In this document: positions 1 to 41,015 of the stretch, piece by piece
Layout of the letters: each line of letters starts with the position of its first letter
How positions within the stretch are numbered: the stretch's first letter is position 1
IMG/VR virus record: IMGVR_UViG_2880389630_000006
DNA from: a virus
Lineage: Duplodnaviria; Heunggongvirae; Uroviricota; Caudoviricetes
Length of the DNA stretch: 41,015 nucleotides
Strand: one strand, 5' to 3'
Program-made: the position numbers and the translations under genes
The notes under the pieces: model-generated
What the model was told of the DNA's origin: nothing
Databases searched by the model: none
What the model saw: the letters and a program-made list of their open reading frames with translations, nothing else

Positions 1-516
1 ATGAAATTTAAAAAATGTCTTCTGCCTGTGGCAATGTTAGCGTCATTCACTCTGGCAGGATGCCAGTCAAATGCTGATGATCATGCCGCCGATGTTTATC
101 AAACCGATCAACTGAATACCAAACAAGAAACTAAAACCGTTAATATTATTTCCATTCTTCCCGCAAAAGTTGCCGTAGACAACGCCCAAAATAAACGGAA
201 CGCACAAGCCTTCGGCGCGCTTATTGGCGCTGTCGCTGGCGGTGTTATCGGCCACAACGTCGGGTCTGGCAGCAATTCCGGAACGACGGCAGGTGCAGTT
301 GGCGGCGGAGCTGTAGGCGCGGCAGCGGGTTCTATGGTGAATGATAAAACCTTAGTGGAAGGTGTTTCTTTAACATATAAGGAAGGCACCAAAGTGTATA
401 CCTCCACCCAAGTGGGTAAAGAGTGCCAGTTTACGACAGGTTTAGCCGTTGTTATTACCACGACGTATAACGAAACGCGTATTCAGCCAAATACCAAATG
501 TCCTGAAAAGAGCTAA
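1..516 (+). CDS. Lipoprotein with Gly/Ala-rich glycine-zipper-like segment; probable host-flank gene
   Basis: ATG at window position 1; N-terminal signal peptide with lipobox (LAGC); Gly/Ala-rich stretch GALIGAVAGGVIGHNVG...GAVGGGAVGAAAG typical of glycine-zipper membrane lipoproteins. Family assignment is by eye. Confidence 0.65.
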   Translation: MKFKKCLLPVAMLASFTLAGCQSNADDHAADVYQTDQLNTKQETKTVNIISILPAKVAVDNAQNKRNAQAFGALIGAVAGGVIGHNVGSGSNSGTTAGAVGGGAVGAAAGSMVNDKTLVEGVSLTYKEGTKVYTSTQVGKECQFTTGLAVVITTTYNETRIQPNTKCPEKS

Positions 517-531
517 TAATCAGGAGGAGTC

Positions 532-1071
532 ATGAAGAAAGTTTTTCTTTGCGCCATCTTAGCCTCCTTAAGCTATCCGGCTATCGCCTCATCATTGCAG
601 GATCAACTCTCGGCTGTCGCAGAAGCGGAACAGCAAGGTAAAAATGAAGAGCAAAGGCAGCATGACGAATGGGTCGCGGAGCGCAACAGGGAAATCCAGC
701 AAGAGAAGCAACGTCGCGCAAACGCCCAGGCCGCGGCTAATAAAAGAGCGGCAACGGCAGCAGCGAATAAGAAAGCTCGTCAGGATAAACTGGACGCCGA
801 AGCCACTGCGGACAAAAAACGCGATCAAAGTTATGAAGATGAGCTACGTAGCTTAGAGATTCAGAAACAAAAACTGGCGCTGGCGAAAGAAGAAGCCCGC
901 GTTAAGCGCGAAAACGAATTTATCGATCAGGAACTGAAGCACAAAGCTGCGCAAACCGATGTGGTGCAATCTGAAGCTGACGCAAACAGAAATATGACTG
1001 AAGGCGGTCGCGATCTGATGAAAAGCGTGGGTAAAGCAGAAGAGAATAAATCAGATAGCTGGTTTAACTAA
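532..1071 (+). CDS. Secreted Lys/Glu/Ala/Gln-rich coiled-coil protein; probable host-flank gene
   Basis: Strong SD (caggagga) 6 nt before ATG; cleavable signal peptide (AIASS); low-complexity charged repeats (AANKRAATAAANKKARQDKLDAEA). Function unknown. Confidence 0.6.
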   Translation: MKKVFLCAILASLSYPAIASSLQDQLSAVAEAEQQGKNEEQRQHDEWVAERNREIQQEKQRRANAQAAANKRAATAAANKKARQDKLDAEATADKKRDQSYEDELRSLEIQKQKLALAKEEARVKRENEFIDQELKHKAAQTDVVQSEADANRNMTEGGRDLMKSVGKAEENKSDSWFN

Positions 1072-1110
1072 ACGATGTTAGTAACTTCAAACCTATAATT
1101 CTTTAGGATA

Positions 1111-1142
1111 AAAAACCCTCTGTAGTAACAGAGGGTTTTGTT
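1111..1142. terminator. Rho-independent terminator, probably bidirectional
   Basis: Perfect 7-bp stem ccctctg/cagaggg (1116-1122 / 1129-1135), 6-nt loop, A-run upstream and T-run (ttttgtt) downstream. Confidence 0.8.
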
Positions 1143-1265
1143 CATTCATAGTGCAGGGTCAAATCATTCCCACTCAATTATTTACGGCATGCATAACCAA
1201 TTGACTGGTAACAACTTTCTGTAACCTGATTTTCACCGTACCGTTTTATATACCGTCACCGGAAA

Positions 1266-1763
1266 TCAGTGCCACGATTTTTGCTTCTTCAGTGAATCGT
1301 ATTGCTGCTCGCAGAATTCCCCTGCGATACGATACTTTTCAGCCTCAGCTGCTGTTGCGTTGTAAACTCGGTTGCTTTCTTCAAGCATGTCGGCGAGCAC
1401 ACCGATGACCTTGCTGGCTGGCGTGCCAGGGGGGAAAGATCCGGTATAGTGTTCGGCGAGCCGCCTGGTTTTGTCAAGCTCGGCGCGCATGCTGTCAGCA
1501 GCGGAATTAGCATACTCAGCATCAGCACGCGCCGCATCGATACGGGATTGTGCTTCACGTTCAATTTGTGTTTTCTCCTGCTCACGCTGTGACCTTAACT
1601 TATCATCAGCCTGTTTCTGATCTTCCTTCGCCTGAGCATACCCGGCATCGTACTGGCGGCTGCCATGCACATTCCAGGCAACAACTCCTGATATGACCAG
1701 AACAGCAAGCATCGCCATGACAACCAACTGTTTCCGGTATGCTTTTGCGAATGCCCAGATCAT
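1266..1763 (-). CDS. Rz-like i-spanin (lysis)
   Basis: N-terminal TM helix then long charged coiled-coil region; start overlaps endolysin stop (ATGA); last gene of the lysis cassette; contains an embedded +1-frame lipoprotein ORF. Confidence 0.65.
1289..1537 (-). CDS. Rz1-like o-spanin lipoprotein embedded in Rz
   Basis: ATG at 1537 gives [17 protein letters not shown] (lipobox LTAC) followed by a Pro-rich short periplasmic segment, wholly inside the Rz gene in another frame. Classic Rz/Rz1 architecture. Confidence 0.5.
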   Translation of the reverse strand: MRRVLMLSMLIPLLTACAPSLTKPGGSPNTIPDLSPLARQPARSSVCSPTCLKKATEFTTQQQLRLKSIVSQGNSASSNTIH

Positions 1764-2389
1764 ACCGCCAGCACCTTACTGGCAGTGATGTACCGCACGC
1801 GCCGGTCGTCGATGCCATTCCTGCCACCATTGATAATCAGAGTTACACGTGCAATATCGCCGGTATACTTCATGCAACCTTTGCTGGAGAAGAACCACGC
1901 CGCGCTACGAGCCGCGTATTCGTCCTGCGCCAACAGTTCAGGATTCTCCAGCAGGTCCACTTTCAGGCCGTTTCCGCAATCACGATAGTTATTCAAACCG
2001 GTAATCTGGATAAGTCCGCGGCCACGGTAATTCCAGCCATCACCAGAGGCATTGTTCCCCATGCGTTTGCTGTACACCAGATTGGCAATCGCACGCTGGC
2101 GCTCAGGTGGCAATGGTGGCTCGCCTGCACGACGACCCAATGCGTTAGCCTGTCCCTGAGTAAGACGACCGGCACGAACGAAGTTAGCCAGTCCGGTGAC
2201 GCTGTAATTGAAATTCTCCTGCAACCTGGTGAAGCCACCAGACTCATGCCCGACCTGAGCAATAAACATTGCCTGATCTTCGGGTTTTCTGATACCAAAC
2301 TCTTTCATCGCAGAAGTTATATGCGAGAACCAGCGTGCGGCCAGAGCCTCGCTAATACCAGCAGCTCGCTGGAATTGTTTAATCTCCAT
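1760..2389 (-). CDS. Endolysin, glycoside hydrolase family 19 (chitinase-like) type
   Basis: Internal ATG at 2389 ([11 protein letters not shown]...) preceded by GAGG; motifs [12 protein letters not shown] and [13 protein letters not shown] typical of GH19 phage endolysins. The ORF-track N-terminal extension is rejected. Confidence 0.85.
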
Positions 2390-2687
2390 GTTTAGACCTC
2401 GATGTTTTGAAAATCTGAACAACGTTACCGCGTGTTTTAATAACCGCGGCAAGCATGACAGCGTTGATAATGACCTCAGATAAATCCACAGCCATTGGCG
2501 TACGTAACCAGATTGCATAGGCGACACGAACAGGAATACTGGCCGCAGCAACAATAAGGAAATAAGCAAGCCACCCTCCCCATCTTCGATGTTGAGAGCC
2601 GTTACGCCGGAATGTGACAACGCGAATTGCTATGCCAGTACAAATAATTGCATTGGTGATAAGCAAAACAAGCTCATTAGTTACCAT
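2379..2687 (-). CDS. Holin/antiholin-like small membrane protein
   Basis: 102 aa, 3 predicted TM helices, good SD (gggag), immediately upstream of and overlapping the endolysin start. Confidence 0.5.
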
Positions 2688-3078
2688 CGCCTTTTCTCCC
2701 AGGAATTAACTGGCGTGGATTATCAGAACGGTGATAGAGCCATATACCAATTCGCACTGCGACAATTGCTGACACGAATGCGCCAGCAGAGAAAACAATC
2801 CCTTTCTCGAAAGAGTCCTGCGTGATGGTAGGTATCATGCTGGCTATTCCGATAAGAATTGATGTTGTTGGTTTGTAAAAGAGAAGACCACAAAGAAAGC
2901 TGAGTATCGACAAGAGTACACGACGACGAACAGGATACTCTACAGCAGAGGTAACAAATATTACCGCACCAGCCAGAGCACCGAGAGCCACCTCTGGCGG
3001 AACGCCGTAGACGACAGAGGCCAGCGCACCCAAGCTTAACCCTTGATTCAGTGAATCCGCCGTAACCGTGCCATTCAT
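2677..3078 (-). CDS. Holin-like membrane protein
   Basis: About 133 aa from ATG at 3078 (the track start at 3087 is GTG); several hydrophobic helices; first gene of the lysis cassette. Confidence 0.5.
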   Translation of the reverse strand: MNGTVTADSLNQGLSLGALASVVYGVPPEVALGALAGAVIFVTSAVEYPVRRRVLLSILSFLCGLLFYKPTTSILIGIASMIPTITQDSFEKGIVFSAGAFVSAIVAVRIGIWLYHRSDNPRQLIPGRKGDGN

Positions 3079-3175
3079 GGTAACCACCGTTTATTGTGCA
3101 TAAAAACCCCCTTAGAAGATGAGGTCCATCATACACAATAAACCATTTACGGATAATAATTACCTAAATTTGGTC

Positions 3176-5827
3176 TTATTTTGATTCCAATAGTTCGAGT
3201 CGCTCTTCAATACGATCGCATCGACGGCGCTGATATGCAGCCTCAAGCCAAGCGCACTGGTCAGGCCGTATACCCCATGAACTACCCGCTTTTTTAACCA
3301 GCCTCTGTTCTCCGGTGTCATATTCGACGGTGACCAACTCACCAGACGTATCGGTAATCTCTTTAGTCGCGATTACCGGCTCAAAAATATCATCCCACTC
3401 GTCATAGCAAAGAAGGCCAAATCTGGTTCCATCAATTCCGTGCGCCAAGAATACATCCCTTACCTGCTGAGCCATGACGCCAAAATGCCATCTGGCACCA
3501 TCGCCCTTCATGGATATAGCGTCGAGCCATCGATACGCCACAACAGAAATATCGCCCCAGGCATCAAGAATGCTGTCTCTATCAGAAGAAAGCATTTCAC
3601 TTAAATCTGATATTGCCTCGGGATTGGTTTTCAGCGTGGCATCTGATGAAACGGTTGGGGCATTTGCAAAGTAGGCGTCTTTAATACGAAACGATGCCTG
3701 ACCAAAATTATAGGTATTGTCAGCAAACGGGCGAAGACCTGTATCATAAAACCGCCAGCGTATGGTTCCTCCCAATGCTGTCGGGTCGCTGTTGCATGCA
3801 ATATCCACCGTGGTGGCAGACCTAAACACAGAAGAACTACCGCCCAATACCAAGCTATTTGCGCTAGCTGTAGCCTGCTGGTCAAGGACCAATATTTTCT
3901 GAGAGTTTGTAGTTGCACCGGCATATGATGATGCAGTGATGCGGTTTAATTGGTTTGTATCAGGATCTGCGTTTTGCTGAATGGTTAAGTTAGATGCCCA
4001 CTGTGCCGGTCGCTGGCGCACAAATACAAAGTCACCAGAAGGATTAGTTGCAACCAAATAACTAATGCCACTATCAGATGAATAATAGTTGACTATAAAA
4101 GTCTGATTATTCGCATTCAGTATTTCAACATATGTGCTGGAAGGGATTGCCACGCCAGATATATCAGCAATGCTGACAGTCCCTGTGTAAAAATTAAATG
4201 CCTTCTGACTCATCTCCTGCATATAGCGAAGAATTTCAGTCATGTTAGTGAACAACGTACCATCTACAGGGTTAACAATCCCCTTCGCACTACGGGGATA
4301 TACCCCAATGCTCGCGTGATCGATATCAAATCCGCGGTAAAGCCTGGATGCAGGTGTAAAATCGATAGCATCTTTATCAGTGGAGAAATCTTCGAAAATA
4401 ACCAAACCTGAATTGTAAGGTTCAGAGCCAGTTCTTTCCTGATGAATGTAAAGTGAATAAATGGATTTTCCATCCTGAGAAACACAAACGCCTTCATTTT
4501 CTATGCGAGTGACGTTCAATCCTGCGGCTTTCATTAAATCCATCATGGCCTGAGGATGAAGCATTGATTCAGTTCGCTTTGTACCGTCAGGGTTAAAAAC
4601 TTTGCTGCCCTGATATTCGTTATATCCTGCGCTTCCTGCCCCATCAGCTATGAAGCCGCCATAGCCGCAGACAAAGTAGTTATCACCTACCGCAATACCC
4701 TGACGCTTGTTGAAATAAGGCGCATAAGGTGAGGTGCTTTTAGTTACATACCCAACATCATGTAACGGCAGCGTTATAGTTGACAGGCGATTGAAACCAC
4801 TGTCGAACACTGCAAGTACAGTTCTTGTGATTTTCTGTCCTACTTCTGGCGCATTCTGCTCAACGAGCCATATACCTCTTCTGTAGCTGAACTGGTTGAA
4901 TAATCCAACATCATGGTTTTGTACAAGAGGCAGATTGCTTCCGTATAATGCCCCCTCCATATTAAATTCACGCAGTATTCCGTTTGTGTGACCAACAAAC
5001 ATTTTTTTGGGGCCATAGTCTGACGTAACCACGATTCCTTCAGCAGCGAAGCCTGGGCCGCCAGCCTGAACATAGAAATAACCTTGATAAATACCAGATA
5101 TGTTAAATACTGCGACGACATTATTCGTCTGTTTAGGCTCAAATGGATAAGTGATGTATATCAAATCTTCGCTAACGCAGAATCCTTGAGGATACATATA
5201 AGTTGCTGACGGGTTAGCAGCCATAATCGCATCATATTCAGGAAAAAGAAGCGGCATCGTAGCTACAATCTTTCTTTGGTGATTTGTAAAAATATCGTTT
5301 TTAGCGCTGTTAGGTGTAGGCGTTACACCTCCAGTAAAAAGATCATCAACATAACCTTTATTGACAGCATCGTTTCTGTCAGTGGCATTTGCTAGATTTG
5401 ATATCTTATTATTTTTTGCATCATAATAGTTAGCCAGAATGCTTGGTTTTATAAGTGCTAACCTCATCCATGAAAAACACTTTTGAATAAGCATTGTCAG
5501 TTTATCGAACGCGTCTTCATGTACCTCAGCGAAGAACTTACCCTGATTACGCAAATCAGTATCCTGCGTAACCGGGAGCTCTCGTGATATAGAAATATGA
5601 TAACCGTTAGCCAACGCCTTCGACAGAATTACATTACCGCCATTATATCCTCCAGCATTGGTTACTGTGTAGTCAGTATCCAGAACCAATTCTGTTACGT
5701 TCCCGTTCAGGTCAGACACCTGAACAACCAGGTCGGATTTTTTGAAAATACGGAAGGTATACGGAAATGATGTCGTAGCTCCGTTACCGGTGTATTCGTT
5801 GTGGTCAACTTCGGTTGAGACCGTCAT
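3176..5827 (-). CDS. Tailspike / tail fibre with C-terminal intramolecular chaperone (peptidase S74-like) domain
   Basis: 883 aa. C-terminus (GDISVVAYRWLDAISMKGDGARWHFGVMAQQVRDVFLAHGIDGTRFGLLCYDEWDD) matches the auto-cleaving chaperone domain of endosialidase/tail-fibre proteins. Central domain of unknown specificity. Confidence 0.8.
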   Translation of the reverse strand: MTVSTEVDHNEYTGNGATTSFPYTFRIFKKSDLVVQVSDLNGNVTELVLDTDYTVTNAGGYNGGNVILSKALANGYHISISRELPVTQDTDLRNQGKFFAEVHEDAFDKLTMLIQKCFSWMRLALIKPSILANYYDAKNNKISNLANATDRNDAVNKGYVDDLFTGGVTPTPNSAKNDIFTNHQRKIVATMPLLFPEYDAIMAANPSATYMYPQGFCVSEDLIYITYPFEPKQTNNVVAVFNISGIYQGYFYVQAGGPGFAAEGIVVTSDYGPKKMFVGHTNGILREFNMEGALYGSNLPLVQNHDVGLFNQFSYRRGIWLVEQNAPEVGQKITRTVLAVFDSGFNRLSTITLPLHDVGYVTKSTSPYAPYFNKRQGIAVGDNYFVCGYGGFIADGAGSAGYNEYQGSKVFNPDGTKRTESMLHPQAMMDLMKAAGLNVTRIENEGVCVSQDGKSIYSLYIHQERTGSEPYNSGLVIFEDFSTDKDAIDFTPASRLYRGFDIDHASIGVYPRSAKGIVNPVDGTLFTNMTEILRYMQEMSQKAFNFYTGTVSIADISGVAIPSSTYVEILNANNQTFIVNYYSSDSGISYLVATNPSGDFVFVRQRPAQWASNLTIQQNADPDTNQLNRITASSYAGATTNSQKILVLDQQATASANSLVLGGSSSVFRSATTVDIACNSDPTALGGTIRWRFYDTGLRPFADNTYNFGQASFRIKDAYFANAPTVSSDATLKTNPEAISDLSEMLSSDRDSILDAWGDISVVAYRWLDAISMKGDGARWHFGVMAQQVRDVFLAHGIDGTRFGLLCYDEWDDIFEPVIATKEITDTSGELVTVEYDTGEQRLVKKAGSSWGIRPDQCAWLEAAYQRRRCDRIEERLELLESK

Positions 5828-5930
5828 GTTAAATCTCCAGATAGTCGCAGCACCCGTTGCGCCGCATATCTGGTTATTCTATTACCTGGAAAACCACATA
5901 TGGATAGAAAGGCTGTAAATACGAATAGAT

Positions 5931-5947
5931 ATTACCTTTCAGGTAAT
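5931..5947. promoter_or_regulatory. 17-bp palindromic operator ATTACC-TTTCA-GGTAAT
   Basis: Perfect inverted repeat; same motif family recurs at the immunity region and other promoters (see findings). Confidence 0.55.
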
Positions 5948-5983
5948 TTGCAAAACGTGCTGGATAGCAAACAAATTATTTGC

Positions 5984-6003
5984 TACTGTATAAATATACA
6001 GTT
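5984..6003. promoter_or_regulatory. LexA (SOS) box
   Basis: TACTGTATAAATATACAGTT = CTGT-N8-ACAG with AT-rich centre, near-perfect match to the E. coli LexA consensus TACTGTATATATATACAGTA; lies 20 bp upstream of the ATG at 6023 and overlaps a TATAAA -10-like hexamer. Confidence 0.7.
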
Positions 6004-6022
6004 ATTGCATGGAGAAGATAAG

Positions 6023-6280
6023 ATGCAGCAGTATCACTATCCACTGGAAGACGGATTTACCGAAAGGATTCACACGCCGGGAGGCGTCAGGTCACTGGTG
6101 GAGGGATCGCACTTGATGAAATTACTCCGGGATCTCGATAAGGATGGATTTAATGTCGATGGCCCACTTGCCGAACTGACTGCACTGATTAACTACGTCA
6201 CCAGCTCACAGATGTCTATGCAGGATCTGCAAACACATCTCGACTATTGTGCCGAACAATTACGAAAACAAACCAGATAA
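6023..6280 (+). CDS. Small protein paralogous to the C-terminal domain of the downstream antirepressor; candidate LexA-controlled antirepressor
   Basis: 85 aa from ATG at 6023 with SD ggagaag; LLRDLDKDGFNVDGPLAELTALINYVTSSQMSMQDLQTHLDY aligns with LLNQLQDDGHDVSGAAAELTTMFCYIVGVSKCLRDIQTHAEY in the 6593-7279 protein. The longer track ORF from 5900 is rejected because it would run through the operator, promoter and LexA box. Confidence 0.6.
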   Translation: MQQYHYPLEDGFTERIHTPGGVRSLVEGSHLMKLLRDLDKDGFNVDGPLAELTALINYVTSSQMSMQDLQTHLDYCAEQLRKQTR

Positions 6281-6310
6281 GGTTTGCAATTACCAAGTGG
6301 AGTGCTTAAA

Positions 6311-6327
6311 TTTACCTTTGCGGTAAA
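6311..6327. promoter_or_regulatory. Operator-like palindrome TTTACC-TTTGC-GGTAAA
   Basis: Same 6-5-6 inverted-repeat family, in the leader between the small paralog and the Bro-N antirepressor gene. Confidence 0.45.
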
Positions 6328-6592
6328 TTTACATCGCACTCCTCTTGTGCCATAGTAATCAGGCACTGGCAAAATCCAGTGCCGGGATTGGCGTCCCGGG
6401 TTACTACAGAGGCACATATGCCGCATAAGCGGTTTTTTTATGTGTAAAGCGCACCTATTCTATGGTGGGCTGTGTGGGGGCACCGAAAGGTGCGCCGGGT
6501 CCTTTGTAGCCGGTTACGCCAACCCTGCACAGTTCACCACCAACCGATTGGCGTCGGTAGTGGTGATTAACCTAACTACAAAGGTGATCACT

Positions 6593-7279
6593 ATGACTGC
6601 TAACGTAACCCCATCTGTTTTTCATTTTGAATCAGAAGCAACCATTCGAGCCATTGTTATTGATGGAAATCCTTGGTTTGTTGCCAAAGACGTTATTAAA
6701 GCTCTTCAACTGACAAACCCCACTATGTCAATAAAATCTCTTGATGATGATGAAAGGGCTAAATTTAACTTAGGCCGTCAAGGCGAAACCAATATTATCA
6801 ACGAGTCAGGCCTCTACACACTGATCCTCCGCTGCCGCGACGCAGTGACACCAGGCACTATCCCCTACCGCTTTCGTAAATGGGTTACAGGTGAGGTTCT
6901 TCCTCAGATCCGCCGCACCGGAAGTTACATTAAAAACTCGCTCCCGCAGGAAGAACGCATAAAGATGGTTGCCGACCAGGTAGCCAACGCCACAGCATCA
7001 GCAGTGATGCAGGCAATGAAGATAGAGAACAAAACCTACAGCGCCCCACTGAAGCCCGGCTACCGCAGTCTGATTCATTCTCCGTCTGGTGTTCTCGGCC
7101 TGACGGAGAACTCACTGCTGATGAATCTGCTGAACCAGTTACAGGACGACGGGCACGACGTATCGGGTGCGGCGGCAGAGCTGACCACCATGTTTTGCTA
7201 CATCGTCGGTGTGAGCAAATGCCTGCGTGATATCCAGACGCACGCGGAGTACATCAACGACAAGGCAGGGTTCTTCTGA
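6593..7279 (+). CDS. Phage antirepressor, Bro-N domain family
   Basis: ATG at 6593 with SD aaggtga; N-terminus (IRAIVIDGNPWFVAKDVIKALQL...ESGLYTLILRCRDAVTPGTIPYRFRKWVTGEVLPQIRRTGSY) is Bro-N/antirepressor-like. Confidence 0.8.
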   Translation: MTANVTPSVFHFESEATIRAIVIDGNPWFVAKDVIKALQLTNPTMSIKSLDDDERAKFNLGRQGETNIINESGLYTLILRCRDAVTPGTIPYRFRKWVTGEVLPQIRRTGSYIKNSLPQEERIKMVADQVANATASAVMQAMKIENKTYSAPLKPGYRSLIHSPSGVLGLTENSLLMNLLNQLQDDGHDVSGAAAELTTMFCYIVGVSKCLRDIQTHAEYINDKAGFF

Positions 7280-7343
7280 CGAGCGGCGGCACAGGGATGT
7301 GCCTTTAAATAATTCTGTACAGATTGCAGGTGAATAGCTTACT

Positions 7344-7360
7344 ATTACCTCACGGGTGAT
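7344..7360. promoter_or_regulatory. Operator-like site ATTACC-TCACG-GGTGAT (one mismatch)
   Basis: Same motif family; right half GGTGAT equals the lambda operator half-site. Confidence 0.35.
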
Positions 7361-7447
7361 CCATAGCGATTAGGCACCGATACAGGAGGAGCCCACATGA
7401 GAAAATTTGACGAGTACGAAGGCGTTTAACATTCGGATAGTTTAATG

Positions 7448-7471
7448 ACGGGGCCATTAGGCCCCGTTTTC
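7448..7471 (+). terminator. Rho-independent terminator / possible attenuator
   Basis: Stem acggggcc/ggccccgt with loop atta, then TTTT; sits between a 10-codon micro-ORF (7397-7429, strong AGGAGG SD) and the GTG start of the 7489 gene. Confidence 0.7.
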
Positions 7472-7488
7472 ATGTCTGGAGACAGTTT

Positions 7489-8028
7489 GTGTTAAGTGAA
7501 GAAATGCAATTTGCCATGGCTGTGGCTCAAATCGTAAGTGCAGTCGCGGTTTCGCTTGGCTTGTTCATAGCTATCGCTACTATTATTTATAATGTAAATA
7601 CAGCGAGAAAAGTACACACTTCAGTATTCCTTGGTGAAAGCAGGTTTGATGTAGATTATAAGAAAGGCCTATCTACTATGCGCCGCATTCACGAATCGAA
7701 CAAATCATTCCGCTCTTATATGTATCCAAGCAATGGGCAGGCTGATCTTACGGATGAAGAAAAGACAGAGAAGAGAGAAATAATTTACTGTCTAGGTTTC
7801 TACGAACGCATGGCTGTGAGCGTGAAGCGGAAAACTTATGATGAGACCATGATTAAGGAAGTATTTTACAGCTCCGTTGTAAATAACTATCAGATTGCGC
7901 TACCTCTTATACAAGCCATTAGAGAAAAAGAAAACATAAACACATATTTTAAAGAATATGAATGGTTGGCCACACGATGGAAGGATTGCCCATTGAAGGA
8001 TAAATCCCCGTGGTACAAGTTTTGGTAA
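7489..8028 (+). CDS. Membrane-anchored protein of unknown function (AT-rich moron; candidate superinfection-exclusion or abortive-infection protein)
   Basis: 179 aa; GTG start with SD ggag 8 nt upstream (alternative ATG at 7504); single N-terminal TM helix (AMAVAQIVSAVAVSLGLFIAIATIIY) then a soluble domain; markedly AT-rich relative to its neighbours; opposite strand to the structural operon. Confidence 0.6.
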   Translation: MLSEEMQFAMAVAQIVSAVAVSLGLFIAIATIIYNVNTARKVHTSVFLGESRFDVDYKKGLSTMRRIHESNKSFRSYMYPSNGQADLTDEEKTEKREIIYCLGFYERMAVSVKRKTYDETMIKEVFYSSVVNNYQIALPLIQAIREKENINTYFKEYEWLATRWKDCPLKDKSPWYKFW

Positions 8029-8029
8029 G

Positions 8030-8052
8030 CCAGCGCTGCGGGCTTTTTTTTG
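8030..8052 (+). terminator. Probable intrinsic terminator after the membrane-protein gene
   Basis: GC-rich imperfect dyad (gccagcgctgcgggc) immediately followed by TTTTTTTT. Confidence 0.45.
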
Positions 8053-8123
8053 TGGACGAAACAAAAGTCAGTGCTACACTCATTGACGCCACATTGAGGT
8101 GGCTTATGGATGGAAATTTCACA

Positions 8124-8285
8124 ATGAAAAAAGCATTTGCTGCACTGTTCGTTTTGTTGTCTCTGGTAGCTTCAACTCAGGCCTTTGCCGGCCGTTGTCA
8201 GCACGACAGCGATACTGCCGCTGACGGCTCCCGCTGCGGTGGGCGTTCTGCGGATTCCCGCCCTGGCGGCGGTGGCATTCGTTAA
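8124..8285 (+). CDS. Possible small secreted Cys-containing peptide
   Basis: MKKAFAALFVLLSLVASTQAFA signal peptide then a 31-aa Gly/Arg/Asp-rich segment with 2 Cys; weak SD (alternative ATG at 8106). Speculative. Confidence 0.3.
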   Translation: MKKAFAALFVLLSLVASTQAFAGRCQHDSDTAADGSRCGGRSADSRPGGGGIR

Positions 8286-8308
8286 AAACAAGGCCGCGAA
8301 AGCGGCCT
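8282..8308 (-). terminator. Rho-independent terminator ending the minus-strand structural operon
   Basis: Perfect hairpin aggccgc-gaaa-gcggcct (8291-8308), followed on the minus strand by a T-run (plus-strand aaaaac at 8284-8289). Confidence 0.6.
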
Positions 8309-8320
8309 GTGACATGTCAC
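8309..8320. repeat. 12-bp perfect palindrome GTGACATGTCAC, copy 1 of 3 (function unknown)
   Basis: Exact sequence; lies between the lipoprotein stop codon and the terminator hairpin. Confidence 0.9.
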
Positions 8321-8323
8321 GAC

Positions 8324-8737
8324 TTATAAAGATGACTGATATTTTACAACTCTGTTCATGGCATCTTTTTTCACCGAGCTGATATCAGTTCTTATTTTGG
8401 CTTCGTCATTACTGCTTATCATGCTATTAATTTTTTGCACTGACATGCCGTTTCTTTCAGCCATTGCACATACAGCAGCATCGTATGAAGAACTCGCTGC
8501 GATGGATATCACCTTGTTACACTCAAACACAGCACCTTCAGCAATATCAGATGCCGATGAGGCTGGCTTGGTATAAGTCTTGACGTAGTGATCAATACAA
8601 CTATCCTTCGCCGTCTTGGCAAGAGAAAAATCCACTTTAACTTTGTCGCAATATGCCTTATCAACACCGTCATAAACATCATAGGATGTCGAGCAAGCGG
8701 ATATCAAAAATACCGATAACAGCAATAATTCCTTCAT
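8324..8737 (-). CDS. Lipoprotein, last gene of the structural operon (candidate receptor-masking or exclusion lipoprotein, or tail accessory protein)
   Basis: Lipobox LISAC after a signal peptide; SD aaggaac; 6 further Cys residues; immediately downstream of the 824-aa virion protein gene. Confidence 0.65.
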   Translation of the reverse strand: MKELLLLSVFLISACSTSYDVYDGVDKAYCDKVKVDFSLAKTAKDSCIDHYVKTYTKPASSASDIAEGAVFECNKVISIAASSSYDAAVCAMAERNGMSVQKINSMISSNDEAKIRTDISSVKKDAMNRVVKYQSSL

Positions 8738-8746
8738 TGTTGTTCC

Positions 8747-11221
8747 TTATTGCGGAGTGACATCCTGAGGTCGCCACCAGTATGTCTGGTTAAACTCTTT
8801 CTTCGAACGTTGCTCCATTTTACGCAAATAGCCTGGTGAAAAATACTCCTGCATCTGATTAAAGATCATGTGATCGAGAGCCGCCTTCAAGTACCAGAGA
8901 TTCGCACCAGGCATCAAACCTTTCCCAAGCTTAACCAGATCACCACCAGTCTGCTCATTCTTCCCTTCCACAGCATTTAACGGTATGCCCTGAGCAATCT
9001 TCACTACGTCATCAACCAGACCAGCTACCGGGCCAAGCATCGACGCTAGTGCGCCGCTCCCGTACCTGGTGTGGTCAGAGAAAAGAAAATCACCATACAA
9101 CCCTGCCCCACCACCTTTTAAAAATGCATTTATCCAGAATTTAACCATGTTGTCACCGGTCATTTCTTTTGGATTTCTCCCATTAATAAGATCAGTAATC
9201 TGCATGGAAAGAGCACCAAGCATGGTTGTGCTTGCTAAAAACGTTGCTATATATGCCGCACGCCCACCAGCAGACGGCATACCCATAGCGCGTGACCAGT
9301 GACGCATAACAACCGAGATAGGGAACGATTTAAACAGGAAAACACTTCTCGTTAATTCACCTTTCCATGTTCCACGCTGAAGACCAGACCCTACGAACAT
9401 CTGTTCACGTGCGCCCGGTGTAATAACAGCCATATCAACTTCTTCAGTTACGGCACCGAGCAGTTTACGCATTGCCTCAAATTTCACGCGTTCAGACTCA
9501 CCAAGATGTTTAACTGCTGAATCAGGGATACGCATAATGCTTTCCGGTGTCAGCATCGTATTATTACCGTTCCCCCAGTCCTCCTGTTGCGCCAGCTTCC
9601 ATACGCTCCAGTCTGTGTCAGTAATCCCTTTGCTTTTCAGGATACGAAAATCAGAGTCATCGAGGCTACGAAGGTCTGGTGTCCGTGACACTACTTCTCC
9701 CAGGCTTCCCATCATGGTTACGCCATAAGCGCGCTTGTGCGCATCTGACCATGCTGTAAGCCCACTGGCACGCATTACCGCCGTTGCCGCCCAACGAGAT
9801 ACTGACGGCCCCATATTATCCATCGCCCAGCGGTTAACGCTGCCAAGTAGAGATTCCATCGCCAGACCAGCGCGGCGCGCCCGCGCAAGTTCTGTACGGT
9901 TCGTTGGGTCCATAGCTTCAAGCTGGTTGCGGAATAACTGGTTCATTGGAAGGTTGGTCACCTTCGCAGACAGATACATGGTTCCAAGATCAGAGAACGA
10001 TGACAGCAACGCGGATCCGAGTCTGCTGGCAACCAGCCAGTTGCGGATATTGTCAGACCATCGCGCGATGTGCGGATTCGCTACAGGCTGTGTCTTTCCG
10101 GAAATAAAGTTGTACAGATTCTCTGTTTTGTTCGCCAGCCGCTCGACGCTACCGGTTTTACTCGGGTTAGCTGTTGCCGTTTCTGCCTTCACCTGATCAA
10201 GAAGGGAACGGAAAACATGATCGGGGTTTGGACCATATGTTTCCACCAAAGCAATATCTTTACTGATACCTTCCAGGTGACCGACCATGATTTCCCATAG
10301 AGAGCGATCGCCATAAAGTTGCTGATATTGCAGATAGGAATCTGCATCTTTGAAATGTATCTGTCGTGATGCATTACCACGGTTAGCACGTGCGCCGGAA
10401 ATTCGCATTCCGGTATCAGTAAGCTTATTCAGCCCACCAGTAGCGATCGTGTTATAAGCCTCTCCAAGAAATGCAGACAACTCGGCATCGTTCATCAGTT
10501 GTCCATCGGCTCGGGTATAATATTTGCGATCCAGCTTACCTATAACATCGCTAACCCACTTATCCTTTGATACCGCCCCAACCTTTTCCATAGAATGATG
10601 TTGAGGGATCCCCCAGTTTTCGAGATAGCCAATGTCCCCACCAGCATCATTAAACCGGCGGCGCAGCAGCTCTGTAACTTCTCTCCACGCCTTAGCACCT
10701 TTTCTTGCTTTAGCATTGCCAGTATTTTGCCCCCGCATTTCATATACCAGGTCACGTACGCCCGCTTCATCTTCAAACAGGCCAAAAAAGCGAGGATCAA
10801 CTGCTTCAAATGCCTCCTGCAATTGACTCAATGCATAATCACGAGTGGCTTTTGTTCTGGATTCAACAGAGAGGAAATTCGATTTACCGTCTGCATTAAA
10901 AGCAATAGTACGGTTAAGAGCGCCAAGTTTCCCATCAGCCCCTTGATAGCTATTGATAAATTTATCCAATCTCTGACGTGCGGCTATAGTGAGGGCCACA
11001 CGACGTTTCTTTAATGCCGCTTCTCGCTGTAATTCTTCAGATGCCAATTGTGCTGCACGATACAACCGTTCTGATTCGGAAAGTTGTCGCCACGACATAG
11101 GGTCATCACGAGCAATGGAGCGCATATTTCGATAAATGCGGTCTTCAATGTTCTGTATTTCTCGCGCCGTTAACGTGCGCTGCGCCGCCTGCTGGACCGC
11201 TTGTATACATTCCTGTCTCAT
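8747..11221 (-). CDS. Large virion internal / ejection protein (T7 gp16-like position)
   Basis: 824 aa, no TM or enzymatic motif recognised; assigned by position in the structural operon. Confidence 0.55.
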   Translation of the reverse strand: MRQECIQAVQQAAQRTLTAREIQNIEDRIYRNMRSIARDDPMSWRQLSESERLYRAAQLASEELQREAALKKRRVALTIAARQRLDKFINSYQGADGKLGALNRTIAFNADGKSNFLSVESRTKATRDYALSQLQEAFEAVDPRFFGLFEDEAGVRDLVYEMRGQNTGNAKARKGAKAWREVTELLRRRFNDAGGDIGYLENWGIPQHHSMEKVGAVSKDKWVSDVIGKLDRKYYTRADGQLMNDAELSAFLGEAYNTIATGGLNKLTDTGMRISGARANRGNASRQIHFKDADSYLQYQQLYGDRSLWEIMVGHLEGISKDIALVETYGPNPDHVFRSLLDQVKAETATANPSKTGSVERLANKTENLYNFISGKTQPVANPHIARWSDNIRNWLVASRLGSALLSSFSDLGTMYLSAKVTNLPMNQLFRNQLEAMDPTNRTELARARRAGLAMESLLGSVNRWAMDNMGPSVSRWAATAVMRASGLTAWSDAHKRAYGVTMMGSLGEVVSRTPDLRSLDDSDFRILKSKGITDTDWSVWKLAQQEDWGNGNNTMLTPESIMRIPDSAVKHLGESERVKFEAMRKLLGAVTEEVDMAVITPGAREQMFVGSGLQRGTWKGELTRSVFLFKSFPISVVMRHWSRAMGMPSAGGRAAYIATFLASTTMLGALSMQITDLINGRNPKEMTGDNMVKFWINAFLKGGGAGLYGDFLFSDHTRYGSGALASMLGPVAGLVDDVVKIAQGIPLNAVEGKNEQTGGDLVKLGKGLMPGANLWYLKAALDHMIFNQMQEYFSPGYLRKMEQRSKKEFNQTYWWRPQDVTPQ

Positions 11222-11226
11222 TTAAT

Positions 11227-13029
11227 TTAACCTCTCAAGAAACACGCCACAGCGACATCAAACAGGCTGGAATCCTGTATTGCCTGCTCACTTTCCCTGT
11301 TCGCTTCATCCAGCACTTCACGCGCGCTGCGCGATTGTGGATTACCATCATCATCCAGCACGGTGATTATCATGTCAGGTGATTCAAGCAGCGAGTCTTC
11401 AGCTATGCGCAGATCAATATCTCCTGCCTGATCCGCCATCATTTTTTGTTCTGCATGTTGCAATATTTTATCAGGCTCAAAAGGAGCTACTTCGTCTGGC
11501 GTCCTGACCTCTGCTGTTTTATAGAATGAAACAGCCTGAGCATTAAGTTCACTTTCTGCCTGCTGTCTCCGAGCCAGTTCTGCTCGAGCTTCAAAAAACT
11601 GACCGCCAGGCTCATGCGGTGCCAACGCGTTACGGGAAAATTCCAGGCGTTCTTGTGCCTGCCGGATTCGTTGTTCAATATCGCGAATTCTGGCCTGTTT
11701 ATCTGATCGAGCACGAGACAAAGCTTTACCGCTACCAGTTGGCTCTTCTGCAAGAATTTGTGCACGCTGTTCAGTGAGATTTTCAATAATTCGTTGGCTA
11801 TTAGCGATTTCAGACTGGTAAACCTGTCTATCTCCACGCGGCAAAAGCTGCGCGGCCTGTTCTTCAAGCAACCGATTTTCTATAGCGCGCGCCGTTACTC
11901 CATCATCTACAGATGACAGAGCCTCATTAACTGCCTGAGACAGCAGACTCTTGCGCCCAGGAATTTCACTGAAAGATGCAGACTCAACAATGCTGGCAAC
12001 GTCTACAGGTCTCCCCTGGCTAACATCAGACATAGCTTTTCGCAGAGCCTGAATGTGAGAATTGCGCGAAAGCACGTTGATCGGCACGCCGGGCGCAATA
12101 TCAATTTCAGCATGATGAGCGGCATTCGCCGCCAGTGCAGCATCAACATCAACTGGTGAAAAATTTGGTGCGCTTGTAGACTCGCCGCGAGAGTTAATAA
12201 ATCTGCCGACTCCACCAAAAGCCACCCCAAGAACAGCATCAATAGCAATTGCCTGTCGATCCAACACATCATACTGGTTAGCCATTTCGCTATAGCCACC
12301 ATCACGAAGCGTTTTTGCAGTAAGCCCGCGCTGTGCCATACCGAACGCAATATTTGTACCTGCGGCATAGGCAATATCTGGCGTTGCACGTACTGCTGTT
12401 GCCGCGGCGCGTCGCACTGAACTTTCACCCGTCCGCGCAAGCTGAGCCGCCACACCTTCCGCCAGCGCACCACCAGCACGTAACCCGAGACTCATAGGGA
12501 TCAGTGTTCCGGCACCAGCAGTAATACCCTGCACTAATCCCGCTTCCTGCGCCGTCCTGAAATCAACCCCCTGCGCTGTCAGTCGTTCAAACTCAGAAAA
12601 ACCCTGTAGCGAAGTTACCGCCGCAGCACCTCCGACCGGACCACCGAGCGTTGTACCGACAACAGCCTGCCCGCCCATATCGAACAACCCATAAAGAACC
12701 TGCCCTGCGGTTCCGGTTGTCGCGGCATCAGGCGTCAGCCGCTTAACCTGCTGCTCTGCTAGTTTTCTCTGCTCGGCAATGTATGAAACTGAAGTGTCAT
12801 TGAGCGAGGTGTTTTCGTTAACAAACTGAGCAATCGGGGATACGATTTTATCCATCCCTGCCCATAGCAACTGATCTGGCTTTGCCACCAGCCCGGAGTA
12901 CAAACCAGACAATGCCGCTCCTACAGCATTGTCGAAAAAACCAACATCGCTGTTAAAGCCAACTGGATTTGATGCTGCTTCGTCAAGCTGCTGATTCTGG
13001 TTTACTGGATTAAGGCCAAAGTAACTCAT
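11227..13029 (-). CDS. Virion internal protein, Gly/Ala-rich
   Basis: 600 aa, Ala/Gly-rich central region and coiled-coil C-terminal half; positional assignment. Confidence 0.55.
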   Translation of the reverse strand: MSYFGLNPVNQNQQLDEAASNPVGFNSDVGFFDNAVGAALSGLYSGLVAKPDQLLWAGMDKIVSPIAQFVNENTSLNDTSVSYIAEQRKLAEQQVKRLTPDAATTGTAGQVLYGLFDMGGQAVVGTTLGGPVGGAAAVTSLQGFSEFERLTAQGVDFRTAQEAGLVQGITAGAGTLIPMSLGLRAGGALAEGVAAQLARTGESSVRRAAATAVRATPDIAYAAGTNIAFGMAQRGLTAKTLRDGGYSEMANQYDVLDRQAIAIDAVLGVAFGGVGRFINSRGESTSAPNFSPVDVDAALAANAAHHAEIDIAPGVPINVLSRNSHIQALRKAMSDVSQGRPVDVASIVESASFSEIPGRKSLLSQAVNEALSSVDDGVTARAIENRLLEEQAAQLLPRGDRQVYQSEIANSQRIIENLTEQRAQILAEEPTGSGKALSRARSDKQARIRDIEQRIRQAQERLEFSRNALAPHEPGGQFFEARAELARRQQAESELNAQAVSFYKTAEVRTPDEVAPFEPDKILQHAEQKMMADQAGDIDLRIAEDSLLESPDMIITVLDDDGNPQSRSAREVLDEANRESEQAIQDSSLFDVAVACFLRG

Positions 13030-15539
13030 TGCGGAATATCTCCGGAGAATCTCTGACGCTTCTGTGTCAGATCAAGAACAACGGGAGAACCATCATCTTT
13101 TAGCAGATAACCAGTACCAAGTTTCACCAGGTACTGACTATCGCCGTAACTTTGCAAACCATACTGACCAGGCGGTGTTTTTATCCCTGTGCCAACAACT
13201 TGTTCACTCCAAGCCTGATTAACCTGCTTATCGAATTGCTCTGCAGACATTCCCCACGGCAAAAGAACATTCCCCATTCCGTTATAGTCATGCACGCCAC
13301 CTGTAGCTACGTTAACAGCCTGTTTCCAGATATCATTGTCAATTTCGCCTGATACCACGCCTTTTTTCGCCATCACACCAGCGTAATAGTCCTTTGCGAT
13401 CTCGTATGCCATTGATGCCCCCTGAGCATCACCAGCAAATGCATCCTTCACCATGTCAGAAAACTCAAGGCGAAGATCAGCATCTTTAGGCATCGGAATA
13501 CCTTTCGCGTCATCAGTACCTTTACGAGCCGCCGCGCCAGCAAGAATTGTCTGCGCAGCGGTTTCTGGAGACACGGAAACATCCGGATTAAACCAGTTTT
13601 TTTCTGCCAAAATACCACCTGGCTTATCCATCAGTATCCCGGCAACGGCAGCAGATGGAGCGTTGGCACTGATCTGCTGTAGTGCTGACATATACACCTG
13701 CCCACCACCAGTGCTCTGCCTGATGGTATCGAGATATGCTGCCTGTTGGGAAACGGGCGCATCACGAAAGAAAACACCGATCTGATTGGCCTCGTCTTTG
13801 GAAAAGAACGTCAGTGGAGTGCCATATGACTTAGCAAGGTCACTGACCTGAGCAGCACGCAAGGCAACGCTCTGTCCAAAGTTATCCTTATTGCTCATGT
13901 CGATAGGCTTTGCCTGTCCGGCGGCAAGAGAGAACTGCACAGGATCCGATTGCCGCTGCTTTATCACCTGATTTGCAGCCGAAACAACGTTGTCATAAAG
14001 AGCTGCGCGTGCCGCATACCCCTCCCCTGTCTCACCAGTATCCGGGCGTAATTGCTCAACATATGCTGTAATGCTGCTTGTCGGCATGTTGCGGAAAGAG
14101 CCTATATACTGTCCGGCGATCTGCGTATTCTTAAACTCGGTATATCGCAGGTTTCCTTCTCTGACTCCATAAGCTGCAATAAAATCAGCCTCACCAGGTG
14201 GGTTAGGAAATTCAACTCCACGCATATACGCAGCTGTTGCATCTCGAACCTGGCTGTCAATCATCGTTTTATATTCAGCCTGCTGCTGCCGACGCAGTTG
14301 ACCAGCCTGTCGCATAAAACTTGCCTGCGCCTCAGGAGATGCCGCATCGAATGCTGCATTACCGGTATAGCGTTTGGTGTTGGTTGGAATTGTTGATAAA
14401 CCAAGTGCTGCACTGACACCAGCAGTTAACTGCTGATCACTGTATGGCTGGCTACCGTTCTCATGATGGATAATGGCTGCACAAAGCGCCTTCAGGGTAT
14501 CAGGATTTGATGCATCGAGAGGCTCATCAGCAGAAACGCCAAGTTGTTCGCACACCGCTTTGATATACGACATTGTGTCATTTTTATCAGTGGGCGGTGC
14601 CCAGCGATTAATTATCTCGCTGACGGTATCAATACCCTGCCGCTGATACGACATCAGGTTCCGCCCTAATGCACGAATCCCGTGTTCAGGTGTTTCGAAT
14701 TTAGCAAATCGACCATCATCACCGGTCTGGCCTACCCACGGATTAGTTTTGCTGTATTCGAGATTTCCTGGGTTATTGTTGCGTATGCCACGGGCACGCT
14801 CGGAAGAGTCACTATCTGCTACAGCACGGCGAGCTCCAGCAGCAGTATCACTTAACTCGCCATTACTTTGGATGAATGCGGTCGCATTGTTTGCCGACCA
14901 CTGGGACAATGCAGCATCAGCAACCTTCTCTTTAAACTCGATTTTCTTGGCCTGGATTTGCTCGTCACTCCAGCCATGTGCAATGCCGTAATCCTCAATT
15001 TGCTGGAAAGTTTGCTTATTAGCCAATACGTATGCGGCGTTGTCGCCATACAATGCTGCGGCATTTTTACCATTGTTCAGCAGCGTAGCCTGAAACTGGC
15101 CTTCTTCGTAGGCATTTATTTGCCCTATCTCGTGCCGCCCTGCCTGCGTAGTGAACTGAATGCGCTGCTGCTGCGCCTGCTGCATGAAAGCATTACGAGC
15201 CTGTTCATCCGGCAGCGACATAGCCAGTTGTTCGACCTGAGCATCAAACTGCTGCGTATACTCATGGCCTTTTCCAATAGCATTTTTCCCTTTCAGGTTA
15301 AGCAATCCTGTTTCAGGATTATTCAGCAGATCACTGCTTATCTGACTGAGGTTAAGAGATGCCTCCTGAGCCAGAGCGATATTGGCACGCTGTTTTGCCT
15401 GACCAAAAACATCAATTGCCTCTGTCCCTGCCCGAACAAAAGCATCACCAATACCTGGCTGAGAAAACGTCTGCAAGCCTGCTGACTGAACTCCACGGCT
15501 CTGAACCTGACGGCCGGATACTGTTGGTACGACTGGCAT
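13026..15539 (-). CDS. Large virion internal / ejection protein (T7 gp15-like position)
   Basis: ATG at 15539 (MPVVPTVSG...) preceded by GGAGG and overlapping the upstream stop (TAATG); the track's 25-residue N-terminal extension is rejected. Confidence 0.55.
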   Translation of the reverse strand: MPVVPTVSGRQVQSRGVQSAGLQTFSQPGIGDAFVRAGTEAIDVFGQAKQRANIALAQEASLNLSQISSDLLNNPETGLLNLKGKNAIGKGHEYTQQFDAQVEQLAMSLPDEQARNAFMQQAQQQRIQFTTQAGRHEIGQINAYEEGQFQATLLNNGKNAAALYGDNAAYVLANKQTFQQIEDYGIAHGWSDEQIQAKKIEFKEKVADAALSQWSANNATAFIQSNGELSDTAAGARRAVADSDSSERARGIRNNNPGNLEYSKTNPWVGQTGDDGRFAKFETPEHGIRALGRNLMSYQRQGIDTVSEIINRWAPPTDKNDTMSYIKAVCEQLGVSADEPLDASNPDTLKALCAAIIHHENGSQPYSDQQLTAGVSAALGLSTIPTNTKRYTGNAAFDAASPEAQASFMRQAGQLRRQQQAEYKTMIDSQVRDATAAYMRGVEFPNPPGEADFIAAYGVREGNLRYTEFKNTQIAGQYIGSFRNMPTSSITAYVEQLRPDTGETGEGYAARAALYDNVVSAANQVIKQRQSDPVQFSLAAGQAKPIDMSNKDNFGQSVALRAAQVSDLAKSYGTPLTFFSKDEANQIGVFFRDAPVSQQAAYLDTIRQSTGGGQVYMSALQQISANAPSAAVAGILMDKPGGILAEKNWFNPDVSVSPETAAQTILAGAAARKGTDDAKGIPMPKDADLRLEFSDMVKDAFAGDAQGASMAYEIAKDYYAGVMAKKGVVSGEIDNDIWKQAVNVATGGVHDYNGMGNVLLPWGMSAEQFDKQVNQAWSEQVVGTGIKTPPGQYGLQSYGDSQYLVKLGTGYLLKDDGSPVVLDLTQKRQRFSGDIPQ

Positions 15540-16084
15540 TATAATCCTCCGGGTAATCTGGTTCCTGCTGCTGCCCCGATTGGCGCAGGGGTGCTTTGAG
15601 TAAACGGACTCCACGTCCCACCAAACATCTGGTACGCACCGTATGCCTTCAGAGGCGCAGTGAGCAATGTTGTTGCTGCTCCTACATTCCCCTGTTTACG
15701 GGCTGAACTGGCTTCTGCTTTATAGTTGGCAGCCTGAACCTGATAACCGTAAGCCTCGCGTTGCGCGTTATTCACCGTCGTCAGAGAATCAAGAGCGCCA
15801 AACTGGGCAGTGTCGCCAAATATATCCAGCGCGTTACCTGTAGATAAATCAGCGCCGGTAGCCCCCATTGTCGCCGCCTGTGTACCAAGCCGCTGTCGGG
15901 TCTCTCTGCGCCGTTGCTCAGCTTCAGCGTTACCTCTGTTTATTGCATCATTTGCCTGAGCAGTGGCTATATCTGCGTTCGCTTCTGCAACCTTCGAGGC
16001 ATACTTTCCCTGTTGGTACTGGGTGTATGCCTGAATGCCACTCATGGCGAGCATTGCGCCACCAGCAATAACCGGATCGCACAT
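15539..16084 (-). CDS. Small virion internal protein (T7 gp14-like position)
   Basis: 181 aa, Ala/Gln-rich; translationally coupled to its neighbours. Confidence 0.5.
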   Translation of the reverse strand: MCDPVIAGGAMLAMSGIQAYTQYQQGKYASKVAEANADIATAQANDAINRGNAEAEQRRRETRQRLGTQAATMGATGADLSTGNALDIFGDTAQFGALDSLTTVNNAQREAYGYQVQAANYKAEASSARKQGNVGAATTLLTAPLKAYGAYQMFGGTWSPFTQSTPAPIGAAAGTRLPGGL

Positions 16085-16548
16085 TATTTTCTCTCCATGT
16101 GAAATCTGTGGAAATTAAGACCAAGAGCACCATAAGGCGCGGCCTCTTCAAGCCTGAATCCAAGCCAGTGCAGCCATGCTTTGGCAACATGGTTTCGCTC
16201 GTCGACGTAGTTTTCCAGGCGCGGATAAACTGCCAGCATCTGCTGCAATAAAGGTCGGCAGTGGCGAAGAAATGTCTTCTGATATTTTTCAATACGGCTG
16301 GTTCCGACCAGCCAGGGCGTACCATTGCCACCGATCATTGACGCCGGAGATACGCCAAACATGGTTACCAGTTCTCCGTTCGCAAATCCTGACCAGGCCA
16401 TAGTCGCAGTACGCAGACCAACACGCAGCGCATCTTCGGTAGTCATCAGTGATACCGCATACAGTTCGTCAATATCAGCCTGACGAACATCCGGCAAAAT
16501 CATCTGAAGATGCTCTTCGGTAGCGGGAATAATTCGAACATCGATCAT
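16084..16548 (-). CDS. Virion protein (T7 gp13-like position)
   Basis: 154 aa; start overlaps the stop of the upstream tail gene. Confidence 0.5.
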   Translation of the reverse strand: MIDVRIIPATEEHLQMILPDVRQADIDELYAVSLMTTEDALRVGLRTATMAWSGFANGELVTMFGVSPASMIGGNGTPWLVGTSRIEKYQKTFLRHCRPLLQQMLAVYPRLENYVDERNHVAKAWLHWLGFRLEEAAPYGALGLNFHRFHMERK

Positions 16549-19019
16549 CAGAATCCCCCAACAGTAAGGCGAGGAATAACGGCAAGAACAGACAGCGGCA
16601 ACGGGTCAAGCTGACGGATTTTTACACGTCCGTTTTTGCCCCAGTTACTGTCCAGTTTCACTTCTACTTTTCCGGTAGCGTCATCAACAGGATCATCGTA
16701 GAACTCGAATTCACGCTGTGGATATTCGTACCATTTACCGCCGGGCGTAGTCGCCCAGATGCCGCGACTGGCATTCACAACCAGAGTAACGGAGGGGATC
16801 ACCTGTTTTTTGTCCAGCAGCGTTTCCTGTCCGTTAATGTTGATATCCAGTGTTTCGAATTCAGCAGTTATTGGCAGGCCGATGTGCACTACAGCCCCCG
16901 GAGATTCCAGCGTGACGGCACCTCCGGAAACCACTTTCTGTGGTTCCACGTTCGCATCAGAGAGAATGTTTACGGTCTGGCCTTCAAGATGAGACAGGCC
17001 TCCAAATGTCCGGCGCGCCATCTGCCAGTTCGTGGTGGCCACATTCCTGAGGGATGGCGGGACGTTCCTGTTAGCACGAACCACTACAGCGGTATTGCTG
17101 GTTACAGAAATAATGTCGCAACGTAATTCTTTTGACACTTCATCGCCAGTATCAGGAACAGTTCCGGTATAAGGGAACTGTAGTTGCGCACCGACATCAC
17201 TACTGGTGAAGTACGCACCACCAGAAACACTGATTGTATATTCCTCGCGGTAATCCCATTCGCCAGAACCACCAGTGATTGTCATCGTTCTGTCAGACGT
17301 ATTTCTTCCATCATAGCTAAGGCCAGAATCAACAAAGAAAGCGTCTTCATCGCTGGTAAATAAACGGCTGGACAGCCGTTCGATGTATCTCACTGTTTGC
17401 CCGTTAACGGTTCGGTTAACGACGAAATACACCGCATCTTCATTGCCTTCGCTGATACTGCATGTGCTTTCATATTTTCCGGTACTGGATTGTGGTGCCC
17501 ATGCAAAAACCTGCTGATCACGCAAATAGGTCATCACCAGTAATTTACCGTCATCACGAATGCAGAAGGCGCTGGAGTAAGGGACAATCGAGAAGCACCA
17601 GTCAACAATGCTGTGCTTCTGAAAAAGATGATTGGCAAGGATGGTCAGGTCGTTCCCCTGATAGCCGTCAACATCGAATGAGTAGGCCAGATCACGGACA
17701 ACACTGCCTTTCTCCTGGACGAACAGAGCAATATTCGCCACGGCAATTGGTGGGACATTGCTCGAGCCATTTGATCCCTGAGAGCTGAATGCAAATGATG
17801 ATGGGGTAAGCACTTTGTTCTGGTCGCCAGTGATGACGTACTCACCTCCGGAAGTCAGCGCCACCAGCGAACCAACATCAATCAGGTGACGGATCTCATT
17901 AACCTGACGCCCGGCATAGGTGTAGATAATTCTGTCGTCATCCTGCGTAGGATTGCTTTTGCCAAAATCCTTATAATCCCCGGTACGGCTGGCCCAGATA
18001 GTCTGAGGAAACGCAGTCGATGCGGCGAAGTAAAGGCGTTGTTGATAATAAACAACAGTGCCAGGATAACCGTTAATACTGTCCCAGGCATATTTAGCCC
18101 ATTTATAGCTGGCATTATCCTCGCCAACTACCTGCGAAGGGATATAGGAAATCACCTCGGCAGTTGCAGTAGTTCCATTTGCAGCAGAGATACGGGCAAT
18201 GCCAAAACCACTGTGCAGATACTCCCACTCAATGCCGGTATCATCATCACCGGATCCGCCCCAGCCATCCCATGATGTGCCTTCTGTATGCGAAGGGCGC
18301 AAAGTGCCTGTTTTGCCTGCTGTAACGGCGCGATAGTAGTTACTGTCTGCACGGCGAATATCGCCAATCGACGTACTCTTACTGGTTTCCCATACCGGCA
18401 CAGAATCCACTGCAGGCTGTTCCAGATAGAACAATTTGCCTACCTGCTCCGCGCCAAAAATTGAGGCGCTTGCCGTTAACGTAATTGTCCCGGTGCTGGC
18501 GCTGGCATAAACCGTCACTGACTCGTCAATATTGATATCTTCAAATGGCCCGTTCTTCGTTACCACATCAACCAGTTGCCAGTTGTCATGCGCATAGCGG
18601 CGCAACTCTTTCGGCGGGTATGCCGGATGAACCAGCGTAAGCACGTCTGCGCTTTGCGTGAATTTAATTCGGAACAGATCGGCTTCAGTATATGGCGTGG
18701 CAATTTCATAAATAACATTGCTGCTGTTCAGCACCAACGCACCATCTTTGATAACGCGCATGTACTGGTGTCCGAACTCCAGAGCATAAGTCTGAACCGT
18801 CGAGAACTGGAACGGGATCAGGCGGCATTTCCGATTTGGGTATTTGGCGGCACCGACAAAACGCGTACCAGGTCGATTCTCAACGCCGCCATACTGCCGC
18901 ACGATAAAGTTATCGCACTTGCGCAATGCCACCTGGTACTTCGCCATGTCGATACGACCGTACAACGACGGTCCAATCTCACCACCGGCAAAGCTGGGCT
19001 GGATCCAACTGATAGCCAT
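16548..19019 (-). CDS. Tail tubular protein B-like (nozzle)
   Basis: 823 aa, immediately after the gp11-like gene; size and position match podovirus tail tube B. No enzymatic motif seen. Confidence 0.5.
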   Translation of the reverse strand: MAISWIQPSFAGGEIGPSLYGRIDMAKYQVALRKCDNFIVRQYGGVENRPGTRFVGAAKYPNRKCRLIPFQFSTVQTYALEFGHQYMRVIKDGALVLNSSNVIYEIATPYTEADLFRIKFTQSADVLTLVHPAYPPKELRRYAHDNWQLVDVVTKNGPFEDINIDESVTVYASASTGTITLTASASIFGAEQVGKLFYLEQPAVDSVPVWETSKSTSIGDIRRADSNYYRAVTAGKTGTLRPSHTEGTSWDGWGGSGDDDTGIEWEYLHSGFGIARISAANGTTATAEVISYIPSQVVGEDNASYKWAKYAWDSINGYPGTVVYYQQRLYFAASTAFPQTIWASRTGDYKDFGKSNPTQDDDRIIYTYAGRQVNEIRHLIDVGSLVALTSGGEYVITGDQNKVLTPSSFAFSSQGSNGSSNVPPIAVANIALFVQEKGSVVRDLAYSFDVDGYQGNDLTILANHLFQKHSIVDWCFSIVPYSSAFCIRDDGKLLVMTYLRDQQVFAWAPQSSTGKYESTCSISEGNEDAVYFVVNRTVNGQTVRYIERLSSRLFTSDEDAFFVDSGLSYDGRNTSDRTMTITGGSGEWDYREEYTISVSGGAYFTSSDVGAQLQFPYTGTVPDTGDEVSKELRCDIISVTSNTAVVVRANRNVPPSLRNVATTNWQMARRTFGGLSHLEGQTVNILSDANVEPQKVVSGGAVTLESPGAVVHIGLPITAEFETLDININGQETLLDKKQVIPSVTLVVNASRGIWATTPGGKWYEYPQREFEFYDDPVDDATGKVEVKLDSNWGKNGRVKIRQLDPLPLSVLAVIPRLTVGGF

Positions 19020-19627
19020 CAGGACAACCTCGCAATGGTAAACTCGTCAACCGGTGGCTGTGGTTCCTGTGATTCATTCTGGCTATGCGAGCCAGCACTA
19101 AGAATCACGCGATTGTACATATTGAGGGCAAACGTACCGAGGTCTGCATTCCCAGTCAGCGCCATGTTAATAGCTGCCGCAAGACGCCAGGCCAACGCCT
19201 CCATAAAAATGGCATCAAACATGTTCACATCTGAAACGCGAGAGACATACTTGAGCCATGCCTGCGGCTGGTCTGTGTAGATCAACTTTCCTGTTCCGTC
19301 GGTGTCTGCACCAACTTCGTACTGAACTCGCATTGCTGCTGTTGGATTGCGAACACCGGGAAGCATGATTTCAGTGATGCGCAGGCAATCAGACGGGTAC
19401 TGATACGCATACGCCCAGTCAGGCGGTGGATTGCTCGTATCTGCAAGCGCCACGCGTTTGGTAGCAAAGTTCCAGTCAAAATCAGAAAGCACAGCATCAC
19501 GACAGGCATCGAAATGCAGGGAACACTCCCCCGCCTCTTTGCTGGCCTCAGTCAGGCTATTGATGCTGCGACTGTTGCCGATATTCGACAGCGCGCGGTT
19601 GCAGATCTCGACAACAGAAGCCATCAC
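19019..19627 (-). CDS. Tail tubular protein A-like (adaptor / gatekeeper)
   Basis: 202 aa; N-terminus ICNRALSNIGNSRSINSLTEA resembles the T7 gp11 N-terminal pattern (VNDILASIGEPPVSTLEGD); position between head genes and the nozzle gene. Confidence 0.5.
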   Translation of the reverse strand: MMASVVEICNRALSNIGNSRSINSLTEASKEAGECSLHFDACRDAVLSDFDWNFATKRVALADTSNPPPDWAYAYQYPSDCLRITEIMLPGVRNPTAAMRVQYEVGADTDGTGKLIYTDQPQAWLKYVSRVSDVNMFDAIFMEALAWRLAAAINMALTGNADLGTFALNMYNRVILSAGSHSQNESQEPQPPVDEFTIARLS

Positions 19628-19953
19628 TCACCCCCGTTACCGTAAAGGGTTTCAGCAGCGGATTTATCCGGCTCGCCGGTTGCAGGTGCGATCGCCATGT
19701 CGGTGATCTGCAGGTCTGCGCTACGGTTAACGCCGTCATCAGTTTCGCGGGCAGACAGTCCGCGAATTACCGCCTTAGCAGTAATCATCACTTCGGTTCC
19801 TACACCCTGCGGTTGCGCCTTGAGCTTATTCAGCGTGTCATTGTTCAACGTGATGCAAAGCCCCCATGGATATTCGTCGCGGTTTTTGGTTTCTCCGCTC
19901 TCGTCCTGGTAGCTGTCGGTGCCGATTTTGAGGTTGACCAGTTCCATATACAC
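19624..19953 (-). CDS. Small head/tail-junction protein
   Basis: 109 aa ORF translationally coupled to the downstream tail gene. Confidence 0.45.
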   Translation of the reverse strand: MYMELVNLKIGTDSYQDESGETKNRDEYPWGLCITLNNDTLNKLKAQPQGVGTEVMITAKAVIRGLSARETDDGVNRSADLQITDMAIAPATGEPDKSAAETLYGNGGE

Positions 19954-19997
19954 TCCTGCAATAAAGGGGCCGAAGCCCCTTGTCTGATACGCGAGGC

Positions 19998-20333
19998 TTA
20001 CACGCCCAGTTCTTTGCGCTTATCTGCGATTTTCTCGCGAAGCGTTTCGGCTTTGGCGTTATGGTGCGGCTTCTCGTTAAAGAGCAGTTCATACTCTTCG
20101 CGGATCTTATCCAGATCGCCATCTTCGGCTGCATCGTTGATGGGTTTGGCACTGGTTACGGTTTCTGCTGCTTTACCTGTAACCTTTGCTTTCGCCGCCT
20201 TCGCTGCATCGTTGATGGGCTCCAGTGCACTACCTGGCTCGCCGTCGTATTCAATTTCAGAGCCCTCCGGCCACAGGTTATTGTGGATATGAGAGAGGCG
20301 CAGAACGCGGTACTTCGGTTTCTCACCTGACAT
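19998..20333 (-). CDS. Small capsid-associated protein (possible decoration/staple protein)
   Basis: 111 aa, Lys/Ala/Glu-rich, directly downstream of the capsid-region genes. Confidence 0.45.
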   Translation of the reverse strand: MSGEKPKYRVLRLSHIHNNLWPEGSEIEYDGEPGSALEPINDAAKAAKAKVTGKAAETVTSAKPINDAAEDGDLDKIREEYELLFNEKPHHNAKAETLREKIADKRKELGV

Positions 20334-20343
20334 CGATATCCCC

Positions 20344-20781
20344 TTAGCCGGTTACTTTGGAGCGGATCGGATACGGCGTATTTGCATCAACATCCAGGTT
20401 AATGCCGGAAGTGAATTTGCCGGCCGTTAGTGGGTCAGTTGCGACGGAGTAGTTAACACGCAGATATCGCTGAACACCGGCAGGCACCTTTGCAGAAACA
20501 ACTCGTTTACCTGCTGTCAGGGTAGCCTTTGCCAGTGCGCCACTATCATAAATAGTGGACCATGAGCTGTTATTCTCACTCGTCTGCAACTGGATGTTTA
20601 CAGTTGCCTCACCACTTGCCGTGGCGGCTTCGTTAACCAGCGCCCAAAACTCAAGCGGGTAACCCACGCCGATATCGCGACGATTTCCATCAATTGGACC
20701 GAGATCGATTACGTCAGTAGAAGCCGCGGTATCAGTTACCGCCTGTGCTTCGGAGAACATCAACAGTTTGTCGGTGATCAT
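20344..20781 (-). CDS. Capsid-associated protein (possible decoration protein)
   Basis: 145 aa, Ser/Thr/Ala-rich beta-type composition, directly after the major capsid gene. Confidence 0.45.
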   Translation of the reverse strand: MITDKLLMFSEAQAVTDTAASTDVIDLGPIDGNRRDIGVGYPLEFWALVNEAATASGEATVNIQLQTSENNSSWSTIYDSGALAKATLTAGKRVVSAKVPAGVQRYLRVNYSVATDPLTAGKFTSGINLDVDANTPYPIRSKVTG

Positions 20782-20832
20782 CTTCTTTCTCCATTAGTGG
20801 GTCTGTTACGACCCACTGGTTAATAACAGGCG

Positions 20833-21825
20833 TTACACCACACGGGCTTCTGTTTCCAGAAGCGCATCAGTTTCACGGATTGGTACACCACGGAATGAAG
20901 TCCACCACTCGCCTTCTGTCTCTTTTACGCTGATCGCCAGAGATGTTTTCTCCAGAGATTGCAGATCAAGAGCCTGGCCTACAGTGCGGTTCATGTAGAA
21001 CACCGGGCGACCCATTCCACGGTTTGGAATGCGATGCAGTGCTTTAACCATCAACTTCGCAATATTTGCGGCAGAGGAAGGTTCTGAAAGATTGCTGACA
21101 TCGATGTTTGCAATGCGAACAACATAACGCCAGTCACGCAGAGCAAGTCCGTTGTCCCATTTGTAATGGGTGCGATAGCCTTCGTACTTGCCGCCATTAG
21201 CATCTTCCAGTGTCACCTGGCCTTTATCTTCCATCTGGATGCCAGCCTTCTGCCCTTTCGGGAAGATGCCATGCACGGTGTTTTCGCCCCACACCACTAA
21301 CCAGATTGAGGTGTTATCTGTACCCGTGCCACCAGCATCAATGATGTTCTGAGCATTACCCGCAGACAGGCTGGAATAGCGGGAGGACAGTCCCATAAAC
21401 TGCTGAGGGTTAACGCTGGAATCACCATAAAACAGTGTCTGCGCCATCTGCTGATTCATCGCCTCAATAAATGCGCGGTCTTCAGACAGGCGGAATTCGG
21501 CGGTATTACCGTTCAGATCAGCCAGTGACTTATCGACTTCAGCATAGGTTTCCAGCATGCCAACGTAATCGGTGACCTGCACTGTGGTTGATTTGCTTGG
21601 CTGTACGCCATAGTTCAGCAAACGCCAGGTAGCTGAAGGTAAACCAGAACGAATGGTGGTTCGGTGTCCGGTAGGAAGGTTCCCTTCGACAAAAGGCATA
21701 TCCTGAAGGATCGGGTTAGTTTGACCGAGAAGCTCGATAATCTTATCGACTTTCCCGTTTGGATCGACGCGCTTACCCCAGTCAGCCAGCGTTAGCGCAG
21801 TTAAGCCTTTAACAGACATTGTCAT
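20833..21825 (-). CDS. Major capsid protein
   Basis: 330 aa, directly downstream of the scaffold gene; size and position typical of a major head protein. Confidence 0.65.
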   Translation of the reverse strand: MTMSVKGLTALTLADWGKRVDPNGKVDKIIELLGQTNPILQDMPFVEGNLPTGHRTTIRSGLPSATWRLLNYGVQPSKSTTVQVTDYVGMLETYAEVDKSLADLNGNTAEFRLSEDRAFIEAMNQQMAQTLFYGDSSVNPQQFMGLSSRYSSLSAGNAQNIIDAGGTGTDNTSIWLVVWGENTVHGIFPKGQKAGIQMEDKGQVTLEDANGGKYEGYRTHYKWDNGLALRDWRYVVRIANIDVSNLSEPSSAANIAKLMVKALHRIPNRGMGRPVFYMNRTVGQALDLQSLEKTSLAISVKETEGEWWTSFRGVPIRETDALLETEARVV

Positions 21826-21833
21826 TTCCTCTC

Positions 21834-22535
21834 TTATTTGCCATAGAGCACTTCGGCCGCACTACGCTGGCCTTCATTACCACCGGTGACCATGCCATCT
21901 TCAGACATCGCCTTTCCGATTTTCACGAACGTTTTGACCAGATCAGGGTGATTACCCAGCCCGGTGGTGTTCAGATATTCTTTGAGTTCAGGTGTCCCGA
22001 ACTGGTCAAGCGCACGCTGTGCGGCGCTAAGGTTAGAAATCAACTTGTCGCCACCGATTTCTTTGTCAGCTTTTACATCCGCAGCCCACTGCTCGGTTGT
22101 TTTCTGCCAGGCTTCTGCCTGGCGCTGCTGAACACCTGCCAGAATCTTCGGATAAGCATCAACCAGCTTTTGCGCTTGCTCGTTGGTCAGGTTTAGTTCT
22201 CGCGCCACCGGCTCGAATTCCTTCAACGCTTCTGTATCCAGCTCTACGCCTTCGGCAGCCTGAAACTCGTACTTCTCAGGCGCACCATCTGGTTTATCGC
22301 CGTCCTTTTTTTCATCCTGCTTATCGTTTTCAGGCTTTTTGTCATCAGCAGGTTTATCGCCATCAGCAACAGGTTGTGGCTTATCACCTTCCGGTTGTGA
22401 TGGATCACCAACTGGAGCAGGGTTATCACCTGCAGGCGCTGACGGTTCTGACGCAGCCGGAGCTGCTCCACCATCGACTGGTTGCTCATTGCAAAGACGG
22501 CGATACAGCAAACGCTCAAATAAATTCATGATCAC
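21834..22535 (-). CDS. Scaffolding protein
   Basis: Highly acidic Pro/Asp/Lys-rich N-terminal half (PAPVGDPSQPEGDKPQPVADGDKPADDKKPENDKQDEKKDGDKPDG), helical C-terminal half; between portal and capsid genes. Confidence 0.6.
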   Translation of the reverse strand: MIMNLFERLLYRRLCNEQPVDGGAAPAASEPSAPAGDNPAPVGDPSQPEGDKPQPVADGDKPADDKKPENDKQDEKKDGDKPDGAPEKYEFQAAEGVELDTEALKEFEPVARELNLTNEQAQKLVDAYPKILAGVQQRQAEAWQKTTEQWAADVKADKEIGGDKLISNLSAAQRALDQFGTPELKEYLNTTGLGNHPDLVKTFVKIGKAMSEDGMVTGGNEGQRSAAEVLYGK

Positions 22536-22828
22536 TCCTGTTCACTGGCCTCTTTGGCCATCTTCAAATACTGTTCAGGGCAATGCGCCATAACGCGCTG
22601 AAACAGTTCCAGCGCCAGATTGCGTTGCCCCTCATTAAATGCCATTGCCATAGCGTCCATCGGTGAGATAGCGGAAAACACACGGCCTTTCTCCAGCACC
22701 GACCAGACAACGCGACGCCCCTGTTCACTGCTCATGACAAAGCGAATGTCATCAATTTCACGCTGTGCCATGTCACGTTGCTTACGGGCGTTTTCTTCTT
22801 TCAGTTGATCATCTTCGTAATCTGTCAT
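22532..22828 (-). CDS. Small head-assembly-associated protein
   Basis: 98 aa ORF overlapping portal stop and scaffold start (translational coupling). Confidence 0.45.
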   Translation of the reverse strand: MTDYEDDQLKEENARKQRDMAQREIDDIRFVMSSEQGRRVVWSVLEKGRVFSAISPMDAMAMAFNEGQRNLALELFQRVMAHCPEQYLKMAKEASEQE

Positions 22829-24504
22829 TGTGATTGCCCACCCTGACCACTAACTGCATTCGCCATAGCTGACAAAACACTCGGATCCGAAGTTTTAGCT
22901 TCGCTTAGCGTCTTGGCGCCCTGTGCCGCCGCCATTCCCATCGCCATCATTTGTTGCTGCTGTTGCTGCTGTGCCCGTTGCTGGCGAGCCTGCTCAACCT
23001 GTTCCTGCGGAACAATGACGGTTGGAGACACTCCGGACATATCAGCGAATGCATCGATCGCCTGATCAACATTGAGTTTGTCGAGAGCTTCTGGTTTCGC
23101 TTGCGCAAGTTGACCAATGAAGTTGACCGTAGACGCCAGACTGGACAGGCCGATAGACTTCTGCGCCTGAGCCATGACGGAAATGTATTCGACCTTCAGG
23201 GGCATACCTTCCATCGCGTCAGGCGGTGGCGGCAGCATGTTTTTACGCACCATCATCGAGAAAGCGCGGTCAATGAGAGGATTAAGACATTCGTCGTTCA
23301 GACGCTCCAGAACCGGCCCCAACATCAGAAGTTTTTCTTCTTTCATTTCGATCACCGCTTCAACAGGCATCGAGCGGGTATTGATGTTCTGCAACATCAT
23401 GAACAGATCGACAAAGTAGGCGCTGTTAATGATTTGACGAGTGTCCTGAATGTCTGCCACCAAATCTGCTGTACTGGGGTTAACCAGATAAGCAGGCCTG
23501 AAGCCATCCTGACCAGTAATCTGATCGATATACGTGATGTCGCCAGGAAGAAGGGAGGCGCGCTGATTCTTGAGGGAAGTCGGAGCAACCATCGGCGGAT
23601 TGGTGGCTTTATCAATCAACTGCGACTTGCGCTTCTGGAGAAGCTGCAATGCCTTAACAGGTCCAAGCGCCAGCATACCCGGGCATGATGATCCATAAAC
23701 ATCTTCGCCGTTAACTTCCCAGCGCGGAGCCATAATTGGAAACTCATCGAATCCGGACTCACGCAACAACTTGTCGTTATCTCCACCAACCTCGTAATAA
23801 ACCGATTTGAATGGCTTGTTCTTGCTATCCAGCTTCGATGTATCGCGGTCAATGTTCGGGTAAACCGAATGCATCACTTCGATCCACTTCTCGTAGGTGC
23901 CGCTTTCCCACATGCTTTTTACGGATTCGCTGACGTTATTTAGCCCGAACTCCTGAACAAGCTGACGAACAGTCATAGAGAACTTGCGAAAACAGGTGTC
24001 AACACTGCCACGAGGTGAGTTAGCCAGGTAGTAACTGCCTATCGGGAATGGCATTGTGCGAATGATGTCCTCGTCATCCTCCAGCACTGCCATTGCACCA
24101 GTGCTGTATGTGCCGAGGCTTCCGTATAACTGCGGAAGAGACTGGTAGAGATTCGAATTATTGAACATATCGTTCATGCGGTTCTGAACTGCCTCAAGCC
24201 ACAACTTAACAGGGCCATAATCCATCATTTCAGGATCTGGCGTAGCCAGGCGAAACCACGGACGCGCAGGGCTTGTGATGCCTGACATCATGCCGCTGGC
24301 GAGAGTGCGCGCCGCCATAGTCCCGGTCGAATCAATAATGCGTGTATTGCGTCGATCGTTACGGTTGACCTCAGAAGTCAGAAAGCGGGAACCACGCGGG
24401 TTGATGTAATCACTCAACTCGCGCCAGTGCGGCTCGAACGACTGACGCTCGCTTTCAAGTTGTGCGAACTGTTTGTTCAATCGCTCTTTAGTTGTTTCCG
24501 CCAT
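22825..24504 (-). CDS. Portal protein
   Basis: 559 aa, first large gene after terminase; Gln-rich C-terminal tail (QQRAQQQQQQQMMAMGMAAAQ) typical of podovirus portals. Confidence 0.7.
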   Translation of the reverse strand: MAETTKERLNKQFAQLESERQSFEPHWRELSDYINPRGSRFLTSEVNRNDRRNTRIIDSTGTMAARTLASGMMSGITSPARPWFRLATPDPEMMDYGPVKLWLEAVQNRMNDMFNNSNLYQSLPQLYGSLGTYSTGAMAVLEDDEDIIRTMPFPIGSYYLANSPRGSVDTCFRKFSMTVRQLVQEFGLNNVSESVKSMWESGTYEKWIEVMHSVYPNIDRDTSKLDSKNKPFKSVYYEVGGDNDKLLRESGFDEFPIMAPRWEVNGEDVYGSSCPGMLALGPVKALQLLQKRKSQLIDKATNPPMVAPTSLKNQRASLLPGDITYIDQITGQDGFRPAYLVNPSTADLVADIQDTRQIINSAYFVDLFMMLQNINTRSMPVEAVIEMKEEKLLMLGPVLERLNDECLNPLIDRAFSMMVRKNMLPPPPDAMEGMPLKVEYISVMAQAQKSIGLSSLASTVNFIGQLAQAKPEALDKLNVDQAIDAFADMSGVSPTVIVPQEQVEQARQQRAQQQQQQQMMAMGMAAAQGAKTLSEAKTSDPSVLSAMANAVSGQGGQSQ

Positions 24505-24518
24505 TTCAATGACTCCGG

Positions 24519-24725
24519 TTACTGACCAAGCAGCGTTTTACCGCTGGTATTAGCGGTTGATGTGTCGCCCTGAGAACCGGTAAGCAGCGTAGAACTACGA
24601 CCAGCAGCAGCGCGACGGCGACGTGTTTCTTCGTCGCGGGCATCAACAACGGCGGCATCCTGCTCCTGTGGTGCTGCCTGAACTTCTGGTGTTGCAGGCA
24701 CTGATGGTGAGCTACCCATGCACAT
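24519..24725 (-). CDS. Small ORF upstream of portal
   Basis: 68 aa with GGAG SD 9 nt upstream; Ala/Thr/Arg-rich; may be spurious. Confidence 0.3.
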   Translation of the reverse strand: MCMGSSPSVPATPEVQAAPQEQDAAVVDARDEETRRRRAAAGRSSTLLTGSQGDTSTANTSGKTLLGQ

Positions 24726-24793
24726 ATCAATGACTCCGTACGCAATTAAATCATTACCAATTTAACCACATATGATTTATTTATCGTAGAATG

Positions 24794-24831
24794 TTGACAT
24801 TTAACGCGTGAATTATTACCTTTCAGGTAAC
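24794..24831 (+). promoter_or_regulatory. Putative promoter (TTGACA -35) with overlapping operator ATTACC-TTTCA-GGTAAC upstream of the tRNA
   Basis: TTGACA at 24794-24799; the 16-bp operator core at 24815-24830 is identical to the site at 5931. The -10 element is ambiguous. Confidence 0.4.
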
Positions 24832-25152
24832 TAAAGAGCTCATTCTGGTTACTAACCTGACTGGCTTGTCGTTAAATTAAACAGGTGGAGTGAGCTTTTA
24901 TTTTGAGCAGTACGGCGTATGGCACATGCGCCGATAGCGGTCTGGATACGTTTAAGGGGCACCCTCCCTTGCTCGGGCAAACGAACCAGGTAGCCGGAAT
25001 GTGCAAGTCGAGCGGTTTTATTCCGCGCACGGGGATTCACCATCCCGGCGATTCGGTGTGACGCCTCGGAAGAGACGAGGGTACAACGATGAGAGCATTT
25101 ATGGAGCCGCGACAAAGTGTGGCGCCTTAACAGGCTAAGTGCTCTCAGCGTT

Positions 25153-25229
25153 GTGGCATTAGCTCAGTCGGACAGAGCAACCGCCTTCTAAGCGGTTGGT
25201 CGCAGGTTCGAATCCTGCATGCCACGCCA
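25153..25229 (+). tRNA. tRNA-Arg (anticodon UCU)
   Basis: Hand-folded cloverleaf: 7-bp acceptor stem GTGGCAT/ATGCCAC, D-arm gctc-agtcggaca-gagc, anticodon stem accgc/gcggt with loop CT-TCT-AA, T-arm gcagg-TTCGAAT-cctgc, discriminator G plus encoded CCA. Resembles but is not identical to enterobacterial argU. Confidence 0.85.
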
Positions 25230-25427
25230 GAATCACGCCTAAGGACCGTGATGCCAGAAGTTCCAGGGGCTTGGCGGTGATGGTTTCCCTTGAAGGACTA
25301 TCACCGCCCTTTTTACAGCAGGACGCCATTGCGATGACTTCATGCTGTAAACCCGTACAGCCACGGAAGGCATAACTCATTGCTTCCAGTTCGCCCGGTT
25401 CGCCGGGCATTTTTTTAAGGTGAGATT

Positions 25428-25799
25428 ATGAACGACAAGCAAATCGAAAAAGAAATCGTTGAGAAAGGCAAAACGGCACCGCGCGTTACGCCAGACCATA
25501 TCGAAGGCATTATTGCTCAGGAGGCATATTTCACAGCAGAAGATGGTGCCTTTGGCAAAGCCATAAAAGCGAAACATACTGGCGGAGAGGTAAACTACCA
25601 GCCGCACGAATCACTTTCTCTGCTGACGTTCTGCGTCCTGGTGCTGCGCAACGGCTTCACCGTCACCGGAGAGAGCGCCTGTGCAAGCCCGGAAAACTTT
25701 GATGCAGAAATTGGTCGGAAGATTGCCCGGCAGAATGCTGTAAACAAAATCTGGATGCTCGAAGGTTACTTGCTGAAGCAGAAGCTAAGCGAGCAATAA
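25428..25799 (+). CDS. Conserved phage protein, Gp49-like (tentative)
   Basis: 123 aa on the strand opposite the flanking terminase/portal genes; family assignment from memory of the Gp49-type signature (LTFCVLVLRNGFTVTGES), unverified. Confidence 0.45.
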   Translation: MNDKQIEKEIVEKGKTAPRVTPDHIEGIIAQEAYFTAEDGAFGKAIKAKHTGGEVNYQPHESLSLLTFCVLVLRNGFTVTGESACASPENFDAEIGRKIARQNAVNKIWMLEGYLLKQKLSEQ

Positions 25800-25802
25800 C
25801 AC

Positions 25803-25814
25803 CGTGACATGTCA
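25803..25814. repeat. 12-bp perfect palindrome GTGACATGTCAC, copy 2 of 3
   Basis: Exact sequence, between the stop codon at 25797-25799 and the terminator hairpin. Confidence 0.9.
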
Positions 25815-25846
25815 CAAACAGCCAGCCGATGAGCTGGCTTTGTTTT
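25815..25846 (+). terminator. Rho-independent terminator
   Basis: Stem agccagc/gctggct with loop cgatga followed by tttgtttt. Confidence 0.7.
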
Positions 25847-25889
25847 ATCCTCATCAGAGGATATCAACGACATTATCCCCACCAGCGGA

Positions 25890-27365
25890 TTAAGCATAGG
25901 GATCGTAATCTGTGATGGCCTTGCCTTGCTGGTTCTGCTGCCCGGGAATTCGCAGACGCTTCGACACAGGGAACGCAAACGTCAGCAGTAGCGCATCGCC
26001 TTTACCAGGCGAACGCCCAAGCCGCTCCTTGATATCTTCCTTCGGTTCGATAACGATTTTACCGTCCACTCGAACTTTGTACTCTGCCGCCGACAGATCG
26101 TCCGCTGTTTCCTGGTCATCCAGCATCCCGCCCAGCCTCAGCCATGTCTTGCATGAGTTGAACATCTCCCCACGCTTGTTGAGCATCTGCTGGTCAGTAG
26201 ACGCGCCACCGAACGGAACAAGTTGCCATGTACGACCCCAGCCGTCACCGATTGACTTCAAACCGGTTCCGTAACCGAAGTCGATGAACACCGCGTCAGC
26301 CTGATACTGGTCTTCAAAGTCAGCGATACGCTTCGCCATAATCAGATCGTCGGTAGTCTTGTTGCCAGTCCACAGCACCTTACTGTGTAGCCCCTGCCGC
26401 AGGTATATCACAGCGTCATCAACGCCGGAGTATGCCGGGTCAACGCCGATTATCACCGGAGCATGTGCAACCTGCGCAGCGGTGACCACCCGTTTCATTG
26501 CCTCGTCAGTAAGTCCGGTAGGGATAAACTGCAATTCAGATGCATCCGGGAATATGCCGCGCACACGGATTTTAACGAAGTCGCTGTCTTCCCCGTAGTC
26601 ATCAACCCATTTCTGCAACTGCTGTTTGTTAGTGCCTTCCACCGTCCGGCTGTCAATCTGCGCAGTTTTCCAGCGGTGTTTATATTTGCGGAAACATTCG
26701 CGGAAACGCCCGGTGTTACGTGTAGGGTTTCCGAACGCCACCCAGATAATCTCAGTGTCTTCGTCCGTAAGCGCACCCTCAGCAACTTCCCACACCAGAT
26801 CCGCAATGTTCGACGCTTCATCGAATACCACGATGATGCGTTTGCGCTCGTTGTGTAGTCCGGCGAATGCCTCAGTGTTGTGCTCAGACCAGGGTATTGC
26901 GTCAGCTCGCCACCGCTTGTCGTGTCCAGGATCATTGCTGTACATCGCGGTAGCGGTACAGGTAAACCAGTCTTTCGTGATAGCAAGGTTCGACCACTTG
27001 ATAATTTCCGGCCAGGTCTTCGTTCGTAGCTGGTTGTCGGTGTTGGCGGTCACCACAACCTTACAATCCTCGCAAGTGGACATGCCCCAGTTGATCAGCA
27101 TTGAGATGAATGCGGATTTACCAATACCGTGACCCGAAGCGCGTGCCAGCATAAGCGGCTGATAGCGCGTCTCTGGATTCTGCAGGTGATCACGTATCTC
27201 TCGGAACGCATCAGCCTGCCACTGACGTGGACCGGTGGCATGTGCCAGTTCAGTCCCATCTTCCCCCCACGGGAACGCATAGAGGGCATAGCCAAGCGGA
27301 TCGTGAGTGAACCCTGCAATATCCTCGATTAACTGCTCTTCAGGAGATAACGCTGTATCTGTCAC
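25890..27365 (-). CDS. Terminase large subunit
   Basis: 491 aa; P-loop-like ARASGHGIGKSAF in the N-terminal ATPase region, acidic nuclease-type motifs in the C-terminal half; follows the small-subunit gene with ATGA overlap. Confidence 0.8.
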   Translation of the reverse strand: MTDTALSPEEQLIEDIAGFTHDPLGYALYAFPWGEDGTELAHATGPRQWQADAFREIRDHLQNPETRYQPLMLARASGHGIGKSAFISMLINWGMSTCEDCKVVVTANTDNQLRTKTWPEIIKWSNLAITKDWFTCTATAMYSNDPGHDKRWRADAIPWSEHNTEAFAGLHNERKRIIVVFDEASNIADLVWEVAEGALTDEDTEIIWVAFGNPTRNTGRFRECFRKYKHRWKTAQIDSRTVEGTNKQQLQKWVDDYGEDSDFVKIRVRGIFPDASELQFIPTGLTDEAMKRVVTAAQVAHAPVIIGVDPAYSGVDDAVIYLRQGLHSKVLWTGNKTTDDLIMAKRIADFEDQYQADAVFIDFGYGTGLKSIGDGWGRTWQLVPFGGASTDQQMLNKRGEMFNSCKTWLRLGGMLDDQETADDLSAAEYKVRVDGKIVIEPKEDIKERLGRSPGKGDALLLTFAFPVSKRLRIPGQQNQQGKAITDYDPYA

Positions 27366-27994
27366 TGATTACCATCCTGACGTTCTTTGAGTCGCTTCCT
27401 GGCTGCTGCTATGCGATCAGCAATTGTCACATTCACATTAACATCCAGACGTTCTTTGAATGCGTTGACATCAACATGCTTACCAATCAGCTCAAGGTTC
27501 TTCACCTTGTCAGGCCATTTCACCTTCTTCAGGATATGCTCGACATCCTCAACAGAGAGATCCGCCTCGCCATTCTCTTTTTGCAGGGAAGCCTGGGTTG
27601 TCTTGATGGTAGCGATATCCATAGCACTGAGAGAGGTACGCCAGACCTTCGGCCATTCAGCGATCGGCTTCATCCCGCCGTCATCGTTCAGTATATCCAG
27701 CACGTCCATCTGGTCGATCTCCACCAGGCGCATGAGAACGTAATCAGCACTGACGCGCATTCGTTTGTTGCGCTCCTCCATCAACTCGGCAATCCGTTTT
27801 TGAATGCGTTCATCGCGCATCATGACACTTGCTTTAACTGCCGCTGTATTTGGGGAGAATCCTGCGTTAATCGCTGCCTGAGTCTGGTTTTCAGGCGTTT
27901 TGATGTATGACTGGCAATAAGCCTCCTGCATTGCTGTTAGTGGCTTAAATTGCGTTGATTTACGTTTATAGGTTTTAGGTTCAGCAGGCATCAT
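27362..27994 (-). CDS. Terminase small subunit
   Basis: Internal ATG at 27994/27991 (MMPAEPK...); the track start is TTG and its extension runs through a tandem DNA repeat, so it is rejected. Confidence 0.6.
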   Translation of the reverse strand: MMPAEPKTYKRKSTQFKPLTAMQEAYCQSYIKTPENQTQAAINAGFSPNTAAVKASVMMRDERIQKRIAELMEERNKRMRVSADYVLMRLVEIDQMDVLDILNDDGGMKPIAEWPKVWRTSLSAMDIATIKTTQASLQKENGEADLSVEDVEHILKKVKWPDKVKNLELIGKHVDVNAFKERLDVNVNVTIADRIAAARKRLKERQDGNQ

Positions 27995-28068
27995 AACCAC
28001 CGTGGTAATAGTTACCGTTGTGGTAATAGTACCATGCAAAATAAAGCCGCCATAGTTGGCGGCAGTAT

Positions 28069-28281
28069 TCAAAGTCCATCAAATTCATCGTAAAAACTCT
28101 CGTCAAGATACCATTCCCATTTACCGCGAATGAAAATTACATCCTCGCCGCAAGGGTGCTGACTGTCGATAACTATATCCCTCCTGGCGCAACCATACTT
28201 ATTCATGAGAAATTTAACCTCTTTCGGAAAATTTGCTGAGTTATCTCTCATATCTTCAAGGTCGTAGCGTATTTTTGGCAT
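28069..28281 (-). CDS. Hypothetical small protein
   Basis: ATG at 28281 (MPKIRYDL...); AT-rich; the track's GTG start at 28302 lies inside the 12-bp palindrome. Confidence 0.4.
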   Translation of the reverse strand: MPKIRYDLEDMRDNSANFPKEVKFLMNKYGCARRDIVIDSQHPCGEDVIFIRGKWEWYLDESFYDEFDGL

Positions 28282-28290
28282 AACACCTTC

Positions 28291-28302
28291 GTGACATGTC
28301 AC
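28291..28302. repeat. 12-bp perfect palindrome GTGACATGTCAC, copy 3 of 3
   Basis: Exact sequence, overlapping the stop codon of the 28299-28640 gene. Confidence 0.9.
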
Positions 28303-28640
28303 ACTATTAATTTCGTTTCATGCCAGCCTTTGGTCACCCAGCATTGCGAGTCACCATTACACGGGCATGAATTAACTGGAACTCTCTCGCCGCACTTACC
28401 GCAACGTTTTCTGCTGATCGATTTTATACGCCCGCGCACGCGTGCATCATCCTGGCGGATCAGTAACGCTATATACTCACCAAATTCGTAAGGCGCACGC
28501 CCGGGGCGACGCGTGGCACAGTTACGCTCCAGCATTTCAATTTCCTGAGCATCAAGCACAATTTCCAGCTTACGCACACCAGATGCAGCTTGTCTGGCTC
28601 TCTGAGCGGCTTTGCGCTCTGCTGCTGATTTAGCCATCAA
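28299..28640 (-). CDS. Small basic protein with C-terminal Cys-rich (zinc-ribbon-like) segment
   Basis: 113 aa; RKRCGKCGERVPVNSCPCNGDSQCW cysteine cluster; basic N-terminus. Confidence 0.45.
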   Translation of the reverse strand: MMAKSAAERKAAQRARQAASGVRKLEIVLDAQEIEMLERNCATRRPGRAPYEFGEYIALLIRQDDARVRGRIKSISRKRCGKCGERVPVNSCPCNGDSQCWVTKGWHETKLIV

Positions 28641-28672
28641 TATTTACCTTTATCGCGAACACATTTACCGGT

Positions 28673-28915
28673 TTATCTCCTTTGCATAGCACGTAATTTT
28701 TTCAGATGGTTCTCCTGTTCTGTTTCAGCCAGGATCTGGTGATATTCTCTGTGATCAATGTGTTCGAATAAATTATTGAATTTTCTGATGCACACTCTTC
28801 CAGGATAGCCATCCATCCTCTTGAAGAATACTGAGTGATCAGTACTACGAATGATTTTTACTGGATAGCCAGCGCTATCGGTGTATATCTGACCACGTTG
28901 AATCAGAGAGAACAT
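28673..28915 (-). CDS. Hypothetical small phage protein
   Basis: 80 aa ORF, AT-rich. Confidence 0.4.
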   Translation of the reverse strand: MFSLIQRGQIYTDSAGYPVKIIRSTDHSVFFKRMDGYPGRVCIRKFNNLFEHIDHREYHQILAETEQENHLKKLRAMQRR

Positions 28916-28981
28916 TCGTTTATCCCCAGATAAAAATATAGCAATACCAATTACATAAAATACTTCAGGCCAAGCATCATT

Positions 28982-29515
28982 TCACCCCTGCGGCGGTTCT
29001 GGTAGAGGCATCCAATTGATTACATCGCATTTAGGGATGCTGATATCATCACCAAGCCACCCTTGACCTTCAGACCAGCATTGCACGTAATACCCGTATT
29101 CTGTGTTCACTACGCACCACTGCGCGTCGTTCGGCATTCGATCACTACAGCTTATCCAACCATCCGGAGTTACCGGAGTTGGTCCATCGAATTCGGGCAT
29201 GTCAGGACCTTTTCTGATAGCTTTAGCCAGCTCCAGCGGGTCATCGTAAAGCCAGTCGCCAGTTTGTGGGTGATTTGCTTCTGCAAGCTGCGCAGCCCAT
29301 TCAAGACCATCTTTTTGACCTTGGAGATAATCAAGTGGCAACTCTTCATGATTACTTGCAGGTTCGGCACTATCAGCTTCGCGCCGCTTCTGTAGCTCTG
29401 CTGCCATTGCTCTCACGACTTCAACTGGTGCCCTTGCAGCAAACTCTATGTTGGTGATCAGCTCATTAAGATATTGCTCGCCTGGATACTGTTTCTTATC
29501 GGTTATAGTGGTCAT
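28982..29515 (-). CDS. DUF551-like phage protein (tentative)
   Basis: ATG at 29515 with SD AAGGAGAG; C-terminal W/C-rich segment (WISCSDRMP...WMPLPEPP) resembles the DUF551 signature. Confidence 0.45.
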   Translation of the reverse strand: MTTITDKKQYPGEQYLNELITNIEFAARAPVEVVRAMAAELQKRREADSAEPASNHEELPLDYLQGQKDGLEWAAQLAEANHPQTGDWLYDDPLELAKAIRKGPDMPEFDGPTPVTPDGWISCSDRMPNDAQWCVVNTEYGYYVQCWSEGQGWLGDDISIPKCDVINWMPLPEPPQG

Positions 29516-29516
29516 A

Positions 29517-29924
29517 TCACTCTCCTTTCCCATGAAGCATAGCGGCGCGGCAGGCGTTCCATATTTCGGCAGCAATATCGCGCTCGCTATCGGTTAATTT
29601 GTACGTGGAAACATAGCCAGAGAGCATTTCTACGTTTTCCGGAGTTGCTTCTTCCGGCACTACCGGCGCTGGCGGGGCGGCAAATAGATATCCGCCAAAG
29701 TCAGGAAGCTCTCCAATGGCCTGTACGAACTTTTGTTTGCCTACGTCAACTCCTAATGGGTAATGAGCTATAATCTTTGCCACCGGCTCTGCTTCCAGCG
29801 ATAACAGTGCAATTCGTGCCAGTTCTTCCGCTTCTTCTGCTGGCAGTACAACGTTGCTACCCGGTCCGTATGTTTCGCGCCACTGCTTGATTGTCAGCAG
29901 TCGCCCTTTGGTAATAGTGATCAT
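29517..29924 (-). CDS. Hypothetical phage protein
   Basis: 135 aa ORF coupled to its neighbours. Confidence 0.45.
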   Translation of the reverse strand: MITITKGRLLTIKQWRETYGPGSNVVLPAEEAEELARIALLSLEAEPVAKIIAHYPLGVDVGKQKFVQAIGELPDFGGYLFAAPPAPVVPEEATPENVEMLSGYVSTYKLTDSERDIAAEIWNACRAAMLHGKGE

Positions 29925-30436
29925 GCCGCGTTTCCTTCTTTCTTATTAACAATCACACCGTCATATATTTCATTAAGGTGCCCTCTCAACTCCATGCGCC
30001 TTAATGCAGATAACATGTAATCGCATTCAACCTGCTTATTCCCAGTAAATGGCTTATCGTCAGGATTACCCCAACAGCAATTACCCCTGGGCCATCCATG
30101 TACTTTCCGTACTCTTCCGTTAACAACGTGAAGTAATCCCCAGCCGGGAGGTAAATCCTCAACTGAAATAATTTCCGGCTCACTAATAAAGAATCGCCAG
30201 TCGCCCATGCCAAGTGAGGGATTTTTACGGAAACGCTTTTTTCTATCTGCCAACAAGTCAGCACGAGAACACTTCGCCTCTATCAGGCATGATGCTGAAT
30301 TTCTGAATCCCATAGCATCTGGCTGTTCTCCGGTACTGGTTACAGCAACAAAGCGGTCATGAAAGCAAACCTTGAACCCGTTGCGCTTAAGGAACTTGTA
30401 CGCAATCTGACAGAGTTCGTGGTGTGTTAACGCCAT
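29921..30436 (-). CDS. PD-(D/E)XK nuclease-like protein (tentative)
   Basis: ATG at 30436 with SD AAGGAGAG; D...EAK motif (PDAMGF...CLIEAKCS) consistent with a restriction-endonuclease-like fold. Confidence 0.4.
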   Translation of the reverse strand: MALTHHELCQIAYKFLKRNGFKVCFHDRFVAVTSTGEQPDAMGFRNSASCLIEAKCSRADLLADRKKRFRKNPSLGMGDWRFFISEPEIISVEDLPPGWGLLHVVNGRVRKVHGWPRGNCCWGNPDDKPFTGNKQVECDYMLSALRRMELRGHLNEIYDGVIVNKKEGNAA

Positions 30437-30437
30437 A

Positions 30438-30881
30438 TCACTCTCCTTTGATGCGAATGCCTGTTGCAATGCTGTTTATGATGCTGTCAGTGCATGGGGT
30501 AGAAAGCTGGGCATCTCCAGCAATTTTCATGACCTCAACATCTGCATATCGAATACCGAGGTGTATCAGACCGGCTATGCCTGACTTAAGCCGAGCATTT
30601 TCCATAAATAGAACTTTTGCCCGCTGTTTTTCTGCTTCAAGCTCAACGCGCAGCTTCCCTACCGTTAGCGCAATATCCTCGTTCTCCTGATCGCGGCTTT
30701 TGATGTATTGCAGGTTTCTTTCCCGTTCATCCAACAATGCCAGCGCGATATCTGGCGAAAAGTGCTTCATAAAATCGTTAAGCGCATTAATTCGCTGATC
30801 GAAAGGCATTACAGGTGCTTCACCAGCAATTTTTGTTTTTTCAGCGATTTCACGAAGCTTTTGATAATCAATCTTGCTCAT
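30438..30881 (-). CDS. Ead/Ea22-like protein
   Basis: N-terminus MSKIDYQKLREIAEK and coiled-coil centre typical of lambdoid Ea22-like proteins. Confidence 0.5.
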   Translation of the reverse strand: MSKIDYQKLREIAEKTKIAGEAPVMPFDQRINALNDFMKHFSPDIALALLDERERNLQYIKSRDQENEDIALTVGKLRVELEAEKQRAKVLFMENARLKSGIAGLIHLGIRYADVEVMKIAGDAQLSTPCTDSIINSIATGIRIKGE

Positions 30882-31315
30882 TGGATGACTCCTTTACGAA
30901 GCTGGGCGGCTAACTCATCACATATGTGCGTCAAAGAACAAAGTTTGATTGATGGATGTTCGCGCATCATCTCTACCCCCTGCGCCCGCACTTCAGACAG
31001 GAAAGCATCGGTGGCTGGCATATTTCCTGTTGCCTTCATTGCCTCCAAAATAACCAGAACGCCATCTCGCCCAATCTCCTCGCAGATAACCTCGGTGCTG
31101 TCGCCAACAACATCGCAAAATGCCTGAACTGCTTTACGAGCCAGCGCATTCTCCGCAGCCAGCGCATTAGCACGCACCAGTTGCACTTCCAGCTGCGTTG
31201 CCAAATCGCTGATCAGCTTTGCCACACTGCGCATATCAACGGCACCACATTCTGCTTTCAGTTCCGAAGCCATCTCATGCCCGGCGGAAACTAACCCTTT
31301 GATATTACTTTCCAT
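30878..31315 (-). CDS. Hypothetical phage protein
   Basis: 145 aa ORF overlapping the downstream start. Confidence 0.45.
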   Translation of the reverse strand: MESNIKGLVSAGHEMASELKAECGAVDMRSVAKLISDLATQLEVQLVRANALAAENALARKAVQAFCDVVGDSTEVICEEIGRDGVLVILEAMKATGNMPATDAFLSEVRAQGVEMMREHPSIKLCSLTHICDELAAQLRKGVIQ

Positions 31316-31376
31316 CTTTACCCTCGCTTATCCACATAACTTATTGATTACATTGATAACTAAAAAGATCGTCGAT

Positions 31377-31985
31377 TCATGCCGATCTATTTTTCATCAG
31401 TGATTCATAAAACTTTTGCCACTTATGCCGACCGAAATTAGCCTTCGAGTTACAGCTCGAACAAAGGCAAATAAGGTTCTCCTGACGACAATCTTGCTTG
31501 TCGTAATTGATGTGATGAGTTGTTAGCCTTTTGTCTGTTCCATCACAACCTGGGTTCTGACAAGTAAAACCATCTCGCTCAATAACCCTCTTGCTCGTTT
31601 CTCGGAAATCCCACGGATACGGCAATCTCGATAATCCACCAGACCAGTTTGGATTTCCTTCCCCCTTCATCAGAGAAGAACGCATTATGTTGGAACACTG
31701 TTTCGAGCAGCATTTATGACGCTTCTCATGACTCAAGAAAACGGAGAACGAAGATCCGCATACGCAGCATATTTTTAATACTCGCTTTAGTTCCCGATTT
31801 ACCGTCTTGCCTCGCTGTGAAATTCCTACACACTGAAGTGAGCAGAACCTTGAAGATGAGTTGGCTCGCTTAACCTGATATTGCCTGCCACATACGGAGC
31901 AAACCTTTTCGATTTTCCCACCCTTCCAATTCGGGTTTTTATCACCGGATACAATCAATCCCGCAGCATTGGGCTTCTCGCTCAT
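31377..31985 (-). CDS. HNH endonuclease with repeated Cys-rich zinc-ribbon motifs
   Basis: HNH-type motif TTHHINYDKQDCRQENLICLCSSCN; two N-terminal CxxC...C clusters (VCSVCGRQY..., ICCVCGSSF...). Confidence 0.75.
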   Translation of the reverse strand: MSEKPNAAGLIVSGDKNPNWKGGKIEKVCSVCGRQYQVKRANSSSRFCSLQCVGISQRGKTVNRELKRVLKICCVCGSSFSVFLSHEKRHKCCSKQCSNIMRSSLMKGEGNPNWSGGLSRLPYPWDFRETSKRVIERDGFTCQNPGCDGTDKRLTTHHINYDKQDCRQENLICLCSSCNSKANFGRHKWQKFYESLMKNRSA

Positions 31986-32335
31986 AGTTCCTCAACCTCC
32001 CATCCACCACCGAGCTTTTTAGGTTTTGGATAAGCAACCTGAAAGACAAACGGATAGCTGTCTGCCGCAACCTTCATCTTGACTCTCGCATCGTCAGTAA
32101 AGACTGACTTACTTCCCTTAACGTCCACCATCACCAACTGCCCGTCAGCCAACATCACGGCAAAATCTACAGTCAGGAAGCAGTTGTCAGCTAACCGTAG
32201 CTTGATACCCTCGAATCGATACCAGGCGATTTCCCCTGCACGTTTACGAAGCTCAAGGTGCTGGCAATACGCAGATTCTGTTTTGTTCATCTGGCCTGTT
32301 TTGAGTCGACCAAGAGCCTGTATCTGTTTTCTCAT
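31982..32335 (-). CDS. DUF1064-like PD-(D/E)XK nuclease (tentative)
   Basis: 117 aa; AGEI...FE and DF...VDVKG motifs reminiscent of the DUF1064 phage nuclease family. Confidence 0.5.
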   Translation of the reverse strand: MRKQIQALGRLKTGQMNKTESAYCQHLELRKRAGEIAWYRFEGIKLRLADNCFLTVDFAVMLADGQLVMVDVKGSKSVFTDDARVKMKVAADSYPFVFQVAYPKPKKLGGGWEVEEL

Positions 32336-32337
32336 GA

Positions 32338-32354
32338 TTTACCCCTGAGGTAAT
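32338..32354. promoter_or_regulatory. Operator TTTACC-CCTGA-GGTAAT abutting the start codon at 32335
   Basis: Perfect 6-5-6 inverted repeat. Confidence 0.5.
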
Positions 32355-32399
32355 TAAAAACCACATAAGACACGAAATCAATAGATTTTAGAATATTTT

Positions 32400-32416
32400 A
32401 TTACCTAACAGGTAAT
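32400..32416. promoter_or_regulatory. Operator ATTACC-TAACA-GGTAAT
   Basis: Perfect inverted repeat 46 bp from the previous site, between the P-like and DUF1064-like genes. Confidence 0.5.
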
Positions 32417-32452
32417 TGTCGAGGCGTAAAAAAATGCGCTATCGCGCTGGTA

Positions 32453-33253
32453 TTACTTGATAAATCCTGCCGCCTTTCCCCGCCTGTATTCCTCCATCAG
32501 CCACTGCGCCGGTGTTATTCCCCCCAGGGTAGCGGCGTTAGGCATACACCCGAAACTTCGCCCTGGTGGATGGTAAACGTCTCTCCCTGTGTCCGGAGGC
32601 GTACTCATGGGTTCTGGCTTTGCCTGTATGCTGATCACCGGATCGGGTATCTGCTGTCCGGAAGCCACCTTTTTCGCCCAATCATCAAGCAGCCTGCGCG
32701 CGTGTTTCTCAACCTCAATCTCGCTAAGCTGGCGCTGATACATTGCACGGCGGGTATCACATACGACCCAGTACATAACCGGATGCCGCCACGGGAATCT
32801 TTCGGGACCACCAGGATATAAACTTTTTTCCTTGCTGTACCGGTGAAACTCCGCCATCACATCGTCAATGGTGACGCCAAGAACCATCTTGCTGTCTTTA
32901 CACCACTTGATAAATTGCCCTGGCGACGGCCAGAACGGAGATTCACTGGCGCGGGCGTGGCGCATACCAGCAGAAACCTGTTCACGGGTTCGGATCCCCC
33001 CTTCGGCAAACGCAGCAATCCACTGCTGTTTTGCAGCAACTTCCTGCTCTGGCGTCTTCAGGTTGGTTACCACTGCCGCCGGAAACAGTTGTTTCAGCTG
33101 TTTAAAAAGGGCATCAACAAGCCTCTCTGCTGACATGTTCACCACATTGTCATTGTTGACGTACTGATGCTCATAACCTGACATGCGAGAAAGGGCTTCT
33201 CCGTCACGGTTTTGTATCGCGGTAAAAACGTTGTTCACAAGAAATCCTCCCAT
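32453..33253 (-). CDS. Replication protein P-like (helicase loader)
   Basis: Strong similarity to lambda P: here LFPAAVVTNLKTPEQEVAAKQQWIAAFAEGGIRTREQVSAGMRHARASESPFWPSPGQFIKWC versus lambda P LATFPASLANRDQNEVNEIRRQWVLAFRENGITTMEQVNAGMRVARRQNRPFLPSPGQFVAWC (recalled from memory). Confidence 0.85.
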   Translation of the reverse strand: MGGFLVNNVFTAIQNRDGEALSRMSGYEHQYVNNDNVVNMSAERLVDALFKQLKQLFPAAVVTNLKTPEQEVAAKQQWIAAFAEGGIRTREQVSAGMRHARASESPFWPSPGQFIKWCKDSKMVLGVTIDDVMAEFHRYSKEKSLYPGGPERFPWRHPVMYWVVCDTRRAMYQRQLSEIEVEKHARRLLDDWAKKVASGQQIPDPVISIQAKPEPMSTPPDTGRDVYHPPGRSFGCMPNAATLGGITPAQWLMEEYRRGKAAGFIK

Positions 33254-34050
33254 GCTTCAGGGCTGTTCCAGTGCGGAACGTTGTTATCAGGTAATGTTGA
33301 TTGCTTCTGTCTGCTAATCTGCAGCCGCCTTGCCAGCTTCTGCTCCCACTGTGCCTGATGGTATGCCTTACCCTCAGCCATCCAGTAAATTCTGAACTCT
33401 GCAAGTTCCTGTGCCGTTGGCAGACTGTCCAGGTAGATCCCCTGCAATGAGCTTTTCCGAAGAAAGTCATCTGATGGCTGCCATTGTTCATGCATGACAA
33501 ATTTGCCTAATTGCCCTGGCCCACCAGGAGGAACAAAGTTATTCATCACGGCGTTGTTTGCTCCGGGGTCATGAGGCACAGAATCCCCGCTTTTTGTCCT
33601 GCTCTCCCTCTCTTGGTTAAATGACTGGTTATATGACTGGTTCTGGATCCCGTTTTTGGGATCATTCAACATCCCGTTTTTGGGATCATTCAACATCCCG
33701 TTTTTGGGTATATTCCCGTTTTCGGGTATATTCCCGTTTTCGGGTTCATTGCCCCCCTCCCGGTTGCCTTTAATGTTCCCGTTTTTGGTTATATTAAGAG
33801 AGAAAACCCGCACTCTTTTTGTCGCTCCCTTTCTCTCTCCGGTATCTGAAATAATCCCCATTTTCATGAGCGATATAAGCCCGGCCTGCACGGTTTTTTT
33901 ATTCAGGCAAGTGTCTTTAACGAGGCGTTCTATGCTGGGGTAGCAGAGGTTATATTCATCGGCTCTGTCAGCCATCGAGAGCAGTATGAGCTTTAATGAT
34001 GAGCTACCTGGATCTGTCTCCCAAGCCCAATCTGTTGCATGTCTGCTCAT
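33235..34050 (-). CDS. Replication initiator O-like protein
   Basis: HTH-containing N-terminus, iteron array inside the coding region (Asn/Gly/Pro peptide repeats), immediately upstream of the P-like gene. Confidence 0.7.
   Translation of the reverse strand: MSRHATDWAWETDPGSSSLKLILLSMADRADEYNLCYPSIERLVKDTCLNKKTVQAGLISLMKMGIISDTGERKGATKRVRVFSLNITKNGNIKGNREGGNEPENGNIPENGNIPKNGMLNDPKNGMLNDPKNGIQNQSYNQSFNQERESRTKSGDSVPHDPGANNAVMNNFVPPGGPGQLGKFVMHEQWQPSDDFLRKSSLQGIYLDSLPTAQELAEFRIYWMAEGKAYHQAQWEQKLARRLQISRQKQSTLPDNNVPHWNSPEAWEDFL
33647..33796. repeat. Replication-origin iterons (about 6 copies, core TCCCGTTTT(T/C)GGGAT)
   Basis: Two identical 24-bp units atcccgtttttgggatcattcaac (33647-33670, 33671-33694), then four shorter variants through 33796, followed by an A/T-rich tract; palindromic core like lambda ori iterons. 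Confidence 0.7.
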
Positions 34051-34065
34051 GATTAATCTCCGCTA

Positions 34066-34266
34066 TCAGCTTGAATGTTGTGGGGAGGAATTAATCATGA
34101 TCTGCTTAATCTCTGCCCTGATGCGACGGTTTGACTCCATGGTGCACTCAACACAGTGTCCGTTGTAAACCCAGCGTTCACTGTCATGTCCGTGCTTACA
34201 TGGTTTTCCGGTGTAGTAGCGTTTAAGTCCGCGCTTTGCGGCATCAATACGTGTAATGATTTCCAT
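34066..34266 (-). CDS. Small Cys/His-rich protein (zinc-binding?) in the cII-equivalent position
   Basis: ATG at 34266 (MEIITRIDAAKRGLKRYYTGKPCKHGHDSERWVYNGHCVEC...); no similarity to lambda CII recognised. Confidence 0.4.
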   Translation of the reverse strand: MEIITRIDAAKRGLKRYYTGKPCKHGHDSERWVYNGHCVECTMESNRRIRAEIKQIMINSSPQHSS

Positions 34267-34344
34267 GGTAAGCCCTGTTATTAGTATTGGGATTACGGTT
34301 ATTTTGTGCTGACACAAAAAAAAGATCAACCAGATTTGGTTTTT

Positions 34345-34361
34345 TATTACCTTTGAGGTAC
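34345..34361. promoter_or_regulatory. Operator-like site ATTACC-TTTGA-GGTACG (degenerate right half)
   Basis: Same motif family, between the Cro-like gene and the next gene. Confidence 0.35.
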
Positions 34362-34416
34362 GAATAGATATGAAAAGACCGCCGGATGGCGGTCTACAGA
34401 GGGTTGTTGCCAGATA

Positions 34417-34647
34417 TCATGAGTAGAAGAAGTATGCCAGTTCCGCTTTTGAGCGCAGCCATTGTCTTGTTTTACATGCTTTAAAAAGCCCATTCATCAA
34501 TACCTTACCTGGCATTTTGCGCTTACCTGTTAAGTGAGTCTGGATATAGTGACTCGTCGTTCCGGCTTCCTGTGCGAAGGCTTCACGCTCATCCGGAGTA
34601 AGTGCAAGCCAGTGCTTTTTGAAATCGAAATGTCCGTTATCGCTCAT
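34417..34647 (-). CDS. Cro-like HTH regulator
   Basis: 76 aa, divergent from the repressor gene across the operator cluster; HTH-like AFAQEAGTTSHYIQTHLTGKRK. Confidence 0.5.
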   Translation of the reverse strand: MSDNGHFDFKKHWLALTPDEREAFAQEAGTTSHYIQTHLTGKRKMPGKVLMNGLFKACKTRQWLRSKAELAYFFYS

Positions 34648-34682
34648 AGCTATTGCCTGATATTTATTTCAGATAATAAATA

Positions 34683-34747
34683 TTCACCCATAAGGTAACA
34701 AAAATCAAGGATAGTTACCTATGGGGTGCATTTACCTGTTGGGTAAT
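34683..34747. promoter_or_regulatory. Immunity-region operator cluster (three 17-bp sites) with divergent promoters
   Basis: Sites TTCACC-CATAA-GGTAAC (34683-34699), GTTACC-TATGG-GGTGCA (34714-34730), TTTACC-TGTTG-GGTAAT (34731-34747) in the 154-bp gap between the Cro-like and repressor genes. Confidence 0.55.
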
Positions 34748-34801
34748 ATTGCTTTAAATTGAATCATCTACTGATTCATATATGAGGCGATTTTCCAGAA
34801 A

Positions 34802-35386
34802 ATGAAAAGTATCCAGGACGTCCGCAGGCAAAATCTCAACGACTTGATCGACCGTGAATTCAATGGTGTTCAGACGCGGATGGCAGAAAAACTTGGAACT
34901 CAGGCAAATCTGGTAAACCGCTGGGCTCTTGGCAAGAAGGTTATCGGCGACCAGGTTGCGCGAAAAATTGAAGCTGCCGCCAATAAACCCCGTAACTGGC
35001 TTGATATCGATCGCTCGCTTTCTCAGGAAGGTTTTCAGCCTGTCGGCCCAAGCGACATTGGTCAGCTGGCAGCTCACAACCTGGAACGCTGGATGAGTGA
35101 AAGCCGCGACCTTTCAACTCAGGGAAAACTTCACCGCGCATCCGGCGTCGCCCAGGTGACAATCAGCCGCCTGTTAAACAATGAGGTCAGCGTTTCCATT
35201 TCCACCCTGGAGAATGTTGCATCCGCATTCGGGCGTCACGGATATGAACTACTGATTCACCCGCACGACCCTGCGACTATCAACTATGACCGCTCACGCT
35301 ACGCATTGTTACCCGAAACCGAGAAAGCAAAGATCGAAAGTTACATTGAATTTGTCATCAACCAGAACGAAAAAAACAAACAATAA
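34802..35386 (+). CDS. Prophage repressor, tandem HTH-XRE domains, no S24 peptidase domain
   Basis: Two HTH-like segments (GVQTRMAEKLGTQANLVNRW and ASGVAQVTISRLLNNEVSVSISTLENVASAF); no Ala-Gly/Ser-Lys autocleavage motifs; divergent to the Cro-like gene. Confidence 0.65.
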   Translation: MKSIQDVRRQNLNDLIDREFNGVQTRMAEKLGTQANLVNRWALGKKVIGDQVARKIEAAANKPRNWLDIDRSLSQEGFQPVGPSDIGQLAAHNLERWMSESRDLSTQGKLHRASGVAQVTISRLLNNEVSVSISTLENVASAFGRHGYELLIHPHDPATINYDRSRYALLPETEKAKIESYIEFVINQNEKNKQ

Positions 35387-35406
35387 AACCATATTTTTCA
35401 GTAAGT

Positions 35407-35431
35407 AAGCCGCCTTATGGCGGCTTTTTTA
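35407..35431 (+). terminator. Rho-independent terminator after the repressor gene
   Basis: Stem aagccgcc/ggcggctt, loop ttat, then TTTTTT. Confidence 0.85.
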
Positions 35432-35442
35432 TTGCCTATTCG

Positions 35443-35521
35443 ATTACCTAACGGGTAATTTTTTTAACTCATATCTATTGACATCAAACCATATACGCAT
35501 AATTATTACCTCAACGGTAAC
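35443..35521 (+). promoter_or_regulatory. Early promoter with two operators (OL-like)
   Basis: ATTACC-TAACG-GGTAAT (35443-35459); TTGACA at 35478-35483; A/T-rich -10 region overlapped by ATTACC-TCAAC-GGTAAC (35505-35521). Confidence 0.5.
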
Positions 35522-35539
35522 AGACCGAGGTAACAAGTT

Positions 35540-35692
35540 ATGCAGTGGAAAATCATCAACGGTTGGTACTGCGTTACTGCATGCGGATTCATGAGCTGGA
35601 AGTTCCGCACCTTACAGGAAGGCATTAAGTGGGCTTTCGTCAGCAAAGAAGCTCGCGATGTGGCCAACGATAACGAGATATGGGAGGGCTGA
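35540..35692 (+). CDS. Small ORF (50 aa), first gene of the early operon
   Basis: ATG at 35540 with GAGG 9 nt upstream; MQWKIINGWYCVTACGFMSWKF...; below the 60-aa track cut-off. Confidence 0.35.
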   Translation: MQWKIINGWYCVTACGFMSWKFRTLQEGIKWAFVSKEARDVANDNEIWEG

Positions 35693-35694
35693 TA

Positions 35695-35994
35695 ATGAAC
35701 GTTAATCAGCAGAAAAATCTTCAAAAAATCATGCTGGCATTCGACAAGGACTACCGTCTGTCAGAACAGCTATATGACCGACAAGTTGAACTGATTGAGA
35801 GTATCCGGCTTCATCAACTGGCATCAACTTTCGACGTTGTAACAGTTAAAGGCGTTCGCCAGGAAGTACTGGAGGCCGCTAAAGACAGCCCTGAGTTCGA
35901 AGAACTAATGGATGCCTACCGGCGCGAGGCAATGGCAATTATCGCCCGCTGGGATCTGGCTGATCAGCTTGATGGGCAGAGGGACGCGGCATGA
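35695..35994 (+). CDS. Hypothetical early protein
   Basis: 99 aa from ATG at 35695 (MNVNQQKNLQ...), acidic; overlaps the exonuclease start. Confidence 0.45.
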   Translation: MNVNQQKNLQKIMLAFDKDYRLSEQLYDRQVELIESIRLHQLASTFDVVTVKGVRQEVLEAAKDSPEFEELMDAYRREAMAIIARWDLADQLDGQRDAA

Positions 35995-36812
35995 AACCGG
36001 GAATTTATTTCGACATCAGCAACGAAGACTACCACGCCGGTGACGGCGTGAGTAAGTCGCAACTGGACATGGTTGCCAAGAATCCGGCGCTTCTTAAATG
36101 GGTTCAGGCAGCACCAGAAGACGAAGAGAAAAAGTCTGCACTGGATATGGGAACCGCATTGCACTGTCTGCTTCTGGAGCCTGGAGAGTTCGACAAACGC
36201 TTCATTGTTTCACCGAAATTCGATCGTCGGACGAAACAAGGTAAAGCTGACGAAGAGGAATTTCTTCGTGATGTGGCGGATATGGGGATTACGGTACTTG
36301 ATGCCGAGCAGTGGCGGAAACTGGAGCTGATGCGTGATAGCGCAATGGCTCACCCGGCGGCACGCTGGATGCTGGAAGCACCTGGTTACTGCGAAGCATC
36401 AATGTACTGGAACGATGAAGAGACGGGGGAGTTGTGCCGAATTCGTCCAGACAAATGGCTGAACGAGCACAACGTGATCGTCGACGTGAAAAAGGTTGCA
36501 GATATGGACCGTTTTGCACGCCACATCGAGGAATTCCGCTACCACGTGCAGGACGCAATGTACCGCGAAGGCGCAATGAGGGTTACTGGTCAGCCGCATG
36601 GTTTTTTCTTTCTTGCCGTGAGCGAAAGCATTGATTGTGGTCGGTATCCGGTACGCGTGTTCGAGCTGGATGCGCAGGATGTCGATGCCGGGCACGCTCT
36701 GTTCCGCCGGGATCTGAATACCTATCACGAATGCCGCATCAATGATGAATGGGGCGGTGTGGAAATCATTAAACGCCCTGAGTGGGCACGCAAACAGGAT
36801 ATGTACATATGA
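35991..36812 (+). CDS. RecE-like PD-(D/E)XK exonuclease (exonuclease VIII-type)
   Basis: 273 aa; D...IVDVKK core motif; size and context match prophage exonuclease VIII-like genes; upstream of and overlapping an annealase gene. Confidence 0.65.
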   Translation: MKPGIYFDISNEDYHAGDGVSKSQLDMVAKNPALLKWVQAAPEDEEKKSALDMGTALHCLLLEPGEFDKRFIVSPKFDRRTKQGKADEEEFLRDVADMGITVLDAEQWRKLELMRDSAMAHPAARWMLEAPGYCEASMYWNDEETGELCRIRPDKWLNEHNVIVDVKKVADMDRFARHIEEFRYHVQDAMYREGAMRVTGQPHGFFFLAVSESIDCGRYPVRVFELDAQDVDAGHALFRRDLNTYHECRINDEWGGVEIIKRPEWARKQDMYI

Positions 36813-37750
36813 GCAACGACATCGCAAACATCAACGCACCAGTAGACACAGCAATCGCTGGAACTGCTGCAACTATTTTCAGCCCAGACGGCTTGAACCA
36901 ACTGATGAAATTCGCCGAGGTAATGGCGCAAAGCCGCGTAACGGTACCGGCGCACCTCGCCGGGAAACCAGCTGATTGCATGGCCGTGGCAATGCAGGCT
37001 GCGCAGTGGGGAATGAACCCGTTTGCCGTGGCTCAGAAAACCCATGTTGTGAACGGCACGCTAGGTTATGAAGCCCAATTAGTAAACGCAGTTATCTCAA
37101 CGATGTCGCCAACAAAAGATCGCATCAACTACGAGTGGTTCGGGCCGTGGGAACGCGTGATCGGTAAGTTTGTTGAGAAAACATCCAAAAACGGCAATCC
37201 ATATATCGCACCAGGCTGGACTCTAAAAGACGAAGAAGGCTGCGGTGTTCGCGTATGGGCAACCATGAAGGGCGAGGATCAACCTCGAGTGCTTGAGTTA
37301 ATGCTGTCTCAAGCACAGGTAAGAAACTCCACACTTTGGGCCAGTGATCCGAAACAACAACTCGCATACCTTGCGACAAAACGCTGGTCTCGCCTGCACT
37401 GTCCTGACGTAATCATGGGCGTCTACACCCCAGACGAATTACAGGAAACGGCACCGCGCGTTGAGCGAGACATTACTCCGCAAACGACCACTGCTGCGGG
37501 AATGAACAGTCTGATCAACGCTAAACCAGCGAAAAAGCCTGATGAGCAAACGCGTAAATCGGACAGCCGTGATCCAGAAGAAATGCTGATGGCCTTTACC
37601 AGCGCAGCGATGAATTACAGCACTGTCTCCGAACTGGATAAGGCTTACAAATACATTGCACAAAAACTTTCAGATGATGACGAACTGCTGGCAAAAGCAA
37701 CCGACGTTTACAGCGTTCGTCGGGAAGAATTAAACGAAACATCTATGTAA
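36809..37750 (+). CDS. RecT-family single-strand annealing protein (tentative)
   Basis: ATG at 36809 overlaps the exonuclease stop (ATGA); size and pairing with the exonuclease suggest a RecT/Bet-type annealase. Confidence 0.5.
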   Translation: MSNDIANINAPVDTAIAGTAATIFSPDGLNQLMKFAEVMAQSRVTVPAHLAGKPADCMAVAMQAAQWGMNPFAVAQKTHVVNGTLGYEAQLVNAVISTMSPTKDRINYEWFGPWERVIGKFVEKTSKNGNPYIAPGWTLKDEEGCGVRVWATMKGEDQPRVLELMLSQAQVRNSTLWASDPKQQLAYLATKRWSRLHCPDVIMGVYTPDELQETAPRVERDITPQTTTAAGMNSLINAKPAKKPDEQTRKSDSRDPEEMLMAFTSAAMNYSTVSELDKAYKYIAQKLSDDDELLAKATDVYSVRREELNETSM

Positions 37751-37799
37751 CCACCACCGCGGCGCCACGTGCGCCGCACTGCAACCAAGAGAGGTATTC

Positions 37800-38048
37800 A
37801 TGAAAGGTGCATTAGGTAAGAAAGAACTCCTGGCGGTGGTGCCACTGTCATGGAGCACTATCGACCGTATGGAGCGCGCAGGGGAATTTCCTAAACGCTG
37901 GTATATCACCGATAAACGCTGCGCATGGAACCGTGATGAAGTTGAGCGTTGGCTTGATGAACGTCAGGCAGCAAGCCCGGCAGAGTTCCAGGGTAAAAAG
38001 CCTCCTGTTCAGCAACGTGTATATCGTCCCGTGAGCAACGCTGCATGA
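37800..38048 (+). CDS. AlpA-family HTH protein (transcriptional regulator / excisionase-like)
   Basis: LSWSTIDRMERAGEFPKR...AWNRDEVERWL matches the AlpA/Xis-type winged-helix pattern. Confidence 0.55.
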   Translation: MKGALGKKELLAVVPLSWSTIDRMERAGEFPKRWYITDKRCAWNRDEVERWLDERQAASPAEFQGKKPPVQQRVYRPVSNAA

Positions 38049-38157
38049 GTGCGCTGCTAAGGCACTGGAGCAAATGGTCAGGATGGTACTTATTCCTGGC
38101 CTCTGTTTCAGCATGGCTTTATCTGCTGGCATTAATTTTCAGAGAGGGTTGGATTAA

Positions 38158-38457
38158 GTGAGAAAGTTAAGCCGACTTGAAAAATATCACATGAATAAGG
38201 TTTCAATGCGCAGTCCGTCAAAGATTGTCGCCGTTACTCCTGCGGCGATAGAGATCGAAAAACGCGCGATTGAAAGAGAGAAAAAAGGGCAATTCCGCAT
38301 TGCCGCTCACCTTTGGCTTCAGTGTATGGATGTTGCTTCTGGTGATGTTGAACGTGCAAGGATCGCGGTTCGCAGGGACCAATGTATCACAAAAGGTAAC
38401 GGCCTTCGCCGTGGCGACTATAGCGGCATAGGATGTTGTGGGGTGGTTTATGACTAA
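38158..38457 (+). CDS. Small regulator-like protein, possibly PerC-family
   Basis: Segment RIAAHLWLQCMDVASGDVERARIAVRRDQCI resembles the PerC-family core as I recall it; start is ambiguous (GTG 38158 with SD, or ATG 38191). Confidence 0.35.
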   Translation: MRKLSRLEKYHMNKVSMRSPSKIVAVTPAAIEIEKRAIEREKKGQFRIAAHLWLQCMDVASGDVERARIAVRRDQCITKGNGLRRGDYSGIGCCGVVYD

Positions 38458-39100
38458 GAAATACACACTAATCTATGCAGATCCACCCTGGGTATACCGG
38501 GACAAAGCCGCAGATGGTAATCGCGGTGCCGGTTTTAAATATCCGGTTATGAGTGTGCTGGATATCTGCCGCCTTCCTGTGTGGGATTTGGCCGATGAAA
38601 ACTGTCTGTTGGCCATGTGGTGGGTGCCAACACAACCACTCGAAGCACTAAAAGTTGTTGAAGCCTGGGGATTCCGTCTGATGACGATGAAGGGCTTCAC
38701 GTGGATAAAATGTGGTAGTCGACAACCAGATAAACTGGTTATGGGTATGGGACACATGACTCGCGCCAATAGTGAAGATTGCCTGTTTGCGGTAAAGGGA
38801 AAACTACCTACGCGCATTAATGCAGGGATCGTTCAGTCATTTACCGCACCGCGGCTTGAGCATTCAAGAAAGCCAGATATCGTTCGTGAAAAACTTGTGC
38901 AATTATTAGGCGATGTTTCTCGCATTGAACTGTTCGCCCGCCAGACGTCTCATGGCTTCGATGTTTGGGGTAATCAGTGCGAAGACCCGGCAGTGCAACT
39001 ACACCCTGGATACGCGTTGGATATCGGCGGATTAACAAATGCATTCAGCAATGCTCCGCTGTCACCAACAGACAACCAGGGGCGGGAGCGTGCAGCATGA
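38450..39100 (+). CDS. MT-A70 family N6-adenine DNA methyltransferase
   Basis: Catalytic DPPW motif ([10 protein letters not shown]) near the N-terminus; 216 aa. Confidence 0.8.
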
Positions 39101-39756
39101 ACCTATATCAACGCATCAATGGCGCTGACTGGTGCAATATCTTCGTCGTCGGCGATCTGCATGGGTGCTACACGCTGCTGATGAACGAACTCGACAAAGT
39201 TTCATTCGACCCGGCGCGCGATTTGCTTATTTCCGTTGGTGACCTTGTTGACCGCGGCGCTGAAAACGTCGAATGCCTGGATTTGATTACTATGCCGTGG
39301 TTCCGAGCTGTTCGTGGCAACCATGAGCAGATGATGCTGGATGCACTGGTCAACGGCGGAAGTTTCGGACATTGGATGTCAAACGGCGGTGGATGGTGGC
39401 ACCAACTTGATTCTGAGCAGGATGTGCAACTCAAATACCTTCTGCCAAAGGTTACCAACCTCCCGATGATTATCGAACTGGTTACCGGCAATAAGAAGGT
39501 CGTCATCTGCCACGCAGACTACCCGCACAACGAATACGCATTCGATAAGCCAGTACCGGAAGAAATGGTGATATGGAATCGTGAGCGGGTTAGCGACGCG
39601 CAGGACGGTATTGTCTCGGAGATAACCGGTGCCGATTTGTTCATCTTCGGTCATACGCCAGCACATCACCCACTGGTGTATGCAAACCAAATGTACATCG
39701 ACACCGGCGCAGTGTTCTGCGGAAATCTGACGCTTACCAAAGTCCAGGAAGGATAG
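39097..39756 (+). CDS. Ser/Thr protein phosphatase, lambda-PPase-like metallophosphoesterase
   Basis: Motifs GDLHGC, GDLVDRG, GNHE and GHTP in canonical order; start overlaps the methyltransferase stop. Confidence 0.85.
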
Positions 39757-39758
39757 AA

Positions 39759-41015
39759 TTATTTATTACTGTCTTCCATCCACTTCTCAAACTTCGACGG
39801 GGAGAACGGAATCAGATCCGTATGCTCCCCGTTAATCCAGGAATCAATCATATCGGCCCACTGCTGCAACATGTAGGCGCGCTGTCTGGCGTATTCCGCT
39901 TTGTTATATACGGCGCGCACACCTTTCTGCTCGTGTGCCAGAGCCTTTTCAATCCAGTCTGAAGGATAACCAGCCTCATGCAACAATGTACTGGCTGTAC
40001 GGCGCATATCATGTACAGTAAAATCCTGAATATGCTCACCATCTTCATTTATTATTTTCACCGTTCTGTCGATCAGAGAGTTCAGCGCGGCATTAGATAA
40101 TGGCTTCCGGAAATTGTAACGACCAGGAACCAGATATTCACTTCCACCAGCGCACATCTGCAACCCGACTAATATATCCTGTGCCTGTTTAGGCAGGTAA
40201 ATAACGTGCGCCCGACTTCCCTTCATGCGGTCTGAAGGAATTGTCCATGTCCATTTTTTAAAATCTATTTCATCCCACGTTGCATTGGTGAATTCTCCCT
40301 TACGAACCATGGTGATAAGCACCAGCTTTAAAGCCATTTTCATAGTGCCCATAGCACCAATGGCATCCAGCGTGCGGAAGAACAGGCCAATTTCTTCTGG
40401 TGTCAGTGTTCGCTCTCGTGGTTTAAATATGGCGATAGACGAAGGTTTAATGTCAGCCGCAGGATTAAACAAACCATGACCACGGTCATTGGCGTGACGG
40501 TATACGCTGCTGATGATCTCCCTGGCCTGTACTGCTGTTGCCCGACCACCGCGTTCGACAATCCGGTCACACAAATCACGAACCATTGATGTGGTAATTT
40601 CAGCCATCATTTTGTTGCCAAGAACCGGAAGTATGTCACGGTCGATCACCGCCTGCTTCATTGCGCGGGTACTGTCAGCCAGGATGACGTGTTTCATATA
40701 ACTGTCGGTATGTACCGCAAACGTCTCGGCACCACGAATCTTTTTAATACCGTCACGTTTAGCCGCAGCCGGTGACTGGCCTGCTTTAAGCAGCTTCTTT
40801 GCAGCAATCAGTTCTTCTCGCGCTTCTGCCAGGCTGATACCGTCACGCCCATACTGCCCGATTACCAGTGTTTCGCGGCGACCGTTGATACGGTAGTCAT
40901 AGCGAAACGAGACCGTGCCTGACGTAAGCACAGCTACATACAGCCCGTCACGATCGGAGACCTTGTACAGTTTGTCCTGCGGCTTGAGGTTTTTTAATTT
41001 TGTATCGGTAAGCAC
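39759..41015 (-). CDS. int: Tyrosine integrase, N-terminus truncated by the window edge
   Basis: N-terminal LTDTKLKNLKPQDKLYKVSDRDGLYVAV (integrase arm-binding domain); C-terminal catalytic region with HDMRRT and ...GYPSDWIEKALAHE...VRAVYNKAEY; the reading frame runs off the window at 41015. Confidence 0.85.
   Translation of the reverse strand: MLTDTKLKNLKPQDKLYKVSDRDGLYVAVLTSGTVSFRYDYRINGRRETLVIGQYGRDGISLAEAREELIAAKKLLKAGQSPAAAKRDGIKKIRGAETFAVHTDSYMKHVILADSTRAMKQAVIDRDILPVLGNKMMAEITTSMVRDLCDRIVERGGRATAVQAREIISSVYRHANDRGHGLFNPAADIKPSSIAIFKPRERTLTPEEIGLFFRTLDAIGAMGTMKMALKLVLITMVRKGEFTNATWDEIDFKKWTWTIPSDRMKGSRAHVIYLPKQAQDILVGLQMCAGGSEYLVPGRYNFRKPLSNAALNSLIDRTVKIINEDGEHIQDFTVHDMRRTASTLLHEAGYPSDWIEKALAHEQKGVRAVYNKAEYARQRAYMLQQWADMIDSWINGEHTDLIPFSPSKFEKWMEDSNK

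What the first reader, a model, noticed from the sequence alone, without database searches (positions are those of the whole stretch)
5931..6280. LexA-box-controlled small antirepressor paralog paired with a non-cleavable tandem-HTH repressor
A near-consensus LexA box (TACTGTATAAATATACAGTT, 5984-6003) sits 20 bp upstream of an 85-aa ORF that is a stand-alone copy of the C-terminal domain of the adjacent Bro-N antirepressor. The prophage repressor (34802-35386) has two HTH domains and no S24 autopeptidase domain. Together this predicts SOS induction through a LexA-derepressed antirepressor rather than RecA-mediated repressor cleavage, as described for Gifsy-type and phage 186 Tum systems. The same promoter also carries a repressor-type operator (5931-5947), so the gene would be under dual LexA and prophage control. 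A domain-sized paralog acting as the antirepressor (or as a modulator of the full-length Ant) is not a textbook arrangement.
Basis: partly seen in the sequence, partly recalled or inferred. Interest (0 to 1): 0.75.

Follow-up and report, generated by a model that had tools for sequence, protein, structure and literature searches.

The report
LexA-gated small antirepressor, already characterised

Summary
A LexA box matching 18 of 20 consensus positions lies at 5984-6003, 19 nt upstream of an 85-aa ORF (6023-6280). That ORF is 40% identical to the C-terminal domain of the adjacent Bro-N protein. The repressor (34802-35386) has no S24 peptidase domain.

The window is an epsilon15/phiV10-like (Uetakevirus) prophage. 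The small ORF is 88% identical to SPC32H Ant, and the repressor is 42% identical to SPC32H Rep. Both were crystallised together (PDB 5D50). The SNP that distinguishes the constitutive-Ant variant SPC32N falls in the homologous LexA box.

The palindrome at 5931-5947 belongs to a dispersed operator family, TTACC-N5-GGTAA, with 13 sites in the window against 0.66 expected. Whether it regulates ant is untested.

It carries a second operator, a promoter, an IsrK-like RNA and a C4 antisense RNA. The C4 loops pair with the Shine-Dalgarno region of the Bro-N antirepressor, and loops and targets covary across related phages. The locus therefore combines an SPC32H-type SOS input with a P1/P7 immI-type RNA gate on a second antirepressor that carries the same repressor-binding domain.

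Low novelty, modest interest.

The parts
5931..5947 (.). Rep operator (ATTACCTTTCAGGTAAT) in the divergent tailspike/ant intergenic region
   Evidence: One of 13 TTACC-N5-GGTAA sites in the window, against 0.66 expected. Conserved in 9 of 9 related phages. The homologous site in the epsilon15 GenBank record is annotated protein_bind 'repressor'.
5948..5989 (+). Inferred ant promoter region. Candidate -35 is TGGATA (5961-5966) with -10 TACTGT (5984-5989), which is the left arm of the LexA box. An alternative -35 is TTGCAA (5948-5953), abutting the operator.
   Evidence: The CTGGATAG block and TAC-TGT are conserved across 9 phages. No experimental transcription start site is available; this is inference from the sequence.
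5984..6003 (.). LexA (SOS) box TACTGTATAAATATACAGTT
   Evidence: Unique in the window within 3 mismatches of the consensus, with 0 of 100 shuffles producing one. Aligned with the SPC32H box. The SPC32N SNP changes ACAG to AAAG in that box.
6023..6280 (+). Small antirepressor Ant (85 aa), ortholog of SPC32H Ant
   Evidence: 88% identical to SPC32H_020 'ant'. E 4e-47 to PDB 5D50_E 'Anti-repressor protein'. The AlphaFold model's best PDB fold match is 5D50_H.
6311..6327 (.). Second Rep operator (TTTACCTTTGCGGTAAA), directly abutting the -35 of the IsrK-type promoter
   Evidence: Exact TTACC-N5-GGTAA match. The -35 hexamer starts at 6328.
6328..6356 (+). Promoter-like site TTTACA-17-CATAGT with TG extension, the likely promoter for the IsrK/C4/Bro-N ant operon
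   Evidence: Found by the promoter scan. The -10 ends 7 nt before position 1 of the Rfam isrK match at 6363.
6363..6439 (+). IsrK-like RNA. It contains C4 target b1 (6388-6394), target a1 (6404-6412) and an intrinsic terminator (6420-6433 plus a T-run).
   Evidence: Rfam RF01394, 74.7 bits against a gathering score of 50. Terminator found. Complementarity to the C4 loops shown.
6458..6544 (+). C4-type antisense RNA, with loop a' at 6501-6509 (CCUUUGUAG) and loop b' at 6516-6522 (ACGCCAA)
   Evidence: Rfam RF01695, 79.5 bits against a gathering score of 45, full-length match. The minimum-free-energy fold leaves both loops unpaired.
6548..6585 (+). C4 targets b2 (6548-6554, UUGGCGU) and a2 (6576-6584, CUACAAAGG). 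Target a2 overlaps the Shine-Dalgarno AAGGUG of the Bro-N ant gene.
   Evidence: Perfect complements of 7 and 9 nt. Loops and targets covary across phages.
6593..7279 (+). Second antirepressor (228 aa): an N-terminal Bro-N domain fused to a C-terminal Ant-like (Rep-binding type) domain
   Evidence: Pfam Bro-N covers residues 18-104. Residues 147-223 match 5D50_E at E 1.9e-13. Matches PHROG 130 'anti-repressor Ant'. 82% identical to ZX5 ORF4, with only one substitution from residue 74 to the C terminus. Overexpressing ZX5 ORF4 lowers lysogeny.
34802..35386 (+). Prophage repressor Rep (194 aa), non-S24, ortholog of SPC32H Rep
   Evidence: 42% identical over the full length to SPC32H rep. E 4e-42 to 5D50_A and E 4e-20 to 5D4Z (C-terminal domain). 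100% identical to the phiV10 and ZX5 repressors. No S24 domain found.
34684..34746 (.). Operator pair between rep and the divergent cro-like gene
   Evidence: Sites at 34684-34698 (1 mismatch) and 34732-34746.
35444..35520 (.). Operator pair, 62 bp centre to centre, bracketing a TTGACA-17-CATAAT early promoter downstream of rep

Best explanation
The locus is the SOS-induction module of an epsilon15/phiV10-type (Uetakevirus) prophage, of the kind characterised in Salmonella phage SPC32H.

SOS input. In the lysogen, host LexA sits on the box at 5984-6003, which overlaps the ant promoter, and keeps the 85-aa Ant silent. DNA damage leads to RecA-stimulated LexA self-cleavage, and Ant is then made. 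Ant binds the prophage repressor Rep (34802-35386), which has no autopeptidase domain and is not cleaved. Binding strips Rep from its dispersed TTACC-N5-GGTAA operators, so the lytic genes switch on.

Second input. Immediately downstream lies a second, independently wired antirepressor cassette of the P1/P7 immI and Gifsy-1 isrK type. A promoter at 6328-6356, abutted by a Rep operator, transcribes an IsrK-like RNA that carries the decoy or activator sites a1 and b1 and ends at a leaky terminator. Downstream of it come a C4 antisense RNA and then a Bro-N protein whose C-terminal domain is a paralog of Ant. The C4 loops a' and b' pair with a2 and b2 across the Bro-N gene's Shine-Dalgarno sequence. 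The second antirepressor is therefore translationally blocked wherever matching C4 RNA is present, that is, in a lysogen of the same C4 specificity.

What is shown here: the sequence anatomy, the orthology, the RNA family membership, the loop-target complementarity and its covariation.

What is taken from the literature on orthologs: LexA binding, the Ant-Rep interaction, non-cleavage of Rep, and the effect of overexpressing the ZX5 Bro-N protein.

What is inferred: that Ant still binds this 42%-identical Rep; that the Bro-N protein acts through its Ant-like domain on the same Rep; and the direction in which the two operators regulate.
For: - Whole-locus similarity to phiV10, TL-2011b, ZX5, SPC32H and epsilon15, with the same synteny: tailspike, then divergent ant, then the injection-protein gene.
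- Ant is 88% identical to SPC32H ant and matches PDB 5D50_E at E 4e-47.
- Rep matches 5D50_A at E 4e-42 and 5D4Z at E 4e-20.
- The LexA box is conserved at the same position in 6 of 9 related phages. The three Klebsiella phages (BUCT711, Kp4865-1, ST512) have ATGT in place of CTGT in the left arm.
- One of the two differences between SPC32H and SPC32N in the 901-nt stretch compared is ACAG to AAAG in this box. This matches the published account, recalled from the Kim & Ryu 2013 abstract, that a LexA-site SNP gives constitutive Ant.
- Secondary literature states that LexA cleavage leads to Ant synthesis, which inhibits the repressor (PMC7380047), and that tetrameric Ant binds two Rep dimers and breaks the Rep tetramer (PMC9638917).
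- Operator enrichment: 13 sites against 0.66 expected in the window, and 18 against 0.65 in SPC32H.
- The C4 and isrK Rfam matches are above their gathering scores.
- The 9-nt and 7-nt complements lie at the Shine-Dalgarno region.
- C4 loops, a1/b1 and a2/b2 covary three ways. The b type is ACGCCAA, AGACCAA or GTCTCAA. The a type is CCTTTGTAG or CCTTTTAG. Each has matching targets.
- Overexpressing ZX5 ORF4 cuts the prophage titre from 1e9 to 1e6 (PMC9782041). ZX5 Rep is identical to the window's Rep.
Against: - No experiment exists on this E. coli version of the small Ant.
- Rep is only 42% identical to the crystallised Rep while Ant is 88% identical, so conservation of the interface is assumed, not shown.
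- The primary papers (PMC3807360, PMC4983836) could not be read here. Details of LexA binding and Rep non-cleavage rest on my memory of the abstracts and on secondary citations.
- The exact ant promoter and its transcription start are unknown.
- The ZX5 overexpression data are crude titre changes.
- The c4-a1b1 Rfam model scores just below its gathering threshold (42.6 against 46.7).
Confidence: 0.85

Rival explanations
1. True dual (AND-gate) control. Rep bound at 5931-5947 represses the ant promoter together with LexA, so ant needs both LexA cleavage and loss of Rep.
For: The operator is a genuine member of the Rep operator family and is conserved in all 9 phages. It directly abuts a -35-like TTGCAA at 5948-5953. 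The second operator has the same geometry relative to the -35 of the IsrK promoter.
Against: The better-conserved promoter candidate is TGGATA-17-TACTGT, and it puts the operator centre near -57, outside the core promoter. The intergenic region is shared with the divergent tailspike gene, so the operator may serve that gene instead. SPC32N keeps an intact operator, because it differs only at the LexA-box SNP and a tailspike SNP. By the published abstract (from memory) it still makes Ant constitutively, so Rep alone does not hold ant off. An antirepressor that needs prior loss of its own target would also be a poor trigger.
Confidence: 0.25
2. SOS-to-RNA coupling. The small ant gene has no terminator of its own, so LexA-derepressed ant transcripts run into the IsrK element and end at its terminator. 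They would carry the a1/b1 sites as a 3' UTR. This would titrate C4 RNA, or act like IsrK in trans, and so unlock translation of the Bro-N antirepressor as a feed-forward step.
For: No terminator-like site lies on the + strand between 6280 and 6420. Phages lacking the insert have a terminator directly after ant (epsilon15 stem_loop; SPC32H sequence). In Gifsy-1, IsrK supplied in trans activates translation of the downstream antirepressor 100-fold or more (PMC4825925). The a1/b1 sites are complementary to the C4 loops and covary with them.
Against: The tight juxtaposition is not universal. TL-2011b has about 0.9 kb, with an oppositely oriented pseudogene-like feature, between ant and isrK. ST512 and Kp4865-1 have about 0.7 to 1.3 kb of other sequence in between. 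The IsrK element has its own promoter. There are no transcript data.
Confidence: 0.18
3. The Bro-N protein is the real SOS antirepressor, and the small ORF only modulates it.
For: The Bro-N protein carries the same domain. The ZX5 homolog reduces lysogeny when overexpressed.
Against: SPC32H, epsilon15, BUCT554 and BUCT711 have no Bro-N gene at this locus but keep the small ant, and SPC32H, epsilon15 and BUCT554 also keep the exact LexA box. The small protein alone forms the crystallised complex with Rep (5D50). The Bro-N gene sits behind a terminator and a C4-occluded Shine-Dalgarno, not behind the LexA box.
Confidence: 0.05
4. Classical induction. Rep is inactivated by RecA-stimulated self-cleavage, and the LexA box and Ant are accessory.
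For: None found here.
Against: No S24 peptidase domain at E<=0.1. Rep has the full-length architecture of SPC32H Rep, which is reported as not cleaved (abstract of Kim & Ryu 2013, from memory; review text).
Confidence: 0.03

Closest known systems
SPC32H Rep/Ant antirepression system (Kim & Ryu 2013, J Virol 87:11775; Kim et al. 2016, PNAS 113:E2480; PDB 5D50, 5D4Z)
   Same: Orthologous Ant (88% identity) and Rep (42%, full length). The LexA box is at the homologous position in the ant promoter. The Rep operator core TTACC-N5-GGTAA is the same. The gene order and the phage genus (Uetakevirus) are the same.
   Different: Rep is strongly diverged. The terminator after ant is replaced by an operator plus an IsrK/C4/Bro-N-ant cassette and further cargo genes (DUF4760 and others) that SPC32H lacks. 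The E. coli version has not been tested experimentally.
P1/P7 immI region (c4 antisense RNA - icd - ant)
   Same: A full-length C4 RNA match. The two loops a' and b' are complementary both to upstream a1/b1 sites and to downstream a2/b2 sites at a ribosome-binding site. An antirepressor gene lies downstream. An operator for the primary repressor sits at the promoter. Loop-target covariation defines specificity types, and phages with identical primary repressors differ in C4 type, as P1 and P7 do (review text).
   Different: No clear icd-like coupled leader gene was found, and a2 lies on the antirepressor's own Shine-Dalgarno. The antirepressor has a Bro-N domain plus an SPC32H-Ant-like domain. 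The host element is a podovirus prophage that also has a LexA-gated Ant.
Gifsy-1 isrK-orf45(STnc1160)-anrP locus (Hershko-Shalev et al. 2016, PMC4825925)
   Same: An IsrK RNA match above threshold with a leaky intrinsic terminator. A stable C4-like RNA region follows, and then an antirepressor-like gene in one operon.
   Different: An orf45-type coupled ORF is not evident. Candidates are a 32-aa GTG ORF at 6472-6570 and an in-frame ATG at 6440. No AntQ link is seen here. It is unknown whether IsrK activates translation in this phage.
Coliphage 186 Tum and Gifsy/Fels-2 LexA-controlled antirepressors (Shearwin et al. 1998; Lemire et al. 2011)
   Same: The same logic: a LexA-repressed small antirepressor inactivates a non-cleavable repressor (review text).
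   Different: No detectable sequence relationship. tblastn of the small Ant over 50,697 phage records returns only 35 epsilon15-like or Klebsiella records, and there is no DinI/Tum-type Pfam match. It is an analog, not a family member.
P22 immI (mnt-arc-ant with sar RNA)
   Same: An antirepressor cassette placed next to the tailspike gene of a temperate podovirus, with antisense RNA control of ant translation.
   Different: Different regulators (Mnt/Arc against LexA/Rep/C4) and an unrelated RNA family. No sar match occurs in the window, but one occurs in TL-2011b at L004 6946-7013.

Membership tests
SPC32H-type Ant/Rep antirepression system | Small (~86 aa) Ant protein homologous to SPC32H Ant / PDB 5D50 chain E | tested here: met
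   88% identity by tblastn. phmmer E 4e-47 to 5d50_E.
SPC32H-type Ant/Rep antirepression system | Rep with an N-terminal DNA-binding domain and a C-terminal oligomerisation/Ant-binding domain, and no S24 peptidase | tested here: met
   Full-length alignment to 5d50_A at E 4e-42, and the C-terminal domain to 5d4z_A at E 4e-20. No S24 match in Pfam at E<=0.1.
SPC32H-type Ant/Rep antirepression system | LexA box overlapping the ant promoter at the homologous position | tested here: met
   Alignments. The SPC32N SNP maps to the box. The box is unique in the window.
SPC32H-type Ant/Rep antirepression system | LexA binding, SOS-dependent Ant synthesis, physical Ant-Rep interaction, and Rep not cleaved | not testable with these tools
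   These need gel shift, western blot and pull-down experiments. They are known only for the Salmonella ortholog.
P1/P7 immI-type C4 antisense control of an antirepressor | C4 RNA with the family's structure | tested here: met
   RF01695, 79.5 bits against a gathering score of 45, model positions 1-87 of 87.
P1/P7 immI-type C4 antisense control of an antirepressor | Loops a' and b' complementary to a2/b2 at the ribosome-binding site of the downstream gene, with compensatory variation between phages | tested here: met
   9-nt and 7-nt perfect complements, with a2 lying on the Shine-Dalgarno. Three b types and two a types covary with their targets in 7 loci.
P1/P7 immI-type C4 antisense control of an antirepressor | Upstream a1/b1 copies in the same transcript | tested here: met
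   b1 lies at 6388-6394 and a1 at 6404-6412 (one G-U wobble), both inside the isrK match. The RF03163 model itself scores 42.6, just under its gathering score of 46.7.
P1/P7 immI-type C4 antisense control of an antirepressor | icd-like leader ORF translationally coupled to ant | tested here: inconclusive
   Only a 32-aa GTG ORF (6472-6570) and an in-frame ATG at 6440 are present. Translation of 6440-6592 matches no NCBIfam family. ZX5 annotates a 37-aa 'ash family' ORF there.
Gifsy-1 IsrK riboregulator | IsrK RNA with a rho-independent terminator upstream of an antirepressor operon | tested here: met
   RF01394, 74.7 bits against a gathering score of 50. Terminator at 6420-6433 plus a T-run.
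186 Tum / Gifsy GfoA-GfhA antirepressors | Sequence homology to Tum (DinI-like C-terminus) or to the Gifsy antirepressors | tested here: not met
   No Pfam match other than noise. tblastn hits are restricted to 35 epsilon15-like or Klebsiella phage records.
Lambda CI / LexA-type autocleavable repressors | C-terminal S24 peptidase domain | tested here: not met
   No Peptidase_S24 match at E<=0.1. The C-terminal domain matches the 5D4Z tetramerisation domain instead.

The most novel reading that the evidence does not exclude
One repressor-binding domain may be deployed twice in the same prophage under two different sensors. The first copy is a stand-alone Ant gated by LexA, which reports DNA damage. 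The second is a Bro-N fusion gated by a C4/IsrK RNA specificity code, which reports superinfection or heteroimmunity as in P1/P7. The two may be coupled at the RNA level. The ant mRNA lacks its own terminator, so it should carry the IsrK a1/b1 sites as a 3' UTR. SOS induction would then titrate C4 RNA and unlock the second antirepressor as a feed-forward lock-in. Phages with 100% identical Rep but different C4 loop types (this window against phiV10/ZX5) would then be heteroimmune through the RNA code alone.
Probability: 0.2. Interest if true: 0.55.

Novelty: already known. Interest (0 to 1): 0.25.

Why it matters
It adds no new principle.

It has some practical value. The small Ant is labelled 'hypothetical protein' in the RefSeq E. 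coli records listed. It has no Pfam or NCBIfam model. PHROG 450 lists it as 'unknown function'. Yet a crystal structure of its complex with Rep exists. The full arrangement occurs in 291 of 5,426 complete E. coli genomes, so this is a widespread annotation gap.

Two points have modest scientific value and I did not find them described in the papers I could read.

1. The SPC32H-Ant fold is a portable C-terminal module. It is attached to Bro-N, AntA, pRha and ORF6N heads. This points to it as the repressor-binding part of many 'Ant' proteins.
2. phiV10-type phages combine the LexA/Ant switch with a P1-style C4 RNA immunity code that varies between phages sharing an identical repressor.

Tried and rejected
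- Primary papers: reading Kim & Ryu 2013 (DOI and PMC3807360), Kim et al. 2016 (PMC4983836) and the epsilon15 genome paper (PMC2698709) failed because none is held. I relied on GenBank annotations, PDB entries, secondary citations and my memory of the abstracts.
- Family models for the small Ant: Pfam and NCBIfam gave nothing usable. The only hit was a noise-level DUF724 match.
- Word-indexed homolog search: it returned only close stand-alone 85-86-aa relatives. The domain fusions appeared only in the profile search of representatives.
- CTGT-N8-ACAG as a significance test: the bare pattern is not significant on its own, with 2 sites against 0.55 expected and 12 of 100 shuffles reaching that count. 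The 20-mer consensus test was the informative one. The second site, at 25345-25360, has a GC-rich spacer and I regard it as chance.
- Promoter scan: the generic scan did not call an ant promoter. The promoter assignment rests only on conservation.
- Local tandem duplication as the origin of the paralogy: rejected. The Bro-N protein's C-terminal domain is 93% identical to the C-terminus of an AntA-headed protein and 67% identical to a stand-alone 95-aa protein, but only about 40% identical to the neighbouring small Ant. The two copies belong to different subclades of a shuffled domain family.
- The 126-aa ORF from ATG 5900 (many database clusters call it that way, for example P0003): rejected. 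It would read through the operator, the promoter and the LexA box, and the crystallised and annotated Ant starts at the position homologous to 6023.
Full report
**1. Observation**

- TACTGTATAAATATACAGTT occupies 5984-6003. A GGAG Shine-Dalgarno lies at 6011-6014, and an ATG at 6023 opens an 85-codon frame ending at 6280.
- The 20-mer differs from the LexA consensus TACTG(TA)5CAGTA at two positions. It is the only site in 41 kb within three mismatches of that consensus, and none of 100 dinucleotide shuffles produced one.
- The bare CTGT-N8-ACAG pattern is not significant on its own.
- The 85-aa product aligns to residues 147-224 of the adjacent 228-aa protein (6593-7279) at 40% identity, E 2e-15. 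The N-terminus of that protein is a Pfam Bro-N domain.
- The ORF at 34802-35386 has an above-threshold HTH_3 match at residues 106-147. Its N-terminal HTH has weaker support: a sub-threshold YdaS/HigA-like match and PHROG regulator families over residues 1-76. There is no S24 peptidase domain.

**2. What the element is**

The window is an epsilon15/phiV10-like temperate podovirus prophage of the genus Uetakevirus.

- The 5800-7500 region matches phiV10, TL-2011b, ZX5 and related E. coli phages at 93-98% DNA identity. It matches Salmonella epsilon15-like phages at about 78% across the small ORF.
- By tblastn the small ORF is 88% identical to gene SPC32H_020, annotated 'ant: anti-repressor protein'.
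- It matches PDB 5D50 chain E, 'Anti-repressor protein', at E 4e-47.
- An AlphaFold model of the small ORF is an all-helical bundle with mean pLDDT 73. Its only significant PDB fold match is the same entry, 'Crystal structure of Rep-Ant complex from Salmonella-temperate phage'.
- The repressor aligns end to end with SPC32H Rep at 42% identity. It matches 5D50_A at E 4e-42 and the isolated C-terminal domain 5D4Z at E 4e-20.
- It is 100% identical to the phiV10 and ZX5 repressors.
- Ant (35 records) and Rep (37 records) are found in largely the same set of epsilon15-like and Klebsiella phage records.

**3. The LexA box is the characterised one**

- An alignment of the tailspike-ant intergenic region with SPC32H puts the two LexA boxes in register.
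- In the 901-nt stretch compared, the GenBank records of SPC32H and SPC32N differ at two positions. One is a tailspike SNP. The other changes ACAG to AAAG in the right arm of this box, read on the ant strand.
- As I recall the abstract of Kim & Ryu 2013, the two phages differ by only two nucleotides, and a single mutation in the LexA-binding site overlapping the ant promoter gives constitutive Ant. I could not open that paper.
- A review states that after LexA self-cleavage an antirepressor is made that inhibits the repressor by protein-protein interaction, citing that work.
- Another paper summarises the structural work: Rep binds DNA as a tetramer, and tetrameric Ant binds two Rep dimers and breaks the tetramer.

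**4. The operator**

- ATTACCTTTCAGGTAAT (5931-5947) is one of 13 TTACC-N5-GGTAA sites (<=1 mismatch) in the window, against 0.66 expected. SPC32H has 18 against 0.65 expected.
- Sites cluster around rep, at 34347, 34684, 34732, 35444 and 35506. They also bracket a consensus TTGACA-17-CATAAT promoter just downstream of rep.
- Several pairs are 62 bp apart: 32339/32401 and 35444/35506 in the window, and 33604/33666 and 35972/36034 in SPC32H. This spacing fits a tetramer contacting two palindromes.
- The epsilon15 GenBank record already labels the homologous site upstream of gp19 as protein_bind 'repressor'.
- In a nine-phage alignment the operator, a CTGGATAG block and the LexA box are the conserved islands.
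- The best conserved promoter candidate is TGGATA-17-TACTGT, in which the -10 is the left arm of the LexA box. That places the operator centre near -57.
- An alternative -35, TTGCAA, abuts the operator.
- The region also serves the divergent tailspike gene, and SPC32N keeps the operator intact. I therefore rate true dual control as possible but unproven (0.25).

**5.

The 312-bp spacer between the two antirepressor genes is not empty.

- Rfam finds an IsrK RNA at 6363-6439 (74.7 bits against a gathering score of 50) and a full-length C4 antisense RNA at 6458-6544 (79.5 bits against 45). A near-threshold c4-a1b1 match lies at 6350-6402.
- A second operator (6311-6327) directly abuts a TTTACA-17-CATAGT promoter with a TG extension. 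Its -10 ends 7 nt before IsrK position 1.
- IsrK ends in an intrinsic terminator at 6420-6433 followed by a T-run.
- C4 loop a' (CCUUUGUAG, 6501-6509) is perfectly complementary to 6576-6584, which overlaps the AAGGUG Shine-Dalgarno of the Bro-N gene (ATG at 6593).
- C4 loop b' (ACGCCAA, 6516-6522) is complementary to 6548-6554, and also to 6388-6394 inside IsrK.
- The IsrK/C4 pair also lies downstream of the small ant, in the same orientation, in phiV10, TL-2011b, ZX5, Tyrion, Kp4865-1 and ST512.
- Across those loci the loops and both target sets change together. The b type is ACGCCAA, AGACCAA or GTCTCAA, and b1/b2 read TTGGCGT, TTGGTCT or TTGAGAC to match. The a type is CCTTTGTAG or CCTTTTAG, and a1/a2 read CTACAAAGG or CTAAAAGG to match.
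- This is the architecture and specificity logic of the P1/P7 immI region, where c4 RNA blocks antirepressor synthesis and underlies P1/P7 heteroimmunity.
- It is also the architecture of the Gifsy-1 isrK-orf45-anrP locus.
- The window and phiV10/ZX5 have identical Rep proteins but different a-type loops. This mirrors P1 and P7.

**6. The Bro-N protein**

- It is 82% identical to ZX5 ORF4. Divergence is confined to the first ~73 residues of the Bro-N head; from residue 74 to the C terminus there is a single substitution.
- In ZX5, overexpressing ORF4 reduced the prophage titre from 1e9 to 1e6, and overexpressing the repressor abolished free phage.
- Its residues 147-223 match the crystallised Ant at E 1.9e-13.

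**7. The domain family**

- A profile search of 1.84 billion cluster representatives finds only 60 relatives at E<=1e-3.
- About half are stand-alone proteins of 80-95 aa.
- The longer ones carry the domain C-terminal to Bro-N, AntA, pRha or ORF6N heads.
- The Bro-N protein's C-terminal domain is 93% identical to that of an AntA-headed protein and 67% identical to a stand-alone 95-aa protein. It is about 40% identical to the neighbouring small Ant.
- The paralogy therefore reflects domain shuffling within a small family, not a local duplication.
- The most economical reading is that this domain is the Rep-binding module and that the N-terminal heads are accessory. This is inference.

**8. Mechanism I commit to**

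Confidence in the overall mechanism is 0.85.

1. LexA represses ant.
2. DNA damage removes LexA.
3. Ant binds the uncleavable Rep and releases it from its dispersed operators.
4. Independently, the Bro-N::Ant-domain protein is kept untranslated by C4 RNA pairing across its Shine-Dalgarno.
5. It is expected to be made when cognate C4 RNA is absent or outcompeted. That would happen on entry into a cell whose resident prophage has a different C4 type, or when IsrK-type RNA rises.

Steps 1 to 3 rest on orthology and the literature. Step 4 rests on sequence, Rfam membership and covariation. Step 5 is by analogy to P1/P7 and Gifsy-1.

**9. A speculative extension**

The small ant has no terminator of its own before the IsrK terminator. 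Phages without the cassette have a terminator right after ant. SOS-induced ant mRNA should therefore carry a1/b1 as a 3' UTR and could titrate C4 RNA.

The variable spacing in TL-2011b, ST512 and Kp4865-1 argues against this being a conserved design. I give it about 0.2.

**10. Verdict**

- Novelty is 'already known'. The system was described, including a crystal structure, in a sister phage, and phiV10 and ZX5 are themselves published.
- The residual interest has three parts. The first is the annotation gap: the gene is 'hypothetical protein' in the RefSeq records listed, the arrangement is in 291 of 5,426 complete E. coli genomes, and there is no Pfam or NCBIfam model while PHROG 450 lists it as 'unknown function'. 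The second is the portability of the Ant domain. The third is the undescribed pairing of a LexA-gated Ant with a C4-coded second Ant.

Noticed in passing
window 32339-32415 and 35444-35520; L002 (SPC32H) 33604-33680 and 35972-36048: Rep operators often come in pairs exactly 62 bp apart, centre to centre. This would suit one Rep tetramer bridging two palindromes, about six helical turns apart. The two operators flanking the small ant (5932 and 6312) are 380 bp apart.
   Followed up: partly
window 5900-6280 and 6440-7279: Mechanical ORF calls extend both antirepressor genes upstream. One gives 126 aa from ATG 5900, reading through the operator and LexA box. The other gives 279 aa from ATG 6440, reading through the C4 RNA. 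Public protein clusters contain many 126/127-aa versions of the small Ant (for example P0003, with 833 members), which are probably mis-called starts.
   Followed up: partly
window 5866-5905: A block conserved in all nine phages (ATTCTATTACC...AAACC..TATATG) lies about 40-80 bp upstream of the tailspike start. On the minus strand it reads as a TAGAAT -10-like hexamer next to an operator half-site (GGTAAT). It may be the tailspike promoter with a half operator.
   Followed up: no
window 6593-6810 compared with L005 (ZX5) 3297-3520: The Bro-N head of the second antirepressor is mosaic. The first ~73 residues are roughly 45-50% identical to ZX5 ORF4, whereas residues 74-228 carry a single substitution. 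This suggests recombination inside the gene that keeps the Ant-like tail.
   Followed up: no
window 7345-7359, 7489-8028, 8324-8737: Cargo lies between the Bro-N gene and the injection-protein gene. It comprises an operator-like site with one mismatch, a DUF4760 protein (179 aa, N-terminal hydrophobic segment) and a 137-aa protein on the opposite strand whose N-terminal LSACS motif looks like a lipoprotein signal (judged by eye). SPC32H has only a 46-aa membrane protein here. These are moron-like and their function is unknown.
   Followed up: no
window 25153-25229: A tRNA-Arg (anticodon TCT) lies inside the prophage, as in SPC32H. A second CTGT-N8-ACAG match at 25345-25360 has a GC-rich spacer and is probably chance.
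   Followed up: no
L004 (TL-2011b) 6946-7013: A P22-type sar antisense RNA match (44.8 bits against a gathering score of 43) occurs in TL-2011b a few kb downstream of its IsrK/C4 cassette. That phage may therefore carry two different antisense-RNA immunity modules.
   Followed up: no
window 6369-6567 compared with Stx phages (for example VT2-Sakai, phi24B, 933W-like records): The IsrK/C4 segment is shared at 70-85% identity with about 200 Stx-converting and other lambdoid phage records, and with APSE phages of Hamiltonella. It is usually unannotated there. In phi24B the literature describes a small RNA, '24B_1', as a negative regulator of the antirepressor gene d_ant. Its position relative to this match was not checked, so whether it corresponds to the C4/IsrK element is an open lead.
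   Followed up: no
window 1-3087: The left end holds lysogenic-conversion-like and lysis genes: a glycine-zipper/TraT-like protein (judged lipoprotein-like) at 1-516, a DUF5384 protein, an Rz-like DUF2514 protein, a GH19 endolysin and a holin. An integrase lies at the right end (39759-41015). The window is essentially one whole prophage.
   Followed up: no

Follow-up and report, generated by a model that had tools for sequence, protein, structure and literature searches.

Background

A switch built from Rep, Ant and LexA has reportedly been described for SPC32H by Kim & Ryu in 2013 and by Kim et al. in 2016 (PDB 5D50/5D4Z). In the passage of a later paper that recounts Kim 2016, Rep of the SPC32H type is said to be inactivated by an antirepressor, without self-cleavage. 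According to PMC9638917 (citing Kim 2016), the DNA-bound form of Rep is a tetramer in which different dimers contribute the DNA-binding domains that hold each palindrome, and the C-terminal domain (CTD) of SPC32H Rep is given in PMC9638917 as its Ant-binding part. In the record of epsilon15 (GenBank AY150271.2), seven sites are annotated as 'protein_bind: repressor, lysogeny', all of them ATTACC-N5-GGTAAT: one before terS (12-27), one before gp3 (2931-2947), one in the gap between gp19 (ant) and the tailspike gene (19895-19911), three by the early-left operon and one before the nin-like block. Dispersed repressor sites are also known from P1, where one C1 repressor has 22 operators of 17 bp (PMC8546580), and from mycobacteriophage L5 and Cluster A, where many genome-wide sites are called stoperators (PMC9283540).

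We compared with these systems a stretch of viral DNA of 41,015 nucleotides (IMGVR_UViG_2880389630_000006, hereafter the window), which is a phiV10-like (Uetakevirus) E. coli prophage. An earlier examination of this DNA without database searches (the sequence-only reading) had proposed a dispersed regulon of lambda-like 17-bp operators. The regulon idea is supported but not new, because seven scattered copies of this motif already stand in the epsilon15 record as repressor sites; our analysis confirms a known design.

Comparison with known systems

The window has the motif copies, the Rep homologue and the syntenic positions of the Uetakevirus (epsilon15-like) Rep operator set. Epsilon15 is of the same genus, with the same motif at the same positions, although the Rep proteins of the two are only 42% identical. 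Its record carries no marks for the three OR sites, the post-cro site and the second site of each pair, whereas the sequences of both phages have them; no operators are annotated in the phiV10 record. There are two PL operators in the window and three in epsilon15, and the window adds sites at a c4/Bro-N module and at a cargo slot. With SPC32H the window shares a homologous repressor, a small ant gene in the equivalent place with a LexA box, and identical motif and positions, and it goes beyond SPC32H in having a second antirepressor module (isrK and C4 RNAs, Bro-N protein).

The combination of one repressor and many operators at many operons, which the window displays, is also that of P1. The c4/ant module of P1 is itself under a repressor-controlled promoter, and the late promoters of P1 are controlled indirectly. 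However, P1 operators are asymmetric (ATTGCTCTAATAAATTT) whereas those of the window are palindromic, and no homology was detected between C1 and Rep, on which Pfam gives HTH_3-type matches only. Lambda resembles the window in having three operators in the gap between the divergently oriented rep and cro genes, in the length of 17 bp and in the 6-5-6 geometry; the half-site is one base off ATCACC, and some window sites read ATCACC or GGTGAT themselves. In contrast to the self-cleaving S24 repressor of lambda, no such domain is present here and induction would proceed via an antirepressor. Lambda operators are also confined to OL/OR, whereas those of the window occupy at least nine regions, with pairs at 62 bp or abutting at 17-18 bp. 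The term lambda-like is thus apt for geometry and half-site and inapt for the repressor, a homologue of the SPC32H Rep tetramer without a cleavage domain. Assignment to the Cluster A stoperators was rejected: these are 13-bp, asymmetric, orientation-dependent, monomer-bound and elongation-blocking, and many of them are located in or between the genes of long operons, whereas the window sites are symmetric and promoter-linked, and none is intragenic.

Operator motif and statistics

Exact copies of ATTACC-N5-GGTAAT occur three times in the window (5931, 32400 and 35443), compared to 0.00 expected from 100 dinucleotide shuffles. With up to two mismatches allowed, 15 palindromes were counted, while the shuffles averaged 1.08 and never exceeded 4. 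The position-weight-matrix scan with shuffled control that the sequence-only reading had suggested was performed with a matrix of 21 columns, trained on five relatives with the window left out; at a threshold of 10 bits it found 13 sites in the window, with 0.48 expected from 200 shuffles. No shuffle equalled the real counts of exact copies, of copies with up to two mismatches or of matrix sites. We regard it as confirmed, on sequence grounds, that the 17-bp palindromes form one family of predicted operators.

Fourteen operators were accepted, all of them non-coding once the starts annotated in homologues are adopted for the genes (ant ATG at 6023; terS ATG at 27991, minus strand). The coding share of the window is about 93% in a greedy ORF map; none of the sites falls within any curated gene, and the sites are symmetric. 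They are listed below without strand, with their matrix scores, and are spread over at least nine separate regions, so the family reaches far beyond the immunity region as had been claimed. The list of 12 sites proposed previously describes a real family and needed correction in its details: the site placed at 34345 actually starts at 34346, those at 34683 and 34714 are degenerate (three and four mismatches to the strict consensus, respectively), and two sites, at 27993 and 28011, had been overlooked. Matches at 2719, 15541 and 30065 were rejected as operators, being weak, intragenic and at chance level (about 1-2 per genome).

Repressor, Cro-like protein and OR region

34802..35386, plus strand: immunity repressor Rep, 194 aa, two HTH domains, without peptidase domain
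34417..34647, minus strand: small Cro-like regulator, oriented divergently to rep; match to phrog_35 ('transcriptional repressor') with E=5.6e-13
34683..34699: OR operator TTCACCCATAAGGTAAC, inside the spacer of the putative cro promoter, 16.9 bits
34714..34730: weak middle OR operator GTTACCTATGGGGTGCA, 7.6 bits
34731..34747: OR operator over the putative rep promoter, 21.9 bits

Rep matches PDB 5d50 (SPC32H Repressor) over residues 1-190 with E=4e-42, and its CTD matches that of SPC32H Rep. Pfam found HTH_3 only on Rep, and an S24/LexA-type self-cleavage domain was not found. The protein is 100% identical to the Rep of phiV10 and ZX5; overexpression of ZX5 Rep blocked lytic growth and lowered holin mRNA by 99.97% (PMC9782041). 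Residues around the first HTH (N36, L37, V38, R40, W41 and others) are invariant in seven Reps that are 42-78% identical to that of the window, which fits a single shared motif. Between clades, the Cro-like protein keeps 58-84% identity and an invariant stretch AGTTSHYIQ.HLT. Since its conservation is at least that of Rep, sequence alone is compatible with either Rep or the Cro-like protein as user of the distal sites.

Three operators, the middle one weak, lie between the end of cro (34647) and the start of rep (34802). The operator at 34683 overlaps a promoter-like TTGTTA-17-TATTAT (34701-34673, minus strand), and its equivalent is found at about -118/-119 from the rep ATG in all ten genomes. 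The middle operator was accepted only because epsilon15 and SPC32H have strong sites (23-28 bits) at this position (-87); a site near -87 is present in 7 of 10 genomes. At 34731 the TTTACC half would also serve as the -35 of a putative promoter with its -10, TTAAAT, at 34754-34759. This arrangement, TTTACC-17-TT(T/A)AAT, is kept in most of the ten compared genomes and not in L007. The sequence of the 34731 operator is identical in 80 of 80 IMG/VR loci, and its equivalent lies near -70 from the rep ATG in 10 of 10 genomes. The predicted placement of three sites between the Cro-like and repressor genes and two at the early promoter was borne out, the latter two flanking the early-left promoter.

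Early-left, replication and nin-like units

35443..35459: upstream operator of the early-left (PL-like) cassette, exact match, 62 bp from 35505, 21.8 bits
35478..35506, plus strand: PL-like promoter TTGACA-17-AATTAT, 10/12 consensus, conserved across nine genomes
35505..35521: downstream PL operator, extending from about -8 to +9, 21.3 bits
34346..34362: post-cro operator, directly after the cro terminator (34395-34376, minus strand) and upstream of the replication operon, 14.8 bits
32400..32416: upstream operator of the DUF1064 'nin-like' block cassette, exact match, 62 bp from 32338, 25.9 bits
32338..32354: downstream nin-like operator ATTACCTCAGGGGTAAAtcATG, sequence conserved, 20.7 bits

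The putative early promoters form an operator-promoter-operator cassette with a fixed 62-bp spacing that is kept in alignments. The operator at 35505 begins with the final two bases of the PL-like -10, and the PL pair is spaced by 62-63 bp in all nine genomes having the pair; in L090 the spacing is 75 bp. The nin pair stands at 62 bp in 7 of 10 genomes, and the operator at 32338 holds a ribosome-binding site in its spacer with the ATG 2 nt further on. Eight of the ten genomes have the post-cro operator at -456 relative to the rep ATG; L090 has none. Matches to the sigma-70 consensus in the operator regions were no commoner than in shuffles.

Packaging, structural, tailspike and lysis units

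27993-28009 and 28011-28027: two adjacent operators between a terminator and the terS ATG (27991, minus strand), 11.5 and 21.2 bits
24815..24831: operator 5' of the gp3/portal structural operon (minus strand), 24.0 bits
24763..24775, minus strand: late-promoter-like element CATATGTGGTT-N5-GGTAATAAT, function putative
5931..5947: operator in the divergent tailspike/ant control region, exact match, 27.1 bits
3159..3164, minus strand: lone GGTAAT half-site before the lysis cassette, remnant of an operator

The terS pair is preceded by an extended -10-like TGgTACTAT and is found at -36/-18 from the terS ATG in 60 of 61 IMG/VR loci. The gp3 operator is syntenic in six phages and lies invariably 40 nt before CATATGTGGTT in 51 loci; further copies of the late-like element are present at 5891-5903 (tailspike) and 3140-3152 (lysis). 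The distances from the operator at 5931 to a LexA box (38 nt) and to the late element (28 nt) are fixed in most of six phages, and the ant/tailspike operator occurs in 76 of 79 ant loci in IMG/VR. The lysis operator is complete in phiV10, epsilon15, SPC32H and Tyrion, with only the half-site in the window, which has no oac gene and where homology breaks at the 3159 half-site. The single operators are an estimated 78 (gp3), 66 (tailspike) and 72 bp (lysis) upstream of the putative late starts. These distances are outside the polymerase footprint and the helical phase is not constant, so simple occlusion is no explanation.

Antirepressor modules and cargo slot

5986..6001: LexA (SOS) box CTGTATAAATATACAG before ant, as read from the sequence, conserved in six phages
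6023..6280, plus strand: Ant, a small antirepressor of 85 aa, in the position that SPC32H_020 'ant' has in SPC32H
6311..6327: operator of a second, P1 immI-like antirepressor module, site conserved, 20.5 bits
6363-6439, plus strand: isrK-like sRNA, Rfam RF01394, 74.7 bits
6458-6544, plus strand: C4 antisense RNA, Rfam RF01695, 79.5 bits
7344..7360: operator after the Bro-N gene and before variable cargo, 15.2 bits

Ant belongs to phrog_450 and has a weak match to the anti-repressor phrog_1760. The operator at 6311 abuts a promoter-like TTTACA-17-CATAGT at 6328-6356. The isrK and C4 RNAs precede a Bro-N antirepressor ORF (ending at 7279; Pfam Bro-N, E=7.8e-20), giving the P1 immI-like order in which an ant gene follows a C4 antisense RNA. 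The cargo in the window is a DUF4760 gene (7489-8028, E=8.3e-31); in Phiv142-3 and TL-2011b the 7344 site and its upstream flank are kept and the downstream genes are different. The sequence-only reading had assigned the distal sites to morons, which is mostly wrong: the majority stand in front of units of the conserved core (tailspike/ant, terS, the gp3/portal structural operon, the DUF1064 'nin-like' block and the replication genes), and only 7344 precedes variable cargo. Its proposed control of a tRNA-Arg lacks support: the 24815 site also occurs in epsilon15 and Tyrion, both without a tRNA, and no sigma-70-type promoter directed towards the tRNA was found.

Conservation in relatives

The synteny of the sites extends over ten phages and prophages of seven genera, among which Rep identity falls to as little as 42%, and over hundreds of IMG/VR contigs. 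The distal classes are syntenic in elements of Escherichia, Salmonella, Enterobacter, Klebsiella and Serratia, even with unrelated flanks, and comprise 51-76 IMG/VR loci per class. Absence of the distal sites from related prophages, named beforehand as an outcome that would count against the regulon, was therefore not what we found. Six genomes have 14-18 matches each compared to about 1.5 expected. Among 80 loci with identical Rep, the half-sites are invariant and the spacers take more than 15 forms.

Alternative explanations

We consider it probable, at roughly 0.8, that the palindromes are Rep operators heading nearly every transcription unit, possibly shared with the Cro-like protein; the enrichment, placement and conservation of the motif and the homology of the repressor point to Rep as the likely binder. 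The distal sites could instead serve mainly the Cro-like protein (34417-34647) in lytic growth, for instance by shutting early and accessory units, with Rep acting only at the immunity region. The CI and Cro proteins of lambda do use common operators, and the Cro-like protein, conserved across clades with an invariant HTH, could read the genus-wide motif too. We nevertheless think this rather unlikely: the sites precede late units and antirepressor genes that must stay silent in the lysogen, which fits a lysogenic repressor, and the epsilon15 authors gave the sites to the repressor. Use of the distal sites by the Cro-like protein and use by Rep are compatible. A comparably low probability is given to the single operators (gp3, tailspike, post-cro and, in relatives, lysis) being auxiliary anchors, for local Rep concentration or looping, or roadblocks to read-through like the mycobacteriophage stoperators. 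Their position well upstream of the putative -10 elements, after terminators or divergent junctions, would suit such a role, and elongation-stopping repressor sites are known in Cluster A phages (PMC9283540). However, a terminator already precedes each site, and the symmetry, the invariably intergenic location and the fixed 40 nt and 28 nt to promoter elements argue for promoter-linked rather than orientation-dependent sites.

That the repeats are mainly recombination junctions, marking module boundaries with little regulatory role, appears very improbable. Several sites do lie at mosaic joints: the upstream flank of 7344 is kept while the downstream cargo differs, the upstream flanks of gp3 are unrelated between clades, and the lysis unit keeps only a half-site where oac is missing. 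Invariant half-sites with variable spacers speak against this, and the 62-bp cassettes and the -10 overlap are what protein binding predicts; use as junctions could be a by-product. An origin by chance, or as a by-product of AT-rich promoter DNA, has a negligible probability. The three intragenic matches among the 15 are indeed at chance level, but the shuffles and the synteny refute this origin for the family.

Proposed mechanism and implications

Under the preferred reading, of Rep operators throughout the genome, almost all transcription units of the lysogen would begin with a site occupied by Rep. The units gated would be the cro promoter and that of rep itself (three OR sites), early-left, the replication operon and the DUF1064/nin-like block, and further terS-terL, gp3/portal, the tailspike/ant region, the c4-RNA/Bro-N antirepressor module and the cargo slot. 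At early-left and nin-like, one operator would overlap the -10 and the start site and a second would lie exactly 62 bp upstream, and therefore a single tetramer could bind the two at once and clamp the promoter. Against such bridging counts the tightness of a loop of only 62 bp. At terS the abutting pair would cover the start site and the ribosome-binding site, while the structural, tailspike and, in relatives, lysis units would each have a single operator about 65-80 bp upstream of the putative start of a separate late-type promoter. Rep would be switched off by antirepressor and not by self-cleavage.

More tentatively, and with rather less than even probability, Uetakevirus may possess a 'flat' circuit in which a tetrameric repressor directly gates every unit, immunity specificity is based on the CTD and Ant, and strength is tuned by the spacers. 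None of these three ideas was found in the records examined (the primary epsilon15 and SPC32H papers excepted). If the circuit is flat, gating would extend to the operons for packaging, structure, tailspike and lysis and to both antirepressor modules, and would act via 62-bp operator pairs or single upstream sites. Because the whole genus has one operator code and one recognition helix in common, immunity specificity might lie in the Rep CTD and its Ant partner and not in operator recognition, and the variable spacers among near-identical prophages might tune operator strength.

Identity of the prophage

Whole-window BLAST shows phiV10 to be colinear with the window in the opposite orientation, and the region 31000-37000 matches the Escherichia phages phiV10, PAS61, ZX5, phiv142-3 and TL-2011b at 95-98% identity (megablast). 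Judged by its colinearity with phiV10, the window is a phiV10/epsilon15-like prophage of the genus Uetakevirus. Two host-like genes, for a glycine-zipper/TraT-like lipoprotein and a DUF5384 protein, occupy the first ~1.1 kb (1-1071), and the integrase gene (39759-41015 region) is cut by the right-hand edge. The left edge is therefore probably host flank; the window is thus a prophage with host DNA on one side and without the int-proximal attachment region. Within the replication gene (DnaT-like), a 20-nt hairpin unit occurs twice, 24 bp apart, at 33657-33700 (TGGGATCATTCAACATCCCG then TTTTTGGG); the copies are identical and may be origin iterons.

Operator enrichment and site list

The operator, a 17-bp palindrome ATTACC-N5-GGTAAT whose copies are named by start coordinate, has 3 exact matches in the window compared to 0 in 100 shuffles. 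Allowing up to two mismatches, there are 15 matches, with 1.08 expected and a shuffle maximum of 4. In order to avoid circularity, the window was left out of the 21-column matrix, which derives from 50 sites in five other phages; this matrix finds 13 positions of at least 10 bits in the window compared to 0.48 in 200 shuffles. The enrichment over shuffled controls is real.

A sequence-only reading of the window had listed 12 dispersed lambda-like operators, some of them at supposed moron promoters. Ten of these lie within two mismatches, including the one placed at 34345, whose true start is 34346, and the remaining two are degenerate. Site 34683 has three mismatches (16.9 bits); site 34714 has four and only 7.6 bits, and we accept it because epsilon15 and SPC32H have strong sites at the same position. 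The abutting pair 27993/28011 was absent from that list. Further matches at 2719, 15541 and 30065 are weak, in-gene and at chance level, and were rejected as operators. A naive longest-ORF map puts four sites inside ORFs; once gene starts follow annotated homologues this overlap is removed and all operator sites are non-coding.

Conservation across relatives

In each of six complete genomes, of phages from four host genera, there are 14-18 matches, compared to ~1.5 expected. For positional comparison these were joined by four prophages (Pseudocitrobacter, Pseudescherichia, Serratia and a divergent E. coli lineage) to give ten genomes. Scanning genome contigs for the immunity repressor Rep gave two loci only. 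A Rep-alignment scan of IMG/VR gave 80 loci, all with identical Rep, a set that fits population variation and not deep divergence.

Relative to the rep start codon, the sites between rep and the divergent Cro-like gene (OR) at ~-70 and ~-118 are present in 10/10 genomes and the middle one at ~-87 in 7/10. A site after the cro terminator lies at -456 in 8/10, at -443 in locus L007, and is missing from locus L090. The pair downstream of rep, 62-63 bp apart, is found in 9/10 genomes. The pair before the nin-like block is 62 bp apart in 7/10 and 18 bp apart in L007 and L090; a third locus, L003, has none. The terS, gp3, ant/tailspike and post-ant classes are syntenic despite unrelated flanking DNA between clades. 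In the IMG/VR loci, the ant-proximal site is present in 76/79, the terS pair at -36/-18 from the start codon in 60/61, and the gp3 operator exactly 40 nt ahead of its conserved element in 51. The distal sites, on whose conservation in related prophages the dispersed-regulon reading depended, are thus syntenic in both relatives and IMG/VR contigs.

Among the 80 loci the half-sites are invariant, and the five-base spacers of the upstream operators of the early-left promoter (PL) and the nin-like block take more than 15 forms. Variation in the 154-bp rep-cro intergenic region is likewise concentrated in operator spacers. Invariant half-sites with varying spacers are the signature expected of a protein reading two half-sites. 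In these loci the control region varies most at the six bases preceding the upstream PL operator and in that operator's spacer (35437-35453), with an entropy of 0.4-1.3 bits; third codon positions of rep average 0.13. More than 20 spacer variants, with constant half-sites, occur at the upstream nin operator (32400-32416). Tuning, gene conversion between operator copies and a mutational hot spot are possible sources of the spacer variability.

The repressor as candidate binder

Rep (194 aa, 34802-35386) aligns over its whole length with the Repressor of the Salmonella phage SPC32H, whose structure is solved (PDB 5d50, E=4e-42). It is 100% identical to the repressors of phiV10 and ZX5, and shares 78% identity with that of the Enterobacter phage Tyrion, 45% with those of Klebsiella phages and 42% with those of epsilon15 and SPC32H. 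Pfam finds only helix-turn-helix (HTH) domains in Rep and no self-cleaving peptidase domain, so the term lambda-like suits the operator geometry and not the protein, which is of the SPC32H type. As summarised by a later paper, SPC32H Rep is a DNA-binding tetramer in which each palindrome is gripped by DNA-binding domains of different dimers, and its assembly is broken by a tetrameric antirepressor (PMC9638917). In ZX5, overexpression of the identical Rep abolished free phage and lowered holin mRNA by 99.97%; that study mapped no operators (PMC9782041).

Given that the sites cluster at rep and that the residues surrounding the first HTH of Rep do not vary between clades, this protein is the best candidate binder of the operators; the epsilon15 authors likewise assigned their sites to the repressor. 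The Cro-like protein (34417-34647, minus strand; phrog_35) could share them, since it is even more conserved than Rep and, in lambda, Cro shares the CI operators. Use by Rep and by the Cro-like protein would look the same in sequence.

Early promoters, OR and terS

A promoter scan places the following site at PL.

35478-35506, plus strand, PL-like promoter TTGACA-17-AATTAT

The first two bases of operator 35505 are the last two of the -10 AATTAT, so that this operator spans about -8 to +9. Upstream of 35505, at a distance of 62 bp, is operator 35443, with a T-tract behind it. On the minus strand, the nin-like (DUF1064) promoter has the same layout: an operator, 18 nt, TTGATT, 17 nt, and TTTAAT overlapping a second operator, in whose spacer the ribosome-binding site lies. 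Each of the two cassettes is conserved in the compared genomes. The two pairs of DNA-binding domains of a Rep tetramer could bind both operators, clamping the promoter.

At OR, operator 34683 lies inside the spacer of a cro-directed promoter-like site. Operator 34731 always starts TTTACC, with TTAAAT 17 nt on, and in most of the ten genomes this would make a plausible rep promoter; the overlap suggests negative autoregulation of rep. Before terS, an extended -10-like TGgTACTAT is followed by two abutting operators, which are placed between the start codon and a terminator. At 34330-34351 on the plus strand, CCAGATTTGGTTTTTTATTACC resembles the nin-cassette -10/operator junction in the opposite direction; speculatively, a promoter there would read antisense through cro toward rep, in the geometry of lambda PRE.

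Late units and the tRNA

At the late units a single operator stands ahead of a conserved element, by 40 nt at gp3/portal, 28 nt at the tailspike and, in relatives, 31 nt at lysis. The element reads CATATGTGGTT-N5/6-(G)GTAWAAT, has no -35, and heads structural, tailspike and lysis units in most phages compared. Its near-palindromic part, CCATATGTGGTT, lies 5-6 nt before the -10-like (G)GTAWAAT at three positions.

24763-24775, minus strand, near-palindromic element
5891-5903, minus strand, near-palindromic element
3140-3152, minus strand, near-palindromic element

It recalls P1 late promoters and is probably an activator-dependent late promoter; the early-left operon encodes a PerC-like 'transcriptional activator'.

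We estimate that the late-unit operators are centred about 66-78 bp upstream of the inferred start, beyond the polymerase footprint and without constant helical phase. They might bridge to the GGTAAT half-site overlapping the -10 at gp3 and tailspike; CATATGTGGTT itself was ruled out as a second operator half, as only the adjoining GGTAAT matches. Alternatively they might block an upstream element, work on the divergent promoter or be auxiliary anchors. Of the lysis operator the window retains a lone half-site (3159-3164), at the joint where phiV10 oac is missing. Several operators lie at mosaic joints, so they may also act as recombination points.

Operator control of the tRNA, as the sequence-only reading proposed, is not supported by the comparison. 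The window, phiV10, SPC32H and BUCT711 have tRNA-Arg(UCU), epsilon15 and Tyrion lack it, and the 24815-class operator is kept in all six. A scan at 24815 found no sigma-70-type promoter directed at the tRNA: TTGACA (24794) is conserved and stands 11 nt from the -10-like AATTAT, and was ruled out. By conservation, the partner of the 24815 operator is the structural operon. Besides the LexA box before ant, a second CTGT-N8-ACAG occurs at 25345, between the tRNA and a gene-66-like ORF. In relatives, a conserved match upstream of int (ATTACCYTAAAGGTATA, outside the window) was rejected as a Rep operator: its last bases deviate consistently, its spacer is invariant, and the spot is annotated as an integrase site in epsilon15.

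Antirepressor region and cargo slot

Three features mark the antirepressor region.

5986-6001, perfect LexA (SOS) box CTGTATAAATATACAG, 21 nt ahead of the start codon of ant
6363-6439, isrK-like sRNA (Rfam, 74.7 bits)
6458-6544, C4 antisense RNA (Rfam, 79.5 bits), followed by a Bro-N protein

The LexA box, 38 nt from operator 5931, is conserved in six phages and precedes an 85-aa gene (6023-6280) at the position of the annotated SPC32H ant. Operator 6311 abuts a promoter-like site at 6328-6356, and its module has the layout of the P1 immI operon, a second antirepressor module beside the LexA-controlled small Ant. The prophage thus has two antirepressor routes, and both control regions contain a Rep operator.

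Operator 7344 stands after the Bro-N gene and is the only site that fits the proposed moron promoters. Phages phiv142-3 and TL-2011b share this site and its upstream flank, in which TTGCAG-17-TACTAT overlaps the operator, but have other genes after it; in the window the promoter spacer has a 4-bp deletion, and the next gene in this variable cargo slot encodes DUF4760 (7489-8028, E=8e-31). The operator implies no expression of the cargo during lysogeny, which is contrary to the behaviour of a classical moron. In TL-2011b the slot holds a gene annotated by RefSeq as a YafO-family toxin.

Prior annotation and significance

The epsilon15 record (GenBank AY150271.2) has seven 'protein_bind: repressor, lysogeny' features, all of them ATTACC-N5-GGTAAT.

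12, before terS
2931, before gp3/portal
19895, between gp19 and tailspike
32479, 32554 and 32616, beside the early-left operon
35906, before the nin-like endonuclease

Dispersed immunity-repressor sites beyond the immunity region are already annotated for this congener; the central idea is therefore not new and current understanding is unchanged. The phiV10 record has no repressor-site features. A full-text literature search for the degenerate consensus ATTACCWDWWNGGTAAT gave no match, and general searches gave secondary mentions only. We did not find the 62-bp cassette, the c4-module operator, the variable spacers or the genus-wide operator code described; these additions are modest and may well already be published.

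The closest system in working is the P1 C1 regulon with its 22 dispersed operators (PMC8546580), although the sites here are symmetric and the repressor is unrelated. Two of the features that define the lambda switch are lacking from the set, as are those that define stoperators (PMC9283540). It is an epsilon15-type Rep operator set: the observation is confirmed, its interpretation partly supported, and its kind already known. A real regulatory code could be recovered from raw sequence. Records of phiV10-type E. coli prophages, TL-2011b and O157 typing phages among them, have no operator map, and these prophages now gain a usable one. The promoter-operator cassette offers a compact system for studying how a tetrameric repressor clamps a promoter, and from the map one can predict the prophage genes that stay silent in a lysogen and are induced together, both antirepressor modules and the cargo slot among them.

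Follow-up and report, generated by a model that had tools for sequence, protein, structure and literature searches.

The leader in front of the antirepressor gene of this prophage is most probably a control module of the P1/P7 immI type, in which a c4 antisense RNA blocks translation of ant and an IsrK-type RNA acts as its decoy. The window, that is, the whole analysed stretch of 41,015 nucleotides, is an epsilon15/phiV10-like (Uetakevirus) E. coli prophage, an integrated podovirus, and the leader fills the gap before the ant ATG (6593-6595), at positions 6281-6592 (310 bp). The operator, the two perfect adjacent hairpins and the GC-rich stem-loop that a preliminary description had recognised are all present where it placed them. 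Beyond these, the leader holds a terminator, a closing stem of 16 bp through which 6464-6541 forms a single compact RNA, and complementarity between c4 and both the ribosome-binding site of ant and the upstream hairpin region. The features, in order along the leader, are as follows.

6310-6328, no strand: operator palindrome, TTTACCTTTGCGGTAAA at 6311-6327, in full ATTTACC-TTTGC-GGTAAAT (ATTTACC-N5-GGTAAAT)
6328-6356, plus strand: promoter-like site, -35 TTTACA (6328-6333), 17-nt spacer ending in TG, -10 CATAGT (6351-6356); 9/12 matches, with TG before the -10
6363-6439, plus strand: IsrK-type short RNA, equivalent of the P1 a1/b1 region, made up of hairpin 1, hairpin 2, a single-stranded linker and a terminator
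6363-6382, plus strand: hairpin 1, GCACUGG-CAAAAU-CCAGUGC, perfect
6382-6399, plus strand: hairpin 2, CCGGGA-UUGGCG-UCCCGG, perfect, adjoining hairpin 1
6388-6394, plus strand: a1, UUGGCGU, hairpin 2 loop; complement of c4 a' (duplex -10.0 kcal/mol)
6404-6412, plus strand: b1, CUACAGAGG, linker; can pair with the c4 b' loop (duplex -13.9 kcal/mol)
6420-6439, plus strand: intrinsic terminator ending the short RNA, GCCGC-AUAA-GCGG plus U7, matching the 3' hairpin of the isrK model
6458-6544, plus strand: c4 antisense RNA gene, full RF01695 match
6494-6514, plus strand: c4 hairpin II, the GC-rich stem-loop, GCCGG-GUCCUUUGUAG-CCGGU, with an 11-nt loop
6501-6509, plus strand: b', CCUUUGUAG, in the loop of hairpin II
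6516-6522, plus strand: a', ACGCCAA, single-stranded between hairpin II and the closing stem, aligning with P1 a' CUGUCAA
6548-6554, plus strand: a2, UUGGCGU, target of a' (duplex -10.0 kcal/mol), in a small hairpin loop in the predicted fold of 6542-6600
6559-6566, plus strand: conserved box, AGUGGUGA, complement of the closing-stem 3' strand of c4
6576-6584, plus strand: b2, CUACAAAGG, perfect 9-nt (9/9) complement of b' (duplex -12.0 kcal/mol)
6593-7279, plus strand: ant, the regulated gene, encoding an antirepressor of 228 aa whose N-terminal domain is Bro-N

The leader operator belongs to the dispersed-operator set of the prophage and sits at a promoter. Its motif, ATTACC-N5-GGTAAT, has 15 sites in the window, where shuffled sequences lead one to expect 1.08 and 0 of 100 reach that count; one site (34731-34747) lies between divergent HTH genes, and two others (35443 and 35505) flank the promoter TTGACA-17-CATAAT. 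Among Uetakevirus relatives, the half-sites of the leader operator are conserved and the spacer varies. The palindrome adjoins the -35 hexamer, with its centre about 44 bp upstream of the putative transcription start, and the 194-aa HTH repressor encoded at 34802-35386 is a candidate for binding it. The promoter-like site, TTTACA-17-(TG)CATAGT, a consensus-level match only, ends 6 nt before 6363, and transcription would start at G6363, judging from the isrK model, whose first position falls on this base, and from the Gifsy-1 homologue, which carries TTGACA-17-TATATT at an equal distance.

The RNA starting there is recognised by the isrK covariance model of Rfam (RF01394), which matches 6363-6439 on the plus strand over its entire length (model positions 1-77 of 77) with 74.7 bits against a cut-off of 50 (E = 2e-15). 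The match takes in both hairpins at the 5' end, the linker, and the terminator hairpin with its U run, the terminator having also been found independently; in phiV10, a terminator is annotated at the equivalent place. Partial read-through of this terminator would be expected by analogy with Gifsy-1 (PMC4825925). The suggestion that the leader acts as an attenuator fits the terminator, which can split short from long transcripts and is attenuator-like in this respect, but not the tandem hairpins, which alone form no attenuator and are the 5' part of the IsrK-type RNA. The c4-a1b1 model (RF03163) covers some of the same bases (6350-6402) with 42.6 bits, just under its cut-off of 46.7, which is passed by P1, PA28, Sakai, and Gifsy-1.

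Further downstream, the C4 model (RF01695) matches 6458-6544 on the plus strand from end to end (model positions 1-87 of 87) with 79.5 bits (cut-off 45; E = 3.3e-15). A mature RNA of 78 nt (6464-6541) is predicted from its alignment with c4 as annotated in P1. It would comprise the closing stem, a hairpin I with a GAAA loop, hairpin II and the unpaired a', and would end in ACC with A as the next base, so that an acceptor-like stem is followed by ACCA at 6539-6542. Its minimum free energy is -44.7 kcal/mol, with z = -4.3 on the plus strand and z = -0.14 on the minus strand against dinucleotide shuffles. The RNA spanning 6363-6600 folds at z = -4.4, so that the leader is structured beyond chance, as the preliminary description had supposed; the minus strand of the IsrK region gives z = -2.1. 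The same fold is found in all 11 c4 sequences compared (the window, P1, and nine other phages), and among 75 distinct sequences of the family 96.7% of stem cells are paired, with compensatory double changes in 15 of the 26 pairs. In P1, RNase P cuts c4 out of its precursor, making its 5' end, to give an RNA of about 77 nt, and by analogy c4 is probably excised from the leader here as well.

Several other assignments were considered for the same region. A tRNA-like gene in the leader was rejected, ARAGORN finding only a tRNA-Arg at 25153, and the weak Rfam matches to mir-9436, sroE, and rli43 are attributable to chance (E of at least 0.3, far below the cut-offs). No match to any P4-type Rfam family was found within 5000-8500.

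Both segments of c4 that could recognise a target have complements on either side of it. The a' segment is perfectly complementary to a1 and to a2 (7/7 pairs each), which are identical to each other, while the b' loop pairs with b1 through eight Watson-Crick pairs and one G-U and with b2 without mismatch. Segment b2 overlaps the Shine-Dalgarno sequence of ant, AAGGUG (6581-6586), and ends 8 nt before the AUG, so that the window presents downstream a2/b2 targets, with b2 over the ribosome-binding site, and upstream a1/b1 copies of them. The proposal that the leader may encode a regulatory RNA or be targeted by one is borne out on both counts, by the two Rfam matches and by the complementarity of a' and b' to the leader itself. 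Pairing was judged by duplexes of loop against target together with covariation, since nested models miss loop-loop contacts. Indeed, RNAcofold, which is blind to such kissing contacts, returned a ddG of 0.0 for mature c4 with the ant leader, a value that weighs little either way, and of -1.4 for mature c4 with IsrK, no meaningful gain. The minimum free energy fold of 6363-6600 pairs the a1/b1 region in cis with the a'/b' region. In addition, the conserved box AGUGGUGA, which covaries with the c4 3' strand across IMG/VR loci, is complementary in the window to AUCACUAU around the ant AUG, and alternative structures of the mRNA before processing are probably formed through it. Elsewhere in the window, candidate c4 targets are unconvincing, with CTACARAGG at 1117 (minus strand) and 34394 (plus strand) giving two extra sites against 0.42 expected, and ATTGGCGT is not enriched.

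The regulated gene begins 51 nt after the predicted 3' end of c4. Its product matches PF02498 at 72.3 bits and phrog_130 (anti-repressor Ant) at 4.9e-56, and is 82% identical to ORF4 of phage vB_EcoP_ZX5, whose overexpression gave a prophage titre of 1e6 PFU/mL compared to 1e9 in the control (PMC9782041). The ORF directly upstream of the leader (6023-6280, 85 aa) is a free-standing copy of the Ant C-terminal domain; it has no Pfam match and no Arc/Mnt-like annotation. Between c4 and ant, no icd-like ORF with a ribosome-binding site is found in the window, nor in most other loci of the family. Coding ORFs through c4, of the "Ash family" or orf45 type, were also considered and rejected: those at 6440-6592 and 6472-6567, and the CDS annotated as "ash family protein" in ZX5, have no Pfam or NCBIfam matches. 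The ORFs through c4 in the window either have no Shine-Dalgarno sequence or stop 23 nt short of ant, and coding is further argued against by the b' loop, where 1-3-nt indels between close relatives would shift the frame.

Comparative evidence comes from 101 unique IMG/VR loci with IsrK hairpins, from which b' loops were extracted by profile alignment. In 98 of them c4 is also present, mostly about 100 nt from the IsrK start, and these 98 loci carry 56 different b' loops. The cognate b'/b2 complementary run averages 7.8 nt, compared to 3.9 nt for non-cognate pairs, and the cognate b'/b1 run 6.9 nt, compared to 3.3 nt; for neither was the observed value reached in any of 10,000 permutations. Over the 56 loops, the cognate b2 is a perfect complement of median length 8 nt, usually ending 7-11 nt before the ATG, and b2 lies over the Shine-Dalgarno sequence in nearly all loci. 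The a segments change in concert too: among relatives, a2 covaries with a1 and a', GGCGU going with CGCC and GGUCU with GACC. Within the Uetakeviruses alone, the matched b'/b1/b2 sets fall into three alleles and the matched a'/a1/a2 sets into two, the b' allele of phiV10, for example, being CCUUUUAG rather than CCUUUGUAG. Taken from these sequence comparisons, the b box is the specificity determinant, close relatives carrying different, internally matched alleles. The isrK-then-C4 tandem with an antirepressor-type gene behind it is found in phiV10, Tyrion, phiv142-3, PA28, VT2-Sakai, Gifsy-1, and APSE-7, and the tandem also occurs in Hafnia yong2 and Moraxella Mcat4, where the gene that follows carries no antirepressor annotation. 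P1 itself gives a c4-a1b1 match and a C4 match, and does not reach the isrK cut-off.

For processing, read-through and the direction of regulation in this prophage, the following course of events would be expected. The operator-controlled sigma-70 promoter would start transcription at about 6363, and many transcripts would end at the terminator, yielding a 77-nt IsrK-type RNA that exposes a1 in a hairpin loop and b1 in the linker, while read-through transcripts would extend into c4 and ant. From the latter, c4 (approximately 6464-6541), folded with a long stem resembling a tRNA acceptor and an ACCA 3' end, would probably be excised as in P1. Its a' segment would then pair with a2 and its b' loop with b2, and since the latter duplex would cover the Shine-Dalgarno sequence, ribosomes could not start on ant and no antirepressor would be made. 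The a1/b1 copies of the IsrK part, whether within the long transcript (in cis) or on the separate short RNA (in trans), would compete for the same c4 segments, and the balance between short RNA, c4 and ant mRNA would therefore set Ant production.

The nearest precedent for this arrangement is the immI region of P1 and P7, in which c4 (RF01695) acts with icd and ant (Citron and Schuster 1990, as cited in PMC7313666 and PMC12197685). The order of operator, promoter, a1, b1, sense-strand c4, a2, b2 at a ribosome-binding site and antirepressor is the same, as is the c4 fold, which leaves a' unpaired and puts b' in the loop of hairpin II, and matched box changes set specificity as in the heteroimmunity of P1 and P7. 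However, unlike P1/P7, no icd ORF is found here and b2 covers the Shine-Dalgarno sequence of ant itself; compared to P1, Ant is a 228-aa Bro-N protein instead of Ant1/Ant2, isrK matches the a1/b1 region in full, with a terminator hairpin and seven U, the operator is a palindrome of 17-19 bp, those for C1 in P1 being annotated as monovalent 17-bp sites, and the phage is an integrated podovirus rather than a plasmid-borne myovirus.

The second precedent is the isrK-orf45/STnc1160-anrP locus of the Salmonella prophage Gifsy-1 (RF01394; PMC4825925). It likewise holds an isrK-C4 tandem directly before the antirepressor, with the same a1/a'/a2 sequences (UUGGCGU/ACGCCAA), the same spacing from promoter to start, both putative in the window, and a terminator-ended short RNA with partial read-through, the last presumably shared by the window. 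There, the compensatory mutants G28A/C162U and G31A/C159U (Table 1D of PMC4825925) prove the pairing of a1 with a', a check of the numbering placing G28 and G31 in a1 and C162 and C159 in a', and IsrK supplied in trans switches on translation of the antirepressor. Hfq binding of isrK RNA and this trans activation are known only for Gifsy-1 (PMC4825925). The two loci differ in their b boxes (the Gifsy-1 loop is UCGGUGAU), and the Gifsy-1 locus, instead of adjoining a tail fibre gene, follows antQ in the late-regulatory region of a lambdoid phage and lacks the ATTACC-N5-GGTAAT operator. Moreover, the mechanism proposed for it invokes a translated orf45, which has no conserved counterpart in the window.

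In the APSE phages of Hamiltonella, which are also short-tailed and temperate, an isrK sRNA, a C4 sRNA with a' and b', and then a BRO-N gene have already been annotated, together with a region upstream of that gene that matches a'/b' (PMC7313666; LR794149). Unlike here, both boxes are different (APSE b' is CCUGUUUAG and a' is UGCGAA), as are the genomic neighbours, DNA polymerase and VRR-NUC. The P22 immI region (sar, arc, mnt, ant) resembles the window in that a small RNA blocks antirepressor translation at the ribosome-binding site, as c4 most probably does here. However, sar is an opposite-strand cis-antisense RNA, whereas the RNAs of the window lie on the same strand as ant and would act by short loop complements, and no Arc/Mnt homologues were found beside the ant of the window. 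Finally, P4 CI RNA (seqA/seqC) and N15 CA RNA are processed leader RNAs that pair with repeated complementary sites up- and downstream, as c4 probably is, a parallel that the Gifsy-1 authors draw (PMC4825925), but these cause transcription termination, whereas the downstream site here is the Shine-Dalgarno sequence of the regulated gene.

These precedents suggest different readings of the leader. In the cis-only, riboswitch-like model drawn from Gifsy-1, which is considered unlikely here, the long transcript is silent because the middle of IsrK pairs with the c4 region, a short IsrK opens it in trans, a uORF through c4 is coupled to ant, and no separate c4 repressor exists. For Gifsy-1 it is backed by native gels with two conformers, toeprint-type data, and effects of orf45 stop codons (PMC4825925), and in the window by the cis pairing of a1/b1 with a'/b' in the fold of 6363-6600 and by the conserved box, able to pair with the c4 3' strand or the ant start region. 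The same authors invoke alternative cis structures and a coupled 45-codon uORF rather than a processed c4-like repressor; a1 mutations in cis raise basal translation there (PMC4825925), which a simple decoy would not predict. The P1/P7-type reading also has to accommodate that, without an icd-like ORF, the indirect repression of ant known from P1, by way of icd translation and polarity, cannot be the same step here, and that the c4-a1b1 match is sub-threshold. Against the cis-only model, the "orf45" region of Gifsy-1 is itself a full C4 match of 69 bits, the substitutions in it are compensatory in RNA stems, and a stable processed RNA, STnc1160, has been seen at the homologous position in Salmonella Gifsy-1. 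Nor does this model require b' and b2 to covary as strictly as they do at the Shine-Dalgarno sequence of ant, and the b' loop indels and the unsuitable ORFs through c4 in the window argue against a coupled uORF.

Control mainly at the level of transcription, as by P4 CI RNA and N15 CA RNA or through P1-like Rho polarity, would have the pairing of a1/b1 and a2/b2 lead to premature termination and an incomplete ant mRNA, and is held to be very improbable. The Gifsy-1 paper compares IsrK to P4 seqA/CI and reports that IsrK in trans also raised a transcriptional fusion 8-fold, but the translational effect, 139-fold, was far larger (PMC4825925). The terminator of the window directly follows a1/b1, and the P1 annotation states that icd is apparently required for ant expression. 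In P1, polarity follows the translation block. In nearly all loci b2 ends 7-11 nt before the ATG, over the Shine-Dalgarno sequence; a translation block would place it there, but termination control makes no such demand. No terminator-like site lies between c4 and ant. As for the comparison with P22 made in the preliminary description, a sar-type small RNA from the minus strand, spanning the ant ribosome-binding site and the leader and pairing with ant mRNA over its full length, hardly deserves credence. The region does lie next to a tail fibre gene, P22 immI also sitting beside its tailspike/tail fibre gene, and palindromic hairpins would fold on the other strand too, as in the IsrK region. 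However, no promoter-like site is found on the minus strand of 6281-6600, the isrK and C4 matches are on the plus strand only, and the minus strand of the c4 region folds no better than shuffles. G-U pairs, frequent in the stems across the family, become A-C mismatches on the other strand, and the lack of a Pfam match or Arc/Mnt-like annotation for the upstream ORF counts against it as well.

The P1/P7-type reading makes the IsrK/c4 leader a known phage control module, with no new kind of mechanism. A broader view, put forward tentatively and perhaps somewhat less likely to hold than to fail, is that IsrK and c4 are two halves of one widespread three-RNA switch, in which a short, terminator-ended a1/b1 decoy titrates a processed a'/b' antisense RNA that otherwise blocks a2/b2 at the ribosome-binding site of the antirepressor. 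The hypervariable b box of 8-10 nt would serve as a rapidly diversifying immunity barcode; in this prophage, the operator near -44 would wire the switch to the main repressor, and the upstream copy of the Ant C-terminal domain could modulate Ant. A 2025 review treats IsrK (Salmonella Gifsy-1) and c4 (P1/P7) in separate sections without linking them, and the Gifsy-1 paper likens IsrK to P4 CI RNA, c4 going unmentioned in its available part (PMC4825925). The three-way covariation also suggests that "orf45" of Gifsy-1 is a c4 RNA.

For the epsilon15/phiV10-like phages, the published analysis of lysis and lysogeny covers only the repressor and antirepressor proteins (PMC9782041), and phiV10, ZX5, Tyrion, and phiv142-3 have been deposited with the leader unannotated or filled with small spurious ORFs, such as the "ash family protein" over c4. 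The three-way covariation over 56 specificities provides clean comparative support for the pairing model of P1. Recognition of the c4/IsrK module supplies a missing control layer in these phages, and predicts which related phages would be heteroimmune at this locus.

By every criterion testable in its sequence, the non-coding gap at 6281-6592, the leader of the Bro-N antirepressor gene ant, is a member of two RNA families: C4, the antisense RNA of P1 and P7, and isrK, a short RNA located 5' of c4. An Rfam scan of 5000-8500 returned two full-length matches above the curated cut-offs, both on the plus strand. The elements that the preliminary description had pointed out in this gap, namely an operator, two perfect adjacent hairpins (6363-6382 and 6382-6399) and a GC-rich stem-loop (6494-6514), are all present. 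They are not due to chance, since the operator motif occurs at 15 sites against 1.08 expected, and the leader RNA, whose folding had been proposed as a check, folds far better than shuffled sequences (z = -4.4). The two hairpins thus correspond to the 5' portion of an IsrK-type RNA, and the stem-loop represents c4 hairpin II. In Rfam, this upstream element has two separate models, isrK and c4-a1b1, the former placed outside the C4 clan.

Features of the ant leader and its surroundings
3176-5827, minus strand: tail fibre gene
6023-6280, plus strand: 85-codon ORF
6311-6327: operator TTTACCTTTGCGGTAAA
6328-6356: promoter-like site TTTACA-17-(TG)CATAGT, its -35 hexamer directly adjoined by the operator and its 3' end six bases upstream of isrK-match position 1
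6350-6402: c4-a1b1 motif (RF03163), 42.6 bits, slightly below the cut-off of 46.7
6363-6439, plus strand: isrK (RF01394), 74.7 bits, cut-off 50
6388-6394: a1, UUGGCGU, loop of the second hairpin, upstream of c4
6404-6412: b1, CUACAGAGG, linker 5' of the terminator, pairing with b' including one G-U
6420-6439: intrinsic terminator of the IsrK-type RNA, GCCGC-AUAA-GCGG plus U7, absent from the preliminary description
6458-6544, plus strand: C4 antisense RNA (RF01695), 79.5 bits, cut-off 45
6501-6509: b', CCUUUGUAG, hairpin II loop of c4
6516-6522: a', ACGCCAA, single strand of c4
6548-6554: a2, UUGGCGU, perfect complement of a'
6559-6566: conserved box, AGUGGUGA, between a2 and b2
6576-6584: b2, CUACAAAGG, perfect complement of b'
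6593-7279, plus strand: ant, Bro-N protein (Pfam Bro-N, PHROG)

From its alignment with the annotated c4 of P1, mature c4 should span 6464-6541. Its predicted fold (-44.7 kcal/mol, z = -4.3; z = -0.14 for the opposite strand) is closed by a 16-bp stem and contains two hairpins, I (GAAA loop) and II (loop of 11 nt), then an 8-nt single-stranded segment 3' of hairpin II, and a 3' end consisting of an ACC tail followed by A. Among the targets of its pairing segments, b2 extends into the ant Shine-Dalgarno sequence, its 3' end lying 8 nt upstream of the AUG. Duplex energies between the c4 loops and the targets lie between -10.0 and -13.9 kcal/mol. With RNAcofold, whose model is unable to represent loop-loop contacts, c4 and its targets showed no net stabilisation. 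Two extra b1-type copies (CTACAGAGG) lie outside the module, at 1117-1125 on the minus strand and at 34394-34402 on the plus strand, the latter immediately 3' of an immunity-region hairpin. This small excess (two extra versus 0.42 expected) is probably due to chance, and the copies could also be additional c4 targets.

The conserved box, located about 17 nt 3' of c4, shows the consensus (A/G)GUGGUGA in the window and the IMG/VR loci (L011-L130). The box can base-pair with the 3' strand of the stem that closes c4, and the two covary across the IMG/VR loci (GTTCGCCACC with GGTGGCGAT, GGCTACCACC with GGTGGTAGC). In the window, an alternative pairing joins the box to AUCACUAU around the ant AUG. 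This suggests that the unprocessed mRNA may adopt mutually exclusive structures, which would agree with the two conformers reported for Gifsy-1 (PMC4825925).

The same arrangement recurs in other phages. An isrK match followed by a C4 match was found in all nine other loci fetched by similarity (phiV10, Tyrion, phiv142-3, Hafnia yong2, the Stx phages PA28 and VT2-Sakai, Gifsy-1, APSE-7, and Moraxella Mcat4), with an antirepressor-type gene next in seven of them (not so annotated in yong2 and Mcat4), and P1 shows c4-a1b1 and C4 matches. The c4 fold is alike in all the phage loci compared, and b', b1, and b2, judged by eye, change together between phages. The a boxes are likewise matched (CGCCAA with UUGGCG, GACCAA with UUGGUC, UGCGAA with UUCGCA).

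Pairing segments b', b1, and b2 in other phages
phiV10: b' CCUUUUAG; b1 CUAAAAGG; b2 CUAAAAGG
phiv142-3: b' CCACUUAG; b1 CUAAGUGG; b2 CUAAGUGG
APSE-7: b' CCUGUUUAG; b1 CUAAACAGG; b2 CUAAACAGG
P1: b' UCACUAAC; b1 GUUAGUGC; b2 GUUAGUGA

A scan of IMG/VR for the IsrK hairpin pattern gave at least 120 loci. Among the matches listed, c4 is present in 98 of 101 unique segments, mostly about 100 nt past the IsrK start, with at least 56 distinct b' loops, and the 3' end of the cognate b2 usually lies 7-11 nt upstream of the ATG. The longest perfect complement of b', again among the matches listed, has a mean of 7.8 nt (median 8) in the downstream leader of its own locus versus 3.9 nt in those of other loci, and 6.9 versus 3.3 nt in the IsrK linker; when the locus assignment was permuted, none of 10,000 permutations reached the observed sum for either region. 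In the c4 stems, 15 of 26 pairs show compensatory double changes, and 96.7% of cells are paired (75 distinct sequences).

The preliminary description had drawn an analogy to P22, where an RNA of the sar type is made from the opposite strand. As far as sequence can tell, this is excluded: both the Rfam matches and the fold are specific to the plus strand, the c4 stems contain G-U pairs, and the minus strand of the leader holds no promoter-like site. A purely cis mechanism, with a uORF translated across c4, is unlikely here, given that the b' loops of near-identical relatives differ by 1-nt indels and that the translations match no protein family. Action of c4 by termination, of the kind known from P4 and N15, may contribute secondarily, but it leaves the constant position of b2 on the Shine-Dalgarno sequence unexplained.

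The isrK locus of Gifsy-1 has been dissected genetically. According to that study (PMC4825925), the isrK promoter drives the antirepressor gene anrP; the IsrK terminator stops most transcripts, some read through, and the read-through mRNA is translationally silent, anrP translation being raised 139-fold by IsrK in trans. A stable processed RNA, STnc1160, is made downstream of IsrK, and the orf45/STnc1160 region (1495-1680 of the Gifsy-1 locus, L003) is a full C4 match of 69 bits in our Rfam scan. The AUG conserved in the c4 5' flank corresponds to the initial AUG of orf45. With the numbering of the paper verified against its AUG positions 107 and 120, the compensatory pairs G28A/C162U and G31A/C159U reported there map exactly to a1 (26-32) and a' (158-164), so that a1-a' pairing is experimentally proven in a homologue. 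The double mutants still exceed wild type by a factor of 50-80 (Table 1D), a level that, in our inference and not the authors', the c4 model predicts, because a' no longer matches a2. The study also reports that a1 mutations in cis raise basal translation, which a simple decoy model does not account for.

The window locus probably works in the same way as P1/P7 immI and Gifsy-1 isrK-anrP. The P1 annotation shows the same order of C1 operator, promoters, a1, b1, c4, a2, and b2, the last at the icd ribosome-binding site. Unlike P1, the window lacks icd, so ant itself would be targeted; its antirepressor is of the Bro-N type, its operator is palindromic, and the isrK model matches its a1/b1 region in full, down to a terminator hairpin with a run of seven U, whereas P1 falls below the cut-off of that model. 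Transcription would start near 6363, from a promoter with the operator at its -35 region. Termination at 6420-6439 would yield the short IsrK-type RNA, as in Gifsy-1, and read-through would produce c4 and the ant mRNA, with c4 presumably cut out of the transcript as in P1. The a' and b' segments, whose complementarity and covariation with a2 and b2 are observed, would then mask the ant Shine-Dalgarno sequence, and a1 and b1, which pair with c4, may compete for it.

Copies of the palindromic operator (ATTACC-N5-GGTAAT) are scattered throughout the prophage, at 2719, 5931, 6311, 7344, 15541, 24815, 27993, 28011, 30065, 32338, 32400, 34346, 34731, 35443, and 35505, a regulon of many operators that recalls P1 C1. 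Since these sites include the gap between divergent HTH genes (~34.7 kb) and the flanks of an early-type TTGACA-17-CATAAT promoter (~35.48 kb; sites at 35.4-35.5 kb), the binder is probably the main repressor, a 194-aa two-HTH protein (34802-35386). At the leader promoter, repression is the simplest expectation, because the operator centre lies ~44 bp upstream of the putative start; activation is also possible. A second copy of the operator/-10/start segment of the isrK promoter lies 3' of ant (7327-7470, plus strand; operator ATTACCTCACGGGTGAT at 7344-7360, CATAGC at 7362-7367). After it come AGGAGG, a strong Shine-Dalgarno sequence, an ORF of 10 codons (MRKFDEYEGV, 7397-7429), and a hairpin resembling a terminator (7450-7465) with a T run, just 5' of a DUF4760 gene (7489-8028). 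This region, which has no Rfam match, looks like a second repressor-controlled leader.

Annotations of APSE phages already include this architecture, with isrK, c4 with a'/b', and a BRO-N gene next to one another (PMC7313666). A 2025 review gives IsrK and c4 as separate systems (PMC12197685), the module is unannotated in the epsilon15/phiV10-like phage records examined, and the ZX5 study (PMC9782041) does not mention it. In deposited annotations, 'ash family protein' CDSs cover the isrK/c4 region of ZX5 (948-1061 of L131) and Hafnia yong2 (988-1671 of L006). The 37-aa ZX5 product matched no Pfam or NCBIfam model and is thus probably a spurious call on an RNA gene.

The surroundings of the leader are 92-98% identical to Uetakevirus, the epsilon15/phiV10-like E. 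coli podoviruses (phiV10, TL-2011b, vB_EcoP_ZX5, and Phi05_1387 B), and their local gene order agrees with that of the phiV10 record: a minus-strand tail fibre gene, a small hypothetical gene, an annotated terminator, and a Bro-N 'anti-immunity' gene. The ant product scores 72 bits against Pfam Bro-N and 4.9e-56 against the PHROG 'anti-repressor Ant' family, and is 82% identical to ORF4 of ZX5, whose overexpression gave a prophage titre of 1e6 PFU/mL versus 1e9 in the control (PMC9782041). The 85-aa ORF product is a stand-alone paralogue of the Ant C-terminal domain (40% identity over 78 aa, E = 2e-15; both match phrog_450). Its homologues are phiV10p24 and epsilon15p19, and a perfect operator copy, ATTACCTTTCAGGTAAT, lies upstream of the ORF (5931-5947); the product could modulate or mimic Ant. 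The tail fibre matches the N-terminal domain of the T7 tail fibre weakly, below the cut-off, and ends in a Peptidase_S74 domain (the endosialidase intramolecular chaperone). The middle of the protein is unlike that of phiV10, the DNA match ending at the gene start, which suggests a swapped receptor-binding module.

Within Uetakevirus alone, three b alleles and two a alleles are found, each matched internally. A determinant of immunity specificity would be expected to show this pattern, as has been published for P1 and P7 (review: PMC12197685).

Follow-up and report, generated by a model that had tools for sequence, protein, structure and literature searches.

The window analysed in this study, that is the whole stretch of 41,015 nucleotides, is an E. 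coli phiV10/epsilon15-like prophage, and the basis of the entire work is comparative sequence analysis. The locus of interest holds a cassette in the order promoter with operator, micro-ORF, intrinsic terminator and DUF4760 gene. An initial annotation had listed an operator, a 10-codon ORF (MRKFDEYEGV) with an AGGAGG Shine-Dalgarno (SD) sequence, a strong intrinsic terminator and an AT-rich membrane-protein gene that starts with GTG, and all of these were found where it had placed them. RefSeq records only the DUF4760 and BRO-N genes at the locus and misses the micro-ORF, which annotation pipelines at present overlook.

On the upstream side the ant gene ends with a stop codon at 7277-7279, and 9 nt 3' of it begins a small hairpin on the plus strand (7288-7305; GGCACA-GGGA-UGUGCC, then UUUAAAUAAUU; -10.1 kcal/mol, z = -2.7). 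This hairpin resembles a weak terminator and closes the ant operon; it is kept in the TL-2011b, IAI39 and ETEC alleles, and the segment common to the other cargo variants starts at it. The cargo itself differs in TL-2011b, IAI39 and phiV10, and the homology with other phages is interrupted near 7357 and at 7442, as at a mosaic cargo site. The GC content is 0.52-0.57 in ant versus 0.39-0.41 in the DUF4760 gene. Phage morons are accessory prophage cassettes with their own promoter and a terminator 3' of the gene, and the present cassette has the features of one: an accessory gene, AT-rich and of deviant composition, with its own putative promoter and a terminator, in variable cargo sites of several phage families. 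Unlike a textbook moron, however, it has a strong terminator also between promoter and gene, and a conserved micro-ORF before that terminator.

A putative sigma-70 promoter of the cassette was read from the alignments on the plus strand at 7316-7345. Its -10 element is TACTAT (7340-7345). The -35 element TTGCAG (7324-7329) stands only 10 nt from it in the window because of a 7-bp deletion, and TGTACA (7316-7321), 18 nt from the -10 element, provides an alternative; alleles without the deletion read TTGCAG-17-TACTAT and relatives TTGCAA-17-TAATAT or TAAGAT. In a consensus promoter scan the cassette promoter fell under the threshold. The -10/+1 region is spanned by a 17-bp operator, ATTACCTCACGGGTGAT (7344-7360), of the ATTACC-N5-GGTAAT family. 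The operator proposed in the initial annotation is therefore present, but the description of it as degenerate does not stand, since it has a single mismatch to the palindrome and its family is enriched in the window (29 matches with at most 2 mismatches versus 2.45 expected, a number reached in 0 of 100 shuffles). Further copies lie in the immunity region at 34683, 34731, 35443 and 35505 and before the ant operon at 5931; the family also fills the cI/cro-like intergenic region, and the palindrome is located at the cassette promoter in most relatives. We infer that the cassette promoter is active and is repressed by the prophage repressor, for which a 194-aa HTH protein encoded at 34802-35386 is the candidate.

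The micro-ORF occupies 7397-7429 on the plus strand (ATG AGA AAA TTT GAC GAG TAC GAA GGC GTT TAA, with TAA at 7427-7429), and its SD (7385-7390, plus strand) is separated from the ATG by a 6-nt spacer. Strong SDs (AGGAG, GGGGG or GAGGAGG) precede it in all relatives. Thirty-seven distinct nucleotide versions were compared, 35 ending in TAA and two in TGA. Their summed entropy is 7.7 at third codon positions, with 1.6 at first and 2.0 at second positions, and variation per site is 0.54 bits in the micro-ORF versus 1.58 in the upstream and 1.69 in the downstream flank. Across these versions the substitution pattern is shown to be of the coding type, with selection on the peptide sequence itself. 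Every informative DUF4760 locus has a C-terminal motif, [DE][DE]x[DE]G-hydrophobic-stop, which in each case directly abuts the stop codon, and the N-terminal part varies from 3 to 14 residues (versions include MRKFDEYEGV, MKKLFDEFDGF, MAIKREPLLVAVVVREEYEGI and ..VLDENDGY). A motif flush with the stop and a free N-terminal length is what one sees in peptides active close to the peptidyl-transferase centre, among them TnaC and MsrDL (PMC10314930). The motif is still recognisable where DUF4760 identity has dropped to about 30%, and its target may accordingly be a highly conserved one, for instance the ribosome. The peptide contains no known stalling motif, MRKFDEYEGV has no regulatory codon run and only scattered Asp and Glu recur, and no family in Pfam or NCBIfam matches the 20-21-aa versions.

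Three other views of the ORF were considered and rejected. It is not the truncated start of a displaced gene, as the 10-codon ORF and its own stop are intact in every context. A T4 gene 60-like hop fusing the peptide to DUF4760 would have a candidate pair in the window, GUU at 7424 and the in-frame GUC at 7474, exactly 50 nt apart; it was discarded because, of the 51 DUF4760-linked leaders scored, 16 have an in-frame stop after the hairpin and before DUF4760 begins. Programmed read-through of the UAA was likewise dismissed as a conserved mechanism. The micro-ORF frame of the window is open through the terminator to a TAA at 7493-7495, overlapping the gene that begins with the GTG, but of 50 leaders only 34 keep this frame free of stops across the hairpin, and in some the first stop is followed at the next codon by another in the same frame.

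DUF4760 loci were retrieved by protein homology alone, and in all informative relatives, from 99% to about 30% identity, micro-ORF, terminator and DUF4760 gene travel together; since the layout recurs in every informative locus found in this way, it is not due to chance. Its hosts are Uetakevirus, lambda-like and P2-like prophages of Enterobacterales and Pseudomonas phages. Enterobacterial relatives at 94-53% identity lie in Uetakevirus-like and lambda-like prophages, and one in surroundings free of phage genes; those at 42-55% identity include P2-like phages, and the Pseudomonas-type relatives have about 32% identity to the window protein. Two further proteins, L153 and L154, share about 31% identity with the protein of Alteromonas phage P24, itself at 26% identity to that of the window. 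The trio is carried by uncultured Alteromonas-phage relatives as well. The plasmids searched gave no match, nor did a first single-protein scan of genome contigs. In lambda-like prophages the cassette sits among the tail genes and in P2-like phages between the portal gene gpQ and the replication gene gpA, an interval known as a defence hotspot (PMC9122126). IAI39-type prophages carry the same micro-ORF before a different gene and without the terminator, homology to the window ending at 7442, an arrangement that runs against the reading favoured below.

It is conceivable that the micro-ORF is a chance ORF or the remnant of a displaced gene, and that the terminator is merely the end of the ant operon. 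The mosaic nature of the site and its two breaks in homology would suit such a view. Yet micro-ORF and terminator also stand beside DUF4760 in phages that are unrelated and have no ant nearby, and ant has the small hairpin at 7288-7305 as its own. This reading is already contradicted by the comparative data and we find it scarcely credible. The trio of micro-ORF, terminator and DUF4760 gene is instead a real and apparently undescribed control unit, kept across phages of many gamma-proteobacteria.

An AU-rich spacer of 17 nt (7430-7446, plus strand) leads from the stop codon to the terminator, which was given as 7448-7471 in the initial annotation and is placed here at 7447-7476 on the plus strand. 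Its stem (7447-7455/7460-7468) has a GC core, CGGGGCC/GGCCCCG, and is closed by the loop AUUA and followed by the tail UUUUCAUGU; at -18.4 kcal/mol (z = -3.7), with a T run and 17 nt before the GTG, it is as strong as had been supposed. A simple terminator scan missed it because a G-U extension of the stem uses up part of the T run. In RNAalifold analysis of the window's own clade (clade A) the terminator is the sole conserved helix, 3 of its 8 pairs show compensatory changes, and 12 different core stems occur across clades, all of them paired. The stems are thus shown to covary in the sequences compared. A terminator lies between micro-ORF and gene in nearly all loci and is presumably functional in vivo.

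Just 3' of the T run is the SD of the DUF4760 gene, GGAG (7478-7481, plus strand), 7 nt from the start; relatives have GGAG or GGA 3' of the T run, with the SD and start of DUF4760 within about 10-20 nt. The gene (7489-8028, plus strand) matches Pfam PF15956 at 8e-31, encodes 179 aa and has the same GTG start in RefSeq. Its product consists of an N-terminal transmembrane helix and a helical domain (AlphaFold2 pLDDT 86), and its invariant basic residues include K41, R52, R75, R107, K123, R145 and K147. It corresponds to PHROG 2284, which is listed without function. NCBIfam and Pfam held nothing for the protein beyond DUF4760, a BFVD fold search gave no result for it, and nothing in the literature matched either the peptide motif or DUF4760. 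A probable 3' terminator of the cassette, AAGCC-AGCGCUGCG-GGCUU followed by U8 (8027-8051, plus strand), was called from its U8 tail, the stem being weak (-7.2 kcal/mol, no better than shuffles). No internal promoter for DUF4760 was apparent by eye in the leader, where TTGACG-like -35 elements in the micro-ORF have no usable -10 element at 16-18 nt. With only 17 nt from the T run to the start and no such promoter, transcription of DUF4760 must cross the terminator, and such a passage fits limited or conditional expression of the gene.

That expression need not be conditional if the terminator is simply leaky. A constitutive leak could keep a harmful membrane protein at low level and insulate it from transcription arriving from upstream, the micro-ORF doing no more than load ribosomes that protect or open the RNA, with no signal and no function of the peptide. 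The layout is compatible with this. In the window the start region of the micro-ORF, ACAUGAGAA, can pair with the T run, so that ribosomes translating the micro-ORF could free the ribosome-binding region of DUF4760, and an A-run/U-run pairing is found in the P2-like clade. Such a helper role nevertheless leaves unexplained the amino-acid conservation of a C-terminal motif of 6-7 residues where all flanking bases have changed, as well as the near-universal UAA, and it seems to us distinctly unlikely.

Another possibility is that the terminated transcript of about 120 nt is the main product, a small RNA both base-pairing and peptide-coding, of which DUF4760 would be a read-through by-product. 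Hfq-binding RNAs have a GC hairpin and U tail with an AU-rich stretch before them, and the short RNA would end in the same manner. The segment 7394-7480 folds well (z = -3.6), and isrK, a dual-role RNA, lies 1 kb upstream in the same prophage. Against this, the leader is poorly conserved outside the micro-ORF and hairpin (flanks at 1.6-1.7 bits per site), it shows no conserved unpaired stretch that could serve as a seed, and the tight linkage with DUF4760 would go unexplained. We regard a dual-function RNA as very unlikely. Covariance-model searches of the leader with Rfam 15 gave no match in 7280-7490 (E<=1) or in four related loci (E<=0.1).

The layout had been described in the initial annotation as typical of leader-peptide attenuation, and a short ORF with a strong SD, then an intrinsic terminator, then a gene would indeed be expected of it. 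In the classical forms, the position of the ribosome selects between antiterminator and terminator, or the 5' arm of the terminator is masked by a ribosome standing at the stop codon. The trp, his, thr and pheA attenuators of Enterobacteria combine regulatory codon runs with mutually exclusive 1:2, 2:3 and 3:4 hairpins. The present leader is like them in its leader ORF with a good SD, its intrinsic terminator before the gene and an expression that depends on read-through; it differs in having neither a codon run nor a conserved alternative helix, and in the selection on its peptide sequence. No conserved antiterminator was found by RNAalifold in clade A or clade B, the extra helices of clade B being limited to a hairpin at the stop codon and a weak A-run/U-run pairing. 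With the terminator forbidden (without its 3' arm) the best fold reaches -23.5 versus -41.5 kcal/mol, so that no alternative competes with the terminator fold, and the nascent leader has no folding advantage over shuffled sequence (z = +0.48). The stop-codon hairpin, in which the Gly and last codons can pair with bases just 3' of the stop so that the stop codon lies in the loop, covaries in the Phe-ending and Pseudomonas clades and is absent from the window's own clade (z about 0).

A form of attenuation that needs no antiterminator hairpin is found in msrDL-msrD of streptococci, where a 6-aa leader ORF precedes a Rho-independent terminator and the regulated gene, and the nascent peptide holds the ribosome at the UAA (PMC10314930). 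This precedent resembles the cassette in its very short leader ORF followed by terminator and gene, but here the hairpin core lies about 19 nt past the stop and stalling is only a candidate. A ribosome whose A site is occupied by the stop codon shields roughly 10 nt of the RNA past that codon. In the window the first paired base comes 17 nt after the stop codon and the GC core about 19 nt after it, out of reach of a terminating ribosome, and direct occlusion of the 5' arm as in MsrDL and pyrE therefore does not fit. Of 46 enterobacterial leaders, 42 have 17-21 nt from stop to hairpin core, a tight spacing that was considered as a sign of steric coupling; this was given up, as the gap read from the sequences of distant clades ranges from about 15 to about 70 nt, which makes a fixed steric relation unlikely. 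Lacking an antiterminator, and with a core so distant, the leader fits neither the trp-type nor the MsrDL-type scheme, and classical attenuation is in our estimation highly improbable. What remains of the initial annotation is its broader reading: co-occurrence across phage types, coding-type substitutions and covariation of the stem all bear out that this is a genuine leader and that it belongs to the downstream membrane-protein gene, but typical attenuation is not supported.

Conserved short upstream ORFs whose sequence is critical are known also from TnaC, SpeFL and MgtL of E. coli and Salmonella, peptides of 17-34 aa that act near the stop codon or in their first residues, through Rho-dependent termination or RNA refolding. 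In MgtL, an acidic stretch near the N-terminus of the nascent chain can destabilise the ribosome. The micro-ORF is like these in the conservation of its peptide sequence; it has no sequence in common with them in DE[FY][DE]G, and its terminator is intrinsic. TnaC is covered in PMC8450073.

The main rival to a leader of this kind is a two-gene module, in which the 10-aa peptide would be a labile inhibitor, antitoxin or ligand of DUF4760 and the internal terminator would fix an excess of peptide, with no regulated read-through. Type III ToxIN systems, which reside on mobile elements and give anti-phage protection, have one promoter, an antitoxin element, an intrinsic terminator and a toxin, and the terminator between toxI and toxN sets a high ratio of antitoxin to toxin. 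In these systems the toxin, a soluble endoribonuclease, processes the repeated RNA that serves as antitoxin. The order of promoter, upstream element, internal terminator and downstream gene is the same here, but the upstream element is a translated 10-aa ORF and the downstream protein is membrane-anchored; neither a tandem-repeat RNA antitoxin nor an endoribonuclease toxin is present, and no tandem repeat is visible in the leader when read without a repeat finder. Several observations would nonetheless suit a peptide partner. There is no antiterminator, the distance from stop to hairpin varies in distant clades, and the micro-ORF is kept in every DUF4760 locus, as expected if its loss were harmful. 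A peptide ligand would also be in keeping with a motif that sits at the very C-terminus and ends in a free carboxylate, the invariant basic residues of DUF4760 could bind an acidic peptide, and the cassette occupies phage defence or exclusion sites (gpQ-gpA of P2, the tail genes of lambda-like phages). However, no PADLOC defence model matches DUF4760, the peptide is better conserved than its putative partner, and the operator at the promoter would silence both genes in a Uetakevirus lysogen, a poor fit to a standing defence. We also know of no free cytoplasmic 10-residue peptide that serves as an antitoxin, which counts against the module. It is a rather doubtful possibility, although one to be taken seriously; if true, the peptide would be, to our knowledge, the smallest known partner of a toxin-like membrane protein.

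The best reading, in our view, is that the micro-ORF acts in cis and in a sequence-specific manner to gate read-through into DUF4760 or its translation, and we put it forward tentatively, at somewhat short of an even chance. The region would be the 5' leader of a mobile DUF4760 cassette, in which most transcripts begun in or entering the leader would halt at the terminator and the membrane protein would be made only from read-through RNA. The micro-ORF would be strongly translated, with selection keeping its C-terminal residues (FDEYEGV in the window). The peptide probably acts in cis on the ribosome: while nascent it may modulate the behaviour of the ribosome at the UAA stop, and this behaviour could set the amount of DUF4760 through read-through of the terminator, through access to the adjacent ribosome-binding site, or both. 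No physical link of micro-ORF translation to the terminator was found, in that there is no conserved alternative helix.

A further and bolder proposal, which we think unlikely, is that the micro-ORF encodes a new ribosome-sensing leader peptide by which termination reports the state of the cell, for example a disturbance of translation or ion balance in phage attack or prophage induction; its active part would be the C-terminal motif next to the UAA. It would thereby license read-through of the strong terminator into a membrane effector of defence and exclusion hotspots, whose soluble domain (residues about 50-179) may resemble the EP domain of plant EDS1, PAD4 and SAG101. If the cis-acting, sequence-specific reading is correct, the micro-ORF would be a deeply conserved and very small regulatory ORF beyond the textbook schemes of attenuation, for which about 40 natural sequence variants already indicate the residues that matter. 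With its 10 codons, one hairpin and one reporter it would make a compact test case for work on the ribosome and transcription, and it would offer researchers of phage defence a handle on DUF4760.

The window belongs to a phiV10/epsilon15-type prophage (Uetakevirus) of Escherichia coli; positions 6400-8400 match phiV10, TL-2011b and related phages piecewise, and among 5426 complete E. coli genomes 40 have prophages that match 7270-8100 at 97-99.8% identity. The region is the leader of a mobile cassette composed of a putative promoter with an operator, a micro-ORF, a terminator, a DUF4760 membrane-protein gene and a weak U8 terminator (8027-8051) at the 3' end. Its left neighbour is the BRO-N antirepressor gene ant, with a stop codon at 7277-7279. 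The operator (7344-7360, ATTACCTCACGGGTGAT) has one mismatch to the palindrome ATTACC-N5-GGTAAT. The micro-ORF, which carries no annotation in RefSeq, has an AGGAGG Shine-Dalgarno (SD) sequence (7385-7390) 6 nt 5' of its ATG at 7397, and it encodes MRKFDEYEGV up to a TAA at 7427-7429. A terminator hairpin follows at 7447-7468 (-18.4 kcal/mol, z = -3.7), and then UUUUCAUGU; directly 3' of it are the SD sequence GGAG (7478-7481) and the GTG start at 7489, the same start as in the RefSeq annotation, of the DUF4760 gene (7489-8028; 179 aa; Pfam DUF4760 at 8e-31; PHROG 2284, function unknown). The DUF4760 gene has a GC content of about 0.40, lower than the 0.52-0.57 of ant. All four leader features reported in the initial annotation can be read in the sequence as described there. 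Two further spacings in the window are not conserved in relatives: the next stop in the micro-ORF frame is a TAA at 7493-7495 that overlaps the DUF4760 GTG, and GUU 7424 and the in-frame GUC 7474 are exactly 50 nt apart. Beyond the cassette, a small ORF at 8117-8308 with a signal-peptide-like start (MKKAFAALFVLLSLVASTQAFAG...) also occurs in TL-2011b under the annotation 'putative transmembrane anchored protein', and 3' of it a minus-strand terminator-like hairpin (8291-8308) lies between convergent genes.

Relatives of the leader were reached by two routes. A degenerate search for the coding sequence of the peptide in viral contigs found three diverged prophages with the same peptide and one synonymous change, in which the terminator stem is unchanged, the loop is different and the DUF4760 protein is 89-94% identical. 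Loci were also taken by DUF4760 protein homology, independently of the micro-ORF, and these have directly upstream a 10-11-codon ORF ending in DE[YF][ED]G[VFLC]-stop (one ends L-V), followed in order by a GC hairpin with a T run, an SD sequence and the start codon. This trio accompanies DUF4760 homologues 94 to 53% identical in Raoultella, Serratia, Klebsiella, Pantoea, Erwinia, Yersinia and further samples, and homologues of 42-55% identity in 13 species-representative genomes and in about 45 more viral contigs. Its contexts are unrelated: it lies 3' of ant in Uetakevirus-like prophages, among tail genes in lambda-like prophages, between the portal and replication genes of P2-like phages, and at one locus with no phage genes nearby. 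Rousset et al. (PMC9122126) described the P2-like interval as a defence hotspot. In Pseudomonas-phage relatives, which share about 32% identity with the window protein, the ORFs have 15-21 codons and end in EEYEG[IFL]-stop, with a GGAGRCC hairpin and U run 3' of them. At two loci with about 31% identity to the protein of Alteromonas phage P24 the ORFs end in DENDGY-stop and the terminator lies further downstream; in P24 itself the ORF reads MNLRDGWDDI-stop, and no clear terminator was seen at that locus. In one P2-like contig (IMG/VR 2718217897_000009) unrelated sequence separates the terminator 3' arm from the micro-ORF and 5' arm, and the loop sequence GGGATTTGCTCCC flanks it on both sides, the pattern that an insertion into the terminator loop would leave.

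The 37 distinct nucleotide versions of the micro-ORF vary mainly at third codon positions. Over the last seven codons the summed entropy is 7.7 bits at position 3, whereas positions 1 and 2 reach 1.6 and 2.0 bits. Some first and second positions are fixed by the pattern used for collecting, but when loci picked by protein homology are screened far less strictly the ORF is found in every informative case. Per site, entropy averages 0.54 over the micro-ORF, compared with 1.58 and 1.69 over the adjoining 21 nt on its upstream and downstream sides, respectively, and the stop codon is TAA in 35 versions and TGA in two. These patterns argue that the micro-ORF is translated and that its C-terminal residues are under selection. 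The terminator shows compensatory changes in three of eight pairs within the window's clade; across clades there are 12 different core stems, all of them paired (among them CGGGGCC, CGGGACC, GCGGGGC, GGCGGGG, GGCGGAGA, GCGGAGC and GGAGGCC), and covariation is modest within the P2-like clade alone. The observation is confirmed and far from chance, and a fortuitous ORF or a remnant can hardly be entertained.

The stretch between ant and the convergent terminator is a cargo site. It is empty in phiV10, while in the TL-2011b and Phi05 phages homology to the window ends at about 7357, after a shared small post-ant hairpin, putative promoter and operator, and the cargo beyond is a YafO-type toxin pair or other genes. 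In 11 E. coli genomes such as IAI39 homology reaches 7442 and takes in the whole micro-ORF. Here (in IAI39, locus L004, 2501-3282, and ten others) promoter, operator and micro-ORF are fused at 7442 to a 211-aa PHROG 1349 gene without the terminator, and only a weak AU hairpin intervenes; the PHROG 1349 protein has no match in Pfam, NCBIfam or PADLOC. A Tyr-to-His change in the micro-ORF was seen in this context only. About 40 E. coli loci with neither DUF4760 nor any annotation at this place show 84-94% identity to positions 7951-8060, which comprise the final 78 nt of the DUF4760 gene and the U8 terminator and are probably the right-hand recombination boundary of the site.

With up to two mismatches, the palindrome ATTACC-N5-GGTAAT has 29 matches in the window against 2.45 expected. 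Two copies (34683 and 34731) lie in the gap separating a Cro-like ORF from the gene of a 194-aa HTH_3 protein, two (35443 and 35505) follow the HTH_3 gene, and one (5931) precedes the ant operon; others at 24815, 27993, 28011, 32338 and 32400 extend the marking of the immunity region and several promoters. Because the copies cluster around the Cro-like/HTH_3 region and the ant operon, the 7344-7360 site is most likely bound by the prophage repressor. The same palindrome stands at the cassette promoter in P2-like phages, and a P88-like genome with the cassette has no other copy; the operator either travels with the cassette or is re-acquired. Compared with the IAI39, ETEC and TL-2011b alleles, the window has a 7-bp deletion (GACTGGG) at 7329/7330 that turns the putative cassette promoter TTGCAG-17-TACTAT into TTGCAG-10-TACTAT; TGTACA, 18 nt from TACTAT, could serve as a substitute -35. 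Both promoter alleles are common and each is found with both cargo types. Many cassettes have direct repeats 5' of them (TTGGTTCGTC six times in an Erwinia locus, GTTTCAY repeats, TTGTGCA three times in P2-like phages), and a palindrome, TTGCTCAAAnTTGAGCAA, lies over the -35 region. These elements, noted upstream of the micro-ORF at loci L053 and L097, at L040, L047 and L059, and at L060, L102, L113 and L116, are possible further regulator sites. Just upstream of ant, Rfam matches to c4-a1b1 targets (6350-6402), isrK (6363-6439, 74.7 bits) and the C4 antisense RNA (6458-6544, 79.5 bits) represent immI RNA control of the P1/P7 type, here in a prophage of the Uetakevirus kind; all three recur in a Klebsiella relative (L044, 1320-1520). 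A mechanically called ORF, 6440-7279, overlaps C4, and the RefSeq ant start is about 147 nt later.

On this arrangement, expression of the membrane protein would require read-through of a strong terminator. The initial annotation suggested that the leader makes this expression conditional, which agrees with our analysis, but the mechanism it named, leader-peptide attenuation, does not fit and in its classical form is very improbable. No antiterminator is evident: for 13 diverse leaders from the window's clade RNAalifold found nothing conserved except the terminator, and in 19 P2-like-clade leaders it found an extra 5-bp hairpin, pairing the Gly and last codons with bases just past the stop, and a weak helix between the A-rich start of the micro-ORF and the U run, neither of which competes with the terminator. 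With the 3' arm blocked, the best fold in the window is -23.5 against -41.5 kcal/mol, and the portion of the leader ending at the hairpin loop is no more stable than shuffles (z = +0.48). Of 43 leaders, 10 have a significant stop-codon hairpin, and the window's clade is not among them. The window peptide contains no codon run. A ribosome whose A site holds the stop codon covers about 10 nt 3' of that codon. The GC core begins 17-21 nt past the stop in 42 of the enterobacterial leaders, 46 in all, too far for direct occlusion of the terminator by the ribosome as shown for MsrDL (PMC10314930), which therefore cannot apply as such; distant clades have gaps of about 15 to about 70 nt. Gene 60-like bypass fusing the peptide to DUF4760 was rejected, as an in-frame stop falls between the hairpin and the DUF4760 start in 16 of the 51 DUF4760-linked leaders that were scored. 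Programmed read-through was rejected too, because it is not conserved: 34 of 50 leaders keep the frame open across the hairpin, and in some a further in-frame stop comes one codon past the first. No usable internal promoter was found in the leader. A constitutively leaky terminator with a helper ORF seems unlikely, and a dual-function small RNA is more doubtful still. Rfam has no family matching the leader in the window or four related loci. Pfam and NCBIfam have no model matching the 20-21-aa peptide versions, PADLOC has none for DUF4760, and our literature search met the peptide motif nowhere and DUF4760 once, incidentally. As far as these searches show, the element is undescribed.

The peptide could instead be a labile partner of DUF4760, with the terminator setting the ratio of the two products as the internal terminator of ToxIN does. 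The lack of any kind of antiterminator, the basic invariant residues of DUF4760 and the hotspot locations of the cassette speak for such a two-gene module, although the promoter seems to be operator-controlled and we know of no precedent for a 10-residue antitoxin; we regard it as possible but rather unlikely. Our slight and tentative preference is for the micro-ORF peptide as a cis-acting regulator of DUF4760 expression, even though no physical link to the terminator was found. To our knowledge, short conserved upstream ORFs followed by terminators are cis regulators in the known cases. Here the conserved motif invariably abuts the stop codon, whereas N-terminal length is free, and the motif outlasts most of the DUF4760 sequence, which would suggest that the peptide acts on a very conserved target such as the ribosome.

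Follow-up and report, generated by a model that had tools for sequence, protein, structure and literature searches.

matS, the site of MatP, reads GTGAC[AG]N[TC]GTCAC and is 13 bp long with a 3-bp spacer (PMC3603311, PMC8669397). It is found as a few dispersed copies in the chromosome terminus, and MatP, which organises the Ter macrodomain in E. coli and relatives, is a small ribbon-helix-helix dimer with a four-helix bundle and a coiled coil. Among phages, the temperate mycobacteriophage L5 reportedly carries the "stoperators" of Brown et al. in 1997, repressor sites scattered over short gaps between genes, where they block elongation, while the T4-type phages are said, after Arbiol et al. 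in 2010, to have mobile regulatory cassettes termed PeSL (promoter-early stem-loop). Phage N15 has its dispersed palindromic SopB sites IR1-IR4 (GTGCGACC-NN-GGTCGCAC), and lambda has the antitermination systems Q/qut and N/nut.

The window, i.e. the whole stretch of 41,015 nucleotides analysed here (IMG/VR record IMGVR_UViG_2880389630_000006), is an epsilon15/phiV10-like (Uetakevirus) prophage of E. coli. Searched in full on both strands, it holds exactly three perfect copies of the 12-bp perfect palindrome GTGACATGTCAC, which lie among the following features.

8291-8308, minus strand: intrinsic terminator hairpin, AGGCCGC-TTTC-GCGGCCT then TGTTTTT, which ends the structural operon
8309-8320: copy 1 (S1) of GTGACATGTCAC, between the stop of 8324-8737(-) and the terminator 8308-8291(-)
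8324-8737, minus strand: lipoprotein gene (137 aa, phrog_8691, lipobox FLISAC), the variable last gene of the late operon
25428-25799, plus strand: cargo (moron) gene of the N4 Gp49 / Sf6 gene 66 family, PF13876
25804-25815: copy 2 (S2) of GTGACATGTCAC, between the cargo-gene stop and a terminator shared with terL
25820-25839, plus strand: intrinsic terminator of the cargo transcript
28027-27993: two ATTACC-N5-GGTAAT sites, after the terminator 28046-28063(-) and ahead of terS
28046-28063, minus strand: intrinsic terminator, GCCGCC-AACT-ATGGCGGC then TTTATTTT, which closes the early-right unit
28069-28281, minus strand: small gene (70 aa, phrog_1541), inserted between S3 and the terminator
28291-28302: copy 3 (S3) of GTGACATGTCAC, which includes the TGA stop (28301-28299) of 28299-28637(-)
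28299-28637, minus strand: gene of the candidate binder, a 112-aa uncharacterised protein (WP_001129693.1; phrog_536 'transcriptional regulator')

All three copies show the same order of stop codon, palindrome and intrinsic terminator. S1 is found 3 nt past the stop of the final gene of the structural operon with the terminator directly abutting, and S2 is set off by 4 nt on either side, from the Gp49-family stop (25799) and from the terminator 25820-25839(+), which on the late strand, after terL, is merely a hairpin. The first-pass annotation had placed the copies at gene or operon ends, and each does have a stop codon on one side and an intrinsic terminator on the other; its coordinates hold for copies 1 and 3, while copy 2, given as 25803-25814, is one base off. 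A 14-mer, CGTGACATGTCACA, is common to all three copies, with copy 1 on the minus strand. The claim that three perfect copies are not due to chance is borne out, as the composition of the window predicts 0.037 GTGAC-N2-GTCAC sites against the three found (Poisson P = 8e-6) and none of 100 dinucleotide-preserving shuffles of the window contained any copy of GTGACATGTCAC. Only one copy with a single mismatch is present, GTGCCATGTCAC at 22765 within a CDS, and it is a chance near-match, because it reads GTGACATGGCAC or GTGACATGGCGC in relatives and varies as ordinary coding sequence does.

The three sites are real and conserved. In relatives from E. coli, Salmonella and Enterobacter they are invariant and keep their positions next to flanking genes and terminators that differ, and they are kept across the genus despite ~ 20% nucleotide divergence. 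Loss or displacement of the palindrome in related prophages had been named beforehand as the outcome that would speak against a functional element, and its position is instead conserved genus-wide. Of 80 related IMG/VR loci, 73 have an unchanged S1 and the other 7 differ by single point mutations, and the site is flanked in the related loci by at least five unrelated upstream genes and several different terminators; it is equivalently placed in phiV10, epsilon15, SPN1S and Tyrion, and relatives carry other genes in place of the lipoprotein gene 8324-8737(-). S2 is kept in 65 related loci, some of which have another terminator beside the same palindrome, and S3 was found in 77. The arrangement of S3 at the stop of the gene is also seen in epsilon15, SPN1S, Tyrion, N15 and phiKO2, and in Uetakeviruses there is always a stop codon no more than 9 nt from the palindrome.

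Relatives lose homology to one another 0-10 nt past the palindrome, beside cargo hotspots. At S2 it ends 0-10 nt beyond the palindrome in all locus pairs with non-homologous cargo, and on the cargo side the sequence information of the related loci falls from 2.0 bits to ~ 0.5 bits within 6-18 nt; at S3 the homology of relatives stops 2 nt past the palindrome, and in P2-like phages it ends exactly at the last base. The hotspot of 25428-25799(+) displays at least five alternative genes across relatives, of which the Gp49-family gene is one, and five unrelated cargo families all have a 4-nt spacer between stop and S2. The homology that 25428-25799(+) shares with Sf6 and other phages extends no further than the stop codon, so the palindrome lies outside the cargo cassette. 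In related loci one cargo gene is joined across the palindrome to two different terminators, locus L053 has tandem cassettes with a palindrome in each, and remnants of the small gene of S3 also adjoin S2. This gene, 28069-28281(-), is missing from most relatives and the left edge of its insertion is 2 nt from the palindrome. Among the defence and anti-defence cargo of the hotspots are a Tad2-like gene (Uetakeviruses) and a reverse-transcriptase-like one (P2-like phages).

Outside the genus the motif follows the gene 28299-28637(-). GTGAC-N2-GTCAC and a homolog of this gene occur together in podo-, myo-, sipho- and P2-like phages; the motif is present in 59 of 63 species-dereplicated loci carrying the gene (90 sites against 1.15 expected) and in 57 of 61 homolog-carrying P2-like IMG/VR loci (62 sites against 1.09 expected), counts that are not phylogenetically independent within each phage family. 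In 42 of the 63 species-level loci a site is found at the gene's own stop codon. The co-occurrence is exclusive, with no motif in the 1.42 Mb of 80 P2-like loci that lack the homolog and none in the negative controls P2 and PY54. The unrelated phages ZF40, N15, phiKO2 and Vibrio phage K233 have three sites each where 0.03-0.05 are expected (P ~ 1e-5 each). The myovirus ZF40 has GTGACATGTCAC three times, once 2 nt past the homolog's stop codon, whereas the three copies of N15 and phiKO2 read GTGAC[TG/CA]GTCAC and lie at homologous places, one on the stop codon of gene 46. Furthermore, among 49 prophage proteins the 28299-28637(-) product is the only one with homologs in all six unrelated motif-bearing phages. 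The hosts of the motif-bearing phages are nearly all Enterobacterales, Vibrio or Aeromonas; one motif locus is on a contig labelled Pseudomonas lundensis.

The architecture of the motif is strict. Across 1.2 Mb of homolog-bearing loci, spacers of N0 to N8 were counted 3, 1, 90, 2, 1, 1, 4, 1 and 1 times respectively, so that N2 is the only enriched length, and the everted arrangement of the half-sites is absent from these loci. The central two bases are AT, TG/CA, GC, AC or CC depending on the lineage while the half-sites GTGAC/GTCAC are constant, and as RNA the palindrome gives a hairpin of 4 bp and -1.2 kcal/mol, on par with shuffled sequence. Because the spacer bases vary, the half-sites are fixed and the RNA hairpin is weak, recognition of double-stranded DNA by a dimer is favoured. 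Indeed, symmetric half-sites, a fixed spacing and co-inheritance with one protein family, the marks of a generic dimer operator, are all found here. Concerning placement, sites are ~ 10-fold enriched near terminator-like hairpins family-wide, but only ~ 22% of them are adjacent to a terminator, and those of N15 and ZF40 include intragenic positions, so that a single transcriptional mechanism is not established. The asymmetric N15 sites have both orientations relative to transcription, several sites of other phages are closely followed by a Shine-Dalgarno sequence, and P2-like phages have arrays of sites with ~ 33-bp phasing upstream of predicted cargo promoters.

The candidate binder belongs to the epsilon15 gp49 / N15 gp46 family; its gene is the final conserved one of the early-right operon. 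Its N-terminus is basic, and C40, C79, C82 and C99 are invariant cysteines. The family (phrog_536) comprises ~ 940 clusters at 90% identity; its prophage hosts are Escherichia, Salmonella, Klebsiella, Citrobacter, Pantoea, Erwinia, Providencia, Yersinia and Pectobacterium, and it is also present in Vibrio and Aeromonas phages, in N15 and in the model phages epsilon15 and phiV10. Pfam and PDB searches with the protein gave no significant match to any DNA-binding family, nor did Foldseek return a match for its AF2 model (pLDDT only 68). The weak structural matches of the model are mostly ribbon-helix-helix proteins, MatP among them, and faintly hint that the N-terminal part may adopt a ribbon-helix-helix-like fold, a class defined by a beta-alpha-alpha arrangement and intertwined dimers. 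The predicted beta-strand region differs between lineages, whereas the half-site does not. In the searchable literature neither the motif nor any function for the family came up.

From these comparisons we infer that GTGACATGTCAC is probably the cognate dimer-binding site of the 28299-28637(-) product and acts as a boundary element. The protein, whose gene comes last in the early operon, would probably bind double-stranded DNA as a two-fold symmetric dimer reading GTGAC/GTCAC across the 2-bp spacer, with predicted sites at three transcription-unit ends. Bound at these junctions it could control whether RNA polymerase stops or continues, and such control would shield the lytic operons from the cargo genes interleaved with them. 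Ahead of cargo promoters in P2-like phages, the sites would serve as an operator array. Since it is the one invariant sequence beside fast-turning cargo, the palindrome would also have become the junction for cargo exchange. The first-pass annotation had proposed a phage-regulator site or a module boundary, and both general ideas gain support, but not the proteins it named, since AlpA-like and PerC-like homologs are found in none of six unrelated motif-bearing phages. If confirmed, the pairing would provide a widespread 'hypothetical' phage protein family with a function and with a DNA target that can be tested, and the palindrome would be a new punctuation mark of temperate-phage genomes, coinciding base-for-base with the edges of defence/anti-defence cargo hotspots; the motif could then be used for finding cargo loci and may account for the regulation or exchange of cargo.

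The sharp homology breaks could alternatively mean that the palindrome is primarily a recombination junction for cargo swaps, any regulatory role being secondary, a reading we consider possible but doubtful. It would then be a short shared sequence, possibly recombinogenic via a bound protein or via the phage RecT / PD-(D/E)XK system. Homology ends at 0-10 nt (S2), 2 nt (S3) and 0 nt (P2-like phages), the constant 4-nt spacing of S2, the gene joined to two terminators, the tandem cassettes and the displaced small-gene remnants all fit such a junction, as do the RecT and exonuclease encoded by the prophage. However, an essential conserved site abutting fast-turning cargo would also give sharp boundaries, and no recombinase is associated with the motif. 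Moreover, the N15 and phiKO2 sites are away from cargo boundaries, one of them inside repA, and the exclusive pairing with a small non-nuclease protein together with the strict 2-bp spacer argues for protein recognition and not microhomology. Very unlikely, in our estimate, is a direct role of host MatP, which would read the palindromes as variants of matS, or of sites acting on MatP/MukBEF/ZapB, with the phage protein as cofactor or competitor. Indeed, GTGACATGTCAC is the matS consensus GTGACATTGTCAC minus one central base, with identical half-sites (PMC8669397, PMC3603311), and the hosts are nearly all from taxa that have MatP. Yet N2 alone is enriched and the N3 spacing of matS is at background, 80 E. 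coli P2-like prophages without the phage gene lack the motif though their hosts have MatP, and 500 prophages are without true matS (PMC3603311); the phage protein has no detectable sequence similarity to MatP, and the locus labelled Pseudomonas lundensis departs from the host range.

An element acting at the RNA level, where a small post-stop hairpin would be a processing, stability or antitermination signal, is suggested by the transcription of the three window copies as 3'-UTR directly before a terminator hairpin, by the sites 5' of Shine-Dalgarno sequences in other phages and by the constant proximity to Uetakevirus stop codons. We nevertheless regard it as highly improbable: shuffled sequences fold equally well, lineages differ in the would-be loop bases but not in the stem halves, N15 has its asymmetric sites in either transcription orientation, and a perfectly two-fold symmetric site with a constant 2-bp spacer is what dimeric DNA binding typically shows. 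The chance that the prophage MT-A70 methyltransferase, as had been proposed from the CATG core, or a restriction/homing endonuclease acts on the palindrome is close to negligible. The sequence includes CATG as well as ACATGT, and an MT-A70 gene is present in the prophage, but the central bases, CATG core included, vary across lineages, none of the six unrelated motif-bearing phages has an MT-A70 homolog, and there are merely three sites per genome at fixed positions.

Compared with the described systems, the palindrome and its putative binder resemble MatP/matS in the 5-bp half-sites and their inverted orientation, in having few dispersed sites and a small protein, and in a host range of Enterobacterales and Vibrio. 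They differ in the spacer, 2 bp instead of 3 bp (90 N2 sites against 2 at N3, which is background), and no window copy has the 3-bp spacer of a matS site; four invariant cysteines mark the phage protein, which has neither the four-helix bundle nor the coiled coil of MatP, and its sites lie at stop codons and cargo borders of phage genomes instead of the chromosome terminus. The one-base difference raises the question of how phages relate to, or avoid, the host chromosome-organising system. As a long shot, the pair could be a phage-borne MatP/matS analogue whose near-matS tags host MatP cannot read. A small site-specific DNA organiser might then bridge or loop a few tagged sites on the phage or prophage genome, or load or unload SMC-type complexes (MukBEF, or SMC-based defences, e.g. 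Wadjet or Lamassu); the tagged points would, as a side effect, become exchange hotspots for defence/anti-defence cargo, a conserved 'cargo dock' common to unrelated temperate phages.

Like the stoperators that L5 reportedly has, the palindrome of this temperate phage is a short, dispersed site at gene boundaries, often over start or stop codons, but stoperators are asymmetric, orientation-dependent, ~ 30 per genome and bound by the immunity repressor, whereas the palindrome is symmetric, present ~ 3 times per genome and associated with a different protein. PeSL, as reported, is also a repeated short sequence that flanks hyperplastic regions at the junctions of shuffled genes; it is, however, a promoter plus hairpin of ~ 50 bp with no dedicated binding protein, while the palindrome is 12 bp long, linked to a protein family and placed before terminators. 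The 28299-28637(-) gene has a Q-like position as the last early gene before the late genes, with sites ahead of terminators, but its product has no homology to lambda Q or N, the sites are not promoter-proximal, and ZF40 and N15 encode a separate Q-like protein besides the homolog. The SopB sites of N15, one of which is close to the gene of its binder as here for the putative one, differ in sequence and are read by a ParB-family protein, and N15 has both systems side by side; the palindrome is not a SopB centromere repeat, its sequence being different and sop genes being absent from the window. Neither is it an integron attC, an imperfect palindrome of 57-141 bp with an R/L core beside an IntI integrase, as the element is a 12-bp perfect palindrome without IntI and the sole integrase of the prophage is P4-type. 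For CRP (TGTGA-N6-TCACA) the spacing had already been called wrong, and rightly so, as the TGTGA-like halves are 2-4 nt apart, not 6, and N6 is not enriched; the likeness to matS, which the first-pass annotation does not mention, is far closer. The putative immunity operators of the prophage are a motif separate from the palindrome, and the cI-cro region of the window has no palindrome-like site. This operator motif, ATTACC-N5-GGTAAT, is found at 15 sites in the window, at positions other than the palindrome copies, and the epsilon15 record annotates equivalents of both these sites and the terminator 28046-28063(-).

Three copies of the 12-bp perfect palindrome GTGACATGTCAC are present in the window by exact count, as the first-pass annotation had claimed, and the shuffled sequences contain none. 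The first and third positions given there are right, while the middle copy was one base off and lies at 25804-25815. The generalised pattern, GTGAC-N2-GTCAC, is expected 0.037 times in the window (P = 8e-6). All copies share the same geometry, in which a stop codon is followed after 0-4 nt by the palindrome and then by an intrinsic terminator with its T-run in the direction of the gene. Their placement at a gene or operon end was correctly recognised:

S1, 8309-8320, minus strand: lipoprotein gene stop at 8324, palindrome, then hairpin 8308-8291
S2, 25804-25815, plus strand: Gp49-family gene stop at 25799, palindrome, then hairpin 25820-25839
S3, 28291-28302, minus strand: TGA of gene 28299-28637(-) within the palindrome, then a small inserted gene, then hairpin 28063-28046

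Each of the three sites adjoins both a terminator and cargo. Along the long minus-strand transcription the order is early operon, S3, terS-terL, S2, portal through virion genes, S1, and tail fibre with lysis. The sole copy with 1 mismatch, at 22765, is inside a coding sequence, drifts as coding sequence in relatives and was attributed to chance.

The window corresponds with 100% identity to 1452056-1493070 of NZ_CP018991.1 (E. coli strain Ecol_AZ146) and holds an epsilon15/phiV10-like prophage (genus Uetakevirus) which adjoins yfgI and has the integrase at its end. Exact copies are found at the same three places in Salmonella phages epsilon15 and SPN1S and in Enterobacter phage Tyrion (DNA about 80% identical), and among 160 IMG/VR loci the exact palindrome is observed at S3 in 77, at S2 in 65 and at S1 in 73, the remaining loci carrying mostly single point mutations in it. 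In phage phiV10 the S1 and S2 copies are present and the S3 copy, at the record junction, has 1 mismatch; the record is cut inside the palindrome, between GTGA and CATG, simply because the annotator broke the sequence after the final stop codon. A cos or pac end is unsupported, given three copies per genome, also far from cos in cos phages (N15). The Rz spanin gene, which closes the lysis operon, has a degenerate fourth copy at its stop codon in SPN1S (L164, 26722; GTGACATGTCAT, 1 mismatch) and in epsilon15 (L083, 26618; GTGACATGGCAT).

Conservation does not extend to the flanks of the palindrome, the sequence information dropping from 2.0 bits within it to 0.5-0.9 bits on its variable side. 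No fewer than five unrelated genes are found ahead of it at S1, where the terminator beyond it also differs between loci, with several kinds present. S2 is bordered by cargo from at least five unrelated families, and at S3 the window's 70-aa gene is an insertion beginning 2 nt past the palindrome. For pairs of loci with unrelated cargo, every pairwise alignment stops 0-10 nt past the palindrome.

Because S3 overlaps the stop codon of the gene for a 112-aa protein (28299-28637(-)), phages of other kinds carrying a homolog were examined. This protein belongs to phrog_536 ('transcriptional regulator'), is epsilon15 gp49, resembles N15 gp46 and is named merely 'hypothetical protein' or 'phage protein' in databases. 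The following phages carry the motif:

Pectobacterium phage ZF40 (myovirus), with a 67% identical homolog: GTGACATGTCAC three times without mismatch, once 2 nt past the homolog's stop
N15 and phiKO2 (linear-plasmid siphoviruses), with an about 35% identical homolog: GTGAC[TG/CA]GTCAC three times, in places that are homologous in the two phages (on the stop codon of gene 46, within repA, and upstream of the terminator of the antirepressor operon)
Vibrio phage K233, with a 31% identical homolog: GTGAC-NN-GTCAC three times, once about 20 nt before terS
Yersinia P2-like phage 42.18: one site

Each three-site result has P of about 1e-5. Furthermore, the motif is present in 57 of the 61 P2-like IMG/VR loci with a homolog, which together with two Vibrio loci hold 62 sites against 1.09 expected. 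After species dereplication, 59 of 63 genomic loci with the homolog, from Escherichia to Providencia, Xenorhabdus, Pantoea, Erwinia and Serratia, carry it (90 sites, 1.15 expected), and a site lies at -15 to +40 nt from the gene end in 42 of the 63. No motif was found in P2, PY54 and 80 P2-like loci (the loci totalling 1.42 Mb), all without the gene. Counts by spacer for N0 to N8 are 3, 1, 90, 2, 1, 1, 4, 1 and 1, only the 2-bp spacer being enriched. Two homologs whose stop codon carries the palindrome come from contigs assigned outside the enteric bacteria: L376, labelled Pseudomonas lundensis (54% GC), and L358, an Advenella MAG whose site layout is that of Rahnella loci and which may be mis-binned.

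Among the 49 proteins of the prophage, the 112-aa protein alone has a homolog in every one of the six unrelated phages that bear the motif. The AlpA-like, PerC-like and MT-A70 proteins, proposed in the first-pass annotation as acting on the palindrome, have zero homologs in the six and are rejected as binders; its idea of a regulator site and module boundary was right, and the proteins it named were wrong. The 28299-28637 protein family probably has the palindrome as its cognate site. Within the site the halves are fixed, the two central bases differ by lineage (AT, TG/CA, GC, AC, CC, GT, GG), the asymmetric N15 sites can face either way with respect to transcription, and the palindrome as an RNA hairpin reaches only -1.2 kcal/mol, no better than shuffles; these features fit a symmetric dimer on double-stranded DNA.

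The protein itself shows no match in Pfam, PDB and NCBIfam searches (in NCBIfam, none significant), and homology to MatP, TraR or Pfam RHH families is not significant. The family alignment displays a basic N-terminus (ERK..QR.R), invariant C40, C79, C82 and C99, and an R43-P49-Y50-E54 block. In the AF2 model (pLDDT 68), residues 5-18, 30-43 and 52-75 form helices and the Cys-rich C-terminal part is a loop region; the model gave no Foldseek match against PDB. A weak match to a CopG-like 'LexA regulated protein' (E 0.05) agrees with this, and DNA binding by the 112-aa protein is therefore plausible. When homologs of greater diversity or relatives of MatP were sought, the best 120 matches listed were all close relatives.

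MatP, an RHH protein, is confined to enteric bacteria and relatives, and this is also the host range of the motif-bearing phages. In the host, MatP recognises GTGAC[AG]N[TC]GTCAC, for which the E. coli consensus is GTGACATTGTCAC (PMC3603311, PMC8669397), and the palindrome equals this matS consensus minus one central base. However, matS spacing is not enriched in the motif-bearing phages (N3 = 2 versus N2 = 90), true matS is reported absent from prophages (PMC3603311), MatP and the phage protein have no detectable similarity, and E. coli prophages without the phage gene lack the motif (80 P2-like loci). MatP/matS is treated as the closest known system and the palindrome is not counted as a matS member. 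The SopB centromere sites of N15 differ in sequence from the motif and are distinct from its N15/phiKO2 sites. The literature search for the exact 12-mers returned no relevant paper, and two recent hotspot papers have no word for a palindrome, a conserved motif or an inverted repeat. That a phage DNA-binding protein has dispersed cognate sites is a familiar arrangement; new in this pair are the matS-like half-sites with a 2-bp spacer, the site on the protein's own stop codon, the placement at cargo borders and the presence in temperate phages of podo-, myo-, sipho- and P2-like type.

In P2-like phages with the regulator (L173-L233; e.g. L215 10247-10948, L202 13005-14762) there are two variable cargo loci. 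The first begins right after the regulator's stop codon; the second has a palindrome array on one side and the portal (Q) terminator on the other, and lies beyond a G+C-rich stretch taken to be cos. The array consists of a small hairpin, O1 (1 mismatch), 21 nt, O2 (perfect), 22 nt and a GTGACA half-site which is at the same time the -35 element of a predicted cargo promoter. From phage to phage, homology stops exactly at the last base of O2, and the cargo of the second locus, past O2, includes membrane proteins and a 585-aa reverse-transcriptase-like protein. Family-wide, 22% of sites are near a terminator compared to 2% of random positions, and a general link to terminators is only partly borne out. 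The common denominator would be a protein-bound boundary that separates cargo from the core genome or one transcription unit from another, with transcriptional insulation or read-through control as the favoured mode of action. The full statement, with this transcriptional boundary role included, appears reasonably probable, with less assurance than the pairing of site and protein.

The sharp breaks of homology may mean that the palindrome itself promotes exchange, or that it is merely a conserved essential site beside fast-turning cargo. A cargo hotspot separates terL from the portal operon (window 25230-25890; in loci L003-L082 it lies about 75 nt after terL). The Gp49 / Sf6-gene-66 family gene (25428-25799(+)) found here is replaced in other loci by, among others, an about 140-aa family with three C-terminal variants, a 113-aa protein or, in L017, a Tad2-like anti-Thoeris protein (PF11195, E 3e-24). 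Since homology of the Gp49-family gene to Sf6 and other phages reaches the stop codon and no farther, the palindrome belongs to the locus and is ruled out as part of the cassette. Compatible with exchange at the palindrome are the distance from stop codon to palindrome at S2, always exactly 4 nt, the tandem cassettes with one palindrome each (L053), and the finding of the same cargo gene with different terminators on the far side of the palindrome. So are small-gene remnants: the small inserted gene 28069-28281(-) ends in ...YDEFDGL*, phages without it retain ...DEFDGF* after S3, and an 8-aa mini-ORF, MKYEFDGF*, abuts S2 in L019, L023, L027, L041 and L058. The recurrence of this C-terminus at S3 and S2 suggests that segments moved between palindrome copies.

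An immunity-repressor operator was also considered for the palindrome and is ruled out, because the repressor motif is a different sequence located at transcription-unit starts. Indeed, ATTACC-N5-GGTAAT carries the 'repressor binding' annotation in the epsilon15 record, and the window, which uses the same motif, has 15 sites with up to 2 mismatches against 1.08 expected:

ATTACC-N5-GGTAAT sites in the window: 5931-5947, 6311, 7344, 24815-24831, 27993-28027, 32338-32416, 34346, 34731-34747, 35443-35521

These starts include late ones (terS, portal operon, tail fibre), and late operons may therefore be under direct repressor control. The minus strand carries the late genes (terS, terL, portal through virion proteins, tail fibre, lysis), among which small 'moron' genes of the opposite strand are interspersed; the moron region between the portal operon and terL also has a tRNA-Arg gene at 25153-25229(+), upstream of the Gp49-family gene. 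The annotated terS (27362-28072(-)) starts at 28072 and reads through the strong terminator hairpin 28063-28046 and two ATTACC..GGTAAT sites, while in epsilon15 the terS start is located after hairpin and sites; the PGAP start in the window is probably too far upstream.

Follow-up and report, generated by a model that had tools for sequence, protein, structure and literature searches.

T5 Llp is a lipoprotein that inactivates the FhuA receptor, and a second role proposed for it is to spare progeny phage from cell debris. T4 Spackle inhibits the tail lysozyme and in this way prevents entry. For epsilon15-like phages, we know of no protein receptor. In phage P22, SieA targets the ejection proteins and blocks DNA injection through the conduit they form, and escape mutations have been located in the ejection proteins gp16 and gp20 (PMC10883804). 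In the P22 genome, sieA comes immediately after ejection gene 16, and next come mnt, arc and ant, the tailspike gene and gtrABC. The prophage analysed here has a similar layout, in which the ejection genes are followed by a slot, an antirepressor region and the tailspike gene. The slot contains a gene for a 137-aa lipoprotein, on which literature searches returned no publication. The P22-like layout of the region favours the idea that the proteins encoded in this slot interfere with DNA delivery by related phages.

The lipoprotein gene and its signals

The window, that is, the whole stretch of DNA analysed (41,015 nt), is an E. coli prophage of the epsilon15/phiV10-like type (Uetakevirus). It opens with two ORFs of the chromosome, yfgH and yfgI, and the remainder is prophage; E. 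coli UMNK88 is annotated with the same arrangement adjoining yfgI. A megablast search with positions 7300-9300 matched phiv142-3, HEMP4, ZX5, phiV10 and SPN1S. On the minus strand, the portal and capsid genes are followed by genes for a T7 gp14-family core protein, for proteins of 862, 600 and 824 aa and, at the end, by the lipoprotein ORF. The 824-aa gp17-like protein is a homologue of phiV10 gp20 and epsilon15 gp17. What is said here on the virion composition of epsilon15 is taken from record annotations and general knowledge. A convergent block on the plus strand, located after the lipoprotein gene, contains a 126-aa ORF and genes for a Bro-N antirepressor, a DUF4760 protein and a 53-aa secreted peptide. 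Past this block, the tailspike gene and the lysis cassette are again on the minus strand. The features at the locus are as follows.

8291-8308, bidirectional: intrinsic terminator hairpin (terminator scan and RNA folding)
8322-8742, no strand assigned: replaceable cassette of 421 bp, which differs between prophages whose flanks are 97-98% identical
8324-8737, minus strand: lipoprotein gene, 137 codons plus TAA (ORF list and translation, PHROG 8691, dN/dS)
8327-8692, minus strand: mature helical domain with a twin CX16C motif (AlphaFold2, Cys spacing in relatives)
8468-8470, minus strand: codon of Cys90
8519-8521, minus strand: codon of Cys73
8597-8599, minus strand: codon of Cys47
8648-8650, minus strand: codon of Cys30
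8693-8737, minus strand: lipoprotein signal peptide up to the lipobox L-I-S-A-C15, with the Cys15 codon at 8693-8695 and Ser at +2
8744-8749, minus strand: TAAGGA, in which the gp17-like stop codon (8747-8749) overlaps the Shine-Dalgarno (SD) sequence AAGGA used by the resident cassette
8747-11221, minus strand: gene for the 824-aa gp17-like virion/ejection protein, directly upstream of the lipoprotein gene (PHROG 684, virion structural protein)
11227-13029, minus strand: gene for the 600-aa gp16-like internal protein, in the operon of the lipoprotein gene (PHROG 1145, synteny with phiV10 p19 and epsilon15 gp16)
15539-16084, minus strand: gene for the T7 gp14-family core protein

The lipoprotein ORF is a genuine coding gene under strong purifying selection. 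Its dN/dS was 0.056 relative to a Citrobacter-type copy of 94% identity and 0.095 relative to a copy of 82% identity. The GC content of the cassette is 39.6%; that of the gp17-like gene is 48.8% and that of the window 49.1%. The protein begins with MKELLLLSVFLISA followed by CST, with predicted cleavage before C15, and its signal peptide is made up of an MK n-region, an ELLLLSVF core and the LISA-C15 lipobox. All eight relatives retain a lipobox (LISAC, ALSGC, LIVGC, VISAC or ILFGC) and its Cys is invariant in the eight homologues, down to 26% identity. One family member matched the Pfam model LPAM_1. The residue at +2 is Ser or Thr in all members and Asp in none. Under the Lol-avoidance rule established for E. 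coli, in which Asp is the residue concerned at +2, the Ser at this position predicts sorting of the lipoprotein to the outer membrane. Except for the signal peptide, the hydropathy profile of the lipoprotein contains no transmembrane segment; no 19-residue window reached a Kyte-Doolittle value of 1.6, the peak being 1.53. The ORF and its translation, the conserved lipobox and the dN/dS of 0.06-0.10 all uphold the initial annotation, which had called a 137-aa lipoprotein ORF at 8324-8737. Across the sources searched, members of the family are annotated as hypothetical or as "lipoprotein".

The lipoprotein has five cysteines in total, at positions 15, 30, 47, 73 and 90. This leaves four besides the lipid-attachment Cys, and not the six additional cysteines first counted. 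The spacing C-X16-C, X24-25, C-X16-C is constant in all eight relatives, and M1, the lipobox Cys, D26, C30, C47, C73, C90 and S99 are invariant across the eight aligned sequences. The AlphaFold2 model of the lipoprotein is confident and all-helical (pLDDT 86.5, pTM 0.71), with six helices at residues 24-55, 62-72, 74-96, 100-106, 109-116 and 119-136. Since 30 and 90 have the same sum as 47 and 73, the positions of the four cysteines match an antiparallel helical hairpin, which would be stapled by the disulfides 30-90 and 47-73. No fold match to this model was found among PDB chains, and a profile search of PDB sequences with the family returned designed helical repeat proteins alone.

The ATG of the lipoprotein gene is located 9 nt past the TAA of the gp17-like gene, and the junction containing the gp17-like stop, the SD and the lipoprotein start reads TAAGGAACAACAATG. 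The 9-nt spacing and the shared SD suggest that the lipoprotein gene is translationally coupled. In the census of the slot described below, the first ORF of every cassette begins 8-9 nt past the gp17-like stop, so that one SD serves all cassettes. On the other side of the gene, the terminator consists of a 7-bp GC-rich hairpin and then UUGUUUUU, with a dG of -17.7 kcal/mol (z = -3.75 versus shuffles). It closes both the ejection-protein operon and the convergent plus-strand genes. The lipoprotein gene, which follows the 600-aa and 824-aa ejection genes and precedes the terminator at 8291-8308, is thus the last of its operon, as had been proposed.

A sequence scan found no promoter within the lipoprotein cassette. 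Upstream, a consensus scan, which weak promoters could escape, found no sigma70-like site on the minus strand over 2.5 kb (8700-11300). A dip marking an embedded promoter was also sought in the third-codon-position diversity of the gp17-like 3' end, where recombination mosaicism dominates among the 62 distinct sequences. With no promoter in the cassette and no sigma70-like site upstream, the lipoprotein may be produced at this locus only in the late lytic phase. The proposal in the initial annotation that it is expressed from the prophage finds no support in the sequence, given the same two scans.

The lipoprotein family is tiny and rare. The full-length protein matched PHROG 8691, a family of unknown function. 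A word-indexed search of 5.8 billion proteins returned 17 homologous clusters, all of 137 aa and all from Enterobacteriaceae (E. coli, Enterobacter, Citrobacter and Cedecea), and when 1.84 billion representatives were searched exhaustively with a profile, 7 matched at E <= 0.001. Four distant relatives, full-length and with 44%, 27%, 26% and 26% identity, are themselves lipoproteins of 137-142 aa. Searches of Pfam, NCBIfam and PADLOC gave nothing above threshold; Linker_histone, Trans_coact and CC_3452 were sub-threshold chance matches, and no PADLOC-DB model was matched at E <= 0.1. By tblastn, no copy is encoded in 50,697 sequenced phage records. The family alignment gave no match when scanned against the species genomes of GTDB, and the Providencia protein gave one locus. 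This type of gp17-like gene is present in 318 of 5,426 complete E. coli genomes and is accompanied by the lipoprotein in 21 of the 318, so that ~93% of the E. coli prophages with such a gp17-like gene lack the lipoprotein. Isolates from humans, poultry, pigs, calves and dogs are among the carriers.

A replaceable cassette after the gp17-like gene

In a blastn comparison of IMG/VR loci, homology broke off at 8321/8322 and at 8742/8743-8744, and the sequences on either side were 97-98% identical. These positions indicate that the exchanged unit is the ORF and hardly anything more. A census of the slot was based on 80 loci from IMG/VR, each of which encodes the C-terminal third of a gp17-like protein; the region 3' of the stop codon was read, and 78 of these loci were informative. 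The slot occupants were as follows.

21/78 loci: the lipoprotein, with two copies truncated to 120 aa
34/78 loci: a 57-aa two-TM protein, in some loci plus a 118-aa multi-TM protein (Orf12 of phiv142-3)
17/78 loci: a 46-aa two-TM protein of the phiV10 gp21 type
6/78 loci: a 41-aa single-TM protein

In epsilon15, the slot is occupied by gp18, a 64-aa two-TM protein, and then a terminator. Hydropathy identified all of the alternative occupants as membrane proteins, and every slot occupant thus appears to be an envelope protein. The same terminator hairpin is located 3' of all four cassette types and belongs to the conserved flank. The lipoprotein is absent from phiV10, epsilon15 and phiv142-3; in these phages and in most related prophages, unrelated small membrane proteins fill the slot. 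Presence or absence between close relatives is combined with an atypical base composition, as in a moron in the sense of Hendrix and colleagues. The exact replacement of the lipoprotein by other cassettes argues against a place for it among the core parts of the virion, and the gene is evidently dispensable for virion production. The lipoprotein gene is best described as an accessory, horizontally exchanged cassette; the replaced slot in relatives and the presence of the lipoprotein in 21 of 318 E. coli genomes agree with the earlier view that it is not part of the virion.

The lipoprotein is also found next to gp17-like genes that are very different from that of the prophage. The copy in a Cedecea prophage (54% identity) lies directly 3' of a gene for an 848-aa gp17-like protein, which is 24% identical to that of the prophage. 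A metagenomic copy of 44% identity follows a partial gp17-like gene of 27% identity, and another of 26% follows a gene for an 855-aa gp17-like protein (25% identity) and a gene for a 191-aa secreted protein. In Citrobacter-type prophages, the lipoprotein is located in the same slot, the tailspikes differ, and there is a Wzy-type or acyltransferase conversion gene. The recurrence of the lipoprotein beside divergent gp17-like genes and with varied tailspikes indicates that its link to the last ejection gene is old or has been repeatedly re-created, and that the link is independent of O-antigen specificity.

A Providencia branch of the family (27% identity) is encoded within integrase/AlpA/DUF3987 islands, in a conserved ~2.3-kb module that also contains an IS remnant. 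As variable cargo, these islands carry DruE-like with UvrD-type helicases, GajB with a type I restriction enzyme, or SIR2 with a type III restriction-modification system. In Providencia sp. PAZ2, the copy belongs to a lambdoid prophage, where it is on the opposite strand and lies between the genes for the Q antiterminator and the holin; AbiTii and a PD-T4-6-like kinase accompanied by a PP2C phosphatase are encoded nearby. The Providencia island copies are not beside ejection genes, and linkage to a gp17-like gene is therefore not obligatory. These Providencia contexts indicate that the family can work without an ejection operon, moves as a moron and accompanies anti-phage genes. No effector gene adjoined the lipoprotein gene in any context examined. 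New in this analysis are the finding that the slot holds exactly exchanged cassettes, the rare family of helical lipoproteins with a twin CX16C motif, the recurrence of the lipoprotein after very divergent gp17-like genes and its presence in defence islands.

Superinfection exclusion and other possible functions

The best reading of these data, to which we give a probability of roughly 0.4, is that the lipoprotein is a superinfection exclusion factor acting at the envelope. The conserved lipobox and envelope targeting, the cassette nature of the gene, its moron-like GC content, its linkage to an ejection gene and the purifying selection on it all speak for this reading, as do the positional analogy with P22 sieA and the anti-phage neighbours of the 27%-identical Providencia branch. 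The initial annotation had likewise proposed superinfection exclusion. This part of its proposal fits the position of the gene, by analogy with P22 sieA, and the defence-island and moron contexts. The mechanism it named, receptor masking, has no advantage as an explanation over interference with DNA delivery.

In this exclusion model, the lipoprotein would be translated from the mRNA of the ejection-protein operon via the SD embedded in the gp17-like stop. It would then be exported, lipidated at Cys15 and placed in the inner leaflet of the outer membrane, with its helical domain (~120 aa) and disulfide-stapled hairpin facing the periplasm. From there it would block the step from tailspike binding to DNA entry of incoming epsilon15-like phages. 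Its target would be the trans-envelope conduit of ejected gp14- to gp17-like proteins, or an outer-membrane component that those proteins need. The alternative small inner-membrane cassettes would have an equivalent function, exerted from the inner membrane, like P22 SieA. The analysis shows the gene, its lipobox and conservation, its nature as a cassette, its synteny and the predicted fold; we infer the outer-membrane location, the disulfide pairing and the function of the lipoprotein as a whole. A broader proposal, on balance doubtful, is that the slot is a modular site for exclusion cassettes and that the lipoprotein represents a new exclusion class, which would intercept the ejection conduit from the periplasm while the alternatives do so from the inner membrane.

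Other observations sit less well with exclusion. The types of P22 SieA share under 30% identity with each other (PMC10883804). The high conservation of the lipoprotein across genera is unlike an arms race with ejection proteins. Expression in late lytic growth only would suit classical, lysogen-expressed exclusion poorly. The lipoprotein resembles no known exclusion protein and PADLOC gave no match, and the defence-island evidence comes from a relative of 27% identity.

An unlikely alternative is that the lipoprotein serves host fitness by lysogenic conversion, in the manner of lambda Bor, and alters envelope properties, for example resistance to serum, bile or antimicrobial peptides, or adhesion, with no action on phages. 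It is a small prophage lipoprotein of atypical GC content, and the strong purifying selection, the conservation across genera and the human and animal origins of the carriers would all suit such a role. The PAZ2 relative is in a lambdoid moron position, on the opposite strand beside lysis genes, like bor in lambda. However, no Pfam model, Lambda_Bor included, was matched, and the neighbours of the distant relatives are anti-phage systems rather than virulence genes. The alternative slot occupants are tiny membrane proteins, which are unlikely virulence factors, and the recurrent place of the lipoprotein after ejection genes would be left unexplained.

A late lytic function would also suit the position of the gene at the end of the late structural operon, where it shares its SD and where no promoter was found in the cassette. 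The lipoprotein could modify the envelope of the dying cell, sparing progeny from ejection into debris or vesicles, or could tune lysis. Expression signals common to all cassette types are in keeping with such a role, and envelope vesicles are reported to inactivate O-antigen-specific podophages (PMC7541932). We consider this decidedly unlikely. A complete lysis cassette is present elsewhere, at 1266-3087 and 5 kb from the lipoprotein gene, with two holin-family genes, an endolysin gene and a DUF2514 spanin gene; epsilon15 has an annotated Rz/Rz1 pair at the corresponding cassette. In addition, the Providencia relatives stand alone in defence islands, where there is no late operon, and we know of no outer-membrane ejection trigger for the epsilon15-like genus. 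An identity as o-spanin (Rz1-type) was considered and rejected, the lysis cassette with its DUF2514 spanin being complete.

It is improbable that the lipoprotein acts in the periplasm as an orphan immunity protein against an envelope-acting toxin from outside, for example a peptidoglycan hydrolase effector of a type VI system, a bacteriocin or a lysozyme. A small periplasmic lipoprotein, predicted to be disulfide-stabilised and mobile between elements and islands, would be a suitable candidate, and its N-terminus has a faint, non-significant likeness to T4 Spackle (G-x-DK-x-x-C-D/E). In none of the contexts, however, does an effector gene adjoin it, and the likeness to Spackle is under all thresholds (10.9 bits versus a cut-off of 27; hhalign 24%). 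A relationship to T4 Spackle was rejected, the similarity being non-significant. The 862-aa ejection protein of the prophage lacks an SLT domain, which its Cedecea and metagenomic homologues have; this argues against immunity and weakens the idea that the lipoprotein inhibits an SLT transglycosylase.

Least probable is that the protein forms part of the virion or serves the ejection apparatus as an assembly factor. Operon membership and the tight spacing to the gp17-like gene would suit such a role, but a Sec/Lol-routed lipoprotein leaves the cytoplasm, where virions are assembled. The gene is also absent from phiV10, epsilon15, phiv142-3, ~93% of the E. coli prophages with this gp17-like gene and all 50,697 sequenced phage records, and relatives exist without any phage structural genes.

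Should the lipoprotein block entry, the few exclusion proteins known to act at the envelope (Llp, Cor, SieA, Imm and Sp) would gain a structurally new family, one that is helical, disulfide-stapled and anchored in the outer membrane. The lipoprotein would then provide a handle on a poorly understood step of epsilon15-like podophages, that between O-antigen binding and DNA delivery, and escape mutants should indicate the ejection protein or host factor with which it interacts. The cassettes would also affect the plating of therapeutic or typing phages on lysogens of E. coli, Citrobacter and Enterobacter. The ORF-for-ORF exchange under common signals offers a natural set of alternative envelope proteins for comparison. 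If the gene is an ordinary fitness moron, it would be of modest interest.

Comparison with known systems

By the tests run, the lipoprotein appears to lie outside the Llp, Cor, Bor and Spackle families. The initial annotation had invoked T5 Llp and Cor-type proteins as models; no kinship with either was detectable in sequence or predicted fold. Like T5 Llp, the protein is a phage lipoprotein with a lipobox and intramolecular disulfides, which are predicted here. Both genes adjoin genes of the host-entry apparatus, and a location at the periplasmic face of the outer membrane is proposed for both proteins. In contrast to Llp, the prophage lipoprotein is about twice the size and all-helical, and the comparison gave no tblastn match in phage records, no common Pfam or PHROG family and no PDB fold match.

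The Cor proteins of phi80, N15 and HK022 are likewise outer-membrane lipoproteins of prophages, encoded by an accessory gene after tail or host-specificity genes, and they function in exclusion. No sequence match to Cor was found in the phage collection and no exclusion-annotated PHROG was matched. Moreover, Cor targets FhuA-dependent phages, whereas the carriers here are O-antigen-specific podophages with varied tailspikes.

T4 Spackle resembles the lipoprotein as a small, helical, exported periplasmic protein. The Spackle model (PF25676) gave 10.9 bits versus a cut-off of 27, with E = 0.72, in two of eight members, and the hhalign probability was 23.7% over 28 columns, covering only the signal peptide and the G-x-DK-x-x-C-D/E motif. 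Unlike our protein, Spackle is not a lipoprotein and has no twin CX16C pattern. Lambda Bor and Iss are small prophage lipoprotein morons, and the Providencia relative near lysis genes on the opposite strand recalls their setting. They differ from the lipoprotein in size and cysteine pattern, and the eight family members did not match the Lambda_Bor Pfam model (E <= 0.1 and E <= 10).

In architecture, the predicted pair of C-Xn-C helices stapled in antiparallel resembles the twin-CX9C (CHCH) proteins of the mitochondrial intermembrane space, which carry two disulfides in an oxidising compartment. The spacing here is X16 and not X9, the protein is a bacterial lipoprotein, and there is no homology or fold match between the two.

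P22 SieA provides the comparison by position. It is a multi-spanning inner-membrane protein with its own promoter (PMC10883804). The lipoprotein has no predicted transmembrane segment except for its signal peptide, and no promoter was found in its cassette. The neighbouring DUF4760 protein was compared with SieA and showed no similarity. The sieA gene starts 23 nt past gene 16 and is on the opposite strand; the lipoprotein gene starts 9 nt past the gp17-like stop. In both phages, the gene is located directly after the last ejection gene and ahead of the antirepressor region and the tailspike gene, and SieA shares its inner-membrane location with the alternative small proteins of the slot.

Secreted-peptide and membrane-protein genes beside the lipoprotein cassette

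Two genes lie to the left of the cassette, the replaceable stretch that holds the lipoprotein gene.

8124-8285, +: secreted peptide gene, 53 aa, PHROG 14503 match
7489-8028, +: DUF4760 membrane protein gene, 179 aa, GC 39.4%

The 53-aa peptide, MKKAFAALFVLLSLVASTQAFA|GRCQHDS...GGGGIR, has two Cys residues and is encoded by a gene of 58.8% GC. The PHROG family that it matches is annotated as 'membrane associated protein' and belongs to the moron category. In most E. coli Uetakevirus prophages, the conserved sequence flanking the cassette on the left includes this gene. The gene is convergent on the bidirectional terminator hairpin that the lipoprotein gene also uses. The DUF4760 gene is another low-GC accessory gene, and its place is taken by other ORFs in UMNK88 and phiv142-3. 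When the DUF4760 protein was compared with P22 SieA, no similarity was found.

Variation of the lipoprotein locus among relatives

In two IMG/VR prophages (L017 and L018), the first ORF of the slot after the gp17-like gene encodes a 120-aa version of the lipoprotein, compared to 137 aa in the window. This suggests that the lipoprotein undergoes occasional decay. More distant homologues have the following neighbours.

L092 7366-7941 and L093 1133-1708 (distant podophage): extra secreted protein, 191 aa, flanked by the gp17-like gene and the lipoprotein homologue
L102 4460-11058 (Providencia sp. PAZ2, NZ_CP174123.1): defence-type moron cluster of a lambdoid prophage

The 191-aa protein contains Cys, is of unknown family and is inserted ahead of the lipoprotein homologue, so more than one envelope protein can occupy the slot. 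In PAZ2, the morons clustered around the lipoprotein homologue are AbiTii and a PD-T4-6/Stk2-like Ser/Thr kinase with an adjacent PP2C phosphatase.

Ejection protein, antirepressor and tRNA genes

13026-15614, -: ejection protein, 862 aa
5900-6280, +: 126-aa ORF, PHROG 450
6440-7279, +: Bro-N antirepressor, PHROG 450
25153-25229, +: tRNA-Arg (anticodon TCT), a gene within the prophage flanked by the packaging and portal genes

The ejection protein and its Cedecea homologue have only the first ~230 aa in common (49% identity), and the SLT transglycosylase domain of the Cedecea homologue and of a metagenomic relative is missing from the 862-aa protein. Together, these comparisons indicate a domain replacement within the ejection protein. 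The 126-aa ORF shares 42% identity over 74 aa with the neighbouring Bro-N antirepressor, and both match the same PHROG; the ORF is an independent second copy of the antirepressor's C-terminal domain. The UMNK88 prophage likewise has an annotated tRNA-Arg (TCT).

Tailspike and O-antigen conversion

3176-5827, -: tailspike gene, three-part mosaic

The tailspike has an epsilon15-type adaptor at its N-terminus and a Peptidase_S74 intramolecular chaperone at its C-terminus; the central region between them matches a PHROG whose annotation is glycerophosphoryl diester phosphodiesterase (E = 3e-24). Whereas an O-antigen conversion gene is absent between the tailspike and holin genes in the window, phiV10 and epsilon15 each have one, oac and a wzy-like gene, respectively.
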